Shown: in pieces, positions 1 to 41,634 of the stretch
How the letters are laid out: each line of letters starts with the position of its first letter
How positions within the stretch are numbered: the first letter of the stretch is position 1
DNA from: a virus
Direction: 5' to 3' (one strand)
Length of the DNA: 41,634 nt
Virus record (IMG/VR): IMGVR_UViG_3300009285_000027
Translations under genes and position numbers: made by a program
The notes under the pieces: generated by a model
What the model was told of the DNA's origin: nothing
Seen by the model: the letters and a program-made list of their open reading frames with translations, nothing else
Database searches by the model: none

Positions 1-77
1 TGCCCCCGGCCCGTGCGAGCCGGGGGCGGTAACGCAAGTTCAGGCGCTAACGGACGTGCGCAACATTTTTGTAATTG
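1..77. repeat. Contig-end direct redundancy (1-77 identical to 41558-41634)
   Basis: Read directly: tgcccccggcccgtgcgagccggggg...caacatttttgtaattg is present at both ends. This implies a circular or circularly permuted molecule of 41,557 unique bp. An exact short overlap looks like assembly closure rather than a physical terminal repeat. Confidence 0.95.
2..27 (-). terminator. GC-rich hairpin downstream of CDS 47..700, no U-tract
   Basis: 9-bp perfect stem gcccccggc / gccgggggc with an 8-nt loop, about 20 nt after the TAG stop of the minus-strand CDS. No T-run on either strand, so terminator function is uncertain. Confidence 0.35.
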
Positions 78-700
78 CGCTTTTCGCCGCTTTGGGTGGT
101 GTATTCTTTTCCGTTCTGCCAGTAGACTCGGCAGGGGAGGGAGAATTCACCGGCCACGCGGACATCATGACTGGTGACGTGCTTCATCAGCCCAGCCGCG
201 GCCTCTACAGTCCATTTATTGACTTTCAACTCGGCGTAGTCGTTGTGGGGTTTCTTGCGTTCATTGCCGTAGAACTCGATATTGACCTTGTTGTCGGGTT
301 GGGGCAGGATGCGGACAAATACAGCATCGTAGACGTTCCACGCTTCCCCGTTGGGTGCGGGAGGTACTGCATCGGCCTGAGCTTGCAGTTTGGCGGCTAA
401 TGGTTTATTTCCCTCTTCGAGCGCGATCTGTGCGGGCTTGTCGGGCTGAGGTGCGGGCGCAGCGGGTGCGAGGTTCTTTGACGGGGGTTTTCCGCCTTGT
501 TCGGCAATGGCAAGACGTGTCTCTGCGATGACTTTCATCACAGACGAAACGGAATATCCGCGAATGGTGAGAAGGTGTTCGTACCCATCCGAGTCGATCC
601 ATTTCAGTGTGTCGGATACGGGCGCTTCTGGAAAGCTGGAAAAATATTCGCGCGCGGTTTGTGGCTTGGGTTCCTGTACAATTACTTTTGGTTCTGACAT
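47..700 (-). CDS. Hypothetical early protein, two globular halves joined by an A/P/Q-rich linker
   Basis: ORF track 47..811. The internal ATG at 700 is preceded by AAGGAGA (rc of 705-711). No family recognised. Confidence 0.7.
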   Translation of the reverse strand: MSEPKVIVQEPKPQTAREYFSSFPEAPVSDTLKWIDSDGYEHLLTIRGYSVSSVMKVIAETRLAIAEQGGKPPSKNLAPAAPAPQPDKPAQIALEEGNKPLAAKLQAQADAVPPAPNGEAWNVYDAVFVRILPQPDNKVNIEFYGNERKKPHNDYAELKVNKWTVEAAAGLMKHVTSHDVRVAGEFSLPCRVYWQNGKEYTTQSGEKRNYKNVAHVR

Positions 701-794
701 TGTTTCTCCTTGTGCTCCTGATGACCGTCGGAGCGTGCGTTTGTTTTGCCGCGTAATCGGGCGCGGTTTCCGTGTCTGCGGGCCGGGCAGGGGG

Positions 795-1046
795 TTAGCG
801 GGTGCCTCCAAGTTTTGATTTCAATTTTCCGATCATGGATTCTTGCGGATAAATCAAGGGCCACGGCGTTGTTTCGACGTTGTAAATATCATGACACGCA
901 TCGCAACGTTCGCAATAATCGGGTGAGTGATAATCGTCTGGCATGTACGCAGATGAGTAATGCCTGACAATGCAGCCTATCAAGTTACATATCAGTCGCG
1001 CCCATTGATGCTTGAAGCCAAACCAAAGCTCATCCAGGCCTATCAT
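795..1046 (-). CDS. Hypothetical Cys/His-rich small protein
   Basis: ORF 795..1091. The ATG at 1046 is preceded by GGAAGGAGA and overlaps the upstream stop (ATGA). Contains a CERCDACH motif. Confidence 0.6.
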   Translation of the reverse strand: MIGLDELWFGFKHQWARLICNLIGCIVRHYSSAYMPDDYHSPDYCERCDACHDIYNVETTPWPLIYPQESMIGKLKSKLGGTR

Positions 1047-1399
1047 AGCGGTCTGTCTCCTTCCCGCGTTGTGATGGTCTCCGTCTGCCACTGTGCGATG
1101 TCGCGCTGTTCGTCGGTCTCAAGCGACTGGATGAGCGCGTCCACCTCCGCGCGCTCTTCGGGCGTGCCCAAGTACTTGTCGAGTTCAATGGGCCATTTGA
1201 GCGCCATCAGTTTGCGGTGCCAGTCGCGTGCGAATTTGACATGATGGGTGGCCCATTCCGGGCGACTGGATTTGTACGAGCGTGCGAGATGTATTTCGTT
1301 GGCACGGCAGCGACGGAGCAGCCTGATCTCGGCTTCGCGTCCGAGTTCAACGCGTGGCGCTTCGATCTCTCTGAGTGCGGCGGAGCGGGAGATGGTCAT
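1043..1399 (-). CDS. Hypothetical early protein
   Basis: 118-aa ORF with 4-nt ATGA overlaps to both neighbours (translational coupling). Confidence 0.65.
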   Translation of the reverse strand: MTISRSAALREIEAPRVELGREAEIRLLRRCRANEIHLARSYKSSRPEWATHHVKFARDWHRKLMALKWPIELDKYLGTPEERAEVDALIQSLETDEQRDIAQWQTETITTREGDRPL

Positions 1400-1704
1400 T
1401 CGAGCACCTCCAGCTCTTGCGCAGTTTCGGTGATCTTTTCGTCGTCACGGATGAAGAAATGACGGCAGATTCCAAACGATTTTTCTTCATAACTGTAAAC
1501 AGTCACAAGTGCGTAGTGATATTTTTCTCCCACATTCAGCAGGTGGGCAACGCGTTTCAGACTGGCTTGAGTTACGTGCTTAAAGATAACGCTGTCTTTG
1601 TTTTTCCTGCCAAAACGAACAGACGAGTCGTTTTCAAGTGTGACTGACTTCACGTCCACCACGCTCATTTTCCATCCGTCTGTTGGGTAGAGTAAGTGTC
1701 TCAT
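1396..1704 (-). CDS. Hypothetical early protein
   Basis: 102-aa ORF with GAGAGGAAAC upstream of the ATG at 1704 and ATGA overlaps on both sides. Confidence 0.65.
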   Translation of the reverse strand: MRHLLYPTDGWKMSVVDVKSVTLENDSSVRFGRKNKDSVIFKHVTQASLKRVAHLLNVGEKYHYALVTVYSYEEKSFGICRHFFIRDDEKITETAQELEVLE

Positions 1705-1892
1705 TGTTTCCTCTCGATCTTTTCGTCCAGTTTTGCGAACACACCCTTCGGCTTCTCGATCTCGCAGGACTGGATGGTCAGGTACGGTTGCGTTTTCGCC
1801 TTCTGCATAGCCTCTGCGCGGCTCTTGGCGGGCAGGATCATCGAAAACTGCCGTTCGTCGCGCGTGTCGGTCAGGGTCACAATGTAGTTCAT
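1701..1892 (-). CDS. Hypothetical small early protein
   Basis: 63-aa ORF, coupled by 4-nt overlaps within the same operon. Confidence 0.55.
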   Translation of the reverse strand: MNYIVTLTDTRDERQFSMILPAKSRAEAMQKAKTQPYLTIQSCEIEKPKGVFAKLDEKIERKQ

Positions 1893-2161
1893 TTCACGCC
1901 TACCTGTGCGAGCGCGGCGCGGGCGATCCGTTTTACTGCTGCGGATTTACCAAACGGGCCATTGGCGATTTCTTCCAATGCCTGCGTCAGAGTGGCGATG
2001 GTGGCCTTATCGTCGCTATCGTCGATCTCAAACGTGGTCATTTTCCATTCCTGTTTTTTGCTTACGGGCGCTTCACGTCCCCCAACTGGGCATTGATCGG
2101 TCGAGTAGTGATGGAGGCCGCGTTCGCCTCCGCAGTTCCTGCATTTATCCAATGTGTTCAT
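1889..2161 (-). CDS. Hypothetical protein with N-terminal zinc-ribbon-like CxxC...C motif
   Basis: 90-aa ORF containing CRNCGG...HHYSTDQC, with ATGA overlaps. Confidence 0.6.
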   Translation of the reverse strand: MNTLDKCRNCGGERGLHHYSTDQCPVGGREAPVSKKQEWKMTTFEIDDSDDKATIATLTQALEEIANGPFGKSAAVKRIARAALAQVGVK

Positions 2162-2376
2162 TTCGTTTCCTTTCTGCTGTTCGCTGCCCGCTGCGGGGCG
2201 GGCAGCATCAGTTCTTCGAGCGTCATATTCCCCCAGATGTAATCAGCGGCCGCGCCTTTTTCGCCTACGATGTATTCGGCGCATGAGGCGTACAGAGCCA
2301 CTGCTGCGAGCATGGCGCGGGCGTGCTTGCGCAGATATTCCAAGTCTCTGATTTGTTCGGGGGTGAGTGTGTTCAT
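2158..2376 (-). CDS. First gene of the leftward operon, hypothetical
   Basis: ORF 2158..2382 starts on GTG. The ATG at 2376 lies 6 nt downstream of a TAAAAT -10 box, so a leaderless start at 2376 is preferred. Confidence 0.55.
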   Translation of the reverse strand: MNTLTPEQIRDLEYLRKHARAMLAAVALYASCAEYIVGEKGAAADYIWGNMTLEELMLPAPQRAANSRKETK

Positions 2377-2382
2377 AGACAC

Positions 2383-2388
2383 ATTTTA
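2383..2388 (-). promoter_or_regulatory. Candidate -10 box (TAAAAT) of the leftward early promoter
   Basis: The minus strand reads CCGTTGTAAAATGTGTCTATG, placing the -10 hexamer exactly 6 nt before the ATG. No Shine-Dalgarno sequence. The -35 is poor (TGTTTC). Confidence 0.35.
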
Positions 2389-2411
2389 CAACGGTAGGGG
2401 GCGGAGAAACA

Positions 2412-2449
2412 TTGTCGTTTCATAACAAATTTATGCTACCTTGTCGTTT
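2412..2449. repeat. Direct repeat ttgtcgttt x2 (2412-2420, 2441-2449) in the divergent control region
   Basis: Two exact 9-mers 29 bp apart between the divergent promoters. Possible operator half-sites. Confidence 0.3.
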
Positions 2450-2466
2450 TCGGAAATGGCCGCCTG

Positions 2467-2495
2467 CCTGCCGCCGGTCCTAAGCTGGCGGCAGG
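2467..2495. promoter_or_regulatory. GC-rich inverted repeat in the control region
   Basis: cctgccgcc (2467-2475) pairs with ggcggcagg (2487-2495), a perfect 9-bp stem. It could be an operator palindrome or an insulating hairpin. Confidence 0.3.
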
Positions 2496-2536
2496 TCCGC
2501 GTCCCGCGCGCAGCGTCTGCCGCAGGTGGGCAACGG

Positions 2537-2545
2537 TGGTAAAAT
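2537..2545 (+). promoter_or_regulatory. Candidate extended -10 (TGgTAAAAT) of the rightward promoter
   Basis: TG at 2537-2538 and TAAAAT at 2540-2545. The ATG at 2552 is 6 nt downstream with no SD sequence, mirroring the leftward promoter. Confidence 0.4.
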
Positions 2546-2551
2546 GACGAC

Positions 2552-2773
2552 ATGAAAATCATCGCAATAGACGCTGAAACAGGCGAGCGCATAGAAATCA
2601 CCGACCTGTATTGGTTCGAGGAGCAGGGCGTGCATGATTTGATGGGGGAGGCGTTTTACGATAGGTACACGTTTGAGTTTGAGATCGAGCGCGATGACGT
2701 TCTGCTTCCATCTGCGGCGGCAGTGGAAAAGATCATACCTGCTGAGAGCGCATACGGGAGGCGCGATGAATAA
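2552..2773 (+). CDS. Hypothetical acidic small protein, first rightward gene
   Basis: 73-aa ORF whose stop overlaps the next start. Confidence 0.55.
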   Translation: MKIIAIDAETGERIEITDLYWFEEQGVHDLMGEAFYDRYTFEFEIERDDVLLPSAAAVEKIIPAESAYGRRDE

Positions 2774-3089
2774 ACGCAAAACTGACCTCGGTGATTTGTA
2801 TCTGCTTATCGCTTATGCGTCTCTCGTGTTCGGCTTTGCAATCCAGGCGTTTCCCGCGTCCGCCGCAGGCGCACCATCGCCCGCGCAACTCGGCCCCGCG
2901 CGCGTTTCTGCAAGCGTGGCAGAACTGCGGAGCCACAGGGGAACCATCGTGCTGTATCTGTTTGCGGGCGACGAATTGACGATCCTGGAGCGCGGCGCAC
3001 CGTTCGAGCGTGCAGGCTGTTCCGAGTGGGTGCTTGTTGACCTTGTTCCGCGCGATGGGTGGATGTGCGCGGACGCGCTGAGCAGGTAG
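2766..3089 (+). CDS. Hypothetical membrane-anchored or secreted protein
   Basis: ORF 2673..3089. The ATG at 2766 is preceded by GGGAGG. An N-terminal hydrophobic segment (LYLLIAYASLVFGFAIQAF) is followed by a small beta-rich, possibly SH3-like, domain. Confidence 0.6.
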   Translation: MNKRKTDLGDLYLLIAYASLVFGFAIQAFPASAAGAPSPAQLGPARVSASVAELRSHRGTIVLYLFAGDELTILERGAPFERAGCSEWVLVDLVPRDGWMCADALSR

Positions 3090-3098
3090 GGAGGCGGG

Positions 3099-3353
3099 AT
3101 GAGCAAGGCGGGCGTGGTTATAAAGTTCCAAGCGCAGGTGTGGGCGATCAAAACAATGGTGGATGGAGGCGTAAACGTTACACTGTCTCTGTCAGACAAA
3201 AACATAAAGCAAATATCGCAGTTGCTTGAATGCAAAAAAGCAAACGGTCTGCTTGAGGTGGCTGCGGTTGTAGTCAAGCCCGAAGCAAAGATTATTTCCC
3301 AAAATGGCACAAGAAAACGAAAACAACGGTACCCCTATCGAACTAACGCTTGA
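3099..3353 (+). CDS. Hypothetical protein
   Basis: 84-aa ORF with GGGAGG 5 nt upstream of the ATG. Its 3' end overlaps the terS start by 50 nt. Confidence 0.5.
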   Translation: MSKAGVVIKFQAQVWAIKTMVDGGVNVTLSLSDKNIKQISQLLECKKANGLLEVAAVVVKPEAKIISQNGTRKRKQRYPYRTNA

Positions 3354-3966
3354 CGAGTTGGCTTTCGTAAACGCGTACTTTGAGTGCAACATGAACGGCA
3401 CGCGCGCTTATATGAAGCTGCACCCAAAAGTAACGTATGAATCGGCTAAGGCTACGGCGTCCGTTGTTTTAACAAATCTTAACGTGAGGGCAGAAGTAAA
3501 GCGGCGTTTGAACGAAGGCGCTATGTCGGTAGAGGAGGCATTATATCGAGTTGGCGTAATGGCGCGCGCCGAACTGATGCCGTTTATTCGAGTTGATGAT
3601 GACGGCTTTACCTACTTCAACTTTTCCGACCCTGATGCACAGGAATATATGTGGCTCATCAAGGAAATGGAAACGAAACGGGAGAGGCGGATAGAAGGTC
3701 AGGGGAAAGGCGCGGAGGAATGGGAGGGCGAATGGGTGCGGGTGAAATTGGTTGATGCACAGGCCGCGCTCCGCGACATTCTCAAGATGCACGGTAAATT
3801 CGTCGACAAGGTCGCGCTGACCGACCCCAGCGGGACGAAGCAGTATGAGCCAAAGGTAGACGATGAAAGATTTGATAGAGCAGTATCTACTCTCGCTAAT
3901 GCCCTCGGAGAAATCATATCTGGAACGAGTGCAAAACAGGACGGCAAGATGGATACCCCAAAGTAA
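3304..3966 (+). CDS. terS: Terminase small subunit
   Basis: N-terminal HTH region LTLDELAFVNAYF..NGTRAYMKL...SAKATASVVLTNLNVRAEV matches the Terminase_2-type small-subunit pattern. It lies immediately upstream of terL. Confidence 0.78.
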   Translation: MAQENENNGTPIELTLDELAFVNAYFECNMNGTRAYMKLHPKVTYESAKATASVVLTNLNVRAEVKRRLNEGAMSVEEALYRVGVMARAELMPFIRVDDDGFTYFNFSDPDAQEYMWLIKEMETKRERRIEGQGKGAEEWEGEWVRVKLVDAQAALRDILKMHGKFVDKVALTDPSGTKQYEPKVDDERFDRAVSTLANALGEIISGTSAKQDGKMDTPK

Positions 3967-5350
3967 ACCGCAATGGTTGGCCTTCCTTTCGCGGGCCGAT
4001 GAGATATTCTATGGAGGCGCAGCCGGTGGAGGCAAATCGGATTTACTTTTAGGACTGGCAGGAGAGGCCCATCAACGTTCCATTATCTTTCGGCGTGTAT
4101 TTCCGAACCTGCGCTTTTTAGTTGAGAGATCGCGAGCAATATACAATGCCGAAGGCAAGGAACATGGCAAGGATAGTTATAACGAGAGCCTCCACATTTG
4201 GAGATTGGCAAACGGCGACATGATCGAATTCGCAGCTATGCAATACGAGCAGGATAAAAGCAATTTCCAGGGGCGTCCTCATGATTTCATCGGCGTGGAT
4301 GAAGCCCCTGAATTTATAGAGAGTCAAATCTTATTTGTATCAGCGTGGAATAGGTCAGAAGATCCAAATCAGCGAGTGAGATTGGTACTTACCGGTAATC
4401 CCCCGATTGACGAATCGGGAACGTGGATAGTTAGGCGCTATGCGGCATGGCTGGATAAGACACACCCACACCCGGCGAAGCCATGTGAGTTGCGCTGGTA
4501 CGCGACAATAGATGGCAAAGAGCAAGAGATAGCGGACGGCAAGGCGTTTGAACACAAAGGCGAAACGATTTACCCGCGCTCGCGTACGTTCATCCCGGCG
4601 AAACTGGACGATAACCCGTTCTATTCTGCGGATGGTCGTTATAAATCTGTGCTGCAATCTCTGCCCGAACCGCTGCGCTCACAATTGCTTAATGGCGACT
4701 TTGACGCCGCGAACATGCCTGACCCGTTCCAGATCATCCCTACCGATTGGGTACGGCAGGCACAAAAGCGATGGACCGAAAGAGAGCGACCGAACACTCC
4801 ACTAACCGCAGTAGGGATTGACCCGTCACGCGGCGGGCAGGATAAGACCGGCATAGCGAAGCGTTACGACAATTGGTTTGATGAGGTTGTGTCTTATCCC
4901 GGCGTGGTGGCTAAGGATGGCCCAATTGTGGCAGAGCTATCACGGCAAGCAATAGGCGACGAAAAACCCGCTTATATCAATGTGGATGTAAACGGTATTG
5001 GTTCATCGGTCTACGATCACCTGAAAGTAATGTACGAGAACGTTAGACCATTCAACGGCGCGGAAGGGTCTGAGTACAGAGACCGAAGCGGCAAGCTGAA
5101 AATGAGAAACAAGCGGGCTGAAATGTATTGGCGAATGAGGGACGCGCTCGACCCTGAAAACGGTGACGACATAGCCCTCCCGCCTGATACCGAATTACTG
5201 GCCGATTTATGCTCCGCAAGATATGAAGTCTCAAGCGCGGGCGTGAAGGTTGAAGATAAGGAAGAAATCAAAGAGAGAATCGGGCGTAGTCCAGATGTAG
5301 GCGAGGCGGTAATGATGGCTTTGTCTACTGGTACCTGGTGGATGAGCTGA
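3863..5350 (+). CDS. terL: Terminase large subunit (ATPase + nuclease)
   Basis: Contains Walker A GGAAGGGKSD and Walker B-like DFIGVDEA. Size and position are typical. The start is uncertain: ATG 3863 or GVG-type alternatives (ATG 3899, GTG 3929), all overlapping terS in another frame. Confidence 0.9.
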   Translation: MKDLIEQYLLSLMPSEKSYLERVQNRTARWIPQSKPQWLAFLSRADEIFYGGAAGGGKSDLLLGLAGEAHQRSIIFRRVFPNLRFLVERSRAIYNAEGKEHGKDSYNESLHIWRLANGDMIEFAAMQYEQDKSNFQGRPHDFIGVDEAPEFIESQILFVSAWNRSEDPNQRVRLVLTGNPPIDESGTWIVRRYAAWLDKTHPHPAKPCELRWYATIDGKEQEIADGKAFEHKGETIYPRSRTFIPAKLDDNPFYSADGRYKSVLQSLPEPLRSQLLNGDFDAANMPDPFQIIPTDWVRQAQKRWTERERPNTPLTAVGIDPSRGGQDKTGIAKRYDNWFDEVVSYPGVVAKDGPIVAELSRQAIGDEKPAYINVDVNGIGSSVYDHLKVMYENVRPFNGAEGSEYRDRSGKLKMRNKRAEMYWRMRDALDPENGDDIALPPDTELLADLCSARYEVSSAGVKVEDKEEIKERIGRSPDVGEAVMMALSTGTWWMS

Positions 5351-5357
5351 GGTAAAC

Positions 5358-6863
5358 ATGGCAAATAAAATCATTATGACAGACGGCACGCGGACAGAGA
5401 CATTGTTTCGCGTCAAGGGAATAAACCCGTACACCGACGAAACGCCTGGGGTGTGGTCGCCTGACCCTGTAGACGCGGCGAAGCAGGCCAAAAGCACAAG
5501 GCTTGTCCCGTCTGTGTTCTCGGGCGTGGCTGCACGTATGCAGGCAATGGCCGATTTGCCATTCACGATCTACGCGGTGAAGGGCGACAAGGTTTTAGAC
5601 AGTTCGGATAATTACAAAAACGTTGTTGGGTTTTTGCCGAATCCTGTGAGGTTCTTCGGCCTGACCGAAGCGGCGCTAGTCACCAACGGTAAGGCGTATT
5701 GGTTCAAGGGTAAGGGGGAAAAGACGGGCAATGTCAAGCAATTGCAGTACTGGATACCGTCATCCGTGACGTTGGATGCAGAGAAGGCAAAGCGGGGCAT
5801 TATCCTGTATCGTCGGCAGGGCGTGGAGCTTGCAAATAACGAATTTGCAGACGAGCAGGTATTGCGCTTCTGGCTGGACGACGAGAGCGTGGAACTCGGC
5901 CCGCCGACAATCTGGCCGCTTGAGTCTGCTTTGATTGCAGCAGAAGCCAACGGAGCAATTAGCGCATGGGTCAGGGACTATATGAAACGCGGGGCGATCA
6001 AGGCCATGCTGTTGGCAGTAGACGGTATGCCTCCTCAGGCCGAAGTCGAGAAAATGGAGAACTGGTTTAACAAGTTCATGACCGGGGCGCGGGGATTAGT
6101 CTGGAAAGTGTTCAACGCGGAAAACGTCAAGCCGACAATTGTAGGCGACGGGTTGGAAAGTCTCAAGGATTTATCAGTCAATAAGGATTTACGCTATTCC
6201 GTGCACGAGGCACTGGGCACGCGTCATTTACTGGAAGATGAGAACTACGCCACCGCACAGGCGCGAGAGAGACAGTTCTACACACAGACGATCATGCCCG
6301 ACGCAAGACTCATGCAAAACAATCTCAATGAGCAGATATTACATGAGGCTGGATACCATCTGCAATTCGAGCCTGAGAGATTGGAAACCTTTCAGGTGGA
6401 TGAGGCAGAACGGGCGACCAGCTTGTCACAGTTATTCGGTGTGTTCAAAGAGGCACTCGCCGCACCCCAGGCGCTCACCCTCTCTATGGAGATTCTAGGG
6501 TATGACGTATCGAAGGAACACCAAAAGATTATTGCTGAGGGGTTAGCAAAAAAGGAAGAAGAGAAAGCGGAACTAGCTAAGCAGATGGAAAAGCAGCCAA
6601 TTCCCCCAGATGGACCAGATGGACAAAAGCCACCTCCGCCGAACAAGGCATTGATTGAATTGGATAGGTGGGAGGCGAAAGTCACTAAAGCCGGGAAGAT
6701 GGTTACGTGGCACGCGGTAGACATCCCGGCCACAGTCGCAAAGGCGATCACTGACGGCAAAATGACATTTGCAGAAGCGCGGGCCAATCTGGCCCCCGAA
6801 AACAAAAGCGAAGCCCTCGCGGTAATCGACGTAATCCGCGCGGCGTTATCACAAGGAGATTGA
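5358..6863 (+). CDS. Portal protein
   Basis: 501 aa, immediately after terL, GAGG RBS, acidic/Pro-rich C-terminal tail. Assignment is by position and size. Confidence 0.8.
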   Translation: MANKIIMTDGTRTETLFRVKGINPYTDETPGVWSPDPVDAAKQAKSTRLVPSVFSGVAARMQAMADLPFTIYAVKGDKVLDSSDNYKNVVGFLPNPVRFFGLTEAALVTNGKAYWFKGKGEKTGNVKQLQYWIPSSVTLDAEKAKRGIILYRRQGVELANNEFADEQVLRFWLDDESVELGPPTIWPLESALIAAEANGAISAWVRDYMKRGAIKAMLLAVDGMPPQAEVEKMENWFNKFMTGARGLVWKVFNAENVKPTIVGDGLESLKDLSVNKDLRYSVHEALGTRHLLEDENYATAQARERQFYTQTIMPDARLMQNNLNEQILHEAGYHLQFEPERLETFQVDEAERATSLSQLFGVFKEALAAPQALTLSMEILGYDVSKEHQKIIAEGLAKKEEEKAELAKQMEKQPIPPDGPDGQKPPPPNKALIELDRWEAKVTKAGKMVTWHAVDIPATVAKAITDGKMTFAEARANLAPENKSEALAVIDVIRAALSQGD

Positions 6864-6866
6864 AAA

Positions 6867-7157
6867 ATGGCTATTCAACGTTCAGGACAAATTACGGTGA
6901 CAACTGCGGGAACAGAGGTGCAGGGATCTGATATTCCAGCATATACGAAACATCAGACTGGAGGTTTCTTGATCCGTGCGCTATCGACTAACACCGGAAA
7001 AATGTATGTTGGAAACGACGGGAATGGGGCGGTGTCTAGTACCACCGGATACGAATTAAGTGCGGGTGATGTCATTTTCGTGCCATGCGAAAACCTGAAT
7101 GAGCTTTGGGTTGACTCATCGGTCAATGGCGAAAAGGTTTGTTGGATTCGGGTGTGA
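6867..7157 (+). CDS. Hypothetical beta-rich small protein
   Basis: 96-aa ORF with AAGGAGA RBS, in the head module. Confidence 0.55.
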   Translation: MAIQRSGQITVTTAGTEVQGSDIPAYTKHQTGGFLIRALSTNTGKMYVGNDGNGAVSSTTGYELSAGDVIFVPCENLNELWVDSSVNGEKVCWIRV

Positions 7158-7852
7158 CAGTGAGTCTCCACGCCGCGCTTGCAAAAGCGTTTGATTACGT
7201 CATCCGTCAGGGTGAGGATGTACCGCCTGATATATGGTCTAAGGCGATCCGTGCGGGCGTGTTCAAGGCGGAGGCGGACGACTTGGCGAAAATCAACGCA
7301 GCCTATCACGACGCGATTACCGAGGCGCTATTGGAGTATTTGGAGGGCGGCGGCTCTGTCGCAGCGCCTAAAAATATGTTCAGGCGCGCCACACTGACGG
7401 CGTTTGGTGACGCGTTCGATCTGGGCTGGCTGGACGGCGGCGGCGAGTTACCGTTGGACCCCGATGCACTGGACTGGATTGAGTCCCGTATCCAACAGGA
7501 ATTCGGTTATATCGAGATGGTTTTCCAGCAGGCGAAGGAGTTGCGCGGCTCAGATGAATTCGAGCCGTTGACATGGGCGTCTGAAAGAGCCGATGCCTAT
7601 ACAAACACGCTAAGAGAAGTATTTAACAACGCCCGCCTGCGTGCCATGAAGGATCAGTCTGTTACGTTCTCGGGAACCGATGGCGAGAAATCATGCAATA
7701 CTTGCAAGAAGCTAAAAGGGAAGCGGCATAAAATTAGCTGGTTCGTAAAGCGTGACTATGTTCCCCCTCACGGTGGCGGGTTGGAATGCGCCAAAGGCGG
7801 TCTATGTCAGCATTATTTGGAAACTGACGAAGGTGAACAGGTAACGATATAG
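7139..7852 (+). CDS. Head morphogenesis protein (Mu F / SPP1 gp7-like), C-terminal Cys cluster
   Basis: TTG start per the ORF track. Positioned after portal. C-terminal CNTCKK...HGGGLECAKGGLCQH is typical of this family. Confidence 0.6.
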   Translation: MLDSGVTVSLHAALAKAFDYVIRQGEDVPPDIWSKAIRAGVFKAEADDLAKINAAYHDAITEALLEYLEGGGSVAAPKNMFRRATLTAFGDAFDLGWLDGGGELPLDPDALDWIESRIQQEFGYIEMVFQQAKELRGSDEFEPLTWASERADAYTNTLREVFNNARLRAMKDQSVTFSGTDGEKSCNTCKKLKGKRHKISWFVKRDYVPPHGGGLECAKGGLCQHYLETDEGEQVTI

Positions 7853-7864
7853 AAAGGTTTGGAA

Positions 7865-8722
7865 ATGCGCCTCGGACAAAACCCCAACAAAAACACTGTC
7901 GTCCAGCCGCGCGCCCGCGTTGTGGTGCTTGTGATTACCCACCTGCCAAGCGTGGAAGGGTATCACGCGGGGCGGTTTGATGTAGTCAAGCGTTCGTTTG
8001 AAACGCTGATAACAAACATGGGCGGACTGGATCATCAATTGATTGTTTGGGACAACGGCTCATCTGATTTGCTTATAGAGTGGCTGGTTAAGCACGGCAT
8101 ACATAAATTTGTTTTGTCGGAAAATGTTGGAAAAACAAACGCGCTAAAATCCATCATGCGTATGCTTCCACCTGATACCATTCTTGCATACGGCGACGAT
8201 GATATAGAGTATTTCCCCAACTGGCTCGCGCCGCAAATTGAGATACTGGAAACATACCCCAACGTTGGCGTGGTGACAGGTTGGCCGGTTAGAATAGCGT
8301 CAAAGTGGGGGGAGAAAAGCGTTGAAAAATTATTTGGGGATGCATGGGGCAAGCCTAAGGTACAAATCAATTCACCTTTCGGAAATTGGCTAATTGAAAC
8401 GGGCCGCTTTATCCCTGACGAATGGGAGCGCGACTATTGCGAGAGCGTGGGCAGGAACTATACCGAATACGCCATGTCAACCAATCTATTGGCAGACACG
8501 CGCATTACCTACAAAGGCATTCAAACCTACGCCACATCCCAGCATTGTCAGTTTGTGTGCTACCCGTCGCGCGTGGAGCGAATGATACAATGGACGGATA
8601 AAGCAATGGCGCCTGAAATAGATTTCGACAAAGCGGTAGACGCGGCGGGCTTGCTGAGGCTCTCGACCGTCGAGAGGTACGCGAGGCACATGGGGAACGT
8701 GCTAGAGAGAGGCAAAACGTGA
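7865..8722 (+). CDS. Family-2-like glycosyltransferase
   Basis: N-terminal beta-strand VVVLVITH, then VWDNGSSD and a GDDDIEY (DxD) motif. The ATG at 7865 is preceded by GAAAGG. Confidence 0.68.
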   Translation: MRLGQNPNKNTVVQPRARVVVLVITHLPSVEGYHAGRFDVVKRSFETLITNMGGLDHQLIVWDNGSSDLLIEWLVKHGIHKFVLSENVGKTNALKSIMRMLPPDTILAYGDDDIEYFPNWLAPQIEILETYPNVGVVTGWPVRIASKWGEKSVEKLFGDAWGKPKVQINSPFGNWLIETGRFIPDEWERDYCESVGRNYTEYAMSTNLLADTRITYKGIQTYATSQHCQFVCYPSRVERMIQWTDKAMAPEIDFDKAVDAAGLLRLSTVERYARHMGNVLERGKT

Positions 8723-8991
8723 CGAGCAAATATTATATAAATCTGGCGCACAAAAACGAACAACAAGAATGGAGTTATGACCATTATTGTCTTGAGTGGA
8801 CCACTAAGCCGCCAGAGGTTGCAGGATTATATAGAGTAAAAAATATACGCGGAGAAATTTTTTGGATGGAGATTTTGTCTGAAAAAGGCATAATCAGTTT
8901 TGAGGGCATGGAAGGAGAAATAAAACCGCTCCCCAAAAATTGGTATACCCATTGGTTTGGGCCTGTCCCAACACCTGAAGAGCCCAAATGA
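8719..8991 (+). CDS. Hypothetical protein
   Basis: 90-aa ORF with a GTG start overlapping the upstream stop (GTGA). Confidence 0.5.
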   Translation: MTSKYYINLAHKNEQQEWSYDHYCLEWTTKPPEVAGLYRVKNIRGEIFWMEILSEKGIISFEGMEGEIKPLPKNWYTHWFGPVPTPEEPK

Positions 8992-9473
8992 ACATCAAAT
9001 TCAACGTTCGCGGTATCGAAGAATTCCAGGCCTTTCTAAAGGCGCTCCCGCGCGGGGGTGTGCGCGTGGCCCTGAAAGCGTTCACCGAATACGTTATCGG
9101 CAACGAGCAGCACGGCTTGAAGCACAACGAGCCGTATAAATACGTTTCAAGAAAATCGGCTTACGGCTTCACCTTTTTCACCGACAAACAGCGCCGCTGG
9201 TTCTGGGCTAATGGCGGCCCTGATATGATCGGCAATAATCGCACGGGCGAGAGTAGTAAACTCTGGCAATATGTCGCAGTGACAGACTGCCAGTACCGGA
9301 TCACCAACCCGACGCGCGCTGCATATTTCACACGCAGCAACACGGGCCAGGCACGGCAACCCGCTAAAGTCGGTTGGCGGAAAACGCTTGCAGTTGTCAC
9401 GTCTAATCTAGCCGGGGGCATTCGCGCCGCTAATGCCGCACTGAACGCGTGGATAAAGTCGAAAGGGAGATGA
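8988..9473 (+). CDS. Hypothetical virion-module protein
   Basis: 161-aa ORF with ATGA overlap to the upstream gene. Confidence 0.55.
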   Translation: MNIKFNVRGIEEFQAFLKALPRGGVRVALKAFTEYVIGNEQHGLKHNEPYKYVSRKSAYGFTFFTDKQRRWFWANGGPDMIGNNRTGESSKLWQYVAVTDCQYRITNPTRAAYFTRSNTGQARQPAKVGWRKTLAVVTSNLAGGIRAANAALNAWIKSKGR

Positions 9474-9474
9474 C

Positions 9475-9660
9475 ATGAGTCCCATAGACATTTTTATGAT
9501 TTACCTCTGCGTTGTTGCAATTGTGCTATTTATCCTGTACTGTGTGGCGTTTCTGTTGGCGCTTGTCGAACATATCCGACTCTCCCGAATGTCTGATATG
9601 GAGCAATGTGCATACCTGATTGATAAATATGGCTATCATTGGCAGGAGCATTTATCTTGA
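9475..9660 (+). CDS. Small membrane protein
   Basis: 61 aa with one long hydrophobic helix (IFMIYLCVVAIVLFILYCVAFLLALV) and GGGAGATGAC upstream of the ATG. Confidence 0.5.
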   Translation: MSPIDIFMIYLCVVAIVLFILYCVAFLLALVEHIRLSRMSDMEQCAYLIDKYGYHWQEHLS

Positions 9661-9682
9661 CAAAAAGAAAGGAAGATAGACG

Positions 9683-9853
9683 ATGGGTATTCATGCTATC
9701 CAAAAATGTATAGATGTTACGGTTGAACTATCAGCCAGTGCGCGTGGTTTATGTGTAAGCCTAAATAAACTCAGGTATTTTATGAATAAATTCAAGCGCG
9801 CCGTTCATACGGAAAAAGTTAAAGAACTAAAGCAGAAGCGGAGAAGGCGATAA
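9683..9853 (+). CDS. Possible 56-aa basic protein (below the ORF-track cutoff)
   Basis: ATG at 9683 preceded by AAAGGAAG. Open to the TAA at 9851-9853. Lys/Arg-rich C-terminus. Lies in an AT-richer patch. Confidence 0.35.
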   Translation: MGIHAIQKCIDVTVELSASARGLCVSLNKLRYFMNKFKRAVHTEKVKELKQKRRRR

Positions 9854-9892
9854 TGACCACGCTAGACAAAGACGGTGGCGCTGTTTTTGCTG

Positions 9893-9908
9893 TAAAATAG
9901 TGTATAAT
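9893..9908 (+). promoter_or_regulatory. Two adjacent -10-like hexamers (TAAAAT 9893-9898, TATAAT 9903-9908)
   Basis: ctgTAAAATagtgTATAATgcc. The TGTAAAAT string is shared with the leftward early promoter. No convincing -35. Confidence 0.25.
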
Positions 9909-9975
9909 GCCGTTGATGGATGGCTGCGGGATAAGCGGCCGACATCGCCAAAATAAAACAATAGCGACGCAAGAT

Positions 9976-10029
9976 AAGCGCACCTTGTTTTGAGACTTTA
10001 TGTCTCTTACAAGGTGCGCTTTTTTGTTT
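9976..10029 (+). terminator. Intrinsic terminator directly upstream of the capsid gene
   Basis: aagcgcaccttgt (9976-9988) pairs with acaaggtgcgctt (10009-10021). An inner stem gagac/gtctc is present. The hairpin is followed by TTTTTTGTTT. Confidence 0.7.
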
Positions 10030-10038
10030 GGAGTGAAC

Positions 10039-11937
10039 ATGGACGAAACCAAAACGATCATGGATGCAACAAAAGTAGGGGCACGCAACAACCGCATGGA
10101 CAAAGAGACCATCCAGAAGATGCACGATGCCGCCGTACAACTTGGGGCGGAGTGCGAGCCGATGGAAGATATGGAAAAGAGCGTTGACCCTGAAAGCCTT
10201 GTTTTCGAGGGGGCCGAAGTGAAAGCCGTTGGCAACGGCAAGGTGGCTGGTTATCTTATCCGCTACGGGAATCCGAAGAACGCAGACCTCGAGGGCGATT
10301 TCTTCAACGCCGGGACCGACTACGGTGTAGTGGATGGGGGAACCATCCCGATCTATTATCAGCACGGCTTCGACGGCGCGTTGAAAAACAGGCGCATCGG
10401 CCGCGGTGTAATCAAATTTGACGACGTTGGTCTGTGGCTTGAAGCGCAATTGGAAATGCGCGACGAATACGAAAAGATGCTCTATGACCTCGCAGAGAAA
10501 GGAAAGCTCGGGTGGAGTAGTGGGGCGGCTGGACATCTCGTGGAACGCGAGCAGGTCGGGAAAGCCTACTACATCAAGACATGGCCGATTGCGGAGGGGA
10601 GTCTTACCCCCACCCCCGCAGAGCCTAGAAACACAGTAACACCGCTCAAATCTTTGAGCGTTATTCAGCAGGTGGAAGCAGAGCCAGCCGCGCAGGATAA
10701 GCGCGAAAGCGAGCAGCCTGAAACGAATCAACCAACTGGCAGCAATGCCAAAGGAGTTACGATGGAAATTACCGAAGAAAAACTCCAGGAGATGTTGACG
10801 GAGGCCGCCGAGGCTGGCTCGAAGAAAGCCATTGAAGCGACCGAACCTGTCAATTCCGCTGGAGTTATCCCGGTCACGACCGATGAGGCCGACCGCCCGT
10901 TTAAGACACTGGCAGAACAAGCCATCGCCGTCAAGAACTATTACACCTCTCTCGGTCGCACGGTGGACCCCCGCATCAAACGCTTGCAGGCAATGGAAGC
11001 CAAAGCCGTGCAAGGCGCATCCGAAGGCGTGCCCACGGACGGCGGTATTTTGCTTGAGCCGACCCTGACCGCCGAGGTCATCAAACCAATCCATGAAGAA
11101 GGACCATTCGCCAACGCCGTGCGAAAACTCCCCGTTTCCAATAACAGCAATTCTGGATGGATCAACGGCGTAGACGAAACCAGTCGCGAAACCGGCTCAC
11201 GCTGGGGCGGCCTGCGTGGTTATCGCCTGGCAGAGGGCGAAACGGTTACGAAGAGCAAGCCGAAATTCAGGCGCATTCAGTGGGAACTCAAAAAGTATGG
11301 TGTGCTCGTATATGACACCAACGAGCTTTTGAGGGATGCCGCACAGTTTGCCGCGATCGTGGAGCAAGGGAGCCGGGAAGAAATTGGCTTCATGCTCAAC
11401 GACGACATTCTGAACGGCTTGGGCGTGGCTGGCCCGCAGGGTATCATGCAATCCGGCGCGCTGATTTCCGTGGCGCGCAATACCGCCTCCACGATCAAAG
11501 GCGATGACATCTCCAATATGTGGATGCGGCTCTCTCTGCGCTCGAAGGCGCGCGCGAATTTTTACATCAATCCTGATTGTTCTGCGCAGCTTGACAGTCT
11601 GTTTGCAGTCGGCTCGACCTCCGTCCTGTATCCCTATGCGAGTTACCGCGATGGGGTCCGCACATTGTACGGTCGCCCGATCATCGAAACCGAGTTCAAT
11701 CCGTCGCTCAATACAAGCGGCGATATTCTGCTCGCAGACCTGAACGAGTATCTTCTGTGGGAAAAGGGCAACGTGGAAATGGCAACCTCCATGCACGTTG
11801 AATTCCTGACCGATCAGGAAGTTATCCGCTTCATTTACCGCGCAGACGGTCAGACCGCGCTTGCTTCGGCGCTCACGCCCTACAAAGGTTCAAACAACCG
11901 TTCGCCCTTTGTCGTGCTTGGGTCGGCTTCGGCATAA
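10039..11937 (+). CDS. Prohead protease / delta-like linker / HK97-fold major capsid protein fusion
   Basis: ORF 10000..11937. The ATG at 10039 has GGAG upstream. The N-terminal ~190 aa look like an HK97-type prohead serine protease (YYQHGFDG...GKLGWSSG). A charged helical linker follows, then a capsid-like C-terminal ~300 aa. Confidence 0.85.
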   Translation: MDETKTIMDATKVGARNNRMDKETIQKMHDAAVQLGAECEPMEDMEKSVDPESLVFEGAEVKAVGNGKVAGYLIRYGNPKNADLEGDFFNAGTDYGVVDGGTIPIYYQHGFDGALKNRRIGRGVIKFDDVGLWLEAQLEMRDEYEKMLYDLAEKGKLGWSSGAAGHLVEREQVGKAYYIKTWPIAEGSLTPTPAEPRNTVTPLKSLSVIQQVEAEPAAQDKRESEQPETNQPTGSNAKGVTMEITEEKLQEMLTEAAEAGSKKAIEATEPVNSAGVIPVTTDEADRPFKTLAEQAIAVKNYYTSLGRTVDPRIKRLQAMEAKAVQGASEGVPTDGGILLEPTLTAEVIKPIHEEGPFANAVRKLPVSNNSNSGWINGVDETSRETGSRWGGLRGYRLAEGETVTKSKPKFRRIQWELKKYGVLVYDTNELLRDAAQFAAIVEQGSREEIGFMLNDDILNGLGVAGPQGIMQSGALISVARNTASTIKGDDISNMWMRLSLRSKARANFYINPDCSAQLDSLFAVGSTSVLYPYASYRDGVRTLYGRPIIETEFNPSLNTSGDILLADLNEYLLWEKGNVEMATSMHVEFLTDQEVIRFIYRADGQTALASALTPYKGSNNRSPFVVLGSASA

Positions 11938-11949
11938 GGAGATGACACA

Positions 11950-12447
11950 ATGAAAGACGCTCGATTTGTCACGATGGAAAACATCGTTCCGCTCGTTTCC
12001 CCCGCGGATGTGACCACAAGCGCGACGGCTACCGCCTTCGTGGATATGAAGAACGCGCTGCACGCTACGTTCTTTGCATTCTTCGGCTCGATCACATCCA
12101 CCTCCGCAGATCAGGCCGTTGTGGTGACGATGGAATGTGCAACCGCTGCCGCTTCTGGTAGTGAAGTTGCTATCGCGTTCAGCTACCGCCTGTCCGGTGC
12201 AGTTGCGGCGAATACCTGGGGCGCGATCACTGCCGCGACTTCAAGCGGCGTTTCGGTGGGCACAACCGACGATGACAAGATCCTCGCGGTGGACATCAAT
12301 CCCGCTGCACTGGAAGGTGCACTCGCTGACGCCCGCTTTGTGCGTATGGTCATCACGCCTGACGCAGGCGCTTCGGCTACCGAAGTCGCAGCCTGGGCCG
12401 TGCTCGACCCGCGCTATCCGCAGTTGACTCACAAGTCCGCTACCTAA
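11950..12447 (+). CDS. Putative head decoration / capsid accessory protein
   Basis: 165-aa Ala/Thr-rich ORF directly after the capsid gene, with AAGGAGA RBS. Confidence 0.55.
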   Translation: MKDARFVTMENIVPLVSPADVTTSATATAFVDMKNALHATFFAFFGSITSTSADQAVVVTMECATAAASGSEVAIAFSYRLSGAVAANTWGAITAATSSGVSVGTTDDDKILAVDINPAALEGALADARFVRMVITPDAGASATEVAAWAVLDPRYPQLTHKSAT

Positions 12448-12455
12448 TTCACAAA

Positions 12456-12479
12456 GGGGAGAGGCTAACCCCTCTCCCC
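12456..12479 (+). terminator. Hairpin after the capsid/decoration genes (weak terminator or stabiliser)
   Basis: ggggagagg / cctctcccc, a 9-bp stem with a 6-nt loop. The U-tract is poor (TCTGAGG). Confidence 0.4.
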
Positions 12480-12491
12480 TCTGAGGTTGTC

Positions 12492-13391
12492 ATGTCGATA
12501 CAAATCGAAAAAATTTCTGACACCCGGCTTTGGATTCATGATGGCGCTACGAACATCATGGATATTGATACGTCCAATGGTGTGCGGATTGATAGCGCGT
12601 TCAAAATCGGTACGGACCTTGTAAGTCCCTCCTCTTCCGAGTTGGCGGCGATCAATGGACTGACCGCTACAGCCGCTCAATTGAATATTCTCGACGCTGG
12701 CAATCTGGATTTAGCCAGTACCTCTCCCGCAGGTCATGCAATCGACCTTGAAGGGATGACGCTGGCGGCTAACAAAAACGCCATTCGCGGCGCAAGCGTC
12801 AACCCCACCCGCACGAGCGGGTGGATCAGCTTTAGCGGCACAGTCGGAGCGACCCCCGCACAGGTGTACACGGATTATCGCGAACTCCACACGACTGGCG
12901 TGGCAGAGGTATTAGGCGCTGGCTTCTTCCCATTCATGGACAGCGGCGCATCGTGTGCGAGTATGTTCGCTGTACAGGCAATTTGTGAAGTGGATGCGGG
13001 TTCAACGGTTCTAACCGCAGGCGGATTGCCCGCTGTTGGAATATTCCCCATTTTTGCCAAGCTATTACTCAATGGCGAGACTTTCAACTCGGGGGGAGTA
13101 GCTGCCGCGATATTCTTGGCGGTCCAGTCAAACGTAACTGATGTAAGTGCTCAGGATGTTTCGGCTCTCAATATCGAGAACGCGTCAGGCGTTACAAAGT
13201 CTTTGCTTCATTTGACCAATACGGCTAACGGCTTCACAAATCTTTTATGGCTCCCTGACGATGGATTGCCCGCTAGTCTCACCAATGGCTCAGACCTCAA
13301 TGATATTTCTGCTACGGCAAATCAGGGCTGGATCAAGGTGCTGATTGATTCGACTGTCCGCTACATCCCGCTCTATGCTGCGAAAGCCTAA
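12492..13391 (+). CDS. Putative virion structural protein
   Basis: 299-aa ORF with GAGG RBS, Ala/Gly/Thr-rich and beta-rich, in the head module. Confidence 0.55.
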   Translation: MSIQIEKISDTRLWIHDGATNIMDIDTSNGVRIDSAFKIGTDLVSPSSSELAAINGLTATAAQLNILDAGNLDLASTSPAGHAIDLEGMTLAANKNAIRGASVNPTRTSGWISFSGTVGATPAQVYTDYRELHTTGVAEVLGAGFFPFMDSGASCASMFAVQAICEVDAGSTVLTAGGLPAVGIFPIFAKLLLNGETFNSGGVAAAIFLAVQSNVTDVSAQDVSALNIENASGVTKSLLHLTNTANGFTNLLWLPDDGLPASLTNGSDLNDISATANQGWIKVLIDSTVRYIPLYAAKA

Positions 13392-13393
13392 TC

Positions 13394-13552
13394 ATGGACA
13401 AAGAAGCTATTGAAAAGCGATTATCTGAATTGCGGAGAGAATTGGAACGAGTGCAGGCAAATGGCAATGCTCTACTTGGAGCTATTCAAGATTGCGAATA
13501 CTGGCTTGCAAAGTTGAAGGAAAAAGAAATAGAAAGCGCGCCGAATGAATAA
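13394..13552 (+). CDS. Possible 52-aa coiled-coil protein (below the ORF-track cutoff)
   Basis: ATG 13394 to TAA 13550-13552. Heptad-like MDKEAIEKRLSELRRELERVQ. Overlaps the next start by 8 nt. Confidence 0.4.
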   Translation: MDKEAIEKRLSELRRELERVQANGNALLGAIQDCEYWLAKLKEKEIESAPNE

Positions 13553-14600
13553 ACTTGCCATAGTCGGAAGCGGACCCGACACGCGCGATAACGCCCCCTG
13601 GGATGACCCATCTTTTGACATTTGGGTTTTCAACGAAGCCGGTAATCATTCGTGGTGCAAGCGCTGGAATGCGGTTTTCCAGATGCACGAGCCGGAGATT
13701 TACAAAGGCCACAACACAAAGGACGTTCATCACTGGGAATGGCTGCAACAAAAGCACTTCAAGCCAATTTATATGCAGGAATTAGACCCATTGGTTCCCG
13801 ATAGTGTGAGATACCCGCTCGAAGAAGCAAAGGCACTGGCCGGGGTGCAGATGTTCCCATCCACCTTTGCGTATATGGCAGCTCTGGCTGTTCTGAATGG
13901 CTACGAACAGGTCCGAATCTTCGGCGTGGAACTCTCGGTAACAGAATATCAATCTCAGGCAAATGGCTATTTATTCTGGTTCGGTTTCCTGCGCGGGCGG
14001 CTGAGCGTGGAGAACGTAGACTCAGCTATTTTGCATCTTGGACAAAATATCTTTGAAGTGCCTCTCTATGGTTACGAAGGTGAATTCTCATTGGGATGTG
14101 CTCATTTTCAGGAGCGCGTCAAATTTCTGGATGCTCAGTGGTCATCGTCCGAGAAGAATTTACAGAATATGAAAAAGGCAATCGAGCGCGCCGTGGAAAA
14201 GAAAGAGTATGAAAAGGTACAGCAGTTCTCTTTGACGTTCCAGACTGCTGCGATGACCTGCGGGGAATTCGCGGGTGCGCTGGCAGAGGCGGAACGATAC
14301 CACACGTTTGGAGACCGCTATGCGGATAGAGGCGGCTTTGAAACAGCAGCCGCAGAAGCGCAAATCGAAGGCGAAAAGCATAAAGCCCTCATGCTTCACG
14401 AAGGCGGCAAGGTCGAATACCTGTGGAACGTCTGGAAGCAGACAAATTCGGTGCAGGCAGTAAATCAGATGCTTGGCTTTATCGAGGCGATGGGAAAATG
14501 CGCCTATGATACTGGCGCGCAGCTTGGGAAATATCACGAAAACGTTAGCTATATCGTGAGGTATGACGATATGGCACAGGCGAATGGTGTCGTAAAATGA
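13545..14600 (+). CDS. Rossmann-like enzyme, possibly a DUF115/MAF-type sugar transferase, with a helical C-terminal half
   Basis: N-terminus KLAIVGSGPD...DIWVFNEAG, later RIFGVELS. The enzyme-like fold is unexpected between capsid and connector genes. The functional call is weak. Confidence 0.55.
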   Translation: MNKLAIVGSGPDTRDNAPWDDPSFDIWVFNEAGNHSWCKRWNAVFQMHEPEIYKGHNTKDVHHWEWLQQKHFKPIYMQELDPLVPDSVRYPLEEAKALAGVQMFPSTFAYMAALAVLNGYEQVRIFGVELSVTEYQSQANGYLFWFGFLRGRLSVENVDSAILHLGQNIFEVPLYGYEGEFSLGCAHFQERVKFLDAQWSSSEKNLQNMKKAIERAVEKKEYEKVQQFSLTFQTAAMTCGEFAGALAEAERYHTFGDRYADRGGFETAAAEAQIEGEKHKALMLHEGGKVEYLWNVWKQTNSVQAVNQMLGFIEAMGKCAYDTGAQLGKYHENVSYIVRYDDMAQANGVVK

Positions 14601-15448
14601 CACCCCGAAATAGTTATGCCACTCTCGCGGAACTCAAGAATTATATGGCCGCGCGTCAGCAATCATCGTCTGTGTCCACTGACACGGTAGATGATGGGGT
14701 TGCAGAGCAGCTATTGGAGTATGCCAGCCGCTACATTGACGGGAAAACGTCCCGCTGGTTCTATCCACGTATCGAGATGCGCAATTATTCGATCCCCGAC
14801 TATCCATATACAGGCCGCGAGATTTGTTTCGACGCCGATCTGCTGGAAGTCATTACTTTCCTGAACGGCGATAATACCTCCGTCGCGGCTACAAACTACA
14901 ACCTGCACCCGAAGAACGAATCGCCCAAATACAAATTAATGATGAAAGAGACGTCAACCGTTGTTTGGGAAACTGACTCGGACGGAGAATACGAACATGT
15001 TTTAGACCTCACAGCAATTTGGGGTTATCACAGCCGCTATGTCAACGCCTGGAAAGTAGGCTCCACCCTGGCGGAGGCGCTGGACGCGAACGAGACGGAA
15101 TTCGATGTAGCGAGTGCCGCTTTGTTTGCTTCTGGACACATCATAAAAATCGATAACGAGATTTGCATTGTCTCAACTGCGCCAACTGGAAAGGTAAACG
15201 TTGTTTCGCGTGGCGACAATGGCTCTACTGCCACAACTCACGATAATGGCGCGACGGTGTATATCTGGGTTCCGATGGAGGACGCGCGTAATGCAGTTAT
15301 CGAGATTGCCAATACTGCCTATCGCCGCAGGTTCGGTCAGTCCACGAGCAACACGGAAACGGTCACGGCGGCGGGTGTGGTCCTCAGCCCTAAAGATATT
15401 CCTTCGATGGCGGCTGAGTTCGTCAAAACTTACAGGCGGTACGTGTGA
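14597..15448 (+). CDS. Head-tail connector/adaptor (gp6-like N-terminus)
   Basis: The N-terminus YATLAELKNYMA...DDGVAEQLLEYASRYIDGKTSR resembles gp6-like adaptors. ATGA overlap. Confidence 0.55.
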   Translation: MTPRNSYATLAELKNYMAARQQSSSVSTDTVDDGVAEQLLEYASRYIDGKTSRWFYPRIEMRNYSIPDYPYTGREICFDADLLEVITFLNGDNTSVAATNYNLHPKNESPKYKLMMKETSTVVWETDSDGEYEHVLDLTAIWGYHSRYVNAWKVGSTLAEALDANETEFDVASAALFASGHIIKIDNEICIVSTAPTGKVNVVSRGDNGSTATTHDNGATVYIWVPMEDARNAVIEIANTAYRRRFGQSTSNTETVTAAGVVLSPKDIPSMAAEFVKTYRRYV

Positions 15449-15900
15449 CCATTACCTCCGCTTTCTTGACTATCACAAACAGCATTGCGGCCTTGAGTAT
15501 CACGGGTGTGACGATCAAGGATGTTGACGAGATTCCGCAGAGCGCGGCACTCATCTGCCCGGTGCTTATCCCGCAGCCGAATGGATTTGTGTCGGATTTT
15601 AGTCAAGAACGAGTTTCGTTTGGTTCCAATGGTACTGCTAAGATGGATTTCAACTACAACTTGAATTACGTCTTTTTGTATGCCGAAGCCGGGAGCGGCG
15701 TTGGAACGTTTGATATTTATAGTGGATTAATGACGAAACTTTCGGCAATTCTTGTAGCATTCGCCTCTAACGATAAGATTGACGGATTAGTGGATTTGGA
15801 AACATCTGGCATTGGAGATATCGGAATCATACAAGACCCAGCAGGAAACCAGTATTGGGGTATCCTGATTTCTCTAAGGGTACTGGAGCACGCGCAATGA
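15445..15900 (+). CDS. Hypothetical head-tail joining / tail completion protein
   Basis: 151-aa ORF with a GTG start overlapping the upstream stop. Call is by position. Confidence 0.5.
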   Translation: MTITSAFLTITNSIAALSITGVTIKDVDEIPQSAALICPVLIPQPNGFVSDFSQERVSFGSNGTAKMDFNYNLNYVFLYAEAGSGVGTFDIYSGLMTKLSAILVAFASNDKIDGLVDLETSGIGDIGIIQDPAGNQYWGILISLRVLEHAQ

Positions 15901-16145
15901 AAATCAAATTTCTTTTTGGCTACAGCGGACGCGAGACCGCGATGAGAACCTACGATGTAGATGATATTGCAGACCTCCCGCAGGCGCAGGCGATGGAACT
16001 GGTACGGCTGGGCGTGGCTGAGGAAGTGGAAGAGGAAATCGAATCAAGCATCGGGGAAACTAAAGGCGATTTTGGGACACTACCAGATTTCAATCCTGAG
16101 GTCGAGCGCGTAGCAAAACCTCGCAAAGGCAAGGCGACAAAATGA
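15897..16145 (+). CDS. Hypothetical acidic small protein
   Basis: ORF 15855..16145. The ATG at 15897 overlaps the upstream stop (ATGA). Confidence 0.5.
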   Translation: MKIKFLFGYSGRETAMRTYDVDDIADLPQAQAMELVRLGVAEEVEEEIESSIGETKGDFGTLPDFNPEVERVAKPRKGKATK

Positions 16146-16930
16146 CACGCACACACAACAAGCATATTCGCGCTTACGTAGACGGGGTGGATATTTCAGG
16201 CTACACCCGGCAAATCGGCGCGCTGAGTTGGATGTTCGGGGCAGAGCCAGACGCTGCGCTAACCGACGAATGTAAAAATGTTCTAATCGGACAGGCCGAT
16301 ATTCAAGCCGGACCAATCAACGCGTTTTTGGATAACGACGCGGCCGGGTTATTTGTTTTGGCTGGCTCAGGCACAGCAGATCACGGTACGCGTAATCTCA
16401 TGGTTGCCATTGGAGCCAACGCCACGCCCGCAGCAGGAGATCCAATTTTTGCGTGGAAGTTTGAGCAGATCGGTTATCAGGTGGAAAAGGGGGCAGGATT
16501 TGTCGCGGCTTCGATTCCATTTGGAGGCGCTTCGTATGCTTCGACACTGACCTATAAAAGACCCTGGGGGGTGCTGTTATATCCGAAAGCGGCGCGGACC
16601 TCAGCCGCAGGCGCGAACACAGCCGTTGGCATAGACGACTACGGAGCATCTCCCCCGTCGTTGGGAGGAGTATTCTGCTATCATCTTTTCAGCAGCGATG
16701 GCACAGTAACGCTCACAGCGCAAGAGGCTGATACCAATCTGGACGGATCATTTGGCGCGATAACCGGCGCGACCTCTGGAAGCATTACTGCCGCAGTCAC
16801 TCCCCAGCATGGCATGGTTGCGTTGGCAACCAACGCAGCGATCAAACGATATTTGCGATGGCAAATCGCCTTTGGGACAGCCACCACAGCTACATTTGCA
16901 ATCGGATTCATTCGGAACAATTTGGCATAA
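16142..16930 (+). CDS. Tail tube-like protein, paralog 1
   Basis: 262 aa. The N-terminus TRTHNKHIRAYVDGVDISGYTRQIG parallels that of the next gene. Confidence 0.55.
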   Translation: MTRTHNKHIRAYVDGVDISGYTRQIGALSWMFGAEPDAALTDECKNVLIGQADIQAGPINAFLDNDAAGLFVLAGSGTADHGTRNLMVAIGANATPAAGDPIFAWKFEQIGYQVEKGAGFVAASIPFGGASYASTLTYKRPWGVLLYPKAARTSAAGANTAVGIDDYGASPPSLGGVFCYHLFSSDGTVTLTAQEADTNLDGSFGAITGATSGSITAAVTPQHGMVALATNAAIKRYLRWQIAFGTATTATFAIGFIRNNLA

Positions 16931-16943
16931 AGGAGATAAAACA

Positions 16944-17399
16944 ATGGCAGACACAGGAAGAACTCATGCAAAGCATATCACCGTAAAGGTAGACAATTCG
17001 GGCGGAACGCTCACCGATATTTCGGCGTATACGAACAACGTTGGAACGGTTGGGGCCACATACGAAACGCAGGATGTCACGGCTTTTTCGGACGGTTCTA
17101 AAAATGTCGTGATTGGCAAGCCCTCTTTGCCACTCACGCTTAGCGGTCCGTGGGATACTGTCATCCACTCGCATATGACTGGCATCTGTGGTACAGGCGT
17201 GCCTCTATCGCTGGATATTCAGATCGGTATCCGTTCGGCTTGGGACGCTGGAGAACCGCAGTTTGGAATTACATCATCCTCGACGAGTGGCTACGTTTGT
17301 AACTCATACCTCCCGGACTTCAACGCGAACACCTGGACGGCAACGTTCGACGTATTCGGCCCAACAGCCCCCGCATGGGGTACAGCCGCAGAAAGCTAG
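16944..17399 (+). CDS. Major tail (tube) protein, paralog 2
   Basis: ORF 16809..17399. The ATG at 16944 follows AAGGAGA. The GRTHAKHITVKVDNSGGTLTDISAYTNNVG...QDVTAFSDG pattern is tube-protein-like. Located just upstream of the chaperone genes. Confidence 0.62.
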   Translation: MADTGRTHAKHITVKVDNSGGTLTDISAYTNNVGTVGATYETQDVTAFSDGSKNVVIGKPSLPLTLSGPWDTVIHSHMTGICGTGVPLSLDIQIGIRSAWDAGEPQFGITSSSTSGYVCNSYLPDFNANTWTATFDVFGPTAPAWGTAAES

Positions 17400-17404
17400 G
17401 AGTA

Positions 17405-17737
17405 ATGTCTAAAGTAATCACCTCCCCATCTACCAAGTGGCCGGGGTCGGTCACGATTGCCGACAATCCGAACTGGGACCAAATCGACGCGATGGAAGCC
17501 ACTTTCGGAAACCTGACAGGCGAAGGCGAAAGGGTTTTCTACTCGGTGATAGACCGCAACCAGATTCCCGCAATTGTCGCGTGGGTTGAAAAATGGGAAC
17601 TGGAGAACTTCCCCAATCCAGTTACAGCGGAGAACTTCCCGCGCCTGCCGCGAACCGAGAGTCACAAACTGATTGAGGCGATTTATACCGAGATGCGAAA
17701 TCTGTATTTCGGACAAGCCGAAATCCCAAACGAGTAA
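17405..17737 (+). CDS. Tail assembly chaperone (G-like, zero-frame product)
   Basis: ATG at 17405 after AGGAG. 110 aa. Canonical position between the tube and tape-measure genes. Confidence 0.7.
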   Translation: MSKVITSPSTKWPGSVTIADNPNWDQIDAMEATFGNLTGEGERVFYSVIDRNQIPAIVAWVEKWELENFPNPVTAENFPRLPRTESHKLIEAIYTEMRNLYFGQAEIPNE

Positions 17738-18006
17738 AGGCCGACGCTTATCGGCACGCTAGCGAAGGCCTTCACTCTCCCGAATTGGAAAAGCTACATC
17801 GAATAGAACGGTTCGGACTGGAGGCGGTGACGGGACGGAGGGTATTTTACTTCGGTGAATACTGCCGCCTGATTGCCGCTGAGAATATCGTAATAGCCCA
17901 TGAATCCTCCAAACGCTCACAGAATTGGGCTGAATGGGCGCAATCTAACCCAAGACTAGCTGAGATATTAGCAGAGGCCGTTAAGTTATGCCAAATCCAC
18001 GAATAG
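17405..18006 (+). CDS. Tail assembly chaperone, -1 frameshift product (GT-like)
   Basis: The -1 frame is open from 17677 to 18006. The slippery heptamer C CCA AAC lies at 17725-17731, 4 nt before the zero-frame stop. The downstream ORF 17785..18006 has only a TTG start. Confidence 0.55.
17725..17731 (+). promoter_or_regulatory. Programmed -1 ribosomal frameshift slippery site CCCAAAC
   Basis: Fits the X XXY YYZ pattern in the zero frame (atC CCA AAC). Confidence 0.55.
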
Positions 18007-19667
18007 AACTTGACGCGCAGTTGAATAACGCCGACTTCATAAAAAAGGCGCAAGAAGTCCAAGTCAAGATGGACACGATTAAGGACGCGTCTCACGGCTT
18101 GGGCATTAGCACAACTGCATTAAATCAAGTTCTCAAAGAACAGGAAAGGACCACTCAGAAATCTACTATGTCGTGGACTGATTTTAGGTCCATGTATCAG
18201 ACCGTTTTAGATGTAGTGCGGGTAGGGCAGGCGGTTTGGGATGAGGTCGGACAGAAATACGTTGATAATGCTATTGAGGCGGGAAACATGGCCCGGTCGC
18301 TTGGCACGACAGTCGAGGAAGCCAGTCGCTTACGGGAAGTCGCTGATGACGTGGGTATCAGTGTAGACACACTTCGTACCTCGATGAAGCTGGCGCAGAA
18401 GGACGGATTTCAGCCGAACATTGAAGGCCTCGCGGCGCTGGCCGATGAATATAACTCTCTCGCTCCAGGCGTGGAACGTACTCAATTCCTGTTAGACCGT
18501 TTTGGTAAATCCGGTGAGGATATGGGGAAGTTGCTCGAAAAGGGGAGTGATTCCATTCGCGAGATGAGCGCCGCGGTAGAGGAAAATCTAATTTTTACAG
18601 AAGAGGCTTATCGACGGTCGTTGAGACTGAAATTCGCACAAGATAACCTCAACGATTCGTGGGATGCATACACGTATAGCGTTGCGCCCCCATTAGTTGA
18701 TGCCATGACTGGCGTCATTAATCATCAGATGGACCTAATACGCGCGCAAGAATTGGCAACGAAAGACGGAAAGGGCTACCTTCCCGTTGGGTCCGCCATG
18801 CTGGTTCAATATATTGACCTGGCCCGGGCCGAACGTGAGGTCGCAGACGCAAAACGATTAGCGACCCAGGAATCAGCATTGGCAACCGGTACATTTGAGG
18901 ACGAGGCGGAAGCAACAAAACGAATAGCCGAAGAAACGCGCATCGCAGAACAGGCTATAAAGGATATGACGAAGGCCAATCAGGATTACTTGCGAGAGAT
19001 TGGCGAATTGACCAATGCCCTCGACGCGTTCCAGGACAAGGAACGCGACTTACAGACCACCCATGCAGAACTCTTGGCTAAAAAGCAAGAACTTATCGCG
19101 CAGGGTTATTGGCCTGAGAGTGAAGCAGTACAGGACATAAATAAAAAACTTGCAGAGAATGAACAGGCGCAAATGGACAACGCGCTAGAATTTGAACTTG
19201 CCACCCGCAGGCGTATTCTTGCGCGTGCGGAGGAAATGCTGTCAATCGACGGCCTGACCACAGAGGAGCAGCAGGGGCTATTGGAGCAGGGTCTAGCGTG
19301 GGGCGTCTACACCCAGCAGGCGGTAGACGACATGATACGCATCCAGCAGGAAGCGGACGCACTCGTCGCAAAATATAATTCCATCCCGACTAACGTAAGC
19401 ACCACGATCACGAGCTACTACAATAGCGTCTACGGGGCGGGTAGCTACACACAGCAGCCCGGTTATTTGGGCGGCTCGCGTGCGGCAGGCGGGCCAGTGA
19501 TGGCCGGAACTCCCTATCTCGTTGGTGAGCGCGGGCCAGAGGTAATGACCCCGCAAACGAACGGAAATATAACGCCGAATAATGATCTATCTGGAATCAT
19601 GGATTATAGGCAGATGGGGCGGGCGATGGAAAAGGCCTTTAGCCGTGCATTGAGTAAGGCGGGATAA
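17988..19667 (+). CDS. Tape measure protein
   Basis: 559 aa, long helical/coiled-coil content, Gly-rich C-terminus, positioned after the chaperones. Confidence 0.8.
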   Translation: MPNPRIELDAQLNNADFIKKAQEVQVKMDTIKDASHGLGISTTALNQVLKEQERTTQKSTMSWTDFRSMYQTVLDVVRVGQAVWDEVGQKYVDNAIEAGNMARSLGTTVEEASRLREVADDVGISVDTLRTSMKLAQKDGFQPNIEGLAALADEYNSLAPGVERTQFLLDRFGKSGEDMGKLLEKGSDSIREMSAAVEENLIFTEEAYRRSLRLKFAQDNLNDSWDAYTYSVAPPLVDAMTGVINHQMDLIRAQELATKDGKGYLPVGSAMLVQYIDLARAEREVADAKRLATQESALATGTFEDEAEATKRIAEETRIAEQAIKDMTKANQDYLREIGELTNALDAFQDKERDLQTTHAELLAKKQELIAQGYWPESEAVQDINKKLAENEQAQMDNALEFELATRRRILARAEEMLSIDGLTTEEQQGLLEQGLAWGVYTQQAVDDMIRIQQEADALVAKYNSIPTNVSTTITSYYNSVYGAGSYTQQPGYLGGSRAAGGPVMAGTPYLVGERGPEVMTPQTNGNITPNNDLSGIMDYRQMGRAMEKAFSRALSKAG

Positions 19668-21922
19668 TGCAGGCCAATGCAACCATAAAGTTTTACGGTT
19701 ATATCTCCGCCGCCTGGGTGGAACTGGATGACGCATGTGGCGCAGCGGGTGCTAATTTGTTTTGGGGAATATCGGGCAATGGGCCGATGGATCGTATCGC
19801 GGATACCGCAGATTTACGACTGCCCCTGAACAACGCAACAGGTTTGTATACCATCGGCGGGCCGAGTATGCTTTCGGGGTGGCGCAAGGGCATACCGATA
19901 AAGATAGTCATCACGTTTGAAAGCAACGATTACGAGTATCTCTATTATCTGGATGACGTGGACGCGCGTCCAAGCAACAAAGACAAATTAGCCTATGCCT
20001 ACTGCGTGGACTGGCTCGATTACGCAGAGCGCACCCCGATTGTCAATCCTGGTGTTCAGGCCAATCAACGCGGCGACGAAGTATTGACTACCGCGACAAA
20101 TCTGATTGGGATAGCGCCTCCAGGCGGGACAGATTTCGATACGGGCCGCGAAACATTCCCAACTGCGTTTGACACGAACACATCAAAGACAACGGTTTAC
20201 AAGGAGATGGTAAAAGTCGCTTATTCCGAACTCGGTCACGTCTATCTAAAACATGACGGCACGCTCCGCTTCGAGAGCGCGGACAGTCGGCACGGTTGGA
20301 GAACAGCGGGAACATTTCCACTTGCCATAGATGATAGCAACCTGGCGATAAACGAAGATGGGGAACTAGCGATAAACGAAGATGGGGAATTTGTGGCAAA
20401 TGACGAACTTGCCGCAATGACATTCGACGGCTCGGTCATCAAAGATTATGAAGCGCCCTCTGGCGATCATCAGATTAATCGGATGACGGTAGTGGCTTAC
20501 CCACGCAGACTCGGCGCGTCACCTGAGGTTTTATTTGAGTTGGACGAAGAAATTATTATCGCCTCAGGGCAAACATACCCTCTAAAAGGATATTGGGCAG
20601 ACCCTGTTGGAGGCCTGCCGATCAACGCACAGGATTGGATAGAACCGGACCCTGCAACGGGTACTGATTGTTCTGCGTTCACGGCAACAGGCGGCGGCGG
20701 GTCTAACATCACCTCGAGTCTGACACTCAATAACTGGGCACCGGGCACAGATGGCTTTTCTGTTGACCTATACAACAGCAACGCCGCGACGATGTTTGTT
20801 CGCACATTCGATCCTCGGGCAACGGCGATACGAATACCCAATTCAATTGAGCATGTCGCGACAAACGGCGCGTCCATCACGGAGTTTGAAGCCAATAGTG
20901 AGACACTGCATCAGAAATATAAAAACGATCTTGGTTCGGGGTCTGTGTTCGTGGACAGTCAGGTCGAGGAGCATAAAGAGCCGCGCACGGTTCAGAATTC
21001 TATTACATTTACAGCCAATAAATCCCCCTCTGCAATGATGGCGTTTCTGTACACAGAGGTCGGGGATCTGCGGTATATTGTGATACCAGAAATTGGATTC
21101 GCGAACAATTTTTACATCCAGGGAATTGAGGTTACCATGGCTGGCAAAATAATCACAGTGACATGGCACGTGGCAATTGCACTGTCTCTGATTGCAGGTT
21201 TTTCGCCACTGGCGATTGAGTTTGCGGGAGGAAGCGCGCCAGACGCCGTCAATTTTGGGTACGTGCCATATATTTCTAATTTACAAACACGGAGTTTTTC
21301 TGTGTGGGTGTACATGGACGCGGATGCTACCGGATCAATAGACAATATTATAGGCTATGGGGTTTACGTTCTTATCAGCGTCAAATCTCCGCGCTATATC
21401 CAGTATTATCAGACTGCGACTCCCGCTGGCATTAATGGGATTTGGAAAACCCCTGATAATTCTGTACCACTTGGAGGCTGGACACATATAGTTGTTACTC
21501 ACGACACATCTACAGACCCAACAGCCGACCCCGTTATTTACATCAACGGAACATCCCAAACGTTGACGGAAACCAATACACCGGTGGGTGCGCGGGAAGA
21601 CGAGGCCGGATTGGAGTTTGTTATCGGGAACACCCACTCCAGCGCCAGCGATTACGACACATCGTTTGACGGGAAAATTGCCGACCCGCGCATTTATGGA
21701 CGTATCACCCCGCAATCGGAAGTAACTACATTATACAATGGCGGCACTCCTGACGAAACACTCCTGACTGACGGGTTGAGGTTCCAGGGCTTTGCGGTGC
21801 GCGATGAGGATTTAGCGGACTTCGTAGATCAAACTCTGACCACATCACAAAAAGTATTCGACAATGTTTTCAAGGTCGTCGGTTCAATTCACGGCACTCC
21901 CGTGGGGCGCGCCGCACCGTAG
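19667..21922 (+). CDS. Distal tail / tail-tip protein with C-terminal LamG (concanavalin-like) domain
   Basis: 751 aa with TAATG overlap to the tape measure gene. The C-terminal FSVWVYMD...WTHIVVTHD...VIYINGT...FDGKIADPRIY matches the Laminin_G_3-type pattern. Confidence 0.7.
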   Translation: MQANATIKFYGYISAAWVELDDACGAAGANLFWGISGNGPMDRIADTADLRLPLNNATGLYTIGGPSMLSGWRKGIPIKIVITFESNDYEYLYYLDDVDARPSNKDKLAYAYCVDWLDYAERTPIVNPGVQANQRGDEVLTTATNLIGIAPPGGTDFDTGRETFPTAFDTNTSKTTVYKEMVKVAYSELGHVYLKHDGTLRFESADSRHGWRTAGTFPLAIDDSNLAINEDGELAINEDGEFVANDELAAMTFDGSVIKDYEAPSGDHQINRMTVVAYPRRLGASPEVLFELDEEIIIASGQTYPLKGYWADPVGGLPINAQDWIEPDPATGTDCSAFTATGGGGSNITSSLTLNNWAPGTDGFSVDLYNSNAATMFVRTFDPRATAIRIPNSIEHVATNGASITEFEANSETLHQKYKNDLGSGSVFVDSQVEEHKEPRTVQNSITFTANKSPSAMMAFLYTEVGDLRYIVIPEIGFANNFYIQGIEVTMAGKIITVTWHVAIALSLIAGFSPLAIEFAGGSAPDAVNFGYVPYISNLQTRSFSVWVYMDADATGSIDNIIGYGVYVLISVKSPRYIQYYQTATPAGINGIWKTPDNSVPLGGWTHIVVTHDTSTDPTADPVIYINGTSQTLTETNTPVGAREDEAGLEFVIGNTHSSASDYDTSFDGKIADPRIYGRITPQSEVTTLYNGGTPDETLLTDGLRFQGFAVRDEDLADFVDQTLTTSQKVFDNVFKVVGSIHGTPVGRAAP
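20342..20389 (+). repeat. 24-bp in-frame tandem repeat x2 inside the tail protein gene
   Basis: ctggcgataaacgaagatggggaa / ctagcgataaacgaagatggggaa with one mismatch. Encodes LAINEDGE twice. Confidence 0.9.
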
Positions 21923-21930
21923 GAGATGAC

Positions 21931-23112
21931 ATGGCTGTAAAAGATTCAACCCGCACACAGGCAAGCGCATTCGAGAGCGACGACTTTTTTCGCGGCGTAA
22001 AAAATCGCGGCACAAGTCCAGCTACACAAATCTTCTCACGCGCAGTAATAAAAACCTATTTCGACACGGTCTACCAGCCAGTTGGTTACCCAGCGGGTCA
22101 TCTGTTCGGCATGAAAATCTCGAATAACGCCTCAGACCCGACGAATGATATTGACATTGCAGTCGGCCAATGTAGGGATAGAGCCAATACAGCAGACATG
22201 GCGCTAACAACCGCGCTCACTGGCAAACAGTTAGACGTTGCCTGGGCGGTGGGGTCGTCTGCTGGATTTTTGGATCAAGGCTCGATTGCAAACGCAACCT
22301 ATCACGTGCATTGCATCAAACGTTCCGATACCGGCGTGGTCGATGCGATTGCGTCTCTCTCGCACGATGAGAGCGCAGTCATCACCATGACTATTGCCTC
22401 CCCCGCCGTTGTAACGTGGGGTGTGGCTGGAAACGGGCATGGATTAGTAGCGGGTTCGCCTGTGAAATTTTCGACTACCGGCGCGCTCCCAACAGGCGTT
22501 ACGGCGGGAACGCAATATTATGTTATCGCCACTGGATTGACTGAAACCGCTTTTCAATTTTCAACCTCCAACGGCGGCGCGGCAGTTAATACCAGCGGCA
22601 CGCAATCGGGAGTACATACGGGATTACCAGGCCCGAAGTTACCAACGAGCTACGATTCGTTTCGACGTATCGCGTCGATCGTTAGAACTGGATCGGCTAT
22701 CAAACCGTTTGTACAGTCTGGTGACAAGTTTGCATGGAAAGTCCCTGTAACAGATGTCAATGCAACCGCTCCAGGAACCGCGGCGGTAACGCGTACACTT
22801 ACCATTCCAACGGGACTGAGGATCGAAGGGATTGTGTCTGTGATTGGTGCGAGCAATTCAGGCGTTGCCGATAATCCGCAGGGCATCTTGATCACCGACC
22901 TCCTACAAACCGACACAACGCCAACCTACCCGCTCAACTTGTTTTATTCATATAGCGGCGCGGCGTTCCCGATGTTTACGAGCAGCGCAGACATAAGGGT
23001 ATTTGCGAACCGCTCCGCACAGGTGCGGAGCAGGGTTGAGATTTCAGCCGCAGCGACCATCCTTATAATCAATACGCATGGATGGATCGATACGCGCGGG
23101 CGGCTGGAGTGA
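21931..23112 (+). CDS. Putative tail fibre / receptor-binding protein
   Basis: 393-aa Gly/Thr/Ala-rich ORF, last tail-module gene. RBS GGAGATGAC. Confidence 0.55.
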   Translation: MAVKDSTRTQASAFESDDFFRGVKNRGTSPATQIFSRAVIKTYFDTVYQPVGYPAGHLFGMKISNNASDPTNDIDIAVGQCRDRANTADMALTTALTGKQLDVAWAVGSSAGFLDQGSIANATYHVHCIKRSDTGVVDAIASLSHDESAVITMTIASPAVVTWGVAGNGHGLVAGSPVKFSTTGALPTGVTAGTQYYVIATGLTETAFQFSTSNGGAAVNTSGTQSGVHTGLPGPKLPTSYDSFRRIASIVRTGSAIKPFVQSGDKFAWKVPVTDVNATAPGTAAVTRTLTIPTGLRIEGIVSVIGASNSGVADNPQGILITDLLQTDTTPTYPLNLFYSYSGAAFPMFTSSADIRVFANRSAQVRSRVEISAAATILIINTHGWIDTRGRLE

Positions 23113-23378
23113 TCCTCATTCCCGTTTGGTTCCTGCTCGCAGAAATCGGTATACTAGAGGGTATGCTGATTTATATCTACGTACGCAACCGCGCGTCTAC
23201 GATGGGATGGGTGGCGGGTTTTCTCGCAATCCCGATTGCATATGTCTGGATCACGTACGCGATTACGCCATTTGTTCCGATAGAGGCCGCGCGTATTCTG
23301 GCACGCTACGCGTTCGCGGTGCTCTTTTTCACGCTCATCATTCTGTTCGGGCGCTACATCTGGGGGCTTCGGAAATGA
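23082..23378 (+). CDS. Holin candidate (three predicted TM helices)
   Basis: 98 aa with three hydrophobic segments, immediately upstream of the endolysin region. The start is uncertain (ATG 23082, GTG 23109 or ATG 23163). Confidence 0.55.
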   Translation: MDRYARAAGVILIPVWFLLAEIGILEGMLIYIYVRNRASTMGWVAGFLAIPIAYVWITYAITPFVPIEAARILARYAFAVLFFTLIILFGRYIWGLRK

Positions 23379-23815
23379 GTGACTGGGTTGTAGTGCTGGA
23401 GGCCATCGGCGGGTTTATCGTTGTTGTGTCTGGTATCTGGCTGGCATGGAAAAAGTTCCCGCGCGAGATGAAGCAGACAGATATATCTCTTGCTCAGAGT
23501 GCCTACACTCTGGCGCAACAAGCCATCAAGGACAGAAAAGAGGATGGCGCGCGCATTGACGAATTGGAAAAGAAAATAGACGCTTACGAAGAAACCATCA
23601 AGGACAACAAAGTGGCGATGAAGCTCAAAGAGGACCGCATTGAAGAACTGGAACGGAAAGTCCGTTTGTTAGAAGACATGCTCGCCTCTCAACGCGTTGA
23701 ATTCGAGGAGCGATTGACCTTGCAGAGAGACGAGTATGAACGGCAGATCGGCGAACTGCAAAAACAACTCGGCAGTGTGAAGCGCACAACCGACGAATTG
23801 AAGGAAAAGAAATGA
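23375..23815 (+). CDS. Membrane-anchored coiled-coil lysis-associated protein
   Basis: ATG at 23375 overlaps the upstream stop (ATGA). 146 aa with an N-terminal TM (VVVLEAIGGFIVVVSGIWLAW) followed by a long charged coiled coil. Confidence 0.6.
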   Translation: MSDWVVVLEAIGGFIVVVSGIWLAWKKFPREMKQTDISLAQSAYTLAQQAIKDRKEDGARIDELEKKIDAYEETIKDNKVAMKLKEDRIEELERKVRLLEDMLASQRVEFEERLTLQRDEYERQIGELQKQLGSVKRTTDELKEKK

Positions 23816-24969
23816 ACGAACACATTGGATTACGCGCGGGTTTATACGTTCCCAAAAATAATCTAAGGTCCATCCTTAACCGCGCGCTCAACCCGAGAGG
23901 CCGGCGCTTTGTCGTTTCTCTGAGTGCTGTTATCGCTACACTAAAAGAGATCCCGGATTATTCCTTCTGGCAAGGCAGGCCCAATCACGATCTTATGCGG
24001 ACAAAGACAGACGCGGTAGTCATTCGGGCCGGCCAGAACGTTTGGAAGGATGTTCAATTTGATCGCAATTGGGCAGAGGCTAAACGGGTAGGAATGAAGC
24101 GCGCGACATACTGGTTTTATGATGACCGCGCATCGCCTGGAACACAGGCGGCTTTGTGGCTTAGCATGTTGCAGAACGACCCGCCCGAGATGGAATTGTG
24201 GGCGGATTGGGAGAACTCCTACGGCGGGCCATATAGCGGACTAAAAAACGTGGTTGCGTTTATGGAAGCGATGGAACGCGGCTTGCCCAATTGCAGGATT
24301 GGAATGTACACAGGCTATTACTGGTTCCGCGACCATTCCAACGCAGTCACAAACGCAAGCCAGTACAATTATTTGAAAGCGCATCCGCTATGGGAAGCGT
24401 GGTATACGAGCAATCCAGCGAATGTCCTAATTCCTGCTCCGTGGTCCAATCTGCTTTTATGGCAGTTCGGAACTCCCGCGGTTGGGCACGAGTGGGGCGT
24501 AGAGAGCGCCGAATTGGACATGAACTATTTCAACGGCTCACAGGCCGATTTCGATGCACGATACAGCGGCGGCACAACTCCCCCGCCAACAGGAGGCAAC
24601 ATGCAAGTTATTCAAGGCACGGTAAAGGGAACCGTGCATGTTCGGATCGGGCCGTCCAATACCTATAATCAGGTTTCTACGGACCCGAAGTTTCTTGTTC
24701 CGGGCGACATCATTGAAGCCAGTGAAGCCTATAATCAATGGCTCAAATTATCAAAGGTGAACGGCGTCGCCATCACCGATACGCGTTGGGCTAGTTCAGG
24801 AGTGAGCCAGGCTTATATCGCGTGGGAGTGGGTTGCAGTTGATGAACCACCTCCTCCGCCTCCGCCCCCTGCCGAGACGCGCGAATTCATCGAACAGAAA
24901 ACCATGATCGATCCAGACGGCGCGCGCTGGACCGGCGAAGCGCATTTCGTTTTGACGAAGCAACTATAA
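23812..24969 (+). CDS. Endolysin: GH25-like muramidase + SH3b-like wall-binding domain + poly-Pro tail
   Basis: DYSFWQG...AVVIRAGQ...YWFYDD resembles a GH25 lysozyme. VHVRIGPSNTYNQV...GDIIEA...NQWLKL resembles SH3b. A run of 8 Pro lies at about 24847-24870. Confidence 0.8.
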   Translation: MNEHIGLRAGLYVPKNNLRSILNRALNPRGRRFVVSLSAVIATLKEIPDYSFWQGRPNHDLMRTKTDAVVIRAGQNVWKDVQFDRNWAEAKRVGMKRATYWFYDDRASPGTQAALWLSMLQNDPPEMELWADWENSYGGPYSGLKNVVAFMEAMERGLPNCRIGMYTGYYWFRDHSNAVTNASQYNYLKAHPLWEAWYTSNPANVLIPAPWSNLLLWQFGTPAVGHEWGVESAELDMNYFNGSQADFDARYSGGTTPPPTGGNMQVIQGTVKGTVHVRIGPSNTYNQVSTDPKFLVPGDIIEASEAYNQWLKLSKVNGVAITDTRWASSGVSQAYIAWEWVAVDEPPPPPPPPAETREFIEQKTMIDPDGARWTGEAHFVLTKQL

Positions 24970-25718
24970 TGTACACGGTTCAATCGACGCTCAGGTGGCA
25001 GGTGGCCGAACCGCCTCCCGCCGTGCAACTTTATCGCGTACTCCATGACGCGGAGCGCGGCCCGTTGTGGCGGTGGAGTGTTCCAGAAGTCTACCCTGTC
25101 GGAGGTGTGGCAATTCCGCTCAATGAGGAATGGCAGCTATTTACGAAGGCGCTCAATCCAGATATGACGCCAATCAAATGGCGGAGGCTGATGGGGTATA
25201 AAACAGCCTTCAATAATTTTGACAGTGGCTTTGACTATCCGGGCGGAACTGCAAAGCCCGATTACGTGAACAGGCTTGATCTGACCGCGACAGGAAAGCT
25301 CAAATACGACAAGTCGCGCGTGTGCGGCGGTGCGGTAGTAACAGGCACAGAAGGCTACAGCGTTTTACAAGCATTGAAGGATGCACTGACATTGATAAAG
25401 ACGGTAAGGCGGACTGTGCTGGCTCGAAATTTCCGCGCCTCCATGCGTGCGCTGGTCGCAAACAACGTCCTGATTGTTTCCATGCTGGACGGAAACGCCG
25501 CACCGCCCGCCGTAGAGGACGTTGCAATCTGGCATAAGTTTTGCGCGTTAAACGTGGTGAACGAAACCACGCTATCACGTTTTCCGCAGGGTGATGGCGC
25601 GGACGTGTGGATTCCACTTGTGGCGCGTGAAACAATCAAGATACCGTTGGCACACTTGGCGAAGGTGGATATGAGCAAGCCGCTCCCGTCACCCTATTTG
25701 ATTTATAGTCCCGCGTAG
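24969..25718 (+). CDS. Hypothetical protein
   Basis: 249-aa ORF with TAATG overlap to the endolysin gene. Confidence 0.55.
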   Translation: MYTVQSTLRWQVAEPPPAVQLYRVLHDAERGPLWRWSVPEVYPVGGVAIPLNEEWQLFTKALNPDMTPIKWRRLMGYKTAFNNFDSGFDYPGGTAKPDYVNRLDLTATGKLKYDKSRVCGGAVVTGTEGYSVLQALKDALTLIKTVRRTVLARNFRASMRALVANNVLIVSMLDGNAAPPAVEDVAIWHKFCALNVVNETTLSRFPQGDGADVWIPLVARETIKIPLAHLAKVDMSKPLPSPYLIYSPA

Positions 25719-25726
25719 GAGGCTGA

Positions 25727-28033
25727 ATGAAAAGAGCAATCTTGCTAACGACGCTGCTGGCAAATCAGGGCGACACCACCGCGCCGACGGTAGTGATTAC
25801 GTGCGACCAATCCAGTCCTACCCCCGTGTCGCCTCTGACGTTTACAGTTACATTCTCGGAGGATGTAACGGGTTTTGAGGTAGCGGATTTCGGAATTACC
25901 AACGGCACGAAAGGCACGTTTACGCCGGTTTCGGCAACGGTTTATACCTTATCCGTTGTTCCTAACGCACTTGCGACTGTGACGGCAACCATCGCTGCCG
26001 GGGTATGTCAGGATGCGTCGGGAAATCTTAACACGGAAGCGACTCCGTTGGCGATTGTGTCTACTGCCATTGTTGTGGATGATTTTACTGACATCCGTTC
26101 CGCTGGAGCAATCAATGGCACATCGGCAACACCCGGGCCGGGCGTTCGCTTATGTGTGGACGTGTCTAATAAATTATCCATAGATGGTTCTGATCTTGTA
26201 TGTGCAGGAGGTAAAGCTGTGCCCGCCGTTGGGGACCCTGGAATTTGGTGGAACGCAGTTACACGCTCCCCAGGTATATGTGCAATTGCCTGCCTTTACC
26301 CTGCCGCAACTACAATCGGCTTTCTGCGAGGAGTGGTATTCGACGGAAATCAAAGCGGGGACACCGTAGACGTGGCATTCAACCTCCCGAATTTTGGTTA
26401 CACTAACGCAAAAATCGGGGCTGCTAATTTCCCGGATTTCAACGGCGTGGTCTATGCTGCGCTTAATGATGTGTATTTGGCTATCGTCCAGAGGTCGGCA
26501 GGCTATCATTTGTTGCTAAAGGGCGGGGGAAGTCATCCCGATTGGGAACGTGCTTGGGTAACGCTGGCGGGGATAACAGAAAACCTTTATCCCGGCGTTT
26601 TAAATTATGATAAAGTTTTCAACGTGGATTATTTCAGGGTTGCGCAATTAGGCGCGCCGTGGACTGCCCCATCCGCTGATGGAACCATTATTGCCTCCCC
26701 TGCGGTGGATGCGGTATTTAGACTCACTGAACGATTTTTGATTTACCTGACTGTTACACTTACCAGTTCTGGAAACATCGAAGTGCACTACAAAATTCAA
26801 GATGCTACGAATTTCATGCGAATTTTGATTTCCAGCGCAGGCGCATATTCCATGGCCAAGGTGGTGGATGGCACACCGTCTACTCTGTTGAGCGGAACCG
26901 GTGTCACAAATGGTATGCGGGTTGGAATACGAGTTCTGCCGTTGAATCTGGGCACATGGTTTCATAAAGGAGACATCACGGGCGCGTCGTATTCATACGA
27001 CGAAACGTTCATGGCGGAGGTGGACGGGAAAATTGCAGATTTAGGAACTGGAGGAGCAATCACAAGTTTAGAAATATATCCATATTACATTGGGGGAGAT
27101 GCGCTGACAGAACTAACCGCAATGAATCATGCAACATTCAAGGGCTTCCAGGTCAACTCCGCGACGATGGCGAACGCTTCGTCGCGTCTCACTATCCCTA
27201 ACGGCGAGACAGGCGGCAATGCAAATCAAGTTGTGCATCCTGATGTAGTCAGGCCAAATCCAACAGGTAAATGGAATGGATATACCTACTGGATGGTTAT
27301 CAATCCATATCCTGAGAGCGACGAATCTAAAGAAAATCCGTGGATTGTAGTTTCCGACGACATGGAGACATGGATCGAACCGCCGGGGATAATCAATCCA
27401 GTCGTGGCGGCTCCGGAAACATCACACAACGCCGATCCTGATTTGTTTTACGATGCAGATTTAGACACTCTATATTTAGCCCAGCTTACGCCTGATGGAT
27501 TAAGCTTGACATCATCCATTGATGGCATAACGTGGGCAGCACAAGCCACAATCATAGCTGGATTTCCTGATGTATCACCATCTATCGCAAAAAAGGGGGA
27601 TGGCACATTTGAAATTTACAGTATATATCCTATTGTCGGACAGGAGGTTTGCCGTGTTCGGACATGTGCCACAATCGACGGCACGTGGAGCAGCCCGACA
27701 ACCTGTTTTACACGCTCGCCATACTCAGACCCACAAAACATGTGGCATTTGGATGTCTATCTTGAAAACGGAAACTATCTTGCTATGATAACCGTCCATG
27801 ACACGGGCGATTATATGTGGCTGGCGTCCTCAACGGATGGGAGACGCTGGCACATTGCCGACACTCCACTGATGTATAAATCTGTTTCGGGGTGGGATAA
27901 CAAATGGATTTATCGCGGTTCGGTGGGAATTCGCACAGCAACAGGATTTGATGTCATCTACTCCGCAAAATCGGATGCCGGTGCAGGAGATTGGGGTGCG
28001 GGCCGAACGCAATTGACTATCCCGCTGGTGTAA
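25727..28033 (+). CDS. Large multidomain protein: N-terminal bacterial Ig-like domain, central lectin-like region, C-terminal Asp-box-like beta-propeller (glycosidase-like)
   Basis: AGGAGG RBS. TAPTVVITC...LTFTVTFSEDVTGFEVADF is Ig-like. SSIDGITW and SSTDGRRW resemble Asp-box motifs. Confidence 0.65.
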   Translation: MKRAILLTTLLANQGDTTAPTVVITCDQSSPTPVSPLTFTVTFSEDVTGFEVADFGITNGTKGTFTPVSATVYTLSVVPNALATVTATIAAGVCQDASGNLNTEATPLAIVSTAIVVDDFTDIRSAGAINGTSATPGPGVRLCVDVSNKLSIDGSDLVCAGGKAVPAVGDPGIWWNAVTRSPGICAIACLYPAATTIGFLRGVVFDGNQSGDTVDVAFNLPNFGYTNAKIGAANFPDFNGVVYAALNDVYLAIVQRSAGYHLLLKGGGSHPDWERAWVTLAGITENLYPGVLNYDKVFNVDYFRVAQLGAPWTAPSADGTIIASPAVDAVFRLTERFLIYLTVTLTSSGNIEVHYKIQDATNFMRILISSAGAYSMAKVVDGTPSTLLSGTGVTNGMRVGIRVLPLNLGTWFHKGDITGASYSYDETFMAEVDGKIADLGTGGAITSLEIYPYYIGGDALTELTAMNHATFKGFQVNSATMANASSRLTIPNGETGGNANQVVHPDVVRPNPTGKWNGYTYWMVINPYPESDESKENPWIVVSDDMETWIEPPGIINPVVAAPETSHNADPDLFYDADLDTLYLAQLTPDGLSLTSSIDGITWAAQATIIAGFPDVSPSIAKKGDGTFEIYSIYPIVGQEVCRVRTCATIDGTWSSPTTCFTRSPYSDPQNMWHLDVYLENGNYLAMITVHDTGDYMWLASSTDGRRWHIADTPLMYKSVSGWDNKWIYRGSVGIRTATGFDVIYSAKSDAGAGDWGAGRTQLTIPLV

Positions 28034-28064
28034 ATAGAATGAACATTCGGTGAAAGGAAAAATC

Positions 28065-28520
28065 ATGACTTACGACAGCGAGAAGGATACGAGAGAACAC
28101 ATCCGGCACGTTGACCATTTCATGAAGGAAATCTTCTTCAAGTTGCTTGACCGAAAAGAAAAGCACGACGCAAGCAAGTTGGAGCAACCCGAAAAGGAAA
28201 CGTACGACACTCTTGTACCCAGGCTCAAACTTTTGAAATATGGAAGTCCTGAGTACGAGGCGCTTCTAAAGGAAATGAAACCCGCGCTTGCTCATCACTT
28301 CGCAAACAACCGTCATCACCCGGAACACTTCGAGAACGGCATTGACGATATGACCTTAGTAGACGTTGTGGAAATGTTTTGTGATTGGATGGCCGCAAGC
28401 ATCAGAAGCGATACAGGATTTTCAAAAGGTTTAGAGGTGAACAAAAAGCGTTTCAATATGTCTGACCAACTTTACAGGATATTTGCCAATACCGCTAAAG
28501 AACTCGGCTGGTATGAATAA
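28065..28520 (+). CDS. DUF5662-like helical (HD-like) protein
   Basis: ORF 28050..28520. The ATG at 28065 follows GAAAGGAAA. Motifs HIRHV...KHDASK...YGSPEY...LAHHFANNRHHPEHF match my recollection of the DUF5662 family. Confidence 0.6.
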   Translation: MTYDSEKDTREHIRHVDHFMKEIFFKLLDRKEKHDASKLEQPEKETYDTLVPRLKLLKYGSPEYEALLKEMKPALAHHFANNRHHPEHFENGIDDMTLVDVVEMFCDWMAASIRSDTGFSKGLEVNKKRFNMSDQLYRIFANTAKELGWYE

Positions 28521-28678
28521 AACGGATATTTGTTTGGAGACTGCATGAAACTAACCGCTCTTGGAGTGAAGACCTGGTGACGTATGACAACGTTATTTGT
28601 ATGACCCAACGCGTGGCGGCGGATGGCCGTAAACACAACGCCACCGATACTGACAGTAACGGTGTACAATATCAACAA

Positions 28679-28696
28679 CATCTCCGCGCGGAGATG
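28679..28696. promoter_or_regulatory. Perfect 18-bp palindrome catctccgc|gcggagatg
   Basis: Read directly. Lies 20 nt upstream of the ATG at 28717. Either an operator-like site or a short hairpin. Confidence 0.3.
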
Positions 28697-28716
28697 AATT
28701 AGTAAAAGGAGATCAT

Positions 28717-28950
28717 ATGCAGTACACTCCGAGACCTGAGGACTTCGAGAAACTTGAGAACAACTTTAAGTATCATGCGCCGAAGCCTGACCAACCCGAA
28801 CGCTATGAGGCAATTCGAGCGAAGGCAAAGGAATTTGCTGAGTTGCTTGTGAAAAATTGCCCGCCTAGCCGCGAGTTATCGGTGTCCCTCACCGAACTTG
28901 AAACGTCAGTTATGTGGGCAAATGCATCAATTGCCCGTAACGAAAAGTAA
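28717..28950 (+). CDS. Small helical-hairpin protein of a widespread phage family (possibly Acb2/Tad1-hairpin-like)
   Basis: 77 aa with AAAGGAGA RBS. Motif FKYHAP...ERYEAIRAKAKEFAELL...SRELSVSLTELETSVMWANASIA. The family assignment is from memory and unverified. Confidence 0.6.
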   Translation: MQYTPRPEDFEKLENNFKYHAPKPDQPERYEAIRAKAKEFAELLVKNCPPSRELSVSLTELETSVMWANASIARNEK

Positions 28951-28964
28951 AAGGAGAATTCTCA

Positions 28965-29171
28965 ATGAATAAGTTTTTGTCAGTTGTGGCGGCGTTGCCG
29001 TTGCCAATCCCCCTGTTTCTGCTGGCCGTGACGTTCATCTATGGCCTGTTGAAATATTTCTTCCCCGATCTGCCGTTCACGCAGGAGCAGATTCAGTACG
29101 TGCTTGAGCAGTTACTCGCACTTTTCGGCATCGTCCTGACTGCCCAGTTGCGAACGCGAGGCGTCTTGTAA
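28965..29171 (+). CDS. Small membrane protein, last rightward gene
   Basis: 68 aa with AAAGGAGA RBS and two hydrophobic helices. Confidence 0.5.
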   Translation: MNKFLSVVAALPLPIPLFLLAVTFIYGLLKYFFPDLPFTQEQIQYVLEQLLALFGIVLTAQLRTRGVL

Positions 29172-29199
29172 CAGACAACGCGGCTCCGATAGAAAAATG

Positions 29200-29237
29200 G
29201 AAACCTCCCGACTTCTGCTTTCGAGTCGGGAGGTTTC
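29200..29237. terminator. Bidirectional intrinsic terminator at the convergence of the two arms
   Basis: gaaacctcccgact (29200-29213) pairs with agtcgggaggtttc (29224-29237), a perfect 14-bp stem. The minus strand continues CAUUUUUCU and the plus strand ends in UUUCGUU. Confidence 0.8.
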
Positions 29238-29252
29238 GTTAGGAGGAGAGCC

Positions 29253-29378
29253 GCACAACGGCTTGCGTTACTGGCTTTGCGGTAGCCCGCAGTGCCGACA
29301 CAATTTACTAACCTCATTCGCCGGCTCGAACTTTTCGCAGGTGCATACCAGCAAAGTCCGCTGCACGCGGTGTTGGGC
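29253..29378 (-). mobile_element. attC-like site D (126 bp)
   Basis: The minus strand reads GCCCAAC-ACCGC-GTGCAGCGGAC ... GCCAGTAAC-GCAAGCC-GTTGTGC. The TAA stop of CDS 29268..29558 lies in the TAAC box. The 5' half pairs with the 3' half (CUUUGC/GCAAAG). Confidence 0.7.
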
Positions 29379-29558
29379 GGCGCGGCCTTGCTCCTCAACT
29401 TCGTATTGATAGAAACCGAGACAGCCGCCGACATTTCCAGCCAGTGAGCCACGCTTTATTTCTTTCGCAGCATCACGCACCAACGCGGCGATGTCTTCAA
29501 TCTCGTCGGCGTAGACAGTTAGGGTGAGTTTCAACTCTGCGTTTTCAACAATTGCCAT
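29268..29558 (-). CDS. Cassette ORF, hypothetical (C-terminal CxC...CxxC encoded by the attC-like element)
   Basis: 96-aa ORF. The last ~37 codons are read from attC-like site D. Confidence 0.6.
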   Translation of the reverse strand: MAIVENAELKLTLTVYADEIEDIAALVRDAAKEIKRGSLAGNVGGCLGFYQYEVEEQGRAAQHRVQRTLLVCTCEKFEPANEVSKLCRHCGLPQSQ

Positions 29559-29584
29559 AATACACTTTCCTTTCTTTATCTACC

Positions 29585-29603
29585 ATAGAACGGCTTGTGT
29601 TAC
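29585..29603 (-). mobile_element. Degenerate attC 3' half-site G
   Basis: The minus strand reads GGGTAAC-ACAAGCC-GTTCTAT. The stop of CDS 29600..29827 lies in the TAAC box. No matching RYYYAAC was found upstream. Confidence 0.35.
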
Positions 29604-29827
29604 CCGTGGCGGCGTACTCCTATCCACGGATAACTCATATAAAAAGTTTCAATCTCTGGATCATTGTGGCATAGTTTTGTAAATATTCTGCCATCTTTCC
29701 CTGTTTCAATATCGAAGCATGAAAATCTACCAGCCGCTAAAACTGCCGCTTTGATATTTTTATACGTGCGCCTCTTGCCGCGCAAATCAGACACGGTGTC
29801 AAAACTATCTAAATATATAACGCTCAT
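29600..29827 (-). CDS. Cassette ORF, hypothetical
   Basis: ORF 29600..29851. The ATG at 29827 follows GAAAGAAAGG. Confidence 0.55.
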   Translation of the reverse strand: MSVIYLDSFDTVSDLRGKRRTYKNIKAAVLAAGRFSCFDIETGKDGRIFTKLCHNDPEIETFYMSYPWIGVRRHG

Positions 29828-29857
29828 TTTGCCTTTCTTTCGGACAGCCACGAAGCC

Positions 29858-29963
29858 ACCTAACGGCTTGTATTACCCGCGAGTGGGCGGGATAAACTTT
29901 CAGACTAGATAAATGCCTGCAAACGGAGAGCATACCCATCATCCGCTGCACGCATTGTTAGGC
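29858..29963 (-). mobile_element. attC-like site E (106 bp, fully intergenic)
   Basis: The minus strand reads GCCTAAC-AATGC-GTGCAGCGGAT ... CCCGCCCACTCGCGGGTAAT-ACAAGCC-GTTAGGT. It starts 3 nt after the TAG of CDS 29967..30185. Confidence 0.75.
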
Positions 29964-29966
29964 GTG

Positions 29967-30185
29967 CTAATTTCCTTCAAGATACAAATAAGACTTTTCC
30001 TTGCGCTTATTTTCTTCACTCATGGTTGGATGTGAGCGCATTATCCAGCCACCTTCGTTTTCGACTCCCTGAACAACATGCCATTCATCTTCTGAAATAA
30101 TTTCATAATCGCTATAGCGACCATTCAGGATTTCCATATCATCAGGATATTGTTCCAACATCTTTTTCAATTGACCTACGTTCAT
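29967..30185 (-). CDS. Cassette ORF, hypothetical acidic protein
   Basis: ORF 29967..30188. The ATG at 30185 lies 7 nt after AAAGGAGA. Confidence 0.6.
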   Translation of the reverse strand: MNVGQLKKMLEQYPDDMEILNGRYSDYEIISEDEWHVVQGVENEGGWIMRSHPTMSEENKRKEKSYLYLEGN

Positions 30186-30209
30186 CACGTTTCTCCTTTC
30201 GCAAGAAAA

Positions 30210-30335
30210 CGACTAACGGCTTGCGTTAGCGGCAGGGCGAACAGATAGAGCAATATAAATTGCCATGTTCGTCCATCTTGAAAGCCGCACTGTTTACGTG
30301 GGTGCAAGCCCCGTCGGCTGCACGCGGTGTTAGAA
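30210..30335 (-). mobile_element. attC-like site C (126 bp)
   Basis: The minus strand reads TTCTAAC-ACCGC-GTGCAGCCGACGG ... GCCGCTAAC-GCAAGCC-GTTAGTC. The TAA of CDS 30226..30477 lies in the TAAC box. Confidence 0.75.
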
Positions 30336-30477
30336 GGCATCTCTCGCATTTCACCTTCTTGGGGGCAACTTTGCAATAGCGATACACTTCATGACCACAT
30401 TCAAGTTTCAACATGCGACCATAGCTATCACCATAAGATACTGACAAAACCTTTGAGTAATTTCTGTAATCTGACAT
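30226..30477 (-). CDS. Cassette ORF, zinc-ribbon-like small protein
   Basis: 83 aa with CGH...C, CERC and CSICSPC. The C-terminal ~36 codons are read from attC-like site C. Confidence 0.6.
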   Translation of the reverse strand: MSDYRNYSKVLSVSYGDSYGRMLKLECGHEVYRYCKVAPKKVKCERCLLTPRAADGACTHVNSAAFKMDEHGNLYCSICSPCR

Positions 30478-30484
30478 AGATGCC

Positions 30485-30554
30485 TTCTAACGGTTTGCGT
30501 TACTGGCGCAAGCCTTATAAGTTTATTTTTCACGCGCCTTGCGGCGGGTTGATC
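30485..30554 (-). mobile_element. attC-like site F (70 bp)
   Basis: The minus strand reads GATCAAC-CCGCCGCAAGGCGCG ... GGCTTGCGCCAGTAAC-GCAAACC-GTTAGAA. The internal dyad GCCGCAAGGC / GGCTTGCGCC pairs at 8 of 10 positions. Confidence 0.6.
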
Positions 30555-30834
30555 CGCATATCGCACACGTAACGGCATCTGTGCCGATCAAAGCATACTC
30601 CGCACCACAATCGGCACAAACCGGCTGCCGCGCGCTGGGATGGGCGGCCTCTGCTTCTTTGATTGCATTGTAAACCGCCTCGTAGGCGCGATTGTATATG
30701 TCTGTAAATTCCGCGCTCGGCCACGGAAGATGCCGTGCGATGGCATCACGTACTGGCGCCATAAACTTTTCGACGCGCTGATCACCCTCCCACCATGGTT
30801 TTATCGGGACTGTTACAGCCTCGTCTTTTTTCAT
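30523..30834 (-). CDS. Hypothetical protein with C-terminal zinc ribbon
   Basis: 103 aa with CADCG...CAICG and ATGA overlap to the upstream gene. Confidence 0.6.
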   Translation of the reverse strand: MKKDEAVTVPIKPWWEGDQRVEKFMAPVRDAIARHLPWPSAEFTDIYNRAYEAVYNAIKEAEAAHPSARQPVCADCGAEYALIGTDAVTCAICGSTRRKAREK

Positions 30835-31163
30835 TTCGTCTCCGTTCTGTTTGGGCGTGTGTTCTTTGACATTAGTTTTATCTGTTCTCTCTTATCGTTG
30901 AAGTATTTCAGTGCTTCCGGAATTCGATGAAACCAGCGCGGCAAAATTCGGTAGGGGTTGGGCGGAGTTATCAAACCCAGTGCGTTCAATATCTTTTCGT
31001 CTTGTGGAACGTAGTTTGCATCATCCACAAAACGCTGGAGAGTTCCAAACTTTATCTCTCCGCCGTAGTAGTCACGAGCGATGACGCGGTAGGATTTCAC
31101 GACCTTATGCAGGCGGCGCAGCTGTGACTTTGCTTTCCTGATTTTGGCTTTAGACGGTTTCAT
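30831..31163 (-). CDS. Hypothetical basic protein
   Basis: 110-aa Lys/Arg-rich ORF. Confidence 0.55.
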   Translation of the reverse strand: MKPSKAKIRKAKSQLRRLHKVVKSYRVIARDYYGGEIKFGTLQRFVDDANYVPQDEKILNALGLITPPNPYRILPRWFHRIPEALKYFNDKREQIKLMSKNTRPNRTETK

Positions 31164-31264
31164 TTGGTGGCGGCTTTCCGTATATGTTTTTTAGTAGCTC
31201 ACGCAGGTGTCACGGGCGGTGACGGGCATTGTAATTCTGGTTGTGCGACCCCAAAACGCCCGTT

Positions 31265-31387
31265 TCACTTCTTCGGCGGCTTGCGTAGGTCGCGCCAGGC
31301 GATGTACGCCAGGGCGCACGCGATCCCGGCCACAACCCATGCGACCTGTGCGCATAACTCCCAACCACGAGTGATACTGTCATCCAT
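31265..31387 (-). CDS. Possible 40-aa single-TM peptide (below the ORF-track cutoff)
   Basis: ATG (rc of 31385-31387) to TGA (31265-31267), giving MDDSITRGWELCAQVAWVVAGIACALAYIAWRDLRKPPKK. More protein-like than the overlapping Arg-rich 66-aa track ORF 31210..31410. Confidence 0.35.
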   Translation of the reverse strand: MDDSITRGWELCAQVAWVVAGIACALAYIAWRDLRKPPKK

Positions 31388-31395
31388 TTTTGTCT

Positions 31396-31429
31396 CACTT
31401 TTTCACTCACTTGTCACTTCACTTCACTT
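31396..31429. repeat. Cluster of cactt pentamers (five copies, three in tandem at 31415-31429)
   Basis: Read directly. On the gene-sense strand it is a purine-rich AAGTG array just upstream of the small TM ORF. Confidence 0.8.
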
Positions 31430-31480
31430 CGCTTTTTCGCTTTACGGGTAAATCTGCATTCCAGGCGTGTAAATAATATG

Positions 31481-32032
31481 TCAGTGGGGGATAGGCGGTA
31501 AAGGATTTCCATTGGCAATCTTACGCACAAGTTTCCAGTCCCCTACCGTATCGGGAGAGTTTGCGTGTTCGGATTTGCGGAACAACGCGCCGTAGTGCCT
31601 CCACTTGTTCTTGAGTTCTACAAACTCAGAGCGCGGAAACTTCCCTGACTTGACCCAGAAACCCTCAGTCGTATCAACCTTGTCCAAGCCCCAGTCACTC
31701 CGCATCTGAATTAGCGTGCGCGCAAATCCGCGTTCCTTGTCGAATTTTACAAGGTCAACCGTCATTTGATTTACGACGCCATTGATGCGGACTGGCGGCA
31801 TGATGCGTTGGGCGGGCCGCTTGGGAGCCTCTGGCGCGTGTGATGTGTATTCAAGGTCTGACTTCTCAGCTCGCAGTAAAAAGATTGCATGACAGCAAGC
31901 GACAAAGCCGAAACCAAAGTAAATGGAGTAACTGAACCACGGAGACCACTTACCGCCAAAGTTGTAAACCAAATAGACGCCTGCTAACAGGCTTGCATTT
32001 GGAAACAACCAGTAGTAATGCTGGACATACAT
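31481..32032 (-). CDS. Membrane protein (two N-terminal TM helices + soluble C-terminal domain)
   Basis: 183 aa with TAATG overlap to the upstream gene. Confidence 0.65.
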   Translation of the reverse strand: MYVQHYYWLFPNASLLAGVYLVYNFGGKWSPWFSYSIYFGFGFVACCHAIFLLRAEKSDLEYTSHAPEAPKRPAQRIMPPVRINGVVNQMTVDLVKFDKERGFARTLIQMRSDWGLDKVDTTEGFWVKSGKFPRSEFVELKNKWRHYGALFRKSEHANSPDTVGDWKLVRKIANGNPLPPIPH

Positions 32033-32283
32033 TACACGTCTCTCACTTGTTCGCGTCTCAGAATGATCGGCCCTTCCCCTTTCGACACATTACCGTGATA
32101 GCGATTGATATAGACTCGGAGTGTGCCGTCGGGCTGCTCGTAATATTTGCAATCATACGCGGCGATCCCCATGTCGCGCGTTTCTTTATCGTAGATCACG
32201 TTCCCATTTTTCAACATTCGGTTGACGCCGATAATGGTGATCGTGTCGATGGGGATTAGATCATCGCCTACAATCTCAGGCAT
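32032..32283 (-). CDS. Hypothetical protein
   Basis: ORF 32032..32394. The ATG at 32283 overlaps the upstream TAA (TAATG). Confidence 0.55.
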   Translation of the reverse strand: MPEIVGDDLIPIDTITIIGVNRMLKNGNVIYDKETRDMGIAAYDCKYYEQPDGTLRVYINRYHGNVSKGEGPIILRREQVRDV

Positions 32284-32420
32284 TATCTTTTTCTCAACAC
32301 AATCAGGAAGAACACAATCACAGCGGCAACGATTGGTAACGCCGCATCTCCAATCTCGACCCACTGTGCAACCACGATAATGGAAGAACCGCACGCGAAG
32401 ATGAAAGCAATGATGAGCAT
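32283..32420 (-). CDS. 45-aa double-TM mini-protein
   Basis: ORF 32283..32522. The ATG at 32420 follows AGGAA. Sequence MLIIAFIFACGSSIIVVAQWVEIGDAALPIVAAVIVFFLIVL. Confidence 0.45.
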   Translation of the reverse strand: MLIIAFIFACGSSIIVVAQWVEIGDAALPIVAAVIVFFLIVLRKR

Positions 32421-32448
32421 GATTCCTGCAATTCTGTTCCTGGACACG

Positions 32449-32565
32449 TTACGCCTCCGTGAAAATCTTCCACGCCCACCACAACAAAAACAGGAGTCCC
32501 GGAACTGTGAGCACAACGACAAGTAGAATTTCTCTGACGCGAGTAACCTTGTTTTTATCCATCAT
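32449..32565 (-). CDS. 38-aa single-TM mini-protein (below the ORF-track cutoff)
   Basis: ATGATG start (rc of 32560-32565) overlapping the upstream stop. Sequence MMDKNKVTRVREILLVVVLTVPGLLFLLWWAWKIFTEA. Confidence 0.35.
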   Translation of the reverse strand: MMDKNKVTRVREILLVVVLTVPGLLFLLWWAWKIFTEA

Positions 32566-32758
32566 TCACATCCTTGAAATAATAGCCTGGGTCGTCCTGC
32601 ATCGGCGGCGTTTCGTGCGGCTCAGCGGGAGTGTGGTCCGAGTGAAACCAGATGGGTGGCAGTGGCACGATGCCTTTCCGCCACAGAAACGAAATCAGGA
32701 TAGCGGCGATGAGGCCGAATACAAAAAACAGAATGGAGGCGTTCTCGGGATTACTCAT
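32555..32758 (-). CDS. 67-aa single-TM protein
   Basis: ATGA overlap to the upstream gene. TM segment ILFFVFGLIAAILISFLW. Confidence 0.5.
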   Translation of the reverse strand: MSNPENASILFFVFGLIAAILISFLWRKGIVPLPPIWFHSDHTPAEPHETPPMQDDPGYYFKDVNDG

Positions 32759-32967
32759 TTTGACCTGATGAAATTGATGCTGTTATCTTCTTCGTCAATC
32801 ACAACCTTTTCAACCCGGCCTGCACGATACGCCTGTTCAATTTCGCGCCTTACGCGGCGGGATGATCTCCGATTGATTTTCCATACTGCAAAACGCGAAC
32901 TGCCTTTTAATAAAATAAATGTGGCAGTAAAAAACAAAATACCAAATGGAAGGAACGAGTCTATCAT
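32755..32967 (-). CDS. 70-aa single-TM protein
   Basis: ATGA overlaps. TM segment FLPFGILFFTATFILL followed by a basic tail. Confidence 0.5.
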   Translation of the reverse strand: MIDSFLPFGILFFTATFILLKGSSRFAVWKINRRSSRRVRREIEQAYRAGRVEKVVIDEEDNSINFIRSK

Positions 32968-33164
32968 TGGTTGCGTTCCGTCTCATGCAGATGCAGAGTA
33001 CACACGTCATACCACCACTGCATAATGGCATTTTTCGCCTTACGCCCAACGTTATTCTCAATTTCACTCTCTGATGCGTTTGCGACAGCTTCAAAAAAAG
33101 TCTCGCGTTCTTTTGCAGGCAGATTGTCTTCCGAGTTTATAGCGGTCAACAGTTTCGTAAACAT
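32964..33164 (-). CDS. Hypothetical small protein
   Basis: 66-aa ORF with GGAAAGGA upstream of the ATG. Confidence 0.55.
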   Translation of the reverse strand: MFTKLLTAINSEDNLPAKERETFFEAVANASESEIENNVGRKAKNAIMQWWYDVCTLHLHETERNQ

Positions 33165-33175
33165 GCTTATATCCT

Positions 33176-33195
33176 TTCCAACGGTCTCGGTTAGC
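33176..33195 (-). mobile_element. Degenerate attC 3' half-site H
   Basis: The minus strand reads GCCGCTAAC-CGAGACC-GTTGGAA. The TAA of CDS 33191..33400 lies in the TAAC box. Confidence 0.35.
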
Positions 33196-33400
33196 GGCTC
33201 TTCTTGTAGCGGGAATTACGAATGTCATCCATGTCCATTGCATGGATTTCGCCACCACCTTGTTGAGTGGCTTCACGAACTCGCTCGATAGTATGATTGA
33301 GGTTGATGACGGCTGCGCCAAGATAGTTTTGCGCTCTCTCGTCTCCAATTTTCACAACACGCAATTTTTCTACAATACTCATCAATTCATCAAGATACAT
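33191..33400 (-). CDS. Hypothetical small helical protein
   Basis: ORF 33191..33457. The ATG at 33400 follows GAGGAGG. Confidence 0.6.
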   Translation of the reverse strand: MYLDELMSIVEKLRVVKIGDERAQNYLGAAVINLNHTIERVREATQQGGGEIHAMDMDDIRNSRYKKSR

Positions 33401-33420
33401 TTTGCCTCCTCGGGCGAATC

Positions 33421-33615
33421 GCCCAACGGTTTGCGTTACTGGCGGGGCTTTCTGCAATAAAAACAGTGGTCAAGATGCTTACTATTGACCTCTTTACAAT
33501 GTTTGCATCTCCAATACAACGGAAAGAATAATAGTCTGAGCAGCCAATCAATCATTAGATTCATCGTTTTCTGCTGATGCAGCTTGCCTGCCGTCTGGTG
33601 CACGCGGTGTTAGGC
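33421..33615 (-). mobile_element. attC-like site B (195 bp, unusually long centre)
   Basis: The minus strand reads GCCTAAC-ACCGC-GTGCACCAGACGG ... CCCCGCCAGTAAC-GCAAACC-GTTGGGC. The AT-rich centre includes the hairpin GGTCAA/TTGACC followed by TGTTTTTATT. Confidence 0.6.
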
Positions 33616-34219
33616 AGCCCCACTGCTGCGCCATTGCACCTGCTATGGAATCAAACGATATGGAGCGATTTTTTTCGCCATGATTAGCTTCTGTAAAATA
33701 ACGCTTCTTGGCTCTTGGTGTATTATCAATATAGGTTGGCTCTGGATAATCTGTCATCGTTTTCTTTCCAAATAAATCATCTTCTTTCCACCACCATAAT
33801 TTAGGTAAGTTCTTTAGCCAAAGGCATGTACGCTTTAATTGACGCTCACCAAAATAATAGGGGTGAATTATCTGATCTGGTTTCCTGTAAACTTTACCTG
33901 GATACCCTACGGGATTTTCAATGCACGCCATTGGTATGTTGCAATTCACAAATAGCATAAAAAACTTCATGGCTTCTTCTCGTAGCTCAACTCTACCTGG
34001 TTTGTTCCAAACGTGGTTAGCTGCGTAACTTAGATAAGTGCAAGGCGGGTGAGCAATGAGCAAATCCCAATTTTCAAAAAGGATGTCTCGCACATCACCC
34101 TGATAGTGATTGCCAGGTGTTTCACTCTCGCGGAAGTCGCATGACCAAGCATCATGTCCCCGAGCCGCGAAAGCGCTCCTGATCGTTCCCGTGAATTCAC
34201 ACGCTACTAAGATACGCAT
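33548..34219 (-). CDS. DNA cytosine-C5 methyltransferase-like protein (phage ACEF...PPCT type)
   Basis: MRILVACEFTGTIRSAF (motif I-like) and IAHPPCTYLS (PC motif). Confidence 0.7.
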   Translation of the reverse strand: MRILVACEFTGTIRSAFAARGHDAWSCDFRESETPGNHYQGDVRDILFENWDLLIAHPPCTYLSYAANHVWNKPGRVELREEAMKFFMLFVNCNIPMACIENPVGYPGKVYRKPDQIIHPYYFGERQLKRTCLWLKNLPKLWWWKEDDLFGKKTMTDYPEPTYIDNTPRAKKRYFTEANHGEKNRSISFDSIAGAMAQQWGCLTPRAPDGRQAASAENDESND

Positions 34220-34226
34220 AGAGGTT

Positions 34227-34353
34227 GCCTAACGGCTTGCGTTACCCGCAAGTGGCGGGCGTAGCATCTTCCCAAAGAATAGAATCACCTTCAGGGTGGA
34301 TAAGATAATTTTGGCGGGCGAATCCCACTTGTCGGGTGGACGCTGTGTTAGAT
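34227..34353 (-). mobile_element. attC-like site A (127 bp)
   Basis: The minus strand reads ATCTAAC-ACAGC-GTCCACCCGAC ... CGCCCGCCACTTGCGGGTAAC-GCAAGCC-GTTAGGC. The TAA of CDS 34242..34985 lies in the TAAC box. The next ATG (34219) is 8 nt after the core. Confidence 0.75.
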
Positions 34354-34985
34354 GCGGTAATGCCTTCAAGCGCGTCAAGGATTTCGCACCACAGATCGAG
34401 CGGGACTACTGCGCGTTCAGCCGCGCCAGATAAACCCTGTACCCCTGTTTGAGACCCACGCGGGGCGGACTCGTGACACTTGCGCCCATTCTTGCAAATC
34501 GGACGAGGCGACCAGCCAGGGACAAATCCCCAAAGATCGGTCGGCTTCATGTTCTTATCACCATACTGGCAATAAGTGATCGTTGTTCGTGGTAGAGTTT
34601 TCATAAATGGCAACTTACGTAATACTCCGCGTGGATTTTCGATAATGAAGGCTTTAGGTTTCATGTCTCGGATAATTTGCAAGGTATGCTTGACCAACCT
34701 TTGAGACAATTCAGCGTGTGGCGTTTTTGGAATATACGCTCTCGCACCACCACCCCAATGATGCCCCATTGCCGCAACACTAAACGCTTCACATGGCGGG
34801 GATGCCCACACAAAATCGAAATATCCGAACTTCTCTGCTGTCATTTCAAAAATATCAGCCGTTATTGTGCAGTTAAATTCTGGCACATAATCAAGCGTGA
34901 TGTATTCATGCCCGCGTTGTTCTATAAACGCGCGTCTTTGATTGCCACCAATGCCAGCGAACAGATCAAGGATTTTCATAAGCAT
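34242..34985 (-). CDS. DNA (cytosine-5)-methyltransferase
   Basis: Motif I DLFAGIGG, motif IV SPPCEAFS, ENPRG, and a C-terminal AVVPLDLW motif X-like segment. The start is ATG 34985 or 34979. The last ~40 codons are read from attC-like site A. Confidence 0.85.
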   Translation of the reverse strand: MLMKILDLFAGIGGNQRRAFIEQRGHEYITLDYVPEFNCTITADIFEMTAEKFGYFDFVWASPPCEAFSVAAMGHHWGGGARAYIPKTPHAELSQRLVKHTLQIIRDMKPKAFIIENPRGVLRKLPFMKTLPRTTITYCQYGDKNMKPTDLWGFVPGWSPRPICKNGRKCHESAPRGSQTGVQGLSGAAERAVVPLDLWCEILDALEGITASNTASTRQVGFARQNYLIHPEGDSILWEDATPATCG

Positions 34986-35001
34986 CTAACTACTGCGTAA
35001 G
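34984..35001 (-). mobile_element. Core-site-containing half-site I (5' boundary of the first methyltransferase cassette)
   Basis: The minus strand reads CGCTTAC-GCAGTA-GTTAGAT, and the GTTAGATG core overlaps the ATG at 34985. No RYYYAAC partner was found upstream. Confidence 0.45.
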
Positions 35002-35045
35002 CGGACGGTTTCCGCATAAGACACCGCCGGGGGACAAAAAGCCGC

Positions 35046-35486
35046 CTAGCATTCCCGCTCCGCGACCAGCGCACGGAGGTCTATCACTGACCACTTCCAT
35101 TTCTTCGGCATCGCTAGTTCCGTCAATTCCACCATGACGCTTTCACCGTAAGTTTTGAGCATGTAGTTATCATAATAATAATGCCAGTGGTTGTGCGCGC
35201 CGTTGCAGGTTGAGCATTGGCAATTACAATTTCTTAGATCGTACCGAATGCGCTGTTTGCCCGCTGGTATCCAATGACTAATCGTCAAACCTTCCGTTGC
35301 CCCGCAGGTGACACAGCAACCATCACGGGCTTTCACAAAATCGGCTGTCAGATTCCATAGTTTCTCTTCCAGTTGACGACGTTCCGATTTTGAACGGCGG
35401 CGCTTCTGCTTCTTTTGCTTCACCGGCTTGGGTTTACCGATGATGGTCATAACTTCGTGGTGTTGCGCGGCGCGGAGGGTATTCAT
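35046..35486 (-). CDS. ninG: NinG/Rap-like structure-specific (HNH-like) endonuclease
   Basis: Basic N-terminus, then CCVTCG...SHW...RIRYDLRN...CQCSTCN, matching the lambda NinG pattern C-x2-CG...H...R(F/Y)..RN...QC..CN. Confidence 0.65.
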   Translation of the reverse strand: MNTLRAAQHHEVMTIIGKPKPVKQKKQKRRRSKSERRQLEEKLWNLTADFVKARDGCCVTCGATEGLTISHWIPAGKQRIRYDLRNCNCQCSTCNGAHNHWHYYYDNYMLKTYGESVMVELTELAMPKKWKWSVIDLRALVAEREC

Positions 35487-36112
35487 TTACATCTTCCACA
35501 TTCGCAGGCGGGCGGAACCTTCGCGTCAATCGCGGCGAGAATGGCCTTCGCGTCAATCGCGGCGAGAATGGCCTTCGCTTTATTCTCCGCTTTCTCTGCC
35601 TGCCGTTCGTTGTACATGACGGGAATAACAAGGTGCTCGTATGTCTCACGGCAGCGGTAGACAGTGAAACATTGCCGCCAACCGCCGTAACGCATGTAAA
35701 GTTGGACCTGAATGAAATGCTTGTAGGAGGCCTTCATTTCCTTGCGGATACGCTCGAACTTGTCCACGGTCAACGATTTGATCTCCAGCAGGTCGTTATC
35801 CAGGGTCAACCCGTCGATGTGACCACACAGGCGGTCATCAAACGGGGCGATCACGCCGTATCCATTATCCATACAGCCGATACCTGATTTTTGCAGGAGC
35901 GACAAAACGCTCCGCTCCTGCTCATATCCTGCAAAGCAAAAACGATGCGTGGCTTCTGAGATTTCCCCTACGCCGTCAAAATATTCGTTGTACGCCGCGC
36001 GTGGGCAACCTGATATTTTGGAAATGCCGAGATACTCTCGGTGCTGATCCAGTCCGCTATTTGCGGCGATCTGCTGAGTGAGTGTATTTTGAATTTCGTT
36101 TACAGTTGTCAT
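35483..36112 (-). CDS. PD-(D/E)XK nuclease, Cas4/RecB-like with putative Fe-S cysteines
   Basis: Catalytic-type motif GHIDG...LEIKS. One N-terminal Cys (GCPRAAY) plus a C-terminal CECGRC cluster. Confidence 0.7.
   Translation of the reverse strand: MTTVNEIQNTLTQQIAANSGLDQHREYLGISKISGCPRAAYNEYFDGVGEISEATHRFCFAGYEQERSVLSLLQKSGIGCMDNGYGVIAPFDDRLCGHIDGLTLDNDLLEIKSLTVDKFERIRKEMKASYKHFIQVQLYMRYGGWRQCFTVYRCRETYEHLVIPVMYNERQAEKAENKAKAILAAIDAKAILAAIDAKVPPACECGRCK
35518..35578. repeat. Perfect 27-bp tandem duplication (2.3 copies), in frame, inside the nuclease gene
   Basis: ccttcgcgtcaatcgcggcgagaatgg occurs at 35518-35544 and 35545-35571, then ccttcgc. Encodes AILAAIDAK twice. Confidence 0.95.
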
Positions 36113-36303
36113 TCTTTCACCACAATCAGCGGAATAGCTGGAAAGTGATAGTTGCGATATGGCTTGCCAGTCTTGCCATTGATGCGGACCTCGAAGATGT
36201 CGCGTACATCTACAATCGTTACATGCTTGCCGCGTATCCGCATGAGCGAAATTATGCGTCGCTTACGCCGAATGGTTGTACCGCAGTGGGGGCATTTCAT
36301 CAC
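36109..36303 (-). CDS. Small zinc-ribbon protein
   Basis: 64 aa with CPHCG at the N-terminus and ATGA overlaps. Confidence 0.55.
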   Translation of the reverse strand: MMKCPHCGTTIRRKRRIISLMRIRGKHVTIVDVRDIFEVRINGKTGKPYRNYHFPAIPLIVVKE

Positions 36304-36539
36304 TTATCCCTCAATACAAGTTTGACAGTAAATTTGCCCTTCACAAAATCTGCGAACTCCACACGATATGACATCCCATTTAACTCCACGTTCAGTCCCG
36401 CCTTCGGGAGTTTTGAAATTGTATGAGATGTAGCCCCTTTCTCTTCGGCTGATTTGATTTTTGCGGTCAAATCGGCAATGTTTGAAAGGTCAATTTCGCT
36501 CAATTGCTTGATGTTACCTAATTCATCTCTGCTTTGCAT
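36300..36539 (-). CDS. Hypothetical small protein
   Basis: ORF 36300..36593. The ATG at 36539 follows AAAGGAGTAAAC. Confidence 0.55.
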   Translation of the reverse strand: MQSRDELGNIKQLSEIDLSNIADLTAKIKSAEEKGATSHTISKLPKAGLNVELNGMSYRVEFADFVKGKFTVKLVLRDK

Positions 36540-36541
36540 GT

Positions 36542-36799
36542 TTACTCCTTTGGTTTCTTTATCCATTCCTCTGACTGCTCCACGTGTTCCCATTCCACAA
36601 CGGCGCGATCATAACCAAACTTGCGGACCAGTCTGGAAATGGTGGAGGCAGAGACAGGTATCCCCGTTTCCTTCGTGACGTATGCGGCGACCTTGCGAGT
36701 ACTGGTCATGCCACGCACTTTTAGATATTTCTCAATCGCCTTGCGTACCTGGGTCTGTCCTTCAAATGTTCGTGCTGTTCGTTGTACTGTTTCATTCAT
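36542..36799 (-). CDS. HTH DNA-binding regulator
   Basis: 85 aa. STRKVAAYVTKETGIPVSASTISRLV looks like a helix-turn-helix. Its own promoter sits directly upstream. Confidence 0.65.
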   Translation of the reverse strand: MNETVQRTARTFEGQTQVRKAIEKYLKVRGMTSTRKVAAYVTKETGIPVSASTISRLVRKFGYDRAVVEWEHVEQSEEWIKKPKE

Positions 36800-36805
36800 G
36801 TTCTA

Positions 36806-36834
36806 ATTATACGTCAGCTGCAAACAAATTACAA
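36806..36834 (-). promoter_or_regulatory. Sigma70-type promoter placed for a leaderless HTH-regulator mRNA
   Basis: The minus strand has TTGTAA (36834-36829), a 17-nt spacer and TATAAT (36811-36806). Exactly 6 nt (TAGAAC) separate the -10 from the ATG at 36799. No SD sequence. Confidence 0.5.
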
Positions 36835-36843
36835 CCCCCAATT

Positions 36844-37089
36844 TCAGCCCTCGGCGGGCTGCGGAATTTCTACCAATTTTCGGAGGTACGCGTTACGCCC
36901 GTTCACCTCTCCAAATGGTTCATCCATTTCGCGATCCAGAAATGGGCAGTGGCTCTCGTAGCAATGCGAAAGGCCTCCGAGTTGTTCGTCCATTATCAAG
37001 CCGAAAATAACCTTTTTGCAGTTGTCGAAACAGTAGTGATTTATTTCCGCCTTTTGCAATTCCCAAACAGTAACAAATATTTTATCCAT
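36844..37089 (-). CDS. Hypothetical protein
   Basis: ORF 36844..37134. The ATG at 37089 follows AAGGATAAC. Confidence 0.55.
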   Translation of the reverse strand: MDKIFVTVWELQKAEINHYCFDNCKKVIFGLIMDEQLGGLSHCYESHCPFLDREMDEPFGEVNGRNAYLRKLVEIPQPAEG

Positions 37090-37120
37090 CGTTATCCTTC
37101 TCTCTGCCGCACGCAGGCGG

Positions 37121-37696
37121 CTAGTCCTCTGCAATCGCCTTGAGTTCAGCGGTGAATTCGGCTACCGCCTTTTCATAACGCGCGCGCTTCTCAGGCGGCA
37201 ATTCAGTCTTCCAGTCAGCACGCGCGGGCATGAGCATTCGGATCACGGAACGCAGGCGGCGCAACCAGTGAGGGGTATCGTTTTCCTTCTCGCCCACATG
37301 CGCCCCAAGTTGCTCGCGCGTCATGCCTTCCAGCGCAGCGGTCTGTAAATATTCCCACGTTTTCCAGTTTGATAATTCCAGAGAGCTTCGCAGCCTTGCC
37401 GCCTTGACCCATAGAGCGATATTAGCCTCTTCCCATATGTTACGAGCCGGTTCGTACCCATCCCCGCCGAAGTCAAGATATAGCCCGTACGCGTTGCGAT
37501 AGTTCGTGACTGTATCGTGCGAACATTTACAGTCATCTGCGACGGCTTTGGTATCGCTTTCGTCTACGTGCCAACAACATTCCGCGAAGTGTTTCAAGTC
37601 CTTGTTTGCTTGCCTCCATGCGCGGACTGCTTCGATGTGATGGTCCACTTTCTTCAACATGATATCTCCTTTCACAGCAACGGCGGGCGCGCTCAT
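37121..37696 (-). CDS. Hypothetical protein
   Basis: 191-aa ORF. The ATG at 37696 overlaps the upstream stop (ATGA). An alternative ATG at 37660 follows AAAGGAGA. Confidence 0.6.
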   Translation of the reverse strand: MSAPAVAVKGDIMLKKVDHHIEAVRAWRQANKDLKHFAECCWHVDESDTKAVADDCKCSHDTVTNYRNAYGLYLDFGGDGYEPARNIWEEANIALWVKAARLRSSLELSNWKTWEYLQTAALEGMTREQLGAHVGEKENDTPHWLRRLRSVIRMLMPARADWKTELPPEKRARYEKAVAEFTAELKAIAED

Positions 37697-37914
37697 GCCG
37701 GGCCCGCTTTCAGCCCTTCATCACACGCATTGGCGATTGTTTCGCGCGTGATTGTTGTGGCTATGTCGTTTTGCCAGCGCGGGATTTTGTCGCCTGTTAC
37801 AAGAAACTTTATGAAATGTAGGTTCTTTTCCAGTTCTGCCACTCTCGCCCTCAGCGCGGCCAGTTCCGCGGCGGCTTTAGAATTCAGTCCGACGGGTAAG
37901 TGATTTGTGCTCAT
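37693..37914 (-). CDS. Hypothetical coiled-coil protein
   Basis: ORF 37693..37989. The ATG at 37914 follows GGGAGG and overlaps the upstream stop. Confidence 0.55.
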   Translation of the reverse strand: MSTNHLPVGLNSKAAAELAALRARVAELEKNLHFIKFLVTGDKIPRWQNDIATTITRETIANACDEGLKAGPA

Positions 37915-38120
37915 AGCCGTGCCTCCCGTATCGCCTGACAGTGCGGGCAGCGGTAGAGTACCTGCCGCGCCGTCCCGCATAACTCGCACGGCGGCGGGTT
38001 GAGTTTCGATTCCAGTGTCTCCAGTTCCAGCAATGCCTCATCTGCCTCGGCGTTGTACTGCTCCGCCTGCTGGTGGTTCGTGCCCAGTGTGCGATGGTTC
38101 GAGATTATTCTGTCTAGCAT
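37911..38120 (-). CDS. Small protein with C-terminal zinc ribbon
   Basis: ORF 37911..38261. The ATG at 38120 follows AAGAAGGA. Contains CELCG...CPHC. Confidence 0.55.
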   Translation of the reverse strand: MLDRIISNHRTLGTNHQQAEQYNAEADEALLELETLESKLNPPPCELCGTARQVLYRCPHCQAIREARL

Positions 38121-38121
38121 G

Positions 38122-38562
38122 TCATCCTTCTTTCTGTGCCCGCGCGGGGGCGGTATAATTCTGCTCGCGCGGGAAGCACGCTTCGGCGGCGGTGTCCTGC
38201 GGTGGATTGAGTTCCACGTTCTGCCTGCTGCCGCTCGCGACGGCAGTGGGTACGGCATCATTCAGTTCAACTAATTTCACCGTCCCATTCTCCAAAAAGC
38301 GGATCACCCCATCGCCGCGCTCGGCTACCTCGCGGTAGTGCTTTGCGCGCGTGCGGCAGTTCTCAGCGGTGCAAAGCCTGCCTGCCATTTCCATGTCCGC
38401 GCCGAGTTCATCCCAGGCATTCGCGTACCACTCGAAGGACGGGAACAAGGACATCTGACTAAGCGTGTAATTGCGGTCTGAAAGTTCGTCGGTCAAGTTT
38501 CTTTTCCAGCGCGCTTCCCATTCTTCATCTGTTTCGAGCCATGAAATTTCTTTGTCGATCAT
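38122..38562 (-). CDS. Hypothetical protein
   Basis: 146-aa ORF with ATGA overlap to the upstream gene. Confidence 0.6.
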   Translation of the reverse strand: MIDKEISWLETDEEWEARWKRNLTDELSDRNYTLSQMSLFPSFEWYANAWDELGADMEMAGRLCTAENCRTRAKHYREVAERGDGVIRFLENGTVKLVELNDAVPTAVASGSRQNVELNPPQDTAAEACFPREQNYTAPARAQKEG

Positions 38563-39227
38563 TTTGTCATCCCTTTCGTAAGCTGCTTGATCTGTGCGCC
38601 CGCGTCCAGTTGCGCGCGCTTTTCCCGTACATACTCCTTGACTTCTGGAAGCATGGCTGTTTTCATGCGCTCGCGTGCGATCACTTCCCGATATGCGTCT
38701 GAAAAGCGCGCCCGATCCGCGGCGGGGTTGTCAGTCAGGATGGCCTCCCGCCCGCCCAGGAGTTTCACTGTCTCAGTCACAGCGGGGTGCGCGTATGTTT
38801 CCCGGTATCCGCCCGCGTCGCAAATGGAGCATTCGTCCACGTGGAGGCTGTAATCCCGCAGCACCTTTCCATAACCCCCATTCGGGTTCATGGCATTGTC
38901 GCGCAAGCGCGCGCCGGTCTCACAAAAGCGCGCCTCCTGTATCAGATTGGCGGAGATGACCATGCCCCAGGCCTCGGCAGGGGTTGGAATTCCAAGTGCC
39001 AGCATTTGCAAGTCCATCGCGGTTTCGCGAAGTTTGCCGGGGGCGGGAAAGAATGTCTCAACGCTCAAATACTGTTCAACCGCTGCCTCCACTGTTTCGA
39101 TGGGCAGGTCCGCCAGAACGTCCGTAAACATATCCACCACCGCGCGGGCGGAGCGATCTGTGATGGGCGAATTCGGCAGATATTGGAGCCGCAAAATCTG
39201 AGTTGAAATTTCGTCACGCGTTGCCAT
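38559..39227 (-). CDS. Putative replicative-helicase loader (G39P-like N-terminus)
   Basis: ORF 38559..39311. The ATG at 39227 follows GGAAGGAA. ILRLQYLPNS...VDMFTDVLADLPIETVEAAVEQYL...FFPAPGKLRE resembles the loader-of-G40P family. Positioned after the initiator gene. Confidence 0.5.
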   Translation of the reverse strand: MATRDEISTQILRLQYLPNSPITDRSARAVVDMFTDVLADLPIETVEAAVEQYLSVETFFPAPGKLRETAMDLQMLALGIPTPAEAWGMVISANLIQEARFCETGARLRDNAMNPNGGYGKVLRDYSLHVDECSICDAGGYRETYAHPAVTETVKLLGGREAILTDNPAADRARFSDAYREVIARERMKTAMLPEVKEYVREKRAQLDAGAQIKQLTKGMTK

Positions 39228-39948
39228 TGACCACCATTCCTTCCTGCTGCATGTAGCGTTCGAGTGGAGTGAGACCGTCAACACTGAATTTTTGCGCCTT
39301 CCAATTTCCATTGACCGGAATTTGTCCCGCCTCTGCCCATTCGAGCCACGCCAAAGAATTCGGGTTATAGCCTTTGGAGCACCACGCCTTATAAAAACCT
39401 AAAAGATCATCACGGAGGGCTTCGTGTCCAAGCCGCATTGAAACTTTTTGAATACTGGAAACAACATCATCATAAAGAACAGTATTTGGGTATCTCCCAC
39501 GGACTTCTCGGAAGAGTTTGATTTCGGGGGGCGTGGGTGGTTTGGCGCTTGCGCCTATAATTTCTTTAGAGTGTTTTTTTATTCTTTCTTTAACCCCTAC
39601 TTGTGATTCATTTTCTGTTACAGTCTGATTCATTTTCTGAATCAGTGGTGATTCAAAATTTGAATCACTAACAATTGCTCTCCAAACGGTTGTGTTCTGT
39701 CCATCTGTGATCTTTTCAATAAGTCCACGCTTTACGGCCGCTTCTGCGCCTTTAGATACACTAGCGGTGTTCATCCCGATTGCCTCTGCTAGTTTACGAG
39801 TAGAGATTTTTATTTCGTCTCTATGATAGCCAAAGGTGAGACGGCAAATGTAAAGCACTACCTTTAGTTCGCATTCGTCCATGTCTTTCATTACATCAAA
39901 AAGACTGTTTGGGGTTTGGGTATAGGTTTGTTTCTCAAAACCGCTCAT
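39214..39948 (-). CDS. Replication initiator (lambda O-like, N-terminal winged-helix)
   Basis: ORF 39214..39984. The ATG at 39948 follows AGGAG. TQTPNSLFD...ECELKVVLYICRLTFGYHRDEIKISTRKLAEAIGMNTASVSKG resembles the replication protein O N-terminal pattern. Iterons lie inside the gene. Confidence 0.7.
   Translation of the reverse strand: MSGFEKQTYTQTPNSLFDVMKDMDECELKVVLYICRLTFGYHRDEIKISTRKLAEAIGMNTASVSKGAEAAVKRGLIEKITDGQNTTVWRAIVSDSNFESPLIQKMNQTVTENESQVGVKERIKKHSKEIIGASAKPPTPPEIKLFREVRGRYPNTVLYDDVVSSIQKVSMRLGHEALRDDLLGFYKAWCSKGYNPNSLAWLEWAEAGQIPVNGNWKAQKFSVDGLTPLERYMQQEGMVVNGNA
39604..39667. other. Putative origin of replication: five TGATTCA/TGAATCA iterons inside the initiator gene
   Basis: tgattca occurs at 39604, 39626 and 39649, and tgaatca at 39638 and 39661. 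A 14-bp direct repeat tgattcattttctg occurs twice. An AT-rich tract lies at 39560-39600. The iterons fall in the inter-domain linker codons, as in lambda ori. Confidence 0.5.
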
Positions 39949-40259
39949 TTTCCATGCTCCTGAGAACCTCCCCGCCGTTTTCACCTGCGCTTCCGTGCAT
40001 AGCTACTCAGGTTACTCACGGCGGGGCGTCCCCGCCGCCGTCAGTCCGCTTCATCAAGTTGGCGAACACCCTTAGGACTGCCATTTATTCGCCGGCTGGC
40101 TATGTGCCGTCACGCGCGGCGGGGAGGGGGATAACGGGCGGGAGGATCAACCTCCGTTTGCGTGTGTCGGATGGGCAGATAGCCTCACACTTGGATTCTC
40201 TGTCTGCTTGGACGCTAGTACGCGTCTAGCGCCGCCGCCCGTATCTTTATGGTAGGTAC

Positions 40260-40347
40260 AAAAAACTCACCTGCTTTGGTCTGCCTGCGCCTGTGGCTGA
40301 CTCCCGGAATGGTATAGGAGGGCGACAGGCAGACCAAAAAAGGTGAG
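40260..40347 (-). terminator. Long-hairpin intrinsic terminator ending the immediate-early leftward transcript
   Basis: Stems ctcacc/ggtgag, tttggtctgcctg/caggcagaccaaa (13 bp), cgcc/ggcg and ctcc/ggag. On the minus strand the hairpin is followed by UUUUUU (plus-strand a-run 40260-40265). Confidence 0.75.
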
Positions 40348-40395
40348 CCTTACCATTCCACTTGCTATTATGCGCCAGCCACTGCGCTTACGTTC
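40260..40395 (-). ncRNA. Candidate ~135-nt structured RNA (promoter to terminator), or an antitermination-controlled leader
   Basis: Bounded by the promoter at 40402-40430 and the terminator at 40260-40347. A 9-nt segment GGAAUGGUA just 5' of the hairpin is complementary to the apical loop UACCAUUCC. Confidence 0.45.
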
Positions 40396-40401
40396 TATAA
40401 C

Positions 40402-40430
40402 ATCATAAGGGTTTCCGCGGCGAAAGTCAA
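40402..40430 (-). promoter_or_regulatory. Near-consensus sigma70 promoter
   Basis: The minus strand has TTGACT (40430-40425), a 17-nt spacer and TATGAT (40407-40402). Confidence 0.55.
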
Positions 40431-40462
40431 GTACCAATTTCCGCGCCATCTGTACTCACACG

Positions 40463-40714
40463 TCAGACGCGCGGCAGGTGGCACTTGTTGCATTCCACTG
40501 TCCCGTCCCGTTTGATGGTGGCGGCATAATAGGTTTTGTCGCACTCACAAAACTTAGGAGGCTCTTCCTGGGCGCGGCGATCCACATCCGCCTGCATTCG
40601 GTCGCGGAAAGCCTGTACCTGTTCGCGCGGCATGATGTATGCATAGGGGCCAAACGTTAGCGATAGTGATCTGCGCCAATTTTCAACCTGCTGGTCTGAC
40701 AATTTGTCTTTCAT
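40463..40714 (-). CDS. Hypothetical protein with C-terminal Cys cluster
   Basis: 83 aa with AAAGGAAAC RBS. Contains CEC...CNKC. Confidence 0.6.
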   Translation of the reverse strand: MKDKLSDQQVENWRRSLSLTFGPYAYIMPREQVQAFRDRMQADVDRRAQEEPPKFCECDKTYYAATIKRDGTVECNKCHLPRV

Positions 40715-40734
40715 CTCAGTTTCCTTTCTCGCGC

Positions 40735-40953
40735 TCAGGCTGCGTGGACCGCGCCTGTATCCATGTCCATCAAAAATAGGGTGCGAGCCTCGGCCAGCGC
40801 CTCCCAGTGTTTTCCGGCGTCACAGTCAGCCACCAGTTGCGCGCGGGGGCGGCTGATGAATTCGTTTACCGTCCCGTTTTCCAGTGCGGCTAAAATGATC
40901 CTTGTGTCGTTGGTGACGATGCTGCCAATTCGGGCGGCTACAATTTCGTCCAT
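40735..40953 (-). CDS. Hypothetical small protein
   Basis: ORF 40735..40974. The ATG at 40953 follows GAGGAAGAGAAG. Confidence 0.55.
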   Translation of the reverse strand: MDEIVAARIGSIVTNDTRIILAALENGTVNEFISRPRAQLVADCDAGKHWEALAEARTLFLMDMDTGAVHAA

Positions 40954-40955
40954 AT

Positions 40956-41225
40956 TCACTTCTCTTCCTCGCACTCACGCAGTGCGGCATACAATCTGTG
41001 GAGAGCGTGCGCCATGCCGATGTTTGGCATTTTCTCCTGGTCGGCAGACTCAACATCCCGCGCGGCCCGTTCCAGCCGTTCATAGGCGGCGAGCTTCACT
41101 TGCAGTCCGTGGACATAATCCACGGCGCGGGAGGTCTCGCTGCACTCTTTGCAGATGACGTATGGATAAGACGCCGTCTGCGGGCGTTGGCAGACCATGC
41201 AAGTGGTTTCGTAGTATTGGCTCAT
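40956..41225 (-). CDS. Hypothetical zinc-binding small protein
   Basis: 89 aa with CMVC...CKEC and ATGA overlap. Confidence 0.6.
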   Translation of the reverse strand: MSQYYETTCMVCQRPQTASYPYVICKECSETSRAVDYVHGLQVKLAAYERLERAARDVESADQEKMPNIGMAHALHRLYAALRECEEEK

Positions 41226-41437
41226 GTTTCCTCAAACAATCTGGCGCGCCGCTTCTCCAGCAGCGCGGCTTTGTGGCTCCATGTGCGGGCCAGTTCGCGC
41301 GCTTCGGCGCGTTGGGTGGGTGTCAATTCGTGGTTCACCGCGCGCTGCATGTACTCGCGGTGTAGACGGACCGCTTCGTTGAGTTGCTCGATCACGGCCT
41401 CGGTTGCCTGTTCGTGGGGTGAGATGTAGTCGGCCAT
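41222..41437 (-). CDS. Hypothetical helical small protein
   Basis: ORF 41222..41452 has a TTG start. The ATG at 41437 is preferred. Confidence 0.55.
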   Translation of the reverse strand: MADYISPHEQATEAVIEQLNEAVRLHREYMQRAVNHELTPTQRAEARELARTWSHKAALLEKRRARLFEET

Positions 41438-41456
41438 TACACAACGCGCCAATCTT

Positions 41457-41540
41457 TCAACTGGCCGAGCGGTTTTTGTTCATCGTTAGCGAGCCGCTCG
41501 ATCTCGGCTTGCAGTTCGGCTTCTCGATTTCGACTTTCAT
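41457..41540 (-). CDS. Possible 27-aa ORF with a strong RBS (frame problem, see findings)
   Basis: GAGAGGAACC upstream of the ATG (rc of 41538-41540). The neighbouring frame looks more protein-like but lacks a start codon. Confidence 0.25.
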   Translation of the reverse strand: MKVEIEKPNCKPRSSGSLTMNKNRSAS

Positions 41541-41557
41541 GGTTCCTCTCGTTTCTG

Positions 41558-41634
41558 TGCCCCCGGCCCGTGCGAGCCGGGGGCGGTAACGCAAGTTCAG
41601 GCGCTAACGGACGTGCGCAACATTTTTGTAATTG
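41558..41634. repeat. Second copy of the 77-bp contig-end redundancy
   Basis: Identical to 1-77. Confidence 0.95.

Follow-up and report, generated by a model that had tools for sequence, protein, structure and literature searches.

Organisation of the phage genome and of its repeat array

The 41,634-nt stretch of DNA that was analysed (the window) is the closed, complete genome of a tailed phage of ~41.56 kb, originating from groundwater communities and uncultivated. The same phage is found in independent assemblies of other samples as genome-length contigs of 41,325–41,550 bp. Nine independent assemblies from several samples show 98.4–100% identity over 28.0–35.6 kb and contain the same cassettes throughout.

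The distal end of the leftward (early) operon is formed by an array of repeats and cassette genes (Table 1). The motif AACGGYTTGYRTTAC occurs seven times, compared to 0.55 expected copies, exclusively on the + strand between 29.25 and 34.25 kb, and the 3′ motif of the sites occurs four times (0.44 expected). Five sites are intact (A, C, D, F, and G) and three are decayed (B, E, and H). At every site the recombinogenic bottom strand is the + strand, and the cassette ORFs are all located on the opposite (top) strand. Upstream of the array the backbone ends with the NinG gene; no intI lies there, and no attI, a site that has no general model, was recognised. The decayed site H directly follows NinG as the upstream border. 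At the other end, the terminator closes the leftward operon just past the array.

Table 1. Features of the window, with positions in nt and evidence
Feature	Position	Strand	Evidence or remarks
Terminal direct repeat	1–77	.	identical to 41558–41634; circular or terminally redundant assembly
Intrinsic terminator	29190–29237	−	strong hairpin and U-run, −27.3 kcal/mol; tail CCAUUUUUCU
attC site A, intact, last site of the array	29253–29378	+	model R1, 50.3 bits, E 3.8e-15
Last cassette ORF, 96 aa	29268–29558	−	reads into site A
Site B, half-site	29585–29645	+	5′ motif; R1 5.9 bits, not significant
Cassette ORF, 83 aa	29600–29851	−	no assigned function
attC site C, intact	29858–29963	+	model R1, 53.3 bits, E 3.5e-16
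Cassette ORF, 73 aa	29967–30188	−	no assigned function
attC site D, intact	30211–30335	+	model R1, 48.8 bits, E 1.2e-14
Cassette ORF, 83 aa	30226–30477	−	CxxC motifs; reads through site D
Site E, 5′ half intact, 3′ half decayed	30485–30645	+	5′ motif; model R1 11 bits
Multigene segment, 2.9 kb	30523–33400	−	~10 tightly packed small ORFs, several membrane-like
attC site F, both conserved ends intact	33421–33615	+	5′ motif and exact 3′ motif
Cassette 2, second DNA methyltransferase, 223 aa	33548–34219	−	phrog_757 7.1e-50
attC site G, intact	34227–34353	+	model R1, 72.1 bits, E 1.8e-22
Cassette 1, C5 DNA methyltransferase, 247 aa	34242–34985	−	PF00145 6.9e-10; phrog_757 5.4e-24
Site H, decayed attC, upstream border	34984–35075 (3′ extent approximate)	+	read from sequence
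NinG/Rap-like junction endonuclease gene	35046–35486	−	PF05766; phrog_5034 1.4e-14

The decayed sites differ in what is retained. Site H reads ATCTAAC-TACT-GCGT and was missed by the covariance model R1 (see below); its R box is exactly complementary to GTTAGAT of site G. At site E, GATGGGC is found in place of GTTGGGC, and the 3′ half overlaps a zinc-ribbon ORF (30523–30834). Site B has kept the 5′ motif and a short hairpin, and its L″/R″ side is missing. The intact site F has a long central loop of ~160 nt, and because of this insert model R1 aligns just its ends.

The repeats are attC sites

A search of Rfam returned no attC family, and a family-specific covariance model (R1) was built only from bacterial sites (103 non-redundant). 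In the window it matches sites G (72 bits), C (53 bits), A (50 bits), and D (49 bits), with E 1e-14 to 1e-22 and on the + strand only, showing that the repeats, described as “attC-like” in the preliminary description, are true attC sites.

One structure fits the 103 bacterial sites, with 90.9% of the cells paired, compared to 78% in shuffled alignments and to ~38% after sliding of the partners. Compensatory cells number 324 compared to 125 in shuffles, and none of 500 shuffles reached the observed value. Double-sided changes are found in 10 of the 11 pairs of the inner stem, in which 91.7% of the cells are paired and the covariation score is 0.336 versus 0.123 in shuffles. The sites are imperfect palindromes with a covarying stem, a variable terminal loop, and no sequence conservation beyond the boxes, and those of the window are 106–195 nt long.

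The R boxes, i.e. 5′-RYYYAAC-3′ (R′) pairing with 5′-GTTRRRY-3′ (R″), are present at A (GCACAAC/GTTGGGC), C (ACCTAAC/GTTAGGC), D (GACTAAC/GTTAGAA), F (GCCCAAC/GTTAGGC), and G (GCCTAAC/GTTAGAT); the pattern is broken at E (GAT), B, and H. AAC:GTT is invariant in the bacterial family members (103/103), and the L box GCGT:ACGC is paired in 102–103 of the 103 sites. R and L boxes are separated by an unpaired central spacer (GGYTT versus TKT). In its 3′ arm, the motif strand has a conserved extrahelical T (98/103 sites) and a conserved GC bulge (99–102 of 103), and both are present at sites A, D, F, and G of the window. This is the arm that faces the AAC triplet, on which attC bottom strands carry their extrahelical bases (PMC5027507).

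Compared with VCR2 and attC-aadA7 (Nivina et al. 2016, PMC5027507), the phage sites share the R box AAC/GTT, the unpaired central spacer, the L box, and the variable terminal structure, and their length is similar to that of VCR2 (133 nt). The extrahelical bases, counted from the 3′ end, are G16/C15 and T22 in the phage, versus G16/T20/T24 and G16/T23 in the canonical sites. Unlike canonical attC, the phage family has a spacer of 5 versus 3 nt, and in place of a single bulged G its L box has an internal loop (T versus GC). Secondary bottom-strand features are also missing, i.e. there is no G:T skew (31 G:T versus 27 A:C mispairs) and no purine skew (purine fraction of the window sites 0.46–0.54) as in canonical attC.

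Cassette boundaries and cassette content

In integron cassettes, the R′ at the start of the cassette is complementary to the R″ of the cassette's own attC. This signature is present in the window, with exact complementarity at four of the seven junctions (H/G, G/F, F/E, and E/D) and a single mismatch at one further junction, whereas the chance value is 0.147 per junction. Two rare types, ATCT/AGAT and TTCT/AGAA, are among the matched boxes, with a frequency of ≤2.5% each. Neighbouring sites in bacterial arrays have complementary boxes in 57 of 65 cases, again compared to 0.147 expected. The cassette boundaries lie in the R box, and the R′/R″ complementarity is a trace of the circular-cassette intermediate.

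The first two cassettes encode DNA methyltransferases, which would probably shield the phage from host restriction. A 74%-identical copy of the cassette 1 methylase lies between two attC sites in locus L093, and a 42%-identical homologue of the cassette 2 methylase is found in locus L054 between attC matches at 8065–8190 and 8808–8932. The 2.9-kb segment between sites E and F is bordered by the complementary boxes GCCCAAC (site F) and GATGGGC (site E), and its block of ~10 phage-like genes is atypical for a cassette. A 110-aa ORF of this segment has a homologue in a viral contig that also contains, ~3.4 kb away, a homologue of the phage's GH25 lysin gene.

Bacterial integrons with the same attC family

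By sequence and structure, the phage sites are members of the attC family found in Anaerolineales/Chloroflexota chromosomal integrons. The shared family is ~120–130 nt long and reads AACGGYTTGCGTTA ... T ... GCACGCTKTGTT. For loci with the site pattern in genomes, 89 of 120 are labelled Chloroflexota, several of them from groundwater. About one quarter of the genome matches are in MAGs with other labels, many on short contigs; matches in Brocadia and Ignavibacteriota are on contigs >1 Mb. Integrons in Chloroflexi have been listed before (Cury et al. 2016, PMC4889954).

Sites of the phage type adjoin full-length IntI in six bacterial loci, and in L217 they adjoin an IntI that is cut off by the locus end. 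The layout of intI and array is divergent in five of these six loci and in L217, showing that the motif strand is the bottom strand. The IntI proteins of four of the bacterial loci and of three viral contigs (L027, L059, and L117; see below) score 396–490 bits on TIGR02249 (cut-off 265). The bacterial clade that uses this attC family thus encodes IntI beside such arrays, a point that the preliminary description had proposed to check in candidate hosts, the host being suggested here by the attC family itself. The sedentary chromosomal integrons of this clade (e.g. L217, L141, and L203) and the phage array share the strand logic and the cassette-boundary signature. The bacterial arrays differ in having more numerous and more uniform sites and, at one end, a divergent intI (TIGR02249). 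The phage array is devoid of intI and apparently of attI and Pc, and its transcription would come from the early operon of the phage.

Search for an integrase gene

The preliminary description had found no tyrosine or serine recombinase in the genome and had proposed six-frame profile searches. These were performed, an integrase was not detected, and the claim was borne out by Pfam, by an IntI/Tyr-recombinase HMM, and by tblastn with IntI1. The Pfam scan took in every ORF of ≥90 aa (102 ORFs) from the six frames of the circularised sequence; it yielded no match at E≤0.01 to Phage_integrase, Resolvase, Recombinase, rve/DDE, or telomere-resolvase families, and recovered portal, capsid, TerS, GH25, DNA_methylase, NinG, and Rep_O. 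Sensitivity was retained upon concatenation of the ORFs (DNA_methylase 1.9e-9 concatenated versus 6.9e-10 alone). The IntI1 query gave no match in the window even at E≤10, and found 17 loci elsewhere. An HMM of 12 IntI/Tyr-recombinases (--max) had a best E of 0.44 over 1042 six-frame fragments (stop-to-stop, at least 25 aa), and neither search revealed an intI pseudogene remnant in the genome. The array is not a complete integron, in which intI adjoins the array.

Integrases on viral contigs

Arrays of the same family with a directly upstream, co-oriented intI are present on viral contigs (L027, L046, L059, L117, and L246). One of these, L046, is a distantly related phage contig with tail genes 31–48% identical to those of the window phage at the amino acid level. 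These viral integrons (including L059/L240) resemble the phage array in the attC family, the small cassettes including methylases, and the position at an operon end. They differ in carrying intI, whose stop codon is followed after ~15 nt by the first crossover box (GTTAGTT in L046); at the corresponding border of the window, NinG and a decayed attC are found instead.

Origin of the phage array

A CALIN has been defined as at least two clustered attC sites (4-kb rule) on the same strand with no intI nearby (Cury et al. 2016). The window has five intact sites on one strand, with a largest gap of 3.1 kb (D to F), on a replicon without intI, and the earlier classification as a CALIN is upheld. Because the sites belong to a real attC family, the bacterial arrays of this family are linked to IntI, the cassette signature is present, and no recombinase was found, we interpret the array as a phage CALIN, on sequence grounds most likely fed by Chloroflexota-type integrons. 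The best explanation, to which we assign a probability of roughly 0.7, is that the end of the early operon consists of captured integron cassettes, with IntI acting in trans or having been lost, and that the intact sites would still be substrates.

Cassettes would have entered by IntI-catalysed attC × attC (or attC × secondary-site) recombination while the phage DNA resided in a cell with an integron. IntI could be supplied in trans by a host chromosomal integron or, as the viral contigs with the same array type suggest, by a co-infecting intI-carrying phage. Alternatively, the phage lineage might once have encoded it; in view of the co-oriented intI genes on these contigs, the orphan state may be due to a secondary loss. 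With a Pc promoter apparently missing, transcription of the cassettes is expected to come by read-through from the early operon and to stop at the terminator (29190–29237). The five intact sites would remain substrates for any IntI that is met, exchange being presumably infrequent on the sampled timescale. Their status as IntI substrates is assigned by association, i.e. the same family flanks TIGR02249 integrases, and a host IntI could plausibly mobilise the phage cassettes in trans. The folded strand might be provided by replication intermediates of the phage, as proposed in the preliminary description.

A less favoured reading, unlikely but deserving attention, is that the array is a relic of an integron that an ancestral phage carried and whose intI has disappeared, or of an en-bloc capture from a host by illegitimate recombination, that IntI is now inactive on it, and that the cassettes are merely fixed accessory genes. 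The five viral contigs with intI, the tail genes shared with L046, the decay at sites B, E, and H, and the identity of the array in nine assemblies are compatible with this. However, every conserved element has been kept at five sites, which score like bacterial sites, an intI remnant is lacking, and an en-bloc capture leaves unexplained why a phage-like multigene block with matching boxes lies inside the array.

It is highly improbable that the phage encodes a recombinase after all, which would be missed by the profiles as a member of an unrecognised family or as a split or programmed-frameshifted gene. Many early ORFs are without a family match (e.g. those of 254, 250, 191, and 183 aa), but the fragment searches in six frames were empty and the IntI linked to this attC family is 47–53% identical to IntI1, i.e. 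trivially detectable. To our knowledge, IntI is also the sole enzyme known for attC recombination.

The hairpins might alternatively act on RNA or transcription, by terminating transcripts between genes, serving as RNase III-type processing sites, or stabilising mRNA. They are long and imperfect and sit between co-transcribed small genes, stabilisers occur similarly between T7 early genes, and a survey of phage CALINs proposes weak terminator action for attC sites (PMC9892861). We nevertheless regard this as very improbable, as a bias of G:U over A:C is found on neither strand, both the AAC/GTT boxes and the bases that are conserved as unpaired fit the attC rules, and the box complementarity across cassettes and the bacterial linkage to intI have no explanation at the RNA level.

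There is only a very slim chance that the circular phage genome itself is a giant integron cassette, inserted whole and excised by a host IntI at the chromosomal integron of the host. If true, this would represent lysogeny with a borrowed integrase, the integron being the attachment platform (attC × attI or attC × attC).

None of the contigs with the portal (19) or the NinG protein (16) of the phage is >50 kb. Integrase, excisionase, repressor, transposase, and partition protein are absent from the PHROGs and Pfam matches (37 individual ORFs, early-region ORFs included). An integration or maintenance module and a repressor, as in temperate phages, were not found; with many small ORFs unannotated, the absence of such genes is unproven. 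The data are consistent with the non-integrating lifestyle suggested in the preliminary description.

attC repeats are a classic source of misassembly, but an erroneous fusion of a phage contig with host integron DNA is next to excluded by the recurrence of both array junctions, flanked by NinG upstream and by the terminator and the Acb2-like and DUF5662 genes downstream, in assemblies from different assemblers and different samples.

The preliminary description is supported in part, namely for true attC sites, a CALIN, a clade with IntI, and a consistent lifestyle. Current exchange of cassettes fared less well: as the array is identical in the nine assemblies, no turnover or recombination event is visible among them, and three of the eight sites have decayed.

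Phage CALINs and the cassette pool

The arrangement is already known, and the window phage adds one more example. Qi, Rajabal, Ghaly, Tetu and Gillings (2023, Front Microbiol, PMC9892861) describe 17 cases in 10,705 GenBank phage genomes with cultured or named hosts. These have co-oriented attC sites and cassettes without intI, occur in temperate, virulent, and uncharacterised phages, and often encode methylases; occasional multi-ORF intervals lie between sites. IntI1 recombined five of the six phage attC sites tested there, including sites of virulent phages, and the same role is proposed, a route of cassette exchange with bacteria supplying IntI. The hosts named in the sections considered here are Tetrasphaera, Polaribacter, Pseudoalteromonas, Vibrio, E. 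coli, and Shewanella, none of them Chloroflexota. In contrast, the window phage is uncultivated, was studied by sequence alone, and has attC sites tied to Anaerolineales-type integrons with a preserved R′/R″ signature.

The window is a statistically strong, clean case of integron cassettes living in a phage, and widens the range of such cases to groundwater phages that are uncultivated and to integrons of the Chloroflexota type. Judging from the viral contigs, arrays of this kind, part of them with an intI carried by the phage, would be frequent among viral metagenome contigs and exceed the frequency of 17 in 10,705 given in the GenBank survey. attC typing can serve as a clue to the host or donor of orphan phages. 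The array supports the view that phages both draw on the cassette pool, in this case for anti-restriction methylases, and transport cassettes from cell to cell.

Identification of attC sites in the phage genome

The repeats in the window are genuine attC sites with cassette boundaries. Seven copies of the 15-mer AACGGYTTGYRTTAC are present, all of them on the + strand (29,257–34,245), compared with 0.55 expected copies, and four to five of these copies are followed after 57–162 nt by ends resembling GCACGCGGTGTTAGGC. An eighth, decayed copy is present at 34,984. All intervals between the repeats contain − strand ORFs. Because the frame in which the repeat is translated differs from ORF to ORF, the repeat is a DNA-level element and not a protein motif.

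A covariance model (R1), built from bacterial family members only, was run over the whole window with filters off. The four strong matches (sites A, C, D, and G) are all on the + strand, and no comparable match was found elsewhere in the window. Sites E and F rest on motif evidence because R1 cannot span their long loops.

Neighboring sites carry complementary outer boxes, i.e. ATCTAAC-GTTAGAT (H/G), GCCTAAC-GTTAGGC (G/F), GCCCAAC-GATGGGC (F/E), and TTCTAAC-GTTAGAA (E/D), while the D/C pair has one mismatch. Two of the matching box types have frequencies of at most 2.5% in the attC family. For comparison, 57 of 65 adjacent site pairs in bacterial arrays show complementarity between the 3′ box of one site and the 5′ box of the following one, with an expected fraction of 0.147. 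Complementarity of this kind is left behind by cassettes that formerly existed as circles closed at G|TT.

Features of the phage genome and of its attC array
Feature	Position	Strand	Description
Late genes	3.3–29.2 kb	+	Small terminase (PF03592), large terminase (phrog_979, 7.5e-38), portal, tail genes, GH25 lysin
Family-2 glycosyltransferase gene	7859–8722	+	PF00535, 8e-10; among head-morphogenesis genes, with the portal region on one side and the capsid gene on the other
645-aa fused ORF	10000–11937	+	Prohead protease (Peptidase_S78, weak) and major capsid protein (PF05065, 1.6e-34)
Intrinsic terminator	29190–29237	−	Strong; closes the array
Early genes	29.2–41.6 kb and 0–3.3 kb	−	O-like replication initiator, Cas4/RecE-like exonuclease, NinG/Rap
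Site A	29253–29378	+	R1 50.3 bits
Site B	29585–	+	5′ half only
Site C	29858–29963	+	R1 53.3 bits
Site D	30211–30335	+	R1 48.8 bits
Site E	30485–30645	+	5′ half good; 3′ half decayed (GATGGGC), inside zinc-ribbon ORF
Multigene block	between E and F, 2.9 kb	−	About 10 tightly packed small genes
Site F	33421–33615	+	Both ends perfect; loop of ~160 nt, beyond the span of R1
Cassette 2	33548–34219	−	Second methyltransferase; phrog_757, 7e-50
Site G	34227–34353	+	R1 72.1 bits, E 1.8e-22
Cassette 1	34242–34985	−	C5 DNA methyltransferase; PF00145; phrog_757
Site H	34984–	+	ATCTAAC-TACT-GCGT, then noise; read outside R1 matches

Structure, distribution, and integrase linkage of the attC family

When one genome per prokaryotic species was scanned with a two-ended pattern, at least 120 loci matched. 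Among the 120 matches listed, 89 carry a Chloroflexota label, for the most part Anaerolineales, with as many as eight sites per 8 kb. The same pattern is present at L127, L178, L187, and other genome loci in MAGs that bear the labels Candidatus Brocadia (2.28-Mb contig), Ignavibacteriota (1.63-Mb contig), and Candidatus Nitrosotenuis, an archaeon (3.7-kb contig). These occurrences could represent cross-phylum cassette spread or a binning error. A search for one exact 15-mer among viral contigs revealed many with two to five co-oriented copies, and their stems covary visibly (ACCCG..T.CGGGT, ACTGG..CCAGT, AGCGG..CCGCT).

One common structure is shared by 103 non-redundant bacterial sites. It begins with an AAC:GTT box, separated by an unpaired spacer of 5 versus 3 nt from a GCGT:ACGC box, after which an internal loop (T versus GC) leads to a covarying stem of 5 bp. 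Next come a conserved unpaired T (98 of 103 sites) and a second stem, which covaries throughout and is capped by a variable loop. The fraction of paired cells in the alignment is 90.9%, compared with 78% in shuffles and ~38% when the partners were slid, and 324 double-sided changes were counted versus 125 in shuffles, the observed value being reached in none of 500 shuffles. The structure was assigned manually and tested in this form; the RNAalifold structure was rejected, its stem being one column out of register near the extrahelical T.

The family has the bottom-strand anatomy defined for attC sites (PMC5027507). Its unpaired bases are at G16/C15 and T22 from the 3′ end; the canonical ones are G16/T23 in attC-aadA7 and G16/T20/T24 in VCR2. 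The bottom-strand markers purine skew and G:T bias gave no informative signal, with 31 G:U and 27 A:C mispairs.

Full-length integron integrases (IntI) that are 47–53% identical to IntI1 adjoin the sites in six bacterial loci (L125, L126, L157, L164, L175, and L186), an IntI cut by the locus end adjoins those of L217, and further copies are found in several viral contigs. Against TIGR02249 “integron integrase”, which has a cut-off of 265, the seven IntI proteins tested reach 396–490 bits. In L125, L126, L164, L175, L186, and L217, intI and the array are divergently oriented, which identifies the strand with the motif as the bottom strand and the one with the ORFs as the top strand; the same arrangement applies to the window.

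Genome identity and cassette content

Bases 1–77 are identical to 41558–41634, showing that the assembly is either circular or terminally redundant, with a unique length of ~41,557 bp. The exact portal protein is present on 19 public contigs and the exact NinG on 16, several of which have lengths of 41.3–41.55 kb and some of which are from groundwater metagenomes; none exceeds 50 kb. The window is a real, recurrent phage and not a chimera. Misassembly was ruled out, since the array junctions recur in other assemblies. BLAST against GenBank phages retrieved short methylase matches only and no relative, and scans of the window for Rfam families, tRNAs, and tandem repeats found nothing relevant. 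Within the 3′ end of the exonuclease gene, a 27-nt unit is perfectly duplicated in tandem (2.3 copies, 35518–35578), so that the peptide AILAAIDAK is repeated.

Homologues of both methylase cassettes are located between attC sites in other arrays, with different neighbors (L093, 74% identity, and L054), indicating that the methylase genes move as cassettes. The four distal cassettes encode proteins of 73–96 aa. The block between E and F is formally a multigene “cassette” with a decayed attC (E). At least one of its genes recurs in a viral contig (L092), which also carries a homologue of the GH25 lysin gene of the window, ~3.4 kb from the block-gene homologue. All cassettes are co-oriented with the early operon, and the terminator follows the last site.

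Small cassette ORFs often run far into or through their own attC (30523–30834, 30226–30477, and 29268–29558 in the window; 6427–6786 in the viral locus L059), and several contain CxxC zinc-ribbon motifs that are partly encoded by the attC interior. Just beyond the terminator, a 77-aa ORF (28717–28950, +) has PF24729 (Acb2_Tad1_hairpin) in the Pfam matches of identical copies and matches phrog_1454 (3e-26); it is a candidate anti-CBASS/Thoeris sponge.

Absence of a recombinase and origin of the array

The preliminary description had proposed an orphan array in a genome without any recombinase, dependent on a host IntI in trans. The absence of a recombinase was confirmed by all searches. When the circularised sequence was read in six frames, the 102 ORFs with a length of 90 aa or more (18,139 aa, none crossing the junction) lacked Phage_integrase, Resolvase, Recombinase, DDE/rve, and telomere-resolvase domains at E ≤ 0.01 in Pfam, and the expected phage domains were recovered in the same scan. 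A tblastn search with IntI1 (matches re-validated with NCBIfam) returned nothing from the window at E ≤ 10 and integrases in 17 other loci. The six-frame profile search suggested in that description, performed with an HMM of 12 IntI/tyrosine recombinases and filters off, covered 1042 stop-to-stop fragments, each 25 aa or longer, and had a best E of 0.44. In addition, 37 ORFs, which covered the cassettes and the early region plus a few from elsewhere, were scanned singly with PHROGs or Pfam; none of them matched an integrase, an excisionase, a repressor, a transposase, or a partition gene. Together with the R1 matches and the box signature, this upholds the reading as a CALIN, i.e. a cluster of attC sites lacking an integrase.

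The array may descend from a phage-borne integron that lost its intI, because intI genes are present on related and other viral contigs. In L027, L059/L240, and L117, a full intI is directly upstream of, and co-oriented with, arrays of the same attC family. The layout is co-oriented also in L046 and L246, whereas it is divergent in the Chloroflexota chromosomal copies. L046, with tape-measure and tail proteins 31–48% identical to those of the window, contains an intI 3′ end, a crossover box GTTAGTT ~15 nt past the stop codon, and ten attC sites. L246 has exactly the same intI 3′ end and extends this intI to residue ~57, but its array opens with a different cassette, which encodes a DPPF-motif methylase; this difference is the only direct indication of cassette exchange in this analysis. 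A single-protein IntI search of viral contigs found only close relatives (78–100% identity), unrelated to the window phage. Against such a descent, the HMM search of six-frame fragments detected no remnant of an intI pseudogene in the window.

It is unlikely that the hairpins act at the RNA level, as G:U mispairs are not favored over A:C mispairs and the box complementarity and the linkage to intI would be left unexplained. Several window ORFs of 180–250 aa are without annotation and could thus hide a recombinase of a family beyond current profiles, which we regard as very improbable in view of the searches.

Nine independent assemblies are 98.4–100% identical across the array, with a 48-nt indel within an ORF as the sole length difference, and no cassette turnover between strains was found among them. 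This near-identity and the decay of three sites count against ongoing activity. The 48 nt (33248–33295) are missing in seven of the nine other assemblies, the remaining two not covering the region, and lie inside the 69-aa ORF following site F, away from attC boundaries.

Discussion

CALINs were defined by Cury et al. 2016 (PMC4889954), who noted integrons in Chloroflexi. Qi et al. 2023 (PMC9892861) reported 17 CALINs in 10,705 phage genomes, virulent phages included, noted methyltransferase cassettes and multi-ORF intervals, and demonstrated the recombination of phage attC sites by IntI1. The array of the window is the same kind of element. New here are the uncultivated groundwater phage, the Chloroflexota-type attC family, and the unusually clear cassette-boundary signature.

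In the most likely working of the array, an integron integrase acting in trans would have inserted the cassettes into phage DNA within an integron-bearing cell. The attC type suggests Anaerolineales-like cassette donors, and several MAGs with matching attC sites are, like the phage, from groundwater. Read-through from phage early promoters would express the cassettes in place of Pc, the methylases would shield phage DNA from restriction, and the five intact sites would stay potential integrase substrates. A scan of the array for sigma-70 promoters gave no informative signal. It is plausible that IntI is used in trans and that cassettes are actively swapped, and co-infecting phages that carry intI could supply the enzyme. 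The interpretation given in the preliminary description is thus borne out in part: its reading of the array as a CALIN stands, and the possible loss of an intI once borne by the phage is an alternative origin, which that description had not considered.

Among the matches listed, at least ~26 viral contigs have two or more model matches, some of them with a co-oriented phage-borne intI, which hints that such arrays may be frequent in viral metagenome contigs.

Follow-up and report, generated by a model that had tools for sequence, protein, structure and literature searches.

Introduction

Clusters of attC sites lacking an integrase (CALINs) have been found in virulent as well as temperate phages by Qi, Rajabal, Ghaly, Tetu and Gillings (Front Microbiol 2023, PMC9892861), who screened 10,705 isolate genomes, recovered 17 CALINs with at least two predicted sites each, judged the association to be infrequent, and observed recombination by IntI1 of five of the six phage attCs assayed. 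The view expressed in the first-pass annotation of the DNA studied here, that no attC array was known in a tailed phage, is therefore outdated, and the locus presented below is a very clear and unusually well-supported further case. Like the CALINs of Qi et al. (PMC9892861), it consists of attCs flanking co-oriented ORFs in a tailed phage devoid of intI, has DNA methyltransferases as prominent cassette cargo, and fits the same idea of phages drawing on the integron cassette pool. It differs from them by its five complete sites and four half-sites, which form one homogeneous family matching the arrays of the presumed host phylum; moreover, its sites are known from sequence alone, whereas six of those of Qi et al. 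were assayed with IntI1.

The Phage and Its Integrase-Less Locus

The window, i.e., the whole 41.6-kb stretch of DNA that was analysed, is a groundwater phage encoding a portal protein, a small terminase, Rep O and NinG, for which no relative was detected by an INPHARED search. Its host is probably an uncultivated member of the Anaerolineae (Chloroflexota), the only basis of this assignment being the similarity of its attC sites to those of Anaerolineae. The attC locus occupies the distal end of the leftward (early/nin-like) operon, where the sites, interspersed with phage genes, have a NinG-like gene on one side and the operon terminator on the other. The latter is likely a perfect 14-bp hairpin followed by a minus-strand T-run (29200..29237, inverted repeat I9, no strand assigned), predicted to lie where the leftward operon carrying the array meets the rightward structural operon; a consensus terminator scan did not report this hairpin, probably on account of its 10-nt loop. 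Since no integron integrase was found within the window, the locus is a CALIN and not a complete integron. No recognisable attI was found in the window either.

Nine contigs of the same phage were fetched from several metagenome samples and several assemblers, all of them 99.0-100% identical to the window over the portion of 28001-36200 covered by each. The contigs of about 41.3-41.6 kb, again from several samples and assemblers, have identical portal and NinG proteins. The variants lacking or permuting single cassettes for which the first-pass annotation suggested a search did not turn up: the eight sister contigs reaching past the first cassettes show no cassette gain, loss or permutation, and keep the full gene order of the window.

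Complete attC Sites and Half-Sites

Five complete elements with an attC layout (E1-E5) occur in the window, all on the minus strand. In each, a variable centre is flanked by a conserved 5' box and a conserved 3' box, with RYYYAAC and GTTRRRY as the respective outer boxes. The 3' box TAACGCAAGCCGTT is present in seven copies at up to two mismatches and the 5' box AACACCGCGTGCAGC in five copies at up to three mismatches in the window; all copies of both boxes (repeat families D1-D4) are on the minus strand within 29257-34349, and the boxes are restricted to one strand and to a single 5.7-kb stretch. The end boxes quoted in the first-pass annotation all exist as given. Of its six elements five are complete, while the sixth ('GATCAAC', 30554-30485) has no 5' box, scores only 11.6 bits (E = 0.19) with the covariance model R2 described below, for which it is the next-best match in the window after the full-length ones, and amounts to a 3' half-site. 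Three further 3' half-sites (29585-29602, around 33178-33198 and around 34982-35008), all degenerate, are present, which brings to four the half-sites found besides the complete sites.

In the direction of transcription, the locus opens with the entry half-site S0 (34982..35008), CCGTCCGCTTACGCAGTA|GTTAGATGC, recognised from its sequence, lacking a 5' box, having a degenerate 3' box, and only loosely resembling the attI regions of Anaerolineae. E1 (34227..34353; 127 nt, ATCTAAC...GTTAGGC) matches R2 over model positions 1-129 with 76.3 bits (E = 1.8e-19). E2 (33421..33615; 195 nt, GCCTAAC...GTTGGGC) retains both boxes intact around a centre expanded to 135 nt, and is the weakest of the five elements: its inner helices form 3/5 and 3/8 pairs, and R2 gives no full-length match, just a partial one over 33421-33507 (8.7 bits). 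Its centre contains a small CxxC...CxxC ORF (33436-33603) with a weak, below cut-off match to the Zn-ribbon family PF00641 (E = 3.8e-4). A degenerate 3' box, GCCGCTAACCGAGACCGTTGGAA, follows ORF 33191-33391 at approximately 33178..33198 (repeat family D7) and supplies, with its TAA, the stop codon of that ORF. The half-site at the right end of 30554-30485 (30485..30510), CCAGTAACGCAAACC|GTTAGAAGGCATCT, belongs to the 14-nt inverted repeat I12 (100% identity). Then come E3 (30211..30335; 125 nt, TTCTAAC...GTTAGTC; 55.2 bits, E = 1.3e-13, and pair counts) and the non-coding E4 (29858..29963; 106 nt, GCCTAAC...GTTAGGT; 55.7 bits, E = 9.8e-14). The half-site TAACACAAGCC|GTTCTAT (29585..29602), identified by box search and stop context after ORF 29600-29827, has no 5' box and an R' departing from GTTRRRY. 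The last element is E5 (29253..29378; 126 nt, GCCCAAC...GTTGTGC; 45.9 bits, E = 5.3e-11). All these features are on the minus strand. The stretch 33420-30555 harbours about nine ORFs and no complete site, so that the proposed gene-cassette array consists of two small clusters instead of one continuous array.

Cassette Genes

All cassette ORFs described here are read from the minus strand. Cassette 1 (34242..34985) encodes a C-5 cytosine DNA methyltransferase of 247 aa (PF00145, E = 6.9e-10; phrog_757, E = 5.4e-24), whose last 37 or so codons lie within E1 and whose stop is the TAA of the 3' box; a homologue 74% identical to it occurs, with a decayed attC, in contig L055. Cassette 2 (33548..34219) encodes another DNA methyltransferase of 223 aa (phrog_757, E = 7.1e-50) with its last 22 or so codons within E2, and a homologue 42% identical to it is located exactly between two attCs in contig L222. 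These two orphan methyltransferases plausibly play an anti-restriction role. The rest of the cargo comprises several small Zn-ribbon-like proteins with no assigned function. Known from the ORF list and stop context are an 83-aa ORF (30226..30477), whose CxxC-rich tail is encoded in E3 and which found no match in Pfam and PHROG searches, and the last cassette ORF of 96 aa (29268..29558), whose CxC...CxxC tail is encoded in E5.

The cleanest cassette is the ORF of 72-73 aa at 29967..30188, with a TAG stop directly before R''. Sequence comparison revealed that a 258-nt block containing it (30218-29961) is 90% identical in nucleotides to the otherwise unrelated phage contig L267. The common block ends at the two R boxes, the left boundary being exactly C|GTT, and the downstream attC of the cassette was not co-inherited with the gene, a block without its own attC being not predicted under pure G|TT exchange. 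This shared block and the occurrence of the cassette-2 homologue as a cassette in another array count in favour of modular exchange.

The relation of the sites to the reading frames is close to, without being identical with, that first proposed. Six of nine ORFs end at the TAA of the 3' box, as expected from the stop codons said to fall often within the TAAC box, 8-31 nt separate the core from the next start codon, and the 5' box is indeed read in three frames, giving N-T-A in E1, L-T-P-R-A in E2 and E3, and Q-H-R-V in E5. The elements are not placed cleanly 3' of the ORFs, however: the majority of ORFs continue across them, and in the methyltransferases the profile matches extend past R''.

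Relationship to Bacterial Integrons

Integrons have been reported in Chloroflexi by Cury et al. (2016, PMC4889954). A covariance model, R2, was trained exclusively on bacterial sequences, namely 84 elements taken from genome bins that are mostly Chloroflexota. This bacterial-only model finds four window elements (E1, E4, E3 and E5) at E <= 5e-11 over their full length and with exact ends, a resemblance to bacterial sites that is, on sequence comparison, far above chance. Applied to 60 kb of class-1 integron plasmid DNA, R2 gave as its top three matches the authentic attCs of arr-3, aadA2 and dfrA5, correctly delimited at both ends, these matches being marginal (E 0.01-0.07, only 11-17 bits).

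Sites of the same family in sequence and structure form arrays in mostly Anaerolineae genome bins, and are abundant in bacterial bins from habitats similar to that of the phage. Eight of these Anaerolineae loci encode IntI homologues, 43-52% identical to IntI1; the gene is complete in seven, all of which adjoin sites in divergent orientation, and the three IntI proteins tested all pass the NCBIfam model TIGR02249 'integron integrase' (401-463 bits for a cut-off of 265). The attC type of the window is that of the chromosomal integrons of Anaerolineae, the probable hosts of the phage. Dozens of IMG/VR contigs contain the same family as well, a single fetched stretch having as many as 14 sites; one such viral contig encodes a full intI within its early operon, adjoining the array, and L055 offers an example of an attC decayed in place. 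Phage attC clusters of this type are probably widespread.

With sedentary chromosomal integrons, e.g., the Vibrio cholerae repeats, the window shares a single attC family per lineage and the R''/R' memory discussed below, and the bacterial arrays of the same family share long series of small promoterless ORFs and an intI divergent from the array. In contrast, the window copy resides in a 41.6-kb phage, has neither intI nor recognisable attI, and consists of few cassettes whose ORFs overlap the sites heavily. The class-1 attCs of aadA2, dfrA5, arr-3 and blaVIM-2 are arranged in the same order (R'', 5-nt spacer, L'' helix whose top strand bulges a C and an A, variable loop, L', spacer, R'), and the likeness extends to the primary sequence (GCATAAC ATGAA GTTGCAGCCGAC in VIM-2, TTCTAAC ACCGC GTGCAGCCGAC in E3). 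The window family differs from them by one additional base in the 3' spacer, by 5 bp between the bulges instead of the 6 bp of aadA2 and dfrA5, by a G.A mismatch or 2x1 internal loop in place of a single bulged base, and by the greater length of most copies (around 90 or 125 nt).

Folding of the Sites

Across 74 distinct elements, 85.4% of cells pair, as compared to 27-36% when the partner column is slid; double (compensatory) changes occur in 18 of 24 pairs, and the covariation score of 0.407 (0.145 for shuffled alignments) was reached by none of 500 shuffles. The bulged A (bottom-strand T) and the unpaired C16 (bottom-strand G) are each at least 90% conserved, on an arm that matches the one carrying the C and A bulges in the aadA2 attC. 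Because the helices keep pairing through many compensatory changes, viral-contig copies included, the folded form seems to be under continued selection. E1 forms 5/7 pairs in the R box, 4/4 in La, 5/5 in Lb and 7/8 in the distal stem, and its centroid DNA fold contains the R and L helices; for E5, minimum-energy folding yields a structure other than the attC fold. The second L helix of E2, E4 and E5 has 3/5 pairs, and when single sequences are folded as DNA they outperform shuffles by only a small margin (z = -0.4 to -2.4).

Footprint of the Crossover

The reverse complement of R'' and its extension match the R' of the upstream site at 6.15 of 9 positions on average, compared to 4.00 for the element's own R' and 4.12 for a random R', the upstream R' winning over the own one in 45 cases, with 11 ties and 6 losses. 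Bacterial arrays give 7.13, 4.67 and 4.41, respectively (n = 162), and the memory is of equal strength in viral and bacterial arrays. Such complementarity between the R'' of a cassette and the R' of the upstream site is, as read from the sequences, the footprint of a G|TT crossover. In the window, the R' extension of S0 (GTTAGATGC) and the R'' of E1 (GCATCTAAC) are perfect reverse complements of each other (9/9), E1 matches E2 at 10/11 positions, and the extension of half-site 30485-30510 matches E3 at 14/14. For E5, the best partner of R'' is its own R' (9/10).

Origin and Possible Mobility of the Sites

The integron-type nature first proposed for the elements is borne out by the R2 matches, the covarying helices, the G|TT memory and the occurrence of the same family beside integron integrases, and we consider it very probable that these are true attC sites, that together they make up a CALIN, and that the genome around them is that of a real phage. 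Whether they are mobile today through IntI acting in trans is, from the present analysis, an evenly balanced matter. In such a scheme, the attC bottom strand (the window plus strand) would fold into a hairpin in which an unpaired spacer separates the R box from L helices that bulge G and T, to be cut at G|TT by an IntI supplied by a host chromosomal integron or a co-infecting phage with intI; cassettes would leave as circles or enter by attC x attC or attC x attI recombination and, being promoterless, would rely for their expression on read-through transcription of the phage operon, each having its own ribosome-binding site. The half-sites and the weakened helices at several sites suggest that some cassettes have become fixed.

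Like the window sites, the PeSL 'mobile regulatory cassettes' of T4-type phages and the 'boundary sequences' of lambdoid phages are short conserved stretches separating small accessory genes in plastic phage regions, and have been proposed to aid modular shuffling. They differ by their use of homologous recombination and by carrying promoters or terminators, and are not known to contain RYYYAAC/GTTRRRY cores or a bulged-base hairpin, or to depend on a dedicated tyrosine recombinase. By analogy with these proposals, the conserved 20-30-nt boxes flanking the genes could now be mere linkers serving homologous or Red-type module shuffling among co-infecting phages, the attC being a relic of an old capture and the integrase idle. 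Such a state would agree with the absence of an integrase from the window, the array unchanged in the eight sister contigs covering it, the several half-sites and weakened helices, the in-place decay in L055, and the L267 block that stops at R'' and leaves out the cassette's own attC. Yet the left boundary of that block coincides exactly with C|GTT in spite of upstream attCs that are unrelated in sequence, which makes homologous exchange impossible there, compensatory pairing is maintained also in the viral-contig copies, the R''/R' memory of viral arrays is as strong as that of bacterial ones, and intact intI genes adjoin arrays among relatives. We regard this explanation as rather unlikely.

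The location of the hairpins at gene ends, the TAA or TAG of the 3' box closing two of three reading frames, and the CxxC motifs often encoded in the centres would also suit RNA-level operon signals (terminators, attenuators or processing hairpins) or a conserved C-terminal peptide module, and attCs have been proposed to be weak terminators (cited in PMC9892861), which favours an RNA signal. This is very improbable, since T-runs were not found after the attC hairpins, the boxes are used in three different frames, with E4 not coding at all, conservation and covariation act on nucleotides and pairs, and the identical family serves bacterial integrons; a secondary RNA role may exist alongside recombination. 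Short (90-195 nt), repeated and hairpin-forming elements with inverted RYYYAAC/GTTRRRY termini are equally reminiscent of small non-autonomous transposable elements, either MITEs or IS200/IS605-type palindrome-associated ones, inserted repeatedly between genes. Target-site duplications and a transposase are absent, however, and the sequences on either side of an element differ from each other while the two flanks of a gene are inverted repeats, so that the mobile unit is the gene plus its site; as the same family is arrayed beside integron integrases and the upstream R''/R' memory already contradicts such insertion, an origin of this kind is extremely improbable. Finally, the abundance of the same sites in bacterial bins from similar habitats could evoke a bacterial integron fragment fused by assembly to a phage contig, a chance we hold to be next to nil: the sites are placed among phage genes, ahead of the terminator, contigs from several samples and assemblers have identical portal and NinG proteins, and the nine compared agree with the window over the parts of this region that they cover.

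Anatomy of the sites

The minus strand of the window carries integron attC sites, recognized by their anatomy, their covariation, the footprint of the crossover, the score of a covariance model and the link of their family to the integron integrase IntI, and these sites belong to a bona fide phage genome devoid of intI. The 3' box, TAACGCAAGCCGTT, occurs in seven copies at no more than two mismatches and the 5' box, AACACCGCGTGCAGC, in five copies at no more than three, both being confined to the minus strand of 29253-35008, where a repeat finder groups the copies as families D1-D4; copies of similar quality are absent elsewhere in the 41.6-kb window. Joining each 5' box to the next 3' box defines five complete elements on the minus strand: E1 (34353-34227, 127 nt), E2 (33615-33421, 195 nt), E3 (30335-30211, 125 nt), E4 (29963-29858, 106 nt) and E5 (29378-29253, 126 nt). 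All five start with an RYYYAAC box (R'') and end with a GTTRRRY box (R'), as proposed in the first-pass annotation, which also counted a sixth element at 30554-30485; this stretch possesses a good 3' box but is devoid of a 5' box. Further 3' half-sites are located on the same strand at 29585-29602, ~33178-33198 and ~34982-35008, the latter being designated S0. The length of the elements varies from 106 to 195 nt in the window and from 89 to 318 nt in viral loci, and the centres of E3, E4 and E5 are not alignable with one another.

The relationships between sites and open reading frames agree to a large extent with what had been read from the sequence at first sight. The 5' box is indeed readable in three frames, six of the nine ORFs terminate at the TAA of the 3' box, where stops inside a TAAC box had been announced, and the next start codon follows 8-31 nt beyond the core. 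The idea that the ORFs end ahead of the elements had to be given up, since most of them continue through and the methyltransferase profile matches reach past R''. The TAA/TAG of the 3' box closes two of the three reading frames, so that ORFs reading into an attC usually stop within it.

Inside a 183-aa ORF (31481-32032), positions 31795-31816 (minus strand) weakly resemble the 5' box (CCCGCCCAAC GCATC ATGCCGC; family D3), with an R''-like end complementary to the R' of E2 (GTTGGGCG). This stretch may be the remnant of a larger, ancient cassette or a product of chance.

Covariation and fold of the element family

An exact-match scan of IMG/VR with the 14-nt 3' box retrieved many contigs with both boxes in co-oriented arrays. 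A gap-free alignment of the first and last 30 nt of 74 distinct elements gives the consensus RYYYAAC-AMAGC-GTGC-A NNN G-A-[stem] ... [stem']-C NNN T-AACGCAARCC-GTTRRRY, in which neither AAC nor the TT of GTT varies and the G of GTT is kept in at least 90% of the elements. On the proposed structure 85.4% of the cells are paired, versus 27-36% after a shift of the 3' partner by one to three columns, and two-sided changes occur in 18 of the 24 pairs. Within the inner helices (L''/L'), the paired cells amount to 87.6% and compensatory changes affect 15 of 17 pairs; in the 5-bp helix, the three pairs at the centre occur as C-G, G-C, U-A and A-U. The covariation score reaches 0.407, compared to 0.145 ± 0.009 in shuffles, none of the 500 shuffles being as high. 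Folding of single sequences yields a weak and indecisive signal.

The fold consists successively of the R box, an unpaired spacer, a short GCGT/ACGC helix, a 2x1 internal loop, the 5-bp helix, a bulged A and a variable stem. The internal loop holds a conserved C, corresponding to a G on the bottom strand, and the bulged A corresponds to a T; on the top strand, the unpaired C (column 16) and the bulged A (column 22) are each at least 90% conserved. The attCs of aadA2 (GTT-C-AAGCCG-A-CCGCGC) and dfrA5 (TAT-G-CAATTG-A-CGGTAA), extracted from class-1 integrons for comparison, exhibit their bulges on the same arm as the window family, but the bulges are separated by 6 bp instead of 5, and the first bulge of the window family is a 2x1 loop.

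Footprint of the crossover

Integron recombination involves folding of the bottom strand and cleavage at G|TT, and the promoterless cassettes are read from an upstream promoter. With a crossover at G|TT, the bases that follow GTT in one site belong to the next cassette and should therefore complement the R'' of that cassette. For 62 pairs from viral loci and the window, R'' matches the upstream R' at 6.15 of 9 positions on average, versus 4.00 for its own R' and 4.12 for a random one, the upstream partner being better than the own partner in 45 pairs, equal in 11 and worse in 6. Bacterial arrays (n = 162) give 7.13, 4.67 and 4.41, respectively. The window offers a perfect 14-nt complement between the half-site at 30485 and E3 (inverted repeat I12), 9 of 9 positions between S0 and E1, and 10 of 11 between E1 and E2.

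This footprint identifies 'gene plus site' as the presumptive mobile unit, which excludes a miniature element transposing by itself. A MITE or a palindrome derived from IS200/IS605 was rejected on the same arrangement, the two flanks of one element being unrelated while the flanks of each gene form inverted repeats; readings of the elements as terminators or as peptide motifs were also discarded.

Integrons of the Anaerolineae and model searches

A two-box scan of 185,579 species genomes returned at least 120 stretches, overwhelmingly from Chloroflexota bins (Anaerolineales, Caldilineales) among the matches listed, many of the listed bacterial stretches holding 4-10 sites per 8 kb. Integrons had already been noted in Chloroflexi (Cury et al. 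2016, PMC4889954). Using IntI1 as a tblastn query, after checking that it was 100% identical to the annotated intI1, homologues were detected in eight Anaerolineae loci carrying the attC family. Seven complete homologues share 47-52% identity with IntI1, adjoin the sites and are divergent from them, which corresponds to the classical integron layout, and the eighth (L209), cut by the end of its locus, shares 43% over 226 aa. Three IntI proteins tested against the NCBIfam model TIGR02249 'integron integrase' scored 401-463 bits (cut-off 265).

The attI regions of these bacteria, from intI to the first cassette (L125, L158, L170, L181, L209 and L156), display a conserved architecture, in which an inverted repeat TTATACAGCG...CGCTGTATAA, present once or twice, precedes NNNATA|GTTRGSC. 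The half-site S0 bears at most a loose likeness to them.

A full-length covariance model (R2), whose training set consisted exclusively of 84 elements taken from genome bins of bacteria (Chloroflexota for the most part), recovered E1 (34227-34353; 76.3 bits, E = 1.8e-19), E4 (29858-29963; 55.7 bits), E3 (30211-30335; 55.2 bits) and E5 (29253-29378; 45.9 bits, E = 5.3e-11). The four matches span the full model and end at the coordinates set from the boxes, the next-best match in the window scoring 11.6 bits. The 195 nt of E2 are not spanned by R2, so this element is identified from box matches and pair counts only. R2 replaced an earlier model built from the left and right 30 nt (R1), which did not span centres of 65-135 nt and gave partial and misleading matches. 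A training set of class-1 attCs from plasmids was dropped, as seven integrons yielded only ~9 distinct sites, and a reciprocal search was performed instead. Applied to 60 kb of class-1 integron plasmid DNA, R2 ranks the attCs of arr-3, aadA2 and dfrA5 in the top three positions, with exact R''-R' ends, and that of aadB sixth; the E-values on class-1 attCs are marginal (0.01-0.07), and the ranking is not accidental. A scan of the window at the Rfam gathering thresholds gave no match, Rfam being devoid of an attC family.

The phage genome and its population

The window encodes portal (PF04860), small terminase (PF03592), Rep O-like and NinG-like proteins, and is probably a complete genome. The structural genes form a rightward operon (~3300-28500) and the early genes a leftward one (~41450-29250), and the two meet at a hairpin with a perfect 14-bp stem (29200-29237; inverted repeat I9). 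Downstream of NinG, the attC sites fill the final 5.7 kb of the early operon. The portal and NinG proteins recur unchanged on 16-20 contigs assembled by various pipelines from groundwater and aquifer metagenomes, most of these contigs being ~41.3-41.6 kb long, and all nine fetched contigs are 99.0-100% identical to the window across whatever part of the region each covers. Such near-identical contigs from different assemblies show that the array is not an assembly artefact.

Neither the region (megablast) nor the portal (tblastn) found a match among the 50,697 phage records of INPHARED, which leaves the phage with no isolate relative there, and a search of viral contigs for related loci with the NinG-like and 209-aa flanking proteins retrieved no relatives. 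No tyrosine recombinase was detectable in the window, the best tblastn match to two integron-integrase queries having E = 2.4.

Eight sister contigs covering the array exhibit no gain, loss or permutation of cassettes, only a 47-nt indel. The 47 nt, at 33252-33298 inside the ORF 33191-33391, are missing from the seven sister contigs that span this point and change the reading frame of the ORF; the difference may be either an indel in the population or a difference in assembly.

Arrays, probable exchange and decay in related contigs

At E < 1e-3, R2 detected 122 sites distributed over 32 further loci, namely 31 viral contigs and a locus from a bacterial bin (L222), with all sites of a locus on one strand except for one weak reverse-strand duplicate match (L105). 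The largest counts belong to L111 (14 sites), L067 (12) and L110 (11). Five of the loci (L110, L111, L105, L060 and L017) also have structural or replication proteins in common with the window, at 25-63% identity.

An integron amid phage genes occurs on contig IMGVR_UViG_3300020050_010824 (loci L270 and L110). Genes for tape measure, Dit, repressor, RepO/DnaD-like and DnaC-like proteins are followed by a full IntI of 327 aa (TIGR02249, 397 bits) co-oriented with the replication genes and, 17 nt past the intI stop, by an attI-like junction ATA|GTTAGTTTGCG, in which GTTAGTTTGCG is the exact complement of the R'' of the first cassette. At least 11 attCs come next, and then converging tail genes homologous to those of the window. 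This integron is complete, embedded in a phage early operon and co-oriented with it. The sister contig L260 harbours an N6/N4 methyltransferase as the first cassette after intI. A second tail module lies in the opposite orientation on the former contig, which may thus hold two phage genomes. Another locus with IntI and attCs, L058, was not retained as a phage, since it displays no clear hallmark besides a second tyrosine integrase, and may be an integrative element.

Individual cassettes of the window recur in other surroundings. The cassette of the 72-aa ORF (30218-29961) shares 90% identity over 258 nt with the phage contig L267, the identity running from C|GTT to R'', with unrelated flanks and an upstream attC of a different sequence type. 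The methyltransferase of cassette 2, whose ORF ends inside E2, has a homologue in L222 placed exactly between two attCs. A copy of the cassette 1 methyltransferase, whose ORF ends inside E1, resides at 8250-9250 (minus strand) of L055 with 74% protein identity; its attC is mutated and non-scoring, with boxes still recognizable (~13/21 and 11/19 consensus matches) and 18 nt of the stem deleted, and represents a fossil attC preserved in a different phage. PhoH/ClpP phages of 60-90 kb encode homologues of the 72-aa protein as ordinary genes, tightly packed among their neighbours. The L267 block and the L222 homologue are sequence evidence for probable modular exchange; the decay in L055, the non-cassette homologues and the invariant sister contigs are evidence of the same kind for probable fixation.

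The second attC type of L267, within 1-1500 (plus strand), was missed by R2 and reads GCCCAAC AGTCT ATG-G-AGCCG-A-CCCCGCC ... GGCGGGG-CGGCT-CAT AGTTGAC GTTGGGC. The same locus contains two copies of a 26-nt repeat, AACACGCCGGGCAACTGATTATCAAC|GTT, which may be a collapsed attC deprived of its hairpin.

Cargo

Cassettes 1 and 2 encode DNA methyltransferases (PF00145; phrog_757, E = 5e-24 and 7e-50), and no family match was obtained for the remaining cassette ORFs (83, 72, 75 and 96 aa). The 83- and 96-aa ORFs end in CxxC-rich tails encoded by attC centres, and the expanded centre of E2 holds a Zn-ribbon-like ORF of 42-55 aa.

CxxC...CxxC Zn-ribbon-like motifs recur on the minus strand at 33436-33603, 30226-30300, 29268-29340 and 30523-30620, either within an attC centre or at the C-terminal end of a cassette ORF. 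The corresponding Pfam Zn-ribbon matches are weak (E ~3e-4) and below cut-offs, and the recurrence may reflect coincidence, a property of the cassette pool or a function.

Status of the array and possible functioning

The window lacks the association of intI, attI and a Pc promoter adjoining the array that characterizes a complete integron. A cluster of attC sites lacking an integrase (CALIN) is defined by two or more attC sites inside 4 kb and by the absence of a neighbouring intI, and the window contains two such clusters, E1 with E2 (612 nt apart) and E3 with E4 and E5 (within 1.1 kb), in a genome without intI. By analogy with known integrons, the sites would be recombined by an IntI provided in trans, either from the host or from phages that carry intI, the cassettes would be expressed by read-through, and the methyltransferases would protect against restriction. 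The main rival explanation is that the sites may now be relics promoting homologous shuffling only, which fits the invariance of the array in the sampled population, the reduction of several sites to half-sites, and the fact that the 72-aa cassette does not have its own attC in common with L267.

A more ambitious proposal, somewhat less likely than not, is that the integron system serves a whole lineage of Anaerolineae phages as a platform of their own for carrying accessory genes. Part of the lineage, e.g., the phage of L270 and L110, would carry a complete integron in the early operon, other members similar to the window would keep only the cassettes and depend on IntI in trans, and a single cassette pool would be common to the phages and the chromosomal integrons of the host. 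The attCs around the 3' ends of phage genes could then be snapshots of the birth and decay of cassettes, candidates being the methyltransferases and the 72-aa protein, an ordinary non-cassette gene in larger phages.

Prior work and significance

A screen of 10,705 isolate phage genomes found integron components in 21 of them, distributed among three complete integrons, one In0 element and 17 CALINs; five of six phage attCs were recombined by IntI1, and methyltransferase cassettes were noted (Qi et al. 2023, PMC9892861). The first-pass annotation had assumed that attC arrays were unknown in tailed phages, which this study contradicts, and the kind of element is accordingly already known. The window contributes a case with unusually strong support, in which a phage of an uncultivated phylum bears sites of the attC family proper to its presumed host. 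The related contigs are evidence that attC arrays are widespread in metagenomic phages of this kind, the integrase being encoded by at least one of these phages. Where the 2023 screen found few, these results suggest that phage cassette arrays are common, homogeneous and of host type in at least one uncultivated phylum, the Chloroflexota. Cassettes could travel both ways between phages and chromosomal integrons, and phages would gain a site-specific route to anti-defence genes, two cassettes of the window being orphan methyltransferases. Copies suitable for comparison exist as cassettes with an intact attC, with a decayed attC (L055) and as non-cassette genes (L261, L262), and their comparison may help to explain the origin of cassettes. 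Finally, the match in attC type points to a probable host for a groundwater phage that would otherwise be unplaceable.

Surroundings of the array

A 77-aa ORF occupies 28717-28950 (plus strand), just across the terminator from the array, and the same gene on sister contigs matches Pfam PF24729 Acb2_Tad1_hairpin, which suggests a sponge-like protein directed against CBASS or Thoeris. With this predicted sponge-like gene near the array, the place where the two operons converge may constitute an anti-defence corner. A purine-rich repeat, GAAGTGAAGTGAAGTGACAAGTGAGTGAAAAAGTGAGAC, is located at 31400-31460 (minus strand) upstream of a 40-aa hydrophobic ORF (31265-31387), in the stretch without attC sites that separates the two attC clusters.

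Follow-up and report, generated by a model that had tools for sequence, protein, structure and literature searches.

The region from 29253 to 35004 on the minus strand of the window, meaning the whole 41,634-nucleotide stretch that was analyzed (IMG/VR record IMGVR_UViG_3300009285_000027), is most likely a CALIN in the early or accessory operon of a complete tailed phage, built by an integron integrase (IntI) acting in trans or acquired en bloc; we give this whole reading a probability of roughly 0.85. The array lies between NinG and a probable terminator and comprises five full attC sites, three remnants, two DNA methyltransferases, and small ORFs. It is a further example of the phage CALINs with methyltransferase cargo published in 2023, phage cassette clusters having already been described. 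Each cassette begins with the TT of a core (G|TTRRRY), ends with the G of the following core, and carries a short ORF followed by an attC. The features, in minus-strand order, are as follows.

34984..35004, minus strand: remnant 3' half of an attC (L'-spacer-R'), core GTTAGAT at 34990-34984; read from the sequence.
34233..34989, minus strand: cassette 1, C5-type DNA methyltransferase MT1 (ORF 34985-34242) plus attC A; Pfam and PHROG matches and an ortholog in viral contig L089.
34227..34353, minus strand: attC A, 127 nt, R'' ATCTAAC at 34353-34347, R' GTTAGGC at 34233-34227; covariance model.
33427..34232, minus strand: cassette 2, DNA methyltransferase MT2 (ORF 34219-33548) plus attC B; PHROG match.
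33421..33615, minus strand: attC B, 195 nt, R'' GCCTAAC at 33615-33609, R' GTTGGGC at 33427-33421; family motifs at both ends.
30491..33426, minus strand: 2.9-kb block of ~10 small ORFs, core B to core F; ORF list.
30485..30548, minus strand: site F, a short degenerate attC, R' GTTAGAA at 30491-30485; covariance model and sequence reading.
30211..30490, minus strand: cassette 4, 83-aa ORF (30477-30226) plus attC C (30335-30211; R'' TTCTAAC at 30335-30329, R' GTTAGTC); covariance model.
29858..30216, minus strand: cassette 5, 73-aa ORF (30188-29967) plus attC E (29963-29858; R'' GCCTAAC, R' GTTAGGT); covariance model.
29585..29863, minus strand: cassette 6, 83-aa ORF (29851-29600) ending in remnant site G; 3' motif with 5 mismatches.
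29253..29584, minus strand: cassette 7, 96-aa ORF (29558-29268) plus attC H (29378-29253; R'' GCCCAAC at 29378-29372, R' GTTGTGC), the last site of the array; covariance model.
29196..29245, no strand assigned: GC-rich 13-bp hairpin followed by a T-run (AAACCTCCCGACT-CGAAAGCAGA-AGTCGGGAGGTTT-CCATTTTTCT); visible in the sequence itself.

The window is a complete 41.5-kb tailed-phage genome. It encodes a terminase, portal, major head (capsid) protein, tape-measure and tail functions, a replication O-like gene, and NinG, and a 77-nt direct repeat at its termini indicates a circular assembly with closed ends. Because repeats can lead assemblers astray and the window derives from metagenome data, we considered whether a phage contig had been fused in silico with part of a chromosomal integron from the host. 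We give this chimera next to no credence: phage genes stand on either side of the array in a single co-oriented operon, the two contig ends join up, and the same structure was assembled independently from different samples in ENA, JGI, and Logan, where the sequence occurs in at least 24 contigs. Six other assemblies that we compared were 99.2 to 100% identical across the array, and none was a variant with altered cassette content. Given that distantly related phages carried no such sites in the stretches fetched (exonuclease homologs at 53 to 58% identity and major head protein relatives at ≤68%), the array appears to have been acquired rather than to belong to the phage backbone.

The phage itself supplies no integrase. 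A tblastn search of the window with IntI1 gave no match, none of the 66 window ORFs matched PF00589 or another recombinase family, so no integrase of any kind was found, and attI was likewise absent, the upstream edge of the array being a truncated attC directly after NinG. The array is thus not a complete integron, in which intI, attI, and a promoter adjoin the cassettes. Judged by the definitions of Cury et al. 2016, which call for at least two clustered attC sites without a nearby integron integrase, the array is a CALIN, since it resides in a phage genome that has no integrase and places four strong covariance-model matches plus B and F within 5.1 kb on one strand.

At the upstream edge, core GTTAGAT forms the 5' boundary of cassette 1. 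The remnant to which it belongs follows the NinG stop codon by 41 nt, and it aligns at ~24/30 nt with the 3' end of the complete attC that precedes the orthologous L089 cassette. MT1 matches PF00145 (E = 7e-10) and phrog_757 (E = 5e-24), and MT2 matches phrog_757 (E = 7e-50); MT2 homologs (~42% identity) occur in five viral loci and one MAG locus, all with the same attC family. attC B is atypically long, and its expanded center holds a 55-aa ORF. The 2.9-kb block that follows is either phage backbone or a multi-gene cassette; neither Pfam nor PHROG gave a match for its ORFs, and the attC-bearing loci contain no homologs of them. The R''-like part of site F has decayed, the site as a whole overlaps the 3' end of ORF 30834-30523, and the 83-aa ORF of cassette 4 ends at the conserved L' TAA. 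The 73-aa protein of cassette 5 is 93% identical to a protein in viral locus L010, whose backbone differs; the homology does not start exactly at the core, which counts against our reading. Only L'-spacer-R' (29603-29585, core GTTCTAT) is left of site G, for which neither sequence reading revealed a 5' half nor the covariance model made a call. Three of the eight sites in the array are half-sites or degenerate. Directly after the last core, the hairpin at 29196..29245 separates converging minus- and plus-strand gene blocks and is probably a bidirectional terminator that closes the cassette-carrying operon. A simple scan did not report it as such, since it allowed loops of no more than 8 nt and this one has 10.

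The sites have the boxes of attC elements, R'' RYYYAAC and R' GTTRRRY. The R'' boxes in the window read ATCTAAC, GCCTAAC, TTCTAAC, GCCTAAC, and GCCCAAC, and the cores GTTAGGC, GTTGGGC, GTTAGTC, GTTAGGT, and GTTGTGC; the strict R/Y consensus is broken once in each of TTCTAAC, GTTAGTC, and GTTGTGC. For an unbiased call, the whole window was searched with filters off using a covariance model built solely from 80 IntI-associated MAG sites, which had been fetched with a window-derived pattern, so that the terminal motifs are not independent evidence. The element ends stayed where the sequence-only reading had put them. The model called A (81.8 bits, E = 1.4e-20), E (59.1 bits, E = 1.4e-14), C (54.2 bits, E = 2.7e-13), and H (53.5 bits, E = 4.2e-13) strongly, all on one strand, F weakly (16.5 bits, E = 0.0026), and B as two partial matches (33618-33491 and 33474-33418). 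It missed G and the lone core at 34990-34984, and it found nothing comparable elsewhere in the window.

Across the family, attC sites measure 89 to 132 nt and share the terminal consensus GCCYAAC-AMAGC-GTGCA...GTAAC-GCAARCC-GTTRGGC. The R and L boxes, unpaired central spacer, extrahelical bases, and variable terminal region of an attC fold are all present at the family level: 24 pairs are 94% paired, versus 27 to 40% in slid controls, 18 pairs show double changes, and C16 and A22 bulge from the top strand, corresponding to G and T on the bottom strand. Single window elements are weakly supportive, with DNA folds marginally more stable than those of shuffles (z = -1.0 to -2.3).

An integron integrase cuts the folded bottom strand (the plus strand of the window) within the AAC that is conserved in the R box. 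A bottom-strand cut there assigns the six bases after each G to the downstream cassette, where they pair with that cassette's own R'', and this pairing accounts for what the sequence-only reading had noticed, namely, three cassettes whose R'' complements the upstream core perfectly. Read on the minus strand, all of its heptamers and coordinates were confirmed. The pairs GTTAGAT/ATCTAAC (A), GTTAGGC/GCCTAAC (B), and GTTAGAA/TTCTAAC (C) again scored 7/7, compared with 5/7, 6/7, and 5/7 for the same sites' own cores, and in the fourth cassette, site E with its R'' GCCTAAC again scored 6/7 against core GTTAGTC. With three further nucleotides included, R'' of attC C matches core F at 10/10. The claim that three of four testable cassettes are perfect holds for those sites, but a fifth complete site, H, had not been listed and breaks the rule: its R'' GCCCAAC pairs with its own core at 6/7 (9/10 with three flanking bases included), with core E at 5/7, and with the degenerate core G (GTTCTAT) at 3/7. 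In the whole window, then, six bases after the G complement the downstream R'' perfectly at 3/5 testable sites. When the 8 cores were permuted exhaustively against the 5 R'' boxes, at least three perfect matches arose with P = 0.017 and a summed score at least as high with P = 0.063, so the boundary signal from the window alone is modest. The earlier estimate of a ~1/16 chance of a match per cassette was of the right order, a random family core being a perfect complement in ~11% of cases.

Once relatives are added, the boundary signal is overwhelming. Among 273 family cassettes, the upstream core was complementary in 87 to 91%, and the own core only at the chance level. Specifically, R'' plus three flanking nucleotides matched the upstream core plus three nucleotides at 0.87 to 0.91 of variable positions, and own cores matched R'' at 0.41 to 0.66, which is the random expectation. 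In viral contigs, the upstream core was perfect for 90/139 cassettes and the own core for 19/139, against a null mean of 15.6 and maximum of 28 perfect matches (2000 draws); a stricter set gave perfect upstream matches in 87/119 cassettes from viral contigs and 122/150 from bacterial MAGs. The same junction is visible as a break in homology. In 1014 pairs of attC sites with similar interiors and unrelated downstream DNA, identity was 1.00 at the core G, T, and T, fell to the background level from core position 4, and was ~0.27 by +11. The MT1 cassette and its L089 ortholog (79% identical in protein, ~80% in DNA) differ by a compensatory change, GTTAGAT/ATCTAAC versus GTTAGGT/ACCTAAC, and their homology is lost exactly after GTT. 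Since G, T, and T are invariant, cut positions among them are indistinguishable, and the crossover is located within the core G-T-T and no finer.

These repeats could instead have been regulatory or structural motifs (terminators, REP-like elements, or start-associated sequences) with a superficial likeness to attC. T4 promoter-early stem-loops and mycobacteriophage start-associated sequences are likewise short repeats between small accessory genes in one operon. To our knowledge, neither has a recombinase crossover signature, an associated integrase, or a circular-permutation logic, all three of which repeats of the window type possess, the integrase being found in family arrays. A regulatory role would fit imperfect palindromes that lie between genes or at gene ends, on one strand of one operon, and that match no Rfam family; attC sites are, moreover, thought to be weak terminators (PMC9892861). 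It gives no reason to expect that R'' complements the upstream copy instead of the own one, that homology ends at GTT, that TIGR02249 integrases lie adjacent, or that orthologous cassettes occur in unrelated backbones. We therefore regard this alternative as extremely improbable, the first three of these observations having effectively refuted it. The earlier conclusion in favor of G|TT site-specific recombination over a regulatory motif is upheld by five independent lines: IntI adjacency, upstream-core complementarity, the GTT homology break, the compensatory change in L089, and the covarying fold. The boundary rule is thus supported as real and as marking integrase cut sites.

In MAGs and IMG/VR contigs, the repeat family forms arrays adjoining IntI homologs that are 42 to 53% identical to IntI1. 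All eight of the tested integrases (8/8) pass TIGR02249, scoring 368 to 490 bits against a cutoff of 265, and IntI-encoding phage contigs were found. Family-wide complementarity, the GTT homology break, and the IntI association are accordingly demonstrated. Chloroflexota MAGs account for about 80% of the 120 genome loci with a site, and as many as 9 sites occur within 8 kb. Since the window attCs belong to the family used by Chloroflexota chromosomal integrons, the probable host group is Chloroflexota, mainly Anaerolineae, an assignment that draws on the attC family only. Many of the IMG/VR contigs with this attC family may be misclassified chromosomal arrays.

With such hosts, the attCs might serve the phage itself if host IntI inserted the entire circular phage DNA, as one giant cassette, into the integron of the host (attC × attI or attC × attC). 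CTX-phi offers a parallel, as it borrows XerCD. The lack of any integrase in the window, the several intact attCs of the host family, and the ability of integrases to recombine any two attCs would all suit this possibility. We nevertheless consider it very unlikely: no attC-flanked prophage copy was found, and the sole match to a window protein among the 120 MAG loci was at 42% to the MT2 methyltransferase (locus L226), with no backbone gene matched. No lysogeny module was seen, and a single attC would suffice, leaving an array unneeded.

We favor a CALIN assembled by IntI in trans, supplied from the host chromosome or from a co-infecting phage that encodes IntI, or taken as blocks from such an array. 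Given that the cassettes are co-oriented with the phage operon and a terminator follows the last site, they would be transcribed by read-through from that operon. The cargo, two DNA methyltransferases and small proteins, may benefit the phage, the most plausible role being protection from restriction by the host. The array in this phage now appears largely static and partly decaying. The recombination events may have taken place elsewhere than in this phage: of the eight sites, three are remnants, and across the six other assemblies the array does not vary, so that no current mobility is seen.

A serious contender, though one we rate at somewhat less than even odds, is that the G|TT events took place in an ancestral chromosomal or phage integron and that the cassettes were gained en bloc by illegitimate or homologous recombination. 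The sites would then be inert and decaying, kept solely by the usefulness of the cargo genes, which have ORFs that overlap the sites. This fossil would explain an upstream edge formed by a truncated attC instead of a clean insertion site, the remnants F and G and the expanded B, identity in six independent assemblies, and a window without IntI; four ORFs also end at the conserved L' TAA, which places attC sequence under coding constraint. Against it, four sites still score 54 to 82 bits with intact R and L boxes, and the 7/7 to 10/10 matches at A, B, and C leave room for little decay since formation. Probable hosts carry a cognate IntI, IntI-encoding phage contigs exist, and attCs from integrase-less phages have been recombined by IntI1 in experiments (PMC9892861).

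The closest published systems are the phage CALINs of Qi et al. 2023 (Front Microbiol; PMC9892861), which carry methyltransferase cargo and are recombined by IntI1. Like those, the window array consists of co-oriented, attC-bounded cassettes in a phage genome with no IntI nearby, carries DNA methyltransferases, and has G|TTRRRY junctions. It differs in its attC family, probably in its host phylum (Chloroflexota), in its larger size (5 complete sites and 3 remnants), and in that most of its ORFs extend into the attC, ending at the conserved L' TAA.

Relative to canonical attCs (attC_aadA7 and VCR2; Nivina et al. 2016, PMC5027507), the window family shares the R''/R' boxes RYYYAAC/GTTRRRY, the L box, the unpaired central spacer, the variable terminal region, and a crossover in the conserved AAC/GTT. 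Its bottom-strand extrahelical bases are G16/T22, compared with G16/T23 (the attC_aadA7 pair) and G16/T20/T24 in the canonical sites (PMC5027507). By contrast, its sequence differs outside the boxes, its R-box pairing reaches ~10 bp, its central spacer measures 4 to 5 nt on one arm and 6 to 7 nt on the other, and its lengths fall into three discrete classes of ~91, 110, and 127 nt.

Integrons in Chloroflexi were noted by Cury et al. 2016 (PMC4889954). Chromosomal integrons of Chloroflexota/Anaerolineae have the same attC family, the MAG-only model giving the window sites 54 to 82 bits, and they share the upstream-core rule and the 10-bp R stem. The R'-side spacer of this family is one base longer than that of attC_aadA7, a point that counts against our reading. 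Chromosomal arrays in Chloroflexota adjoin IntI, mostly divergent from the cassettes, whereas the window array has none. Their cassettes are also longer (median spacer 658 nt, versus 271 nt in viral contigs), and 88% of chromosomal ORFs end before R'', whereas 76% of viral-contig ORFs end deep inside the attC.

The repeats in the window form a phage-borne CALIN, a cluster of attC sites lacking an integron integrase, that belongs to an attC family of Chloroflexota integrons. We located every copy of both conserved ends, whose consensus sequences are GCCTAAC-ACCGC-GTGCAGC at the 5' end (R''-spacer-L'') and GTAAC-GCAAGCC-GTTAGGC at the 3' end (L'-spacer-R', R' being the core). The heptamers on which the sequence-only reading had based its boundary test were all present at the coordinates it quoted when read on the minus strand. 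The sites are as follows.

35004-34984, minus strand: lone upstream core, a 3'-only remnant
34353-34227, minus strand: attC A, complete
33615-33421, minus strand: attC B, complete
~30548-30485, minus strand: F, a 3'-only remnant
30335-30211, minus strand: attC C, complete
29963-29858, minus strand: attC E, complete
29603-29585, minus strand: G, a 3'-only remnant
29378-29253, minus strand: attC H, complete

A search for the 5' halves of G and of the lone upstream core found none. Site B, at 195 nt, is ~70 nt longer than its siblings, and its expanded center contains a 55-aa open reading frame (ORF) (33603-33436) with CxxC motifs; it may represent an insertion into an attC site or an exapted coding region.

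Scored for complementarity to the upstream core, the R'' boxes of A, B, and C reach 7/7, that of E reaches 6/7, and that of H reaches 3/7; the scores against the site's own core are 5/7 (A), 6/7 (B), 5/7 (C), 6/7 (E), and 6/7 (H). The four complementarity values reported in the sequence-only reading were exact, but its list did not include site H, which fails. Exhaustive permutation gave a P value of 0.017 for three or more perfect matches, so the complementarity within the window is suggestive but not decisive alone. The R'' box of H (GCCCAAC, 29372-29378) perfectly complements the core of B (GTTGGGC, 33421-33427) rather than its own upstream core. The cassettes may once have stood in a different order, of which this match would be a relic, or the match may be a coincidence, GTTGGGC being common in the attC family.

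The 16-mer TAACGCAARCCGTTRG matched more than 119 IMG/VR contigs, many of them with 2 to 4 copies, and a two-ended pattern matched more than 120 loci in a species-representative genome collection. Approximately 80% of the genome loci were Chloroflexota metagenome-assembled genomes (MAGs), including bins of Anaerolineae, Anaerolineales, Caldilineales, Thermoflexales, and "Chloroflexia." Arrays hold as many as 9 sites within 8 kb, and the contigs that carry them reach several megabases. When an IntI1 sequence was used, solely as a tblastn probe, full-length homologs with 42 to 53% identity were found adjoining the sites in 10 MAG loci and several IMG/VR loci. All eight homologs tested passed the NCBIfam "integron integrase" model TIGR02249 (cut-off, 265) at 368 to 490 bits. 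Since TIGR02249 integrases adjoin the sites, the repeats are attC sites of Chloroflexota integrons. In most of the MAG loci (layouts were compared for L215, L238, L159, L126, L173, L162, L184, and L127), integrase and array are divergently arranged, as in the classical integron layout, whereas the two are codirectional in IMG/VR loci L034, L053, L075, L079, L102, and L103 and in one MAG locus. The presence of integrons in Chloroflexi was noted by Cury et al. 2016 (PMC4889954).

The same attC family was also observed on long contigs binned outside the Chloroflexota, namely, L176 (Ignavibacteriota, 1.6 Mb), L141 (Lentisphaeria), and L144 (Nitrospirae), which hints at either cross-phylum cassette spread or binning errors. 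The attC lengths in loci L001 to L119 cluster in three separate groups, close to 91, 110, and 125 to 129 nt and ~18 nt apart, suggesting that the central region of the site is modular.

Complementarity between R'' and the upstream core is a textbook rule of integron biology. Among 139 cassettes on viral contigs, R'' was perfectly complementary to the upstream core in 90 and to the site's own core in 19, against a random-core null that averaged 15.6 and never exceeded 28. A position-by-position comparison over 273 cassettes gave complementarity of 0.87 to 0.91 to the R'' box and 5' flank of the downstream cassette at positions 4, 6, and 7 of the core and at the two bases that follow it, with pairing of 0.75 at the third base past the core; the values for the site's own core, 0.40 to 0.66, equaled the compositional expectation. 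This position-wise pattern implies that the R stem is ~10 bp long and that the downstream cassette carries everything from core position 4 onward.

Breakpoints were mapped in 1,014 pairs of attC sites from different loci, chosen for variable parts that are at least 85% identical and downstream DNA that is unrelated. Identity was 1.00 at G, T, and T; at core position 4 it was already down to the family background, and by position +11 it was ~0.27. The cassette of MT1, the first DNA methyltransferase of the array, can be compared directly with its counterpart in viral locus L089 (79% identity for the protein, ~80% for the DNA, and 94% for the attC site). The similarity ends exactly after the CCGTT of the core, and the upstream core and R'' differ in a compensatory manner, being GTTAGAT/ATCTAAC in the window and GTTAGGT/ACCTAAC in L089. 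For p73, the 73-aa protein of the fifth cassette, homology to its counterpart in viral locus L010 begins only ~13 nt into the cassette and stops within an attC site that is truncated, so its boundaries are not informative. Since G, T, and T are all invariant, these data do not place the cut within the triplet; the G|TT position comes from established integron biochemistry (PMC5027507). The proposal that the repeats record real G|TT site-specific recombination is thus supported by the family-wide complementarity, the breakpoints at GTT, the compensatory change in the MT1 cassette, and the TIGR02249 integrases. The alternative that the repeats are a shared regulatory motif is contradicted by the upstream-core complementarity, the break at GTT, and the adjacent integrases, and we reject it.

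To examine folding, we rebuilt the "circular-cassette" form of each site from its own G and the TTRRRY of the upstream core. The alignment of these forms comprised 122 members of the 121- to 132-nt class. The consensus consists of an R stem of ~10 bp, an unpaired spacer of 4 to 5 nt on one arm and 6 to 7 nt on the other, an L stem, and a variable center. For the 24 predicted pairs, 94% of the alignment cells were paired, compared with 27 to 40% when the partner was slid by 1 to 3 columns, and 18 of the pairs exhibited double (compensatory) changes. The bases that bulge from the top strand are C16 and A22, counted from the start of R'', so that the bottom strand carries G and T. These have the same identities and nearly the same positions on the recombinogenic bottom strand as the extrahelical bases of attC_aadA7 (G16 and T23) and VCR2 (G16, T20, and T24) (PMC5027507). 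Single elements from the window were barely more stable than shuffled sequences (z scores of -1.0 to -2.3), and their minimum-energy folds frequently adopted alternative pairings unlike the consensus; the structural claim therefore rests on covariation.

We scanned both strands of the entire window, with filters off, using a covariance model built from 80 MAG sites only; the results are as follows.

A: 81.8 bits, E = 1.4e-20
E: 59.1 bits, E = 1.4e-14
C: 54.2 bits, E = 2.7e-13
H: 53.5 bits, E = 4.2e-13
F: 16.5 bits, E = 0.0026
B: two partial, weak matches

No other credible site was found anywhere in the window, and the element ends assigned in the sequence-only reading did not move. Given that the MAG sites were retrieved with a window-derived pattern, the terminal motifs are shared by construction, and the independent part of this result is the identity of those MAG sites. 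An Rfam scan of the region returned no match; to our knowledge, attC is not an Rfam family.

The array lies in a complete tailed-phage genome. Bases 1-77 are exactly repeated at 41558-41634, a hallmark of assemblies that are circular or terminally redundant, and the genes are arranged in two blocks.

~3.3-28 kb, plus strand: small and large terminase, portal, prohead protease/major head protein, tape-measure, and tail proteins
~41.5-29.2 kb, minus strand: replication O-like protein, Cas4-like exonuclease, NinG, two DNA methyltransferases, and many small ORFs

None of the 66 window ORFs matched a tyrosine-recombinase or other integrase family, and tblastn with IntI1 across the window gave no match. 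ENA, JGI, and Logan samples have yielded at least 24 assembled contigs of this phage, and six of these contigs are 99.2 to 100% identical to the window across 28000-37000; this repeated assembly rules out the possibility that the array is an assembly chimera. Near and distant BLAST searches of 50,697 GenBank phages detected no relatives, only short methyltransferase matches.

Two local differences were also observed. A 47-nt segment at 33252-33298, unrelated to attC, is missing from the six otherwise 99.2 to 100% identical assemblies and alters a small ORF call (88 aa in the window versus 53 aa in the others). Within the Cas4-like exonuclease gene, 35518-35571 is an exact 27-nt tandem duplication encoding the peptide repeat AILAAIDAK; the closest database homolog, P0001, is 96% identical and 9 residues shorter, and the copy number of the repeat appears to vary.

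The array starts 41 nt past the NinG stop codon with the 3' half of a truncated attC site, and this half can be aligned to the complete site that precedes the MT1 ortholog in L089. Its contents, in minus-strand order, are as follows.

First: MT1 and attC A
Second: MT2 (the second DNA methyltransferase) and attC B
Third: a 2.9-kb block of ~10 small ORFs, ending in degenerate F
Then four short cassettes of 274 to 359 nt: 83-aa ORF and C, 73-aa ORF and E, 83-aa ORF and remnant G, 96-aa ORF and H
29196-29245, directly past the last core, where the two gene blocks converge: strong 13-bp hairpin, GC rich and flanked by A and T runs

The hairpin is likely a bidirectional terminator; a simple hairpin scan did not report it as a terminator, its loop being 10 nt. 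All cassettes are co-oriented with the operon, and read-through would naturally express them. Both methyltransferases belong to phrog_757, with MT1 also matching PF00145, and orphan methyltransferases are a classic phage counter to restriction. Homologs of the cargo occur in attC-bearing viral loci with unrelated backbones: one for MT1 (L089), five for MT2, which also has a homolog in one MAG locus, and one for p73 (L010; 93% identity).

An exonuclease query in IMG/VR found no syntenic relatives with other cassette content, and an exact-protein look-up for variants returned just contigs of this one phage, nearly identical and with the array unchanged. Relatives of the major head protein (≤68% identity) and of DUF5662 were fetched, and the attC screens covered the former (regex screen, with the model applied to eight loci) and the stretches fetched around exonuclease homologs with 53 to 58% identity; no attC site was detected in either. 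Given that distant backbone relatives lack attC sites in the stretches fetched, the cassettes were acquired by the phage. IntI may have acted on the phage DNA, or a block may have been transferred from an integron. The truncated sites, the expansion of B, the failing H, and the invariance across assemblies point to an array that is old and now largely static. The R and L boxes are intact in A, C, E, and H, and mobilization of the cassettes in trans would be possible.

The CALIN category was defined by Cury et al. 2016 (PMC4889954). In temperate and virulent phages, Qi et al. 2023 (PMC9892861) described 17 CALINs along with some complete integrons; they noted methyltransferase cargo in the phage cassettes, as is also found here, and showed that IntI1 recombines phage attC sites. 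Relative to these phage CALINs, the probable host phylum, the attC family, and the size are new. The array is a clean, statistically strong example of this recently described phenomenon. Sequence alone, with population-scale statistics, shows that a complete phage genome from a poorly studied phylum harbors integron cassettes whose recombination signatures are intact. One attC family links hundreds of viral-contig sites to chromosomal integrons of Chloroflexota, which supports the view that phages carry cassettes from cell to cell and makes attC a clue to the host of an uncultured phage. The boundary test also generalizes as a simple, alignment-free check for genuine cassettes.

Beyond the window, the MAG-derived model gave at least 300 matches at E ≤ 1e-3 in the first 100 viral loci, and at least one contig (L079) carries IntI, attC, and a large terminase within 5 kb. 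The IntIs of viral contigs are 45 to 55% identical to those of MAGs and form two pairs. The median spacer is 271 nt for viral-contig cassettes versus 658 nt for MAG arrays, and 76% of ORFs in viral contigs end deep inside attC, often at the conserved L' TAA, whereas 88% of those in MAG arrays end before R''; in these comparisons, which drew on loci L001 to L239, part of the IMG/VR set may consist of chromosomal arrays wrongly classed as viral, and the MAG sample is biased toward 102- to 132-nt sites through the search pattern. In the window, the ORFs at 34985-34242, 30477-30226, 29851-29600, and 29558-29268 stop at the L' TAA (GTAAC), and stop codons for each of the three frames appear to be built into attC (R'' TAA, L' TAA, and core TAG).

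These features suggest a phage-adapted integron variant with counter-defense genes, and phages may draw such genes (methyltransferases and possibly Acb2/Tad1-like proteins) from a cassette pool. A broader reading, which we regard as rather doubtful, is that Chloroflexota phages run their own integron system, set apart from the chromosomal one by codirectional IntI, very compact stop-in-attC cassettes, and antidefense cargo (DNA methyltransferases and Acb2/Tad1-like sponges), and that the window is an integrase-less member with cassettes shuffled in trans; if true, this system would be the phage-side counterpart of the bacterial integron "biobanks" of defense genes. The Acb2/Tad1 hairpin domain is the fold of anti-CBASS and anti-Thoeris sponges. 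Just past the array, on the opposite strand, the window encodes a 77-aa Acb2/Tad1-like protein (28717-28950, plus strand; PF24729, E = 1.6e-20). In L103, a homolog with 60% identity to it (562-762, minus strand) is preceded by a TIGR02249 integrase and directly followed by attC, making it the first cassette after IntI in that locus.

Follow-up and report, generated by a model that had tools for sequence, protein, structure and literature searches.

The two methyltransferase genes considered here are, with a probability that we put at roughly 85%, integron-type gene cassettes that lie in the minus-strand non-structural block of a tailed phage and form part of a CALIN, that is, a group of clustered attC sites with no integrase. 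The window, by which is meant the whole stretch of DNA that was analysed (41,634 nucleotides; IMG/VR record IMGVR_UViG_3300009285_000027), represents a tailed phage and bears genes for TerS, TerL, a portal, a major head protein, a tape measure and an endolysin. A preliminary description had packaged each gene as a cassette of about 756 or 806 bp, with a core site on the 5' side and an attC-like element on the 3' side, and this interpretation, now resting on an attC model and on exact boundaries, proves largely right. Both ORFs exist and match phrog_757, the cassettes measure 757 and 806 bp, and the proposed 3' bounds are found as a full attC (site A) and as both halves of an atypical one (site B); the 5' core site of cassette 1, on the other hand, is not a full attC (Table 1).

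Table 1. Features of the two methyltransferase (MTase) cassettes and their attC sites, in window positions.
Feature	Position	Strand	Remarks
Cassette 1 (MTase 1 + attC site A)	34233..34989	-	757 bp, crossover to crossover
5' core site of cassette 1, R'-type GTTAGAT	34984..34990	-	crossover between G 34990 and TT 34989-34988
MTase 1 ORF, C5-cytosine-methyltransferase-like	34242..34985	-	247 aa as the longest ORF
attC site A	34224..34353	-	127-130 bp; covariance model
Site A boxes R'' and L''	R'' ATCTAAC 34347-34353; L'' 34331-34343	-	
Site A boxes L' and R'	L' CGGGTAACGC 34239-34248; R' GTTAGGC 34227-34233	-	
Cassette 2 (MTase 2, small zinc-ribbon ORF, attC-like site B)	33427..34232	-	806 bp
MTase 2 ORF, 223 aa	33548..34219	-	distant paralogue of MTase 1, 28% identity (pairwise)
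attC-like site B	33418..33615	-	R'' to R' about 195 bp; centre enlarged (about 130 nt)
Site B left half	33586-33615	-	R'' GCCTAAC 33609-33615, with L''
Site B right half, L'-R'	33418-33454	-	R' GTTGGGC 33421-33427
Putative 42-codon ORF inside site B	33436..33564	-	zinc-ribbon pattern W-x-C-x2-C-x3-N-x6-C-x2-C

The covariance model used to recognise attC sites was built only from 80 repeats in cassette arrays of Anaerolineae (Chloroflexota), and these repeats are true attC sites. The bacterial elements are about 130 bp long, present an R box, a spacer and a bulged L box, show compensatory change in 10 of 20 pairs, and are arrayed on one strand, spaced about 650-1100 bp apart where the arrays are densest. 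Some of the arrays are adjoined by integron integrases that point away from them (ORFs L183:2133-3107 and L228:3878-4864, scoring 455-479 bits against TIGR02249, for which the cutoff is 265). Among the genome matches listed for a 21-nt pattern, 72 of 80 titles belong to Anaerolineae and other Chloroflexota.

Site A is an attC site. It matches the bacterial model over its full length with 81.8 bits (E 1e-18), the best score in the window, of which only the left half and the pairing count as independent evidence, because the search pattern that yielded the bacterial sites came from the phage motif and the right half of the model is thus partly circular. All 20 modelled pairs are standard, half-site matrices score the left side at 29.9 bits and the right at 33.3 bits, R'' and R' fit the core consensus RYYYAAC / GTTRRRY, and the L'' arm aligns to the consensus extrahelical bases (alignment columns 15-16 and 22 unpaired). 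Among the attC sites linked to MTase 1, compensatory change is seen in 15 of 31 pairs, pairing having been kept despite the sites being translated. Model support, whose lack had beforehand been named as counting against the cassettes, thus extends to site A as a whole and to both halves of site B.

MTase 1 matches phrog_757, annotated as DNA methyltransferase, at E 5e-24, and PF00145 with 39.3 bits (cutoff 22), a match confined to the N-terminal 116 of the model's 324 positions; its score of 34.7 bits against TIGR00675 lies under the cutoff of 100.65, and a comparison of its sequence with solved structures gave no match. The protein displays SPPCEAFS as motif IV (Pro-Cys), IIENPRG as motif VI (Glu-Asn-Val/Pro) and a clear motif I, LFAGIGG, and by family membership it is predicted to be a C5-cytosine DNA methyltransferase. 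Translation probably starts at the ATG at 34979, giving 245 residues as in its homologues. MTase 2 matches phrog_757 more strongly (E 7e-50) and has no Pfam or NCBIfam match; it bears HPPCTYLS (IV) and CIENPVG (VI) with a degenerate motif I, and its family membership suggests that it, too, is a DNA methylase.

Both reading frames continue into the attC sites that follow them. In MTase 1 the segment EILDAL runs to residue 206 of 247 and codon 211 is the first of the attC match, such that residues from about 207-211 to 247 (36-41 codons) are encoded by site A, and the TAA stop (34242-34244) is the TAA of the site A L' box (GGGTAACGC). Homologues of MTase 1 are of two classes, one of 245 residues that has the tail and another of about 207 residues that covers 83% of the query. 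MTase 2 reaches R'' with codon 200 of its 223 and takes its last 24 codons from the R''/L'' half of site B, and its homologues are similar over residues 1 to about 201-212 and no further. Since homologues devoid of attC end where attC begins, the C-terminal 36-41 codons of MTase 1 and 24 codons of MTase 2 are read from attC DNA, in keeping with earlier estimates of about 40 and 20 codons. Such an arrangement is rare in sedentary chromosomal integrons, where the TAA of L' closes a frame of at least 100 codons in only 3 of 302 bacterial array sites, whereas in the phage the ORFs run into attC.

The 5' end of cassette 1, GTTAGATGC, is the exact reverse complement of the R'' flank of site A, GCATCTAAC, and in L120, L121 and L268 the equivalent pair is GTTAGGTGC with GCACCTAAC, both sides being changed relative to the window in a compensatory manner. 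The R'' flank of cassette 2, GGCTGCCTAAC, read directly, complements its 5' end at 10 of 11 positions. In the bacterial arrays, a cassette's own 5' end and R'' match at 7.15 of 9 positions on average versus 5.14 of 9 for random pairs. This complementarity of a 5' end to its own R'' is a trace of the circular cassette form. In a circular form of cassette 1 the junction would read ...AAGCCG joined to TTAGATGCTTATG.

The ends of the cassettes are also visible in other contigs. The preliminary description had called for presence or absence exactly at the core sites, and limits of homology were found at such sites in L120, L121, L268, L244, L271/L272 and L243. Alignments of cassette 1 to homologous contigs break at G|TT, with blastn homology to L120, L121 and L268 confined to 34216/34227-34992/35004. 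Nucleotide homology to L244 starts at 34233, with the common cassette 2 5' end GTTAGGCAACC; L271 and L272 share the same methyltransferase and attC, identical up to GTT and divergent thereafter; and L243 carries an MTase 2 homologue, 78% identical and without attC, in which the similarity ends immediately ahead of R''. L244 and L268 have a 61-nt segment in common, a candidate attI. Cassette 1 has its 5' core site in a degenerate stretch, L'-R'-like, that follows the stop codon of NinG; the site matches neither the covariance model nor the half-site matrices, and the stretch upstream of MTase 1 is partly homologous to backbone sequence of a NinG relative.

The same cassettes have been exchanged among different contexts. 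The unit of methyltransferase plus attC, at 85% amino acid identity, recurs in dense arrays, where 5-6 kb hold 10-13 attC sites (L271, L272, L275); the methyltransferase-bearing dense arrays L271-L275 are short metagenome contigs with no integrase on them. Identical cassettes with different neighbours in L271-L274 point to recent movement of the MTase 1 cassette family. In the phage-like contig L120 the cassette lies in an array adjoined by an endolysin. When the other array ORFs of the window were compared with all fetched loci (BLASTP), only the two methyltransferases were shared as cassettes.

Less regular is the site that closes cassette 2. Half-site matrices give its left and right halves 28.3 and 28.8 bits (best shuffle 2.4), R'' GCCTAAC and R' GTTGGGC fit the same core consensus as site A, and the whole-site model recovers the right half only (33418-33507; 7.5 bits, E 1.7). 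Its L-box stem, read by hand, has two mismatches, and DNA fold prediction returned no long-range fold for the site (z -0.26). The usual length of an attC is about 57-141 bp, a range that site A falls within and that site B, at about 195 bp, exceeds. The 42-codon ORF inside its enlarged centre ends at the TAA of the site B L' and has no family match. Site B is atypical and may be inactive.

An irregular site of this kind bears on whether the cassettes were captured in the past and are now fixed, their attC sites being kept mainly as coding tails that no longer recombine in the phage, a reading to which we give distinctly less than even odds. It would fit a window without IntI, an enlarged and mismatched site B, further window sites present as half-sites only, and the position of all five full attC sites of the window partly or wholly within ORFs; the MTase 1 homologue of L122 likewise has a decayed attC (no R'', an 18-nt deletion, degenerate L' and R'), of which the tail is translated nonetheless. 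Against it stand the intact pairs of site A, the compensatory changes in the attC sites linked to MTase 1, the covariation of 5' end and R'', and the identical cassettes found beside different neighbours in L271-L274.

Sites A and B belong to a longer series. A 15-nt core (plus strand AACGGYTTGCGTTAC) occurs in eight copies in the window at no more than 3 mismatches, a number reached by none of 100 shuffles, and seven of these copies lie between 29257 and 34245, all on one strand. With the bacterial attC model, four full sites including site A are found in the window, all on the minus strand and with E values from 1e-18 to 9e-11; besides site A, attC sites lie at 29250-29378, 29855-29963 and 30208-30335, and half-site matrices place five left halves and five strong right halves in alternation along the array region. 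Half-sites only are present at 29589 and 33178, along with a 42-nt site at 30482-30523. A scan of 28500-36500 against Rfam gave no match at E <= 1; to our knowledge, Rfam holds no attC family. Bottom-strand folding energies of the attC sites (z -0.05 to -2.3) are barely past those of shuffles, and single-site DNA folding is consequently not useful as stand-alone evidence.

Repeats of this sort might instead be regulatory elements of the phage unrelated to integrons, such as 'stoperator' operators, processing sites or weak terminators, and indeed a conserved 20-nt core stands between genes, always oriented with transcription, its TAA serving as the stop of the upstream ORF in 5 of 7 window copies and 53 of 89 viral-contig copies. 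This core is, however, the L'-spacer-R' half of a 130-bp element, the other half of which is also in the window; the same element is arrayed beside integron integrases in bacteria, and homology breaks at G|TT, which leaves a purely regulatory origin scarcely credible. The local core hairpin (TAACG/CGTTA or CTTGCG/CGCAAG) shows, by eye, no compensatory change across the window copies. A stand-alone 20-nt 'stoperator' or processing site was rejected as a candidate, since the genome scan shows the motif to be one half, the right one, of the 130-bp attC that recurs in integron arrays of bacteria. A regulatory side effect of attC hairpins on transcription or translation is possible.

Phage genes enclose the array as a whole: upstream, NinG along with a Cas4-like exonuclease and a replication O-like protein; downstream, a terminator (a hairpin after the last attC, near 29200-29240) followed by convergent plus-strand phage genes. 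This setting is pertinent to the suspicion that the window is a chimera of assembly, an array of bacterial cassettes having been fused to a phage genome by way of attC repeats, for short-read assemblers can be misled by repeats of this length (about 130 bp). Such an error is very improbable given phage genes on both sides of the array, attC copies that differ among themselves, and a G+C content of 0.47-0.50 in the array region that overlaps the low end of the 0.47-0.57 in the rest of the window; moreover, three independent assemblies (L276-L278) place an array with the methyltransferase cassette beside a homologue of window gene 21931..23112, and L268 and L120 have a like layout, with the array beside a phage gene. 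Megablast of 33100-35100 against GenBank phages gave no match, and a search for backbone relatives based on NinG found none in viral contigs and two 1-kb metagenome contigs only, with the result that no clean 'empty site' is demonstrable in a close relative of the phage.

The array is best described as a CALIN rather than a complete integron. The window holds no intI and attI adjoining the array: no IntI-like protein was found by phmmer on its ORFs or by six-frame search, no integrase is among the window ORFs that were scanned, and no attI was recognised. In a window lacking an integron integrase, any recombination would depend on a host enzyme, and none has been observed with this phage. Each cassette consists of a single promoterless ORF and an attC of the chromosomal integron family of Anaerolineae (Chloroflexota), and phage and bacteria thus appear to draw on a common pool of exchangeable genes. 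Most likely, an integron integrase provided by the host cell cut attC strands, in folded form, at G|TT and moved the cassettes between phage genomes and cassette arrays. The cassettes are oriented like the neighbouring genes and are therefore probably co-transcribed with these phage genes, and the enzymes would methylate cytosines of the phage DNA, blunting host restriction.

Several known systems resemble this arrangement in part. In the sedentary chromosomal integrons of bacteria, IntI and attI accompany long cassette arrays, in which the cassettes lack promoters and the attC sites are specific to the lineage. The window shares with them the R''-L''...L'-R' order, the bulged L box, the G|TT crossover, the size range of the cassettes and a 5' end complementary to its own R'', and departs from them in having neither IntI nor a recognised attI and in placing the array in a phage operon. 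The PeSLs of T4-type phages, reportedly described by Arbiol et al. in 2010 as 'mobile regulatory cassettes', are repeats that combine a promoter with a stem-loop and recombine by homology. They likewise set single phage genes between repeated short elements thought to permit modular shuffling, whereas here the repeated elements are attC sites of integrons, for which the crossover is defined as G|TT. Orphan phage methyltransferases, considered to act in anti-restriction, also have no partner endonuclease and lie in the non-structural gene block. Members of phrog_757 are common in viral contigs without any attC, and 23 of 25 MTase 2 relatives in viral contigs have no attC match at E <= 0.01; here, by contrast, an added attC has made the gene a cassette, and the proteins, whose activity is predicted, are unusually short at about 200-207 residues without the tail.

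The closest precedent is a study that described 17 phage CALINs, with five methyltransferase cassettes included, and showed that phage attC sites recombine with IntI1 (Qi et al. 2023, Front Microbiol, PMC9892861). Those elements, too, are attC sites and cassettes in phage genomes without an integron integrase, include methyltransferase cassettes, and led to the proposal that phages can draw on the cassette pool and obtain anti-restriction functions (Qi et al. 2023). They differ in the methyltransferases themselves (N6_N4_Mtase, Methyltransf_11, Methyltransf_16) and in their hosts (Tetrasphaera, Polaribacter, Pseudoalteromonas, Vibrio and others), compared with the Anaerolineae-type attC of the window; further, recombination was assayed experimentally by Qi et al. 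(2023), while the present case is known from sequence alone, and it is here that cassette ORFs read through attC and that the same cassette is traceable across many contexts. A phage CALIN with methyltransferase cassettes is therefore of a kind already known, of which the window is a well-documented new example; because that study came earlier, no new category is opened, and the preliminary description's 'new route' for phage anti-defence genes was overstated.

A broader proposition, which we hold only tentatively and consider rather unlikely, is that phages of Anaerolineae routinely use host integrons for gene exchange, such that phage CALINs and host chromosomal integrons make up one cassette pool. 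On this reading, typical phage genes such as the phrog_757 methyltransferases would become cassettes, and L243 set beside the window and L244, near-identical without and with attC, would record the step of attC addition. The phage attC would, on the same reading, serve both as a hairpin for recombination and as a C-terminal tail that is translated, and be constrained in both roles.

Integron cassettes are usually regarded as a reserve of adaptive genes kept by bacteria, and the anti-phage defences among them have been emphasised in recent work. The window represents the other side, a phage that holds predicted counter-defence genes in the same mobile format. The attC type offers a host prediction, Anaerolineae of the Chloroflexota, for an uncultured phage, and few phages of this group are known. 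Related methyltransferase genes occur with and without attC, with junctions visible on both sides, and the origin of a cassette can accordingly be examined in a concrete case. That the same cassette can be followed through many contexts with junctions exact to the base pair makes this unusually clean evidence of cassette traffic involving phages.

The window is a tailed-phage genome, whole or mostly so. Its plus strand encodes the small and large terminase subunits, portal, major head protein, tape measure and endolysin, while the part beyond about 29 kb carries minus-strand genes, among them those for a replication O-like protein, a Cas4-like exonuclease and NinG. The two predicted DNA methyltransferases, MTase 1 and MTase 2, are short, distant paralogues (28% identical) with Pro-Cys and Glu-Asn-Pro motifs in common in a pairwise alignment, motif I being degenerate in MTase 2. 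The PF00145 match of MTase 1 is above cutoff and covers the N-terminal third of the model only; MTase 2 has no match in curated protein families, and a sequence search of solved structures with MTase 1 returned no match. Judged by family membership, these enzymes would methylate the phage DNA and enable its escape from restriction. Within its 3' end, the Cas4-like exonuclease ORF carries two exact tandem copies of a 27-bp unit (CCTTCGCGTCAATCGCGGCGAGAATGG; 35518-35571), which encode the repeated peptide AILAAIDAK.

With up to three mismatches allowed, the window contains eight copies of a 15-nt core (plus strand AACGGYTTGCGTTAC), a number reached by no shuffle. Seven copies lie on one strand between 29257 and 34245, the ORF upstream often stops at the TAA of the core, and the same core is repeated in many IMG/VR contigs. 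A search with a 21-nt version of the motif, covering one genome per species, hit mainly Chloroflexota: 72 of the 80 titles listed, the majority Anaerolineae or Anaerolineales. Within these Chloroflexota genomes, copies line up on the same strand in arrays, as many as nine within 8 kb, and the densest arrays have gaps of about 650-1100 bp. The motif is the 3' terminus of a longer element, roughly 130 bp in length, which starts with GCCYAAC-AAAGCGTGCACC. Flanking the first box of each element stands the reverse complement of whatever comes after GTT in the element before it, which is the mark of integron cassettes. Alignment of 80 non-redundant elements reveals a fold with an R box, an unpaired spacer and a bulged L box, with compensatory change in 10 of 20 pairs, and integron integrases (TIGR02249; 455-479 bits, cutoff 265) adjoin the arrays of two comparison loci, L183 and L228, pointing away from them. 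Because of this fold, the compensatory change, the complementary flanks and the adjoining integrases, the bacterial repeats are Anaerolineae integron attC sites. In this type of attC the phage motif corresponds to the L'-spacer-R' half, and a first reading of the core as a short regulatory repeat was dropped on that account. Such integrases are present in some IMG/VR contigs too. No paper on Anaerolineae integrons as such was found in the open-access literature.

A covariance model trained solely on those 80 bacterial sites was then run on the window; as these sites had been retrieved with a phage-derived pattern, its right half is not independent, whereas its left half and pairing are. The model detects four full sites (see table), the best of which, site A behind MTase 1, looks intact, with every modelled pair standard. 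Of site B, the attC-like element behind MTase 2 (33418-33615), the full model finds the right half only (7.5 bits). With separate matrices for each half-site, 33586-33615 scores 28.3 bits and 33418-33454 scores 28.8 bits against a shuffle maximum of 2.4, and therefore site B has both halves. These stand about 130 nt apart versus the usual 70 or so, the L-box stem has two mismatches, and a 42-codon zinc-ribbon-like ORF occupies the centre. Like the half-sites at 29589 and 33178, site B looks degraded. By folding energies alone, the window sites are not distinguishable from shuffles. The preliminary description had placed both methyltransferase ORFs in attC-bounded cassettes, and the covariance model bears this out for site A, as do the half matrices for site B.

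Coordinates of the methyltransferase genes, their cassettes and the attC sites detected in the window
Feature	Coordinates	Strand	Remarks
MTase 1 ORF	34242..34985	minus	downstream of NinG; matches phrog_757 'DNA methyltransferase' and PF00145
MTase 2 ORF	33548..34219	minus	downstream of NinG; matches phrog_757 'DNA methyltransferase'
Cassette 1	34989..34233	minus	757 bp, crossover to crossover
Cassette 2	34232..33427	minus	806 bp, crossover to crossover
attC site A	34224-34353	minus	covariance model 81.8 bits, E 1e-18
Full attC	29855-29963	minus	covariance model, E within 6e-14 to 9e-11
Full attC	30208-30335	minus	covariance model, E within 6e-14 to 9e-11
Full attC	29250-29378	minus	covariance model, E within 6e-14 to 9e-11
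Miniature attC (42 nt)	30482-30523	minus	covariance model
L'-R' half-site	29589-29603	minus	

The second attC group (29250-30523, minus) lies at the end of the leftward operon and bounds small ORFs of 72-96 aa; a hairpin and T-run near 29200-29240 follow the last attC. A degenerate L'-R' site (GCTAACCGAGACCGTTGG, plus strand 33178-33198), with a possible R'' (CACTCAAC) close by near 33262-33274, follows the 71-aa ORF 33191..33406 (minus). This region would be a candidate third cassette with a decayed attC, its site (33175-33275) being detected by neither the covariance model nor the half-site matrices.

The cassette lengths given in the preliminary description hold when measured between crossovers, and homology to other loci breaks at the core sites. 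In three loci with MTase 1 homologues (L120, L121 and L268), nucleotide homology to the window is confined to 34216/34227-34992/35004, and in L244, with an MTase 2 homologue, it begins at 34233; the alignments break at GTT at the 5' boundary and directly past it at the 3' boundary. Likewise, L271 and L272 carry an identical methyltransferase and attC and differ from the first base past GTT. At its 5' end, cassette 1 carries GTTAGATGC, which complements the flank of the cassette's own R'' (GCATCTAAC) at every position; L120, L121 and L268 have GTTAGGTGC and GCACCTAAC instead, a joint change of the two partners. Across eight attC sites linked to MTase 1 homologues, two-sided change preserves the pairing in 15 of 31 predicted pairs, so the attC structure is conserved despite the DNA being translated.

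The otherwise unrelated contigs L268 (9933-9993) and L244 (5931-5991) have in common a 61-nt segment (80% identity) whose end coincides with the GTT before the first cassette, MTase 1 in the former and MTase 2 in the latter. It looks like an attI-type landing site; no integrase lies upstream of it in the fetched stretches (about 6 kb of L244 and 10 kb of L268). Window 34991-35045, which separates the NinG stop from the first core site, is partly homologous to L279:907-1034, a 1-kb metagenome contig on which a NinG (69% identical) precedes a small zinc-ribbon ORF whose start matches this stretch. The array may have inserted into, or replaced, a zinc-ribbon gene after NinG.

That the last codons of both genes (about 40 in MTase 1 and 20 in MTase 2) are read from attC DNA proved correct, since homologues free of attC end at the point where it begins. 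MTase 1 homologues fall into two classes, one of 245 aa covering the whole query and including a protein from an Anaerolineae MAG, the other of about 207 aa covering 83% of it; in MTase 1 itself, residue 206 is the last of 'EILDAL' and the attC match starts at codon 211. MTase 2 relatives align to residues 1 to about 201-212, and homology to L243 (78% identical, without attC) ends immediately ahead of R''. L122 has a decayed attC, yet its tail is still coding. The small minus-strand ORFs 29268..29558, 30226..30477 and 33436..33564 all end inside attC sites, with their last one or two Cys-x2-Cys (zinc-ribbon-like) motifs in the attC-encoded C-terminal stretch. In the bacterial arrays, the L' TAA closes a frame of at least 100 codons in only 3 of 302 sites, and the read-through therefore seems particular to phage-borne cassettes.

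The MTase 1 cassette (85% amino acid identity) also resides in dense arrays of 10-13 attC sites per 5-6 kb (L271, L272 and L275) and in phage-like contigs: beside an endolysin in L120, on an Anaerolineae MAG contig of small co-oriented genes (L268), and, in three independent assemblies (L276-L278), beside a homologue of window gene 21931..23112. No integron integrase is encoded in the window or in the fetched stretches of these loci. About 2 kb upstream of its attC array, L120, a 55-kb IMG/VR contig, bears a tyrosine-recombinase gene (601-1584; phrog_1 integrase, E 1e-38) that is not IntI-like by phmmer. In the viral contig L054 (7009-9776), four attC sites surround an MTase 2-like gene (41% identity) and adjoin an 813-aa phrog_56 methyltransferase.

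The gene flow of anti-defence functions by cassettes had been proposed as a new route, a novelty that is overstated: the acquisition of anti-restriction functions by phages as cassettes is a published idea, because integrons or CALINs (attC clusters lacking an integrase) were reported in 21 phages, with five methyltransferase cassettes and recombination by IntI1 of five of six phage attC sites (Qi et al. 2023; PMC9892861). What the present analysis adds is the Anaerolineae attC family, the C5-type phrog_757 methyltransferases in phage cassettes, the ORFs running through attC and the detailed comparative evidence. The integron-cassette interpretation is supported, with caveats, and the most economical reading of the window array is a CALIN in a phage of Anaerolineae. 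A host integron integrase would have moved the cassettes, which would be expressed within the leftward phage operon; the hairpin and T-run past the last attC would terminate this operon.

What the first reader, a model, noticed from the sequence alone, without database searches (positions are those of the whole stretch)
40260..40430. Self-contained promoter / 135-nt structured RNA / terminator module upstream of the replication genes
On the minus strand a near-consensus promoter (TTGACT, 17 nt, TATGAT) is followed about 50 nt later by an 82-nt multi-stem hairpin containing a perfect 13-bp helix and then U6. The 9 nt just 5' of the hairpin (GGAAUGGUA) are perfectly complementary to its apical loop (UACCAUUCC). 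This predicts either a pseudoknot or an alternative fold. The module sits between the immediate-early small-gene block and the replication and recombination genes. Its arrangement resembles lambda PR'-6S RNA-tR' or a put/nut-like device. It may be an abundant small RNA, a transcription gate requiring antitermination, or an origin-activating/primer transcript. About 275 nt of GC-rich hairpins (e.g. CGGCGGGG-ACG-CCCCGCCG at 40020-40038) follow before the initiator gene.
Basis: seen in the sequence. Interest (0 to 1): 0.62.

Follow-up and report, generated by a model that had tools for sequence, protein, structure and literature searches.

The report
Two-state leader RNA before phage replication genes
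The promoter, structured RNA and terminator are real and belong to an undescribed family of phage leader RNAs that can fold either as a terminator or as an antiterminator, which probably gates transcription into the DNA-replication genes.

Summary
The promoter is TTGACT-17-TATGAT. An 82-nt hairpin with a perfect 13-bp helix follows, then U6. A 9-nt match joins the 5' flank to the apical loop.

The element is not a one-off. I found 12 further distinct homologues in uncultivated phage contigs. Each has its own sigma70-type promoter and lies at the head of the replication module. No Rfam family and no deposited phage matches it.

Covariation supports two competing folds:
- **Fold T:** small leader hairpins, a long terminator hairpin and a U-run. 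94% of cells are paired, 17 of 28 pairs show compensatory changes, and 0 of 500 shuffles do as well.
- **Fold AT:** the leader pairs with the apical loop (a:a'), with the 3' bulge (b:b') and, in some members, with the mid 3' arm. This is a nested helix. In six of six members tracked, it dominates the nascent transcript for at least part of 3'-arm synthesis.

It is hypervariable (26-31% identity among close relatives) yet stays complementary.

My best reading is a transcription attenuator for the replication operon, with a ~136-nt RNA as its terminated product. The input signal is unknown. Feedback by that small RNA in trans, as in P4 CI, is an attractive but untested idea. No transcript data could be obtained. 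This scan has not noted the element on other DNA.

The parts
40425..40430 (-). -35 box TTGACT
   Evidence: A sigma70-like promoter sits at the equivalent distance in all 13 family members; 11 of 13 match at least 9 of 12 consensus positions.
40402..40407 (-). -10 box TATGAT. The start site is predicted near 40395, which is an inference.
   Evidence: The distance from the -10 box to the hairpin base is 50 nt here and 42-74 nt across the family.
40372..40387 (-). Leader hairpin P2 (GCGC-AGUGGCUG-GCGC), present in fold T. Its loop and 3' strand form segment b (40382-40374). Its 5' strand forms segment c (40387-40384).
   Evidence: A homologous hairpin with a GUGGC-type loop occurs in relatives.
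40351..40359 (-). Segment a (GGAAUGGUA). It is single-stranded in fold T and pairs with the apical loop in fold AT.
   Evidence: I13. It covaries with a' in relatives and is hypervariable.
40266..40347 (-). Long terminator hairpin (fold T), including the perfect 13-bp helix.
   Evidence: 94% of cells paired, 17 of 28 pairs with compensatory changes, 0 of 500 shuffles.
40306..40314 (-). Segment a' (UACCAUUCC), the apical loop of the terminator hairpin.
40293..40301 (-). Segment b' (GUCAGCCAC), the 3'-side bulge of the hairpin. It pairs with b in fold AT.
   Evidence: The pair changes by subfamily: GUGGC:GCCAC, GUCACG:CGUGAC, UCACGG:CCGUGA, GUUGGCAG:CUGCCAAC.
40287..40290 (-). Segment c' (GCGC). 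It pairs with c in fold AT and overlaps the 3' strand of the 13-bp helix by one base.
   Evidence: window duplex -40.6 kcal/mol. This helix is short and is seen in only some relatives.
40260..40265 (-). U6 tract. The terminated RNA would be about 136 nt.
   Evidence: A run of 5-7 U is present in all 13 members.
39949..40259 (-). GC-rich non-coding spacer (311 nt) found only in this phage. It is not part of the conserved element.
   Evidence: no homologue in the loci, stops in all three frames, MFE -123 kcal/mol, z = -2.3. In 11 of the 12 relatives a candidate start codon for the next gene follows the U-run within about 30 nt, usually with a Shine-Dalgarno sequence.
39214..39948 (-). Replication initiator gene (Phage_rep_O, 244 aa), the first gene downstream.
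40463..40714 (-). Upstream 83-aa gene with a Cys-x-Cys...Cys-x2-Cys motif. It is not conserved next to the element in relatives.

Best explanation
The module is the promoter and leader of the phage's replication operon. The leader is a two-state RNA that works as a transcription attenuator.

**The two folds**
- In fold T, the leader forms small local hairpins. The next ~82 nt form a long hairpin followed by U6, which is an intrinsic terminator. Termination there releases an RNA of about 136 nt.
- In fold AT, the leader pairs with the terminator's apical loop (a:a'), its 3' bulge (b:b') and, in this phage, a few bases of its 3' arm (c:c'). This leaves the 5' arm looped out and the lower stem unformed, so RNA polymerase reads on into the replication initiator gene.

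**Order of events**
AT can form as soon as the loop is transcribed. T becomes the more stable fold only once the last 10-16 nt of the 3' arm are out. The outcome is therefore decided kinetically, or by a factor that blocks the leader.

**Shown**
- Both folds are conserved through compensatory changes.
- The promoter, the U-run and the position before replication genes are conserved.

**Inferred**
- That termination and read-through actually occur.
- What sets the choice between them. My preferred guess (about 1 in 4) is that the terminated RNA binds segment a of nascent leaders in trans through its exposed, phage-specific loop. That would favour termination as genome copies rise.
For: **Fold T**
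- RNAalifold on 9 sequences gives 28 pairs, 13 of them with compensatory changes.
- On a 12-row model-based alignment, 94% of cells pair and 17 of 28 pairs change on both sides. 0 of 500 shuffles reach this, and slid controls give 43-59%.

**Fold AT**
- The a:a' match is kept with unrelated sequences in 12 of 13 members. Examples are AACGAGAU/AUCUCGUU, CGGAAACA/UGUUUCCG, GAGAGACU/AGUCUCUC and ACUAAGCAG/CUGCUUAGU. In L035 it includes G.U pairs, which points to RNA rather than DNA.
- The nested b:b' helix switches sequence by subfamily.
- Cognate leader-apex duplexes beat non-cognate ones: 0 of 300,000 permutations do as well.
- On a hand-registered alignment, 93% of cells pair. There are 99 double-change cells against 30 +/- 5 in shuffles, and 0 of 500 shuffles match the observed score.

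**Folding of the nascent RNA**
- Six members were tracked through synthesis. In four, AT has probability 0.8-0.99 from the moment a' is made until about 10-16 nt before the end. In L014 it fades earlier, and in L032 it fluctuates between 0.4 and 0.9. T then takes over.
- AT is also the lowest-energy fold of the truncated transcript in most members.
- The AT-to-T barrier in a nested landscape is 17-36 kcal/mol in 10 of the 11 members whose truncated transcript folds as AT, and 13 kcal/mol in L015.

**Promoter, U-run and context**
- A sigma70-type promoter lies 42-74 nt upstream of the hairpin in all 13.
- A U-run of 5-7 is present in all 13.
- The element always heads replication or DNA-metabolism genes: Rep O-like initiators, winged-helix initiators with DnaB, or HNH followed by Rep.
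- L032 and L039 share the RNA, the Shine-Dalgarno sequence and the ATG, then continue into different initiator genes. This fits control at the level of transcription rather than of one specific gene.

**Strand**
- Model scores are 104-138 bits on the sense strand and 16-34 bits on the other strand.
Against:
- No input signal has been identified.
- No leader sequence is conserved across all 13 members that would mark a ligand or protein site.
- One member (L026) has only a weak, shifted a:a' helix.
- In L016 the b:b' helix is weak or not nested.
- Nine of the 13 members were found with exact motifs from the lower stem. Invariance of CCUUUUUUGG/CCAAAGCAG among those nine is therefore by construction.
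- The AT helices were registered by hand, so the percentage paired is partly by construction. The shuffles and permutations are the fair control.
- A pseudoknot combining the lower terminator stem with a:a' alone is sterically tight but not excluded.
Confidence: 0.6

Rival explanations
1. It is a free-standing small-RNA gene. The ~136-nt terminated RNA is the product that matters and acts in trans on some other phage or host target. The leader-apex complementarity is then only intramolecular architecture, either a pseudoknot or a folding intermediate, and not a switch for downstream genes.
For: The element has a strong own promoter and a strong terminator. The apical loop and 3' bulge are exposed in fold T. 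A pseudoknot of the lower stem with a:a' is sterically just possible by my own geometric reasoning.
Against: No second site complementary to the loop recurs in any locus; the only consistent partner is the RNA's own 5' flank. The next gene's start usually follows the U-run within 10-30 nt in the same direction with no other promoter in between, so that gene depends on read-through. The full AT fold (a + b + c) cannot coexist with the lower stem.
Confidence: 0.15
2. It is a protein-dependent or polymerase-modifying antitermination site of the lambda Q (PR'-6S-tR'), lambda N/nut or HK022 put type. A phage factor or the RNA itself would make RNA polymerase resistant to the terminator, and the short RNA would be a by-product.
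For: The layout is the same: promoter, short RNA, terminator, then an operon. Several relatives have a small GNRA-loop hairpin near the 5' end that recalls boxB.
Against: That GNRA hairpin is missing in the window and its loop is not conserved. No neighbouring protein matches an antiterminator family. Upstream genes differ in every locus. The covarying antiterminator helix makes such a factor unnecessary.
Confidence: 0.1
3. It is a replication element: a primer or origin-activating transcript, or a single-stranded DNA hairpin used for priming.
For: It sits directly upstream of the initiator gene in every locus.
Against: No iterons or AT-rich unwinding region are conserved beside it. The RNA ends at a U-run, and the next gene's ribosome site follows. 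The two-fold design has no obvious role in priming. The G.U pairs and the sense-strand bias in model scores fit an RNA made from this promoter.
Confidence: 0.05
4. It is a leader-peptide attenuator or a small protein-coding gene overlapping the hairpin.
For: A 60-codon frame (40449-40267) spans the region, and similar open frames exist in some relatives.
Against: No frame, start codon or stop position is conserved across the 13 members, and the frame shifts between the two arms. Variation follows base pairing, not codon position. Gene callers leave the region empty.
Confidence: 0.03

Closest known systems
Classical intrinsic-terminator attenuators and riboswitch expression platforms (mutually exclusive terminator and antiterminator helices in a 5' leader)
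   Same: The order is promoter, leader, terminator with U-run, then operon. Two alternative nested folds are both kept by compensatory changes. The antiterminator forms first during transcription.
   Different: The antiterminator's 3' strand is displayed in the apical loop and a 3' bulge of an unusually long (~82 nt) terminator. It does not overlap the terminator's 5' arm. The lower 20 bp of the terminator take no part in the antiterminator. No aptamer-like conserved core, leader peptide or known protein site is present.
Satellite phage P4 CI RNA (and, from my own knowledge, the related c4 RNA of P1/P7 and CB RNA of N15)
   Same: A small RNA is encoded in the same sense in the leader of an operon that holds the replication genes, and it is complementary to a sequence just upstream in the same transcript. 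In P4, pairing with nascent RNA causes premature termination before the replication genes (as summarised in PMC4825925, section 21). The complementary segments are phage-specific.
   Different: No sequence or structure match to any Rfam family. The RNA would be made by termination, not by processing. No second complementary site downstream (seqC-like) was found. Action in trans is untested here.
IsrK of the Salmonella Gifsy-1 prophage
   Same: One promoter gives a short terminated small RNA and a read-through mRNA. The leader has alternative structures. The short form acts in trans on its own long form (PMC4825925).
   Different: IsrK controls translation of a downstream ORF, and thereby an anti-repressor, rather than terminator choice. 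It is unrelated in sequence and has a different gene context.
Antisense-RNA-driven attenuation of plasmid rep genes (pT181, pIP501/pAMbeta1; from my own knowledge)
   Same: A terminator/antiterminator choice in the leader of a replication initiator gene, set by an RNA that occupies the antiterminator partner. It would give copy-number feedback with short, variable specificity loops.
   Different: There the regulator is transcribed from the opposite strand. Here no antisense promoter was detected, and the only candidate regulator is the sense-strand terminated RNA itself.
Lambda PR'-6S RNA-tR' with Q, and nut/put sites
   Same: A promoter followed by a short terminated RNA ahead of a gene block.
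   Different: Those systems rely on a protein or on modification of RNA polymerase, not on a covarying RNA antiterminator. They gate late or early genes, not specifically the replication module. No Q or N homologue was found.

Membership tests
Intrinsic (Rho-independent) terminator | A stable hairpin immediately followed by a U-tract on the transcribed strand | tested here: met
   An 82-nt hairpin followed by U6. A U-run of 5-7 follows the hairpin in all 13 members. The simple scanner missed it because the loop exceeds its limits.
Transcription attenuator (terminator/antiterminator switch) | An alternative fold that excludes the terminator and is itself conserved | tested here: met
   The a:a' and b:b' helices covary: 0 of 500 shuffles and 0 of 300,000 permutations. 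The fold dominates nascent transcripts for at least part of synthesis in all six members tracked and in most truncated folds. That it excludes the lower stem follows from my reasoning on loop lengths plus the 1-nt overlap of c' with the 13-bp helix.
Transcription attenuator (terminator/antiterminator switch) | Regulated partial termination that controls the downstream genes | not testable with these tools
Riboswitch | A conserved ligand-binding aptamer core | tested here: not met
   No Rfam match. Leader sequences differ among the 13 members apart from the subfamily-specific GUGGC loop.
C4 / P4 CI-type phage RNAs (as represented in Rfam) | Sequence and structure match to the family model | tested here: not met
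   cmscan of the region at E up to 10, and of four homologue loci at E up to 1, returned only chance microRNA and small-RNA hits.
C4 / P4 CI-type phage RNAs | A loop complementary to sites both upstream and downstream in the same transcript | tested here: inconclusive
   The upstream site is present and covaries. No recurrent downstream site was found.
Lambda Q-type late-gene antitermination module | A Q-family protein gene next to the promoter-terminator unit | tested here: not met
   Pfam and PHROGs scans of ten neighbouring products found only the Rep O-like initiator and one family of unknown function. Upstream genes are unrelated between loci.
Lambda N / nut site | boxA plus a boxB hairpin with a conserved GNRA-like loop | tested here: not met
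   A GNRA-loop hairpin exists in some relatives but is absent from the window and variable in others. boxA was not searched for explicitly.

The most novel reading that the evidence does not exclude
The terminated ~136-nt RNA may be a sense-strand 'countertranscript'. In fold T it exposes a phage-specific address: the a' loop and the b' bulge. It would use this address to capture segment a (and b) of nascent leaders of the same phage type, block the cis antiterminator and force termination.

That would give a self-reinforcing shut-off of the replication genes that senses copy number and is specific to each phage type, so it would also act as a form of immunity or exclusion. The switch would be built only from an intrinsic terminator and its own product. 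The near-random sequence of a/a' among otherwise 75-85% identical relatives, and the two unrelated copies in one genome, fit such a need for private specificities.
Probability: 0.25. Interest if true: 0.8.

Novelty: new variant of a known kind. Interest (0 to 1): 0.66.

Why it matters
Regulatory RNAs of uncultivated phages are almost unexplored. This one is a well-supported structured RNA family with 13 distinct members and covariation for two competing folds. It matches nothing in Rfam.

It sits at a decision point of the phage life cycle, the entry into DNA replication. It is compact and portable, since different initiator genes are swapped in exactly at the ATG.

Its design is unusual: the antiterminator partners are displayed in the loop and bulge of a long terminator, next to a hypervariable 'address' helix. 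If the terminated RNA feeds back in trans, the element would be a minimal, programmable, phage-specific copy-number or immunity switch. Either way, the hypothesis is cheap to test by in vitro transcription with compensatory mutants.

Tried and rejected
- **Deposited phages:** blastn of the 478-nt intergenic region and of two homologue RNAs found nothing. Megablast of 24.7 kb of the window found nothing. tblastn of the Rep protein gave one weak hit.
- **Viral contigs:** an exact 19-mer from the hairpin gave 0 hits. The Rep protein alone found no relatives.
- **Window's own genome:** none is held.
- **Identical copies:** L001-L004, from different samples, are 100% identical over the 514-nt intergenic region, so they carry no covariation information.
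- **Species genomes:** the motif scan gave only coding false positives, so there is no host clue.
- **Looser motif scans:** most hits were unrelated coding sequence.
- **MAFFT plus RNAalifold:** on truncated transcripts this did not recover fold AT, because the variable leader was misaligned. I used alignment-free duplex and permutation tests and a hand-registered alignment instead.
- **Second target:** a downstream site for the loop (P4 seqC-like) was not found. Matches to GGAATGGTA across the window are at chance level.
- **Coding or leader peptide:** rejected.
- **DNA-level operator or palindrome:** unlikely, given the G.U pairs and the strand asymmetry.
- **More distant Rep O-like loci:** 42 IMG/VR loci at 27-45% identity have no model hit. 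L008 and L017 also lack the element.

Full report
**1. The observation**

On the minus strand the sequence reads as follows:
- TTGACT (40430-40425), 17 nt, TATGAT (40407-40402).
- A leader of about 45 nt.
- An 82-nt hairpin (40347-40266) that contains a perfect 13-bp helix.
- U6 (40265-40260).

The 137-nt RNA folds at -58.5 kcal/mol with z = -4.5, and none of 200 shuffles does as well. GGAAUGGUA (40359-40351) is exactly complementary to the apical loop UACCAUUCC (40314-40306) (I13). The promoter is the only sigma70-like site in the 3 kb scanned.

The element lies in a gap of about 514 nt. Upstream is an 83-aa gene. Downstream is a Rep O-like initiator gene (Pfam PF04492; ATG at 39948). Gene callers leave the gap empty.

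**2. Not a known RNA, not a known phage**

Rfam gave nothing at gathering thresholds over the whole window. At E up to 10 on the region it gave only chance microRNA-type hits, and the same held for four homologue loci. There are no tRNA or tmRNA genes.

The window has no nucleotide relative among 50,697 deposited phages. The same phage occurs in several metagenomes, and the four contigs that span the intergenic region are 100% identical over it, so they carry no information on variation.

**3. Homologues**

- **First homologue.** Contigs carrying related Rep proteins yielded L014, which is 69% identical over the RNA. It shows many compensatory changes. Its flank-loop complementarity uses a different sequence, AACGAGAU/AUCUCGUU.
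- **Motif scans.** Scans of viral and metagenome contigs with motifs shared by the window and L014 added L018, L021a, L026, L032 (identical in RNA to L039), L034, L035 and L040.
- **Model search.** A covariance model built on these nine then found four much more divergent members: L015, L021b, L007 and L016. They lie in intergenic gaps of loci that I had fetched for Rep homology or, for L021b, for the first copy. They are therefore independent of the motifs used in the scans.
- **Limits of the family.** Forty-two loci with more distant Rep relatives have no hit. The family looks confined to a narrow lineage.

**4. What is conserved**

All 13 distinct members share these features:
- A sigma70-type promoter. 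It matches 7-12 of 12 consensus positions, and 11 of 13 members match at least 9. The -10 box lies 42-74 nt before the hairpin base.
- One or two small leader hairpins.
- A short A-rich linker.
- A hairpin of about 74-105 nt between its paired ends.
- A run of 5-7 U.

The predicted RNAs are 113-164 nt long.

In 11 of the 12 relatives a candidate start codon for the next gene follows within about 30 nt of the U-run, usually preceded by a Shine-Dalgarno sequence. That gene, or the one after it, is a replication protein. The cases are:
- a Rep O-like initiator;
- a winged-helix initiator followed by a DnaB-like helicase;
- a small HNH endonuclease followed by Rep;
- a pyrimidine-dimer glycosylase followed by a Rep-like protein.

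Upstream genes are unrelated small proteins.

L032 and L039 are identical through the RNA, the Shine-Dalgarno sequence and the ATG. They then continue into different initiator genes.

No reading frame is conserved across the element.

**5. Fold T (terminator)**

RNAalifold on nine sequences predicts 28 pairs, 13 of them with compensatory changes. I then counted pairs on a model-based alignment of 12 rows; one row is a reverse-strand hit that I could not exclude. The result was:
- 94% of cells paired.
- 17 of 28 pairs with changes on both sides.
- 0 of 500 shuffles reaching the observed values.
- 43-59% paired when partners are slid by 1-3 columns.

G.U pairs, and model scores of 104-138 bits on the sense strand against 16-34 bits on the other strand, show that the structure belongs to the strand transcribed from the promoter.

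**6. Fold AT (antiterminator)**

I folded transcripts of increasing length for six members. In all six, a:a' forms once the loop is transcribed.
- In the window, L018, L021a and L035 it stays at probability 0.8-0.99 until about 10-16 nt before the 3' end.
- In L014 it fades earlier.
- In L032 it fluctuates between 0.4 and 0.9.

After that point the terminator takes over in every case.

The lowest-energy fold of truncated transcripts shows that a:a' is only the inner helix of a longer nested pairing. The loop and 3' strand of leader hairpin P2 (segment b) pair with the conserved 3' bulge of the terminator (b'). In the window, the 5' strand of P2 (c) also pairs with GCGC in the 3' arm (c').

The b:b' pair changes by subfamily:

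| Members | b : b' |
|---|---|
| window, L014, L018, L035 | GUGGC : GCCAC |
| L040 | GUGGC : GCCGC (with a G.U pair) |
| L026, L032 | GUCACG : CGUGAC |
| L021a | UCACGG : CCGUGA |
| L034 | UGUGGAAAG : CUUUCCACA |
| L015 | GUUGGCAG : CUGCCAAC |
| L021b | GUUUGGCGGC : GCCGCCAAGC |
| L007 | UGUGGUAG : CUACCACA |

Leader-apex duplex energies are -16 to -40 kcal/mol. Cognate combinations beat non-cognate ones: the true assignment was best among 200,000 permutations with 9 members and 300,000 with 13. For a:a' alone, P is about 1e-5.

I also built a hand-registered alignment from 8-nt windows anchored at the inner ends of the helices, joined by artificial spacers. On it:
- 93% of cells pair.
- There are 99 double-change cells against 30 +/- 5 in shuffles.
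- The covariation score is 1.26 against 0.25.
- 0 of 500 shuffles match the observed score.

The percentage paired is partly by construction, because I chose the segments. The shuffles and permutations are the fair test.

Exceptions:
- L026 has only a weak a:a' that is shifted to the 3' side of the loop.
- In L016, b:b' is weak or not nested.

**7. Are the two folds exclusive?**

This part is reasoning, not a tool result.
- In AT, the 5' arm of the terminator is enclosed as a loop.
- The linker from a to the hairpin base is only about 0-3 nt in most members, 5-7 nt in L015 and L016, and 11 nt in L034.
- The chain leaves c'/b' directly into the 3' strand of the 13-bp helix, with a one-base overlap in the window.
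- A rod of roughly 25 bp (AT) and a rod of roughly 20 bp (the lower terminator stem) cannot both form with such short connectors.
- A pseudoknot of the lower stem with a:a' alone is tight but not excluded. It would need about 11 nt to span about 20 bp.

In a nested-structure landscape the AT-to-T barrier is 17-36 kcal/mol in 10 of the 11 members whose truncated transcript folds as AT, and 13 kcal/mol in L015. AT, once formed, should therefore outlast the polymerase's stay at the U-run. Full-length T is more stable (-43 to -62 against -25 to -49 kcal/mol).

**8. Hypervariable address**

Among the six closest relatives:

| Segment | Mean pairwise identity |
|---|---|
| Terminator arms | 77-85% |
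| b and b' | 75-83% |
| a and a' | 26-31% (random level) |

Despite this, a and a' always remain complementary. There are two possible reasons.
- One is selection for private specificities, as in antisense control loops.
- The other is that a and a' are the only segments not constrained by two alternative pairings.

One complete 46-kb phage carries two copies 2.4 kb apart with unrelated a/a' and b/b'.

**9. Interpretation**

The simplest reading is that this is the promoter and attenuator leader of the replication operon. The same terminator also faces transcripts arriving from the early genes upstream.

- No protein partner is conserved beside the element.
- No aptamer-like core exists.
- No leader peptide exists.

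That leaves kinetic control, an unlinked factor, or the RNA itself.

The last option has precedents. P4 CI RNA pairs with complementary sequences in its own leader and terminates transcription before the replication genes. IsrK acts in trans on its own read-through form (PMC4825925, section 21 and results). I rate this trans model at about 0.25. It is not shown here.

**10. Limits**
- There are no expression data.
- The host is unknown. Earlier notes of this scan suggest a groundwater phage of Anaerolineae, with no integrase. I did not test this.
- Nine members were found through exact motifs.
- The AT register was set by hand.

The 311-nt GC-rich spacer between the U-run and the Rep start is peculiar to this phage. 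It has no detectable relative and no usable reading frame.

Noticed in passing
window 39949-40259 (minus strand): A 311-nt GC-rich non-coding spacer lies between the U-run and the Rep start codon. No relative has it; there a candidate start for the next gene usually follows within about 30 nt. All three frames contain stops, no locus holds a homologue, and the MFE is -123 kcal/mol (z = -2.3). It may be a long structured 5' UTR, an origin region or a decayed insert.
   Followed up: partly
window 40438-40445 and 40412-40419: The direct repeat CGCGGAAA (minus strand) brackets the -35 box at a spacing of 26 nt. It could be an operator for a regulator of this promoter. The equivalent region of L014, the one relative where I looked, shows no such repeat.
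   Followed up: no
L014:2486-2806, L018:8438-8875 (minus), L040:362-805; also L017:2657-3001: Small HNH endonuclease genes sit directly between the RNA element and the Rep gene in three relatives. The 'empty' gap upstream of Rep in L017 looks, from a by-eye translation, like an uncalled HNH gene. This looks like a favoured insertion point for homing-type endonucleases.
   Followed up: partly
L032 versus L039 (element at L032:972-1135 and L039:1463-1622, minus strand): The two contigs are identical over the compared 110 nt upstream of the hairpin, the RNA, the Shine-Dalgarno sequence and the ATG. They then diverge into different initiator genes (a winged-helix type and a Rep O type). The mosaic joint lies exactly at the start codon.
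   Followed up: partly
L021:306-459 and L021:2776-2933 (G002, complete 46,245-bp phage): One genome has two copies of the element 2.4 kb apart, with unrelated a/a' and b/b' sequences. The first precedes a PAPS-reductase-like gene. A DnaB-like gene lies about 0.8 kb downstream of the second.
   Followed up: partly
L026:9191-9350 (minus strand): The core of the apical loop, GAUUUC, is the same as its 5' flank rather than its complement, as if the loop had been inverted. The antiterminator there seems to use GGAAUU on the 3' side of the loop instead.
   Followed up: no
L016:~1525-1595: A tRNA-like sequence, with an acceptor stem and a GGGAGUUCGAUUCUCCC T-arm, lies in an intergenic gap upstream of the element. 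I did not check it with ARAGORN.
   Followed up: no
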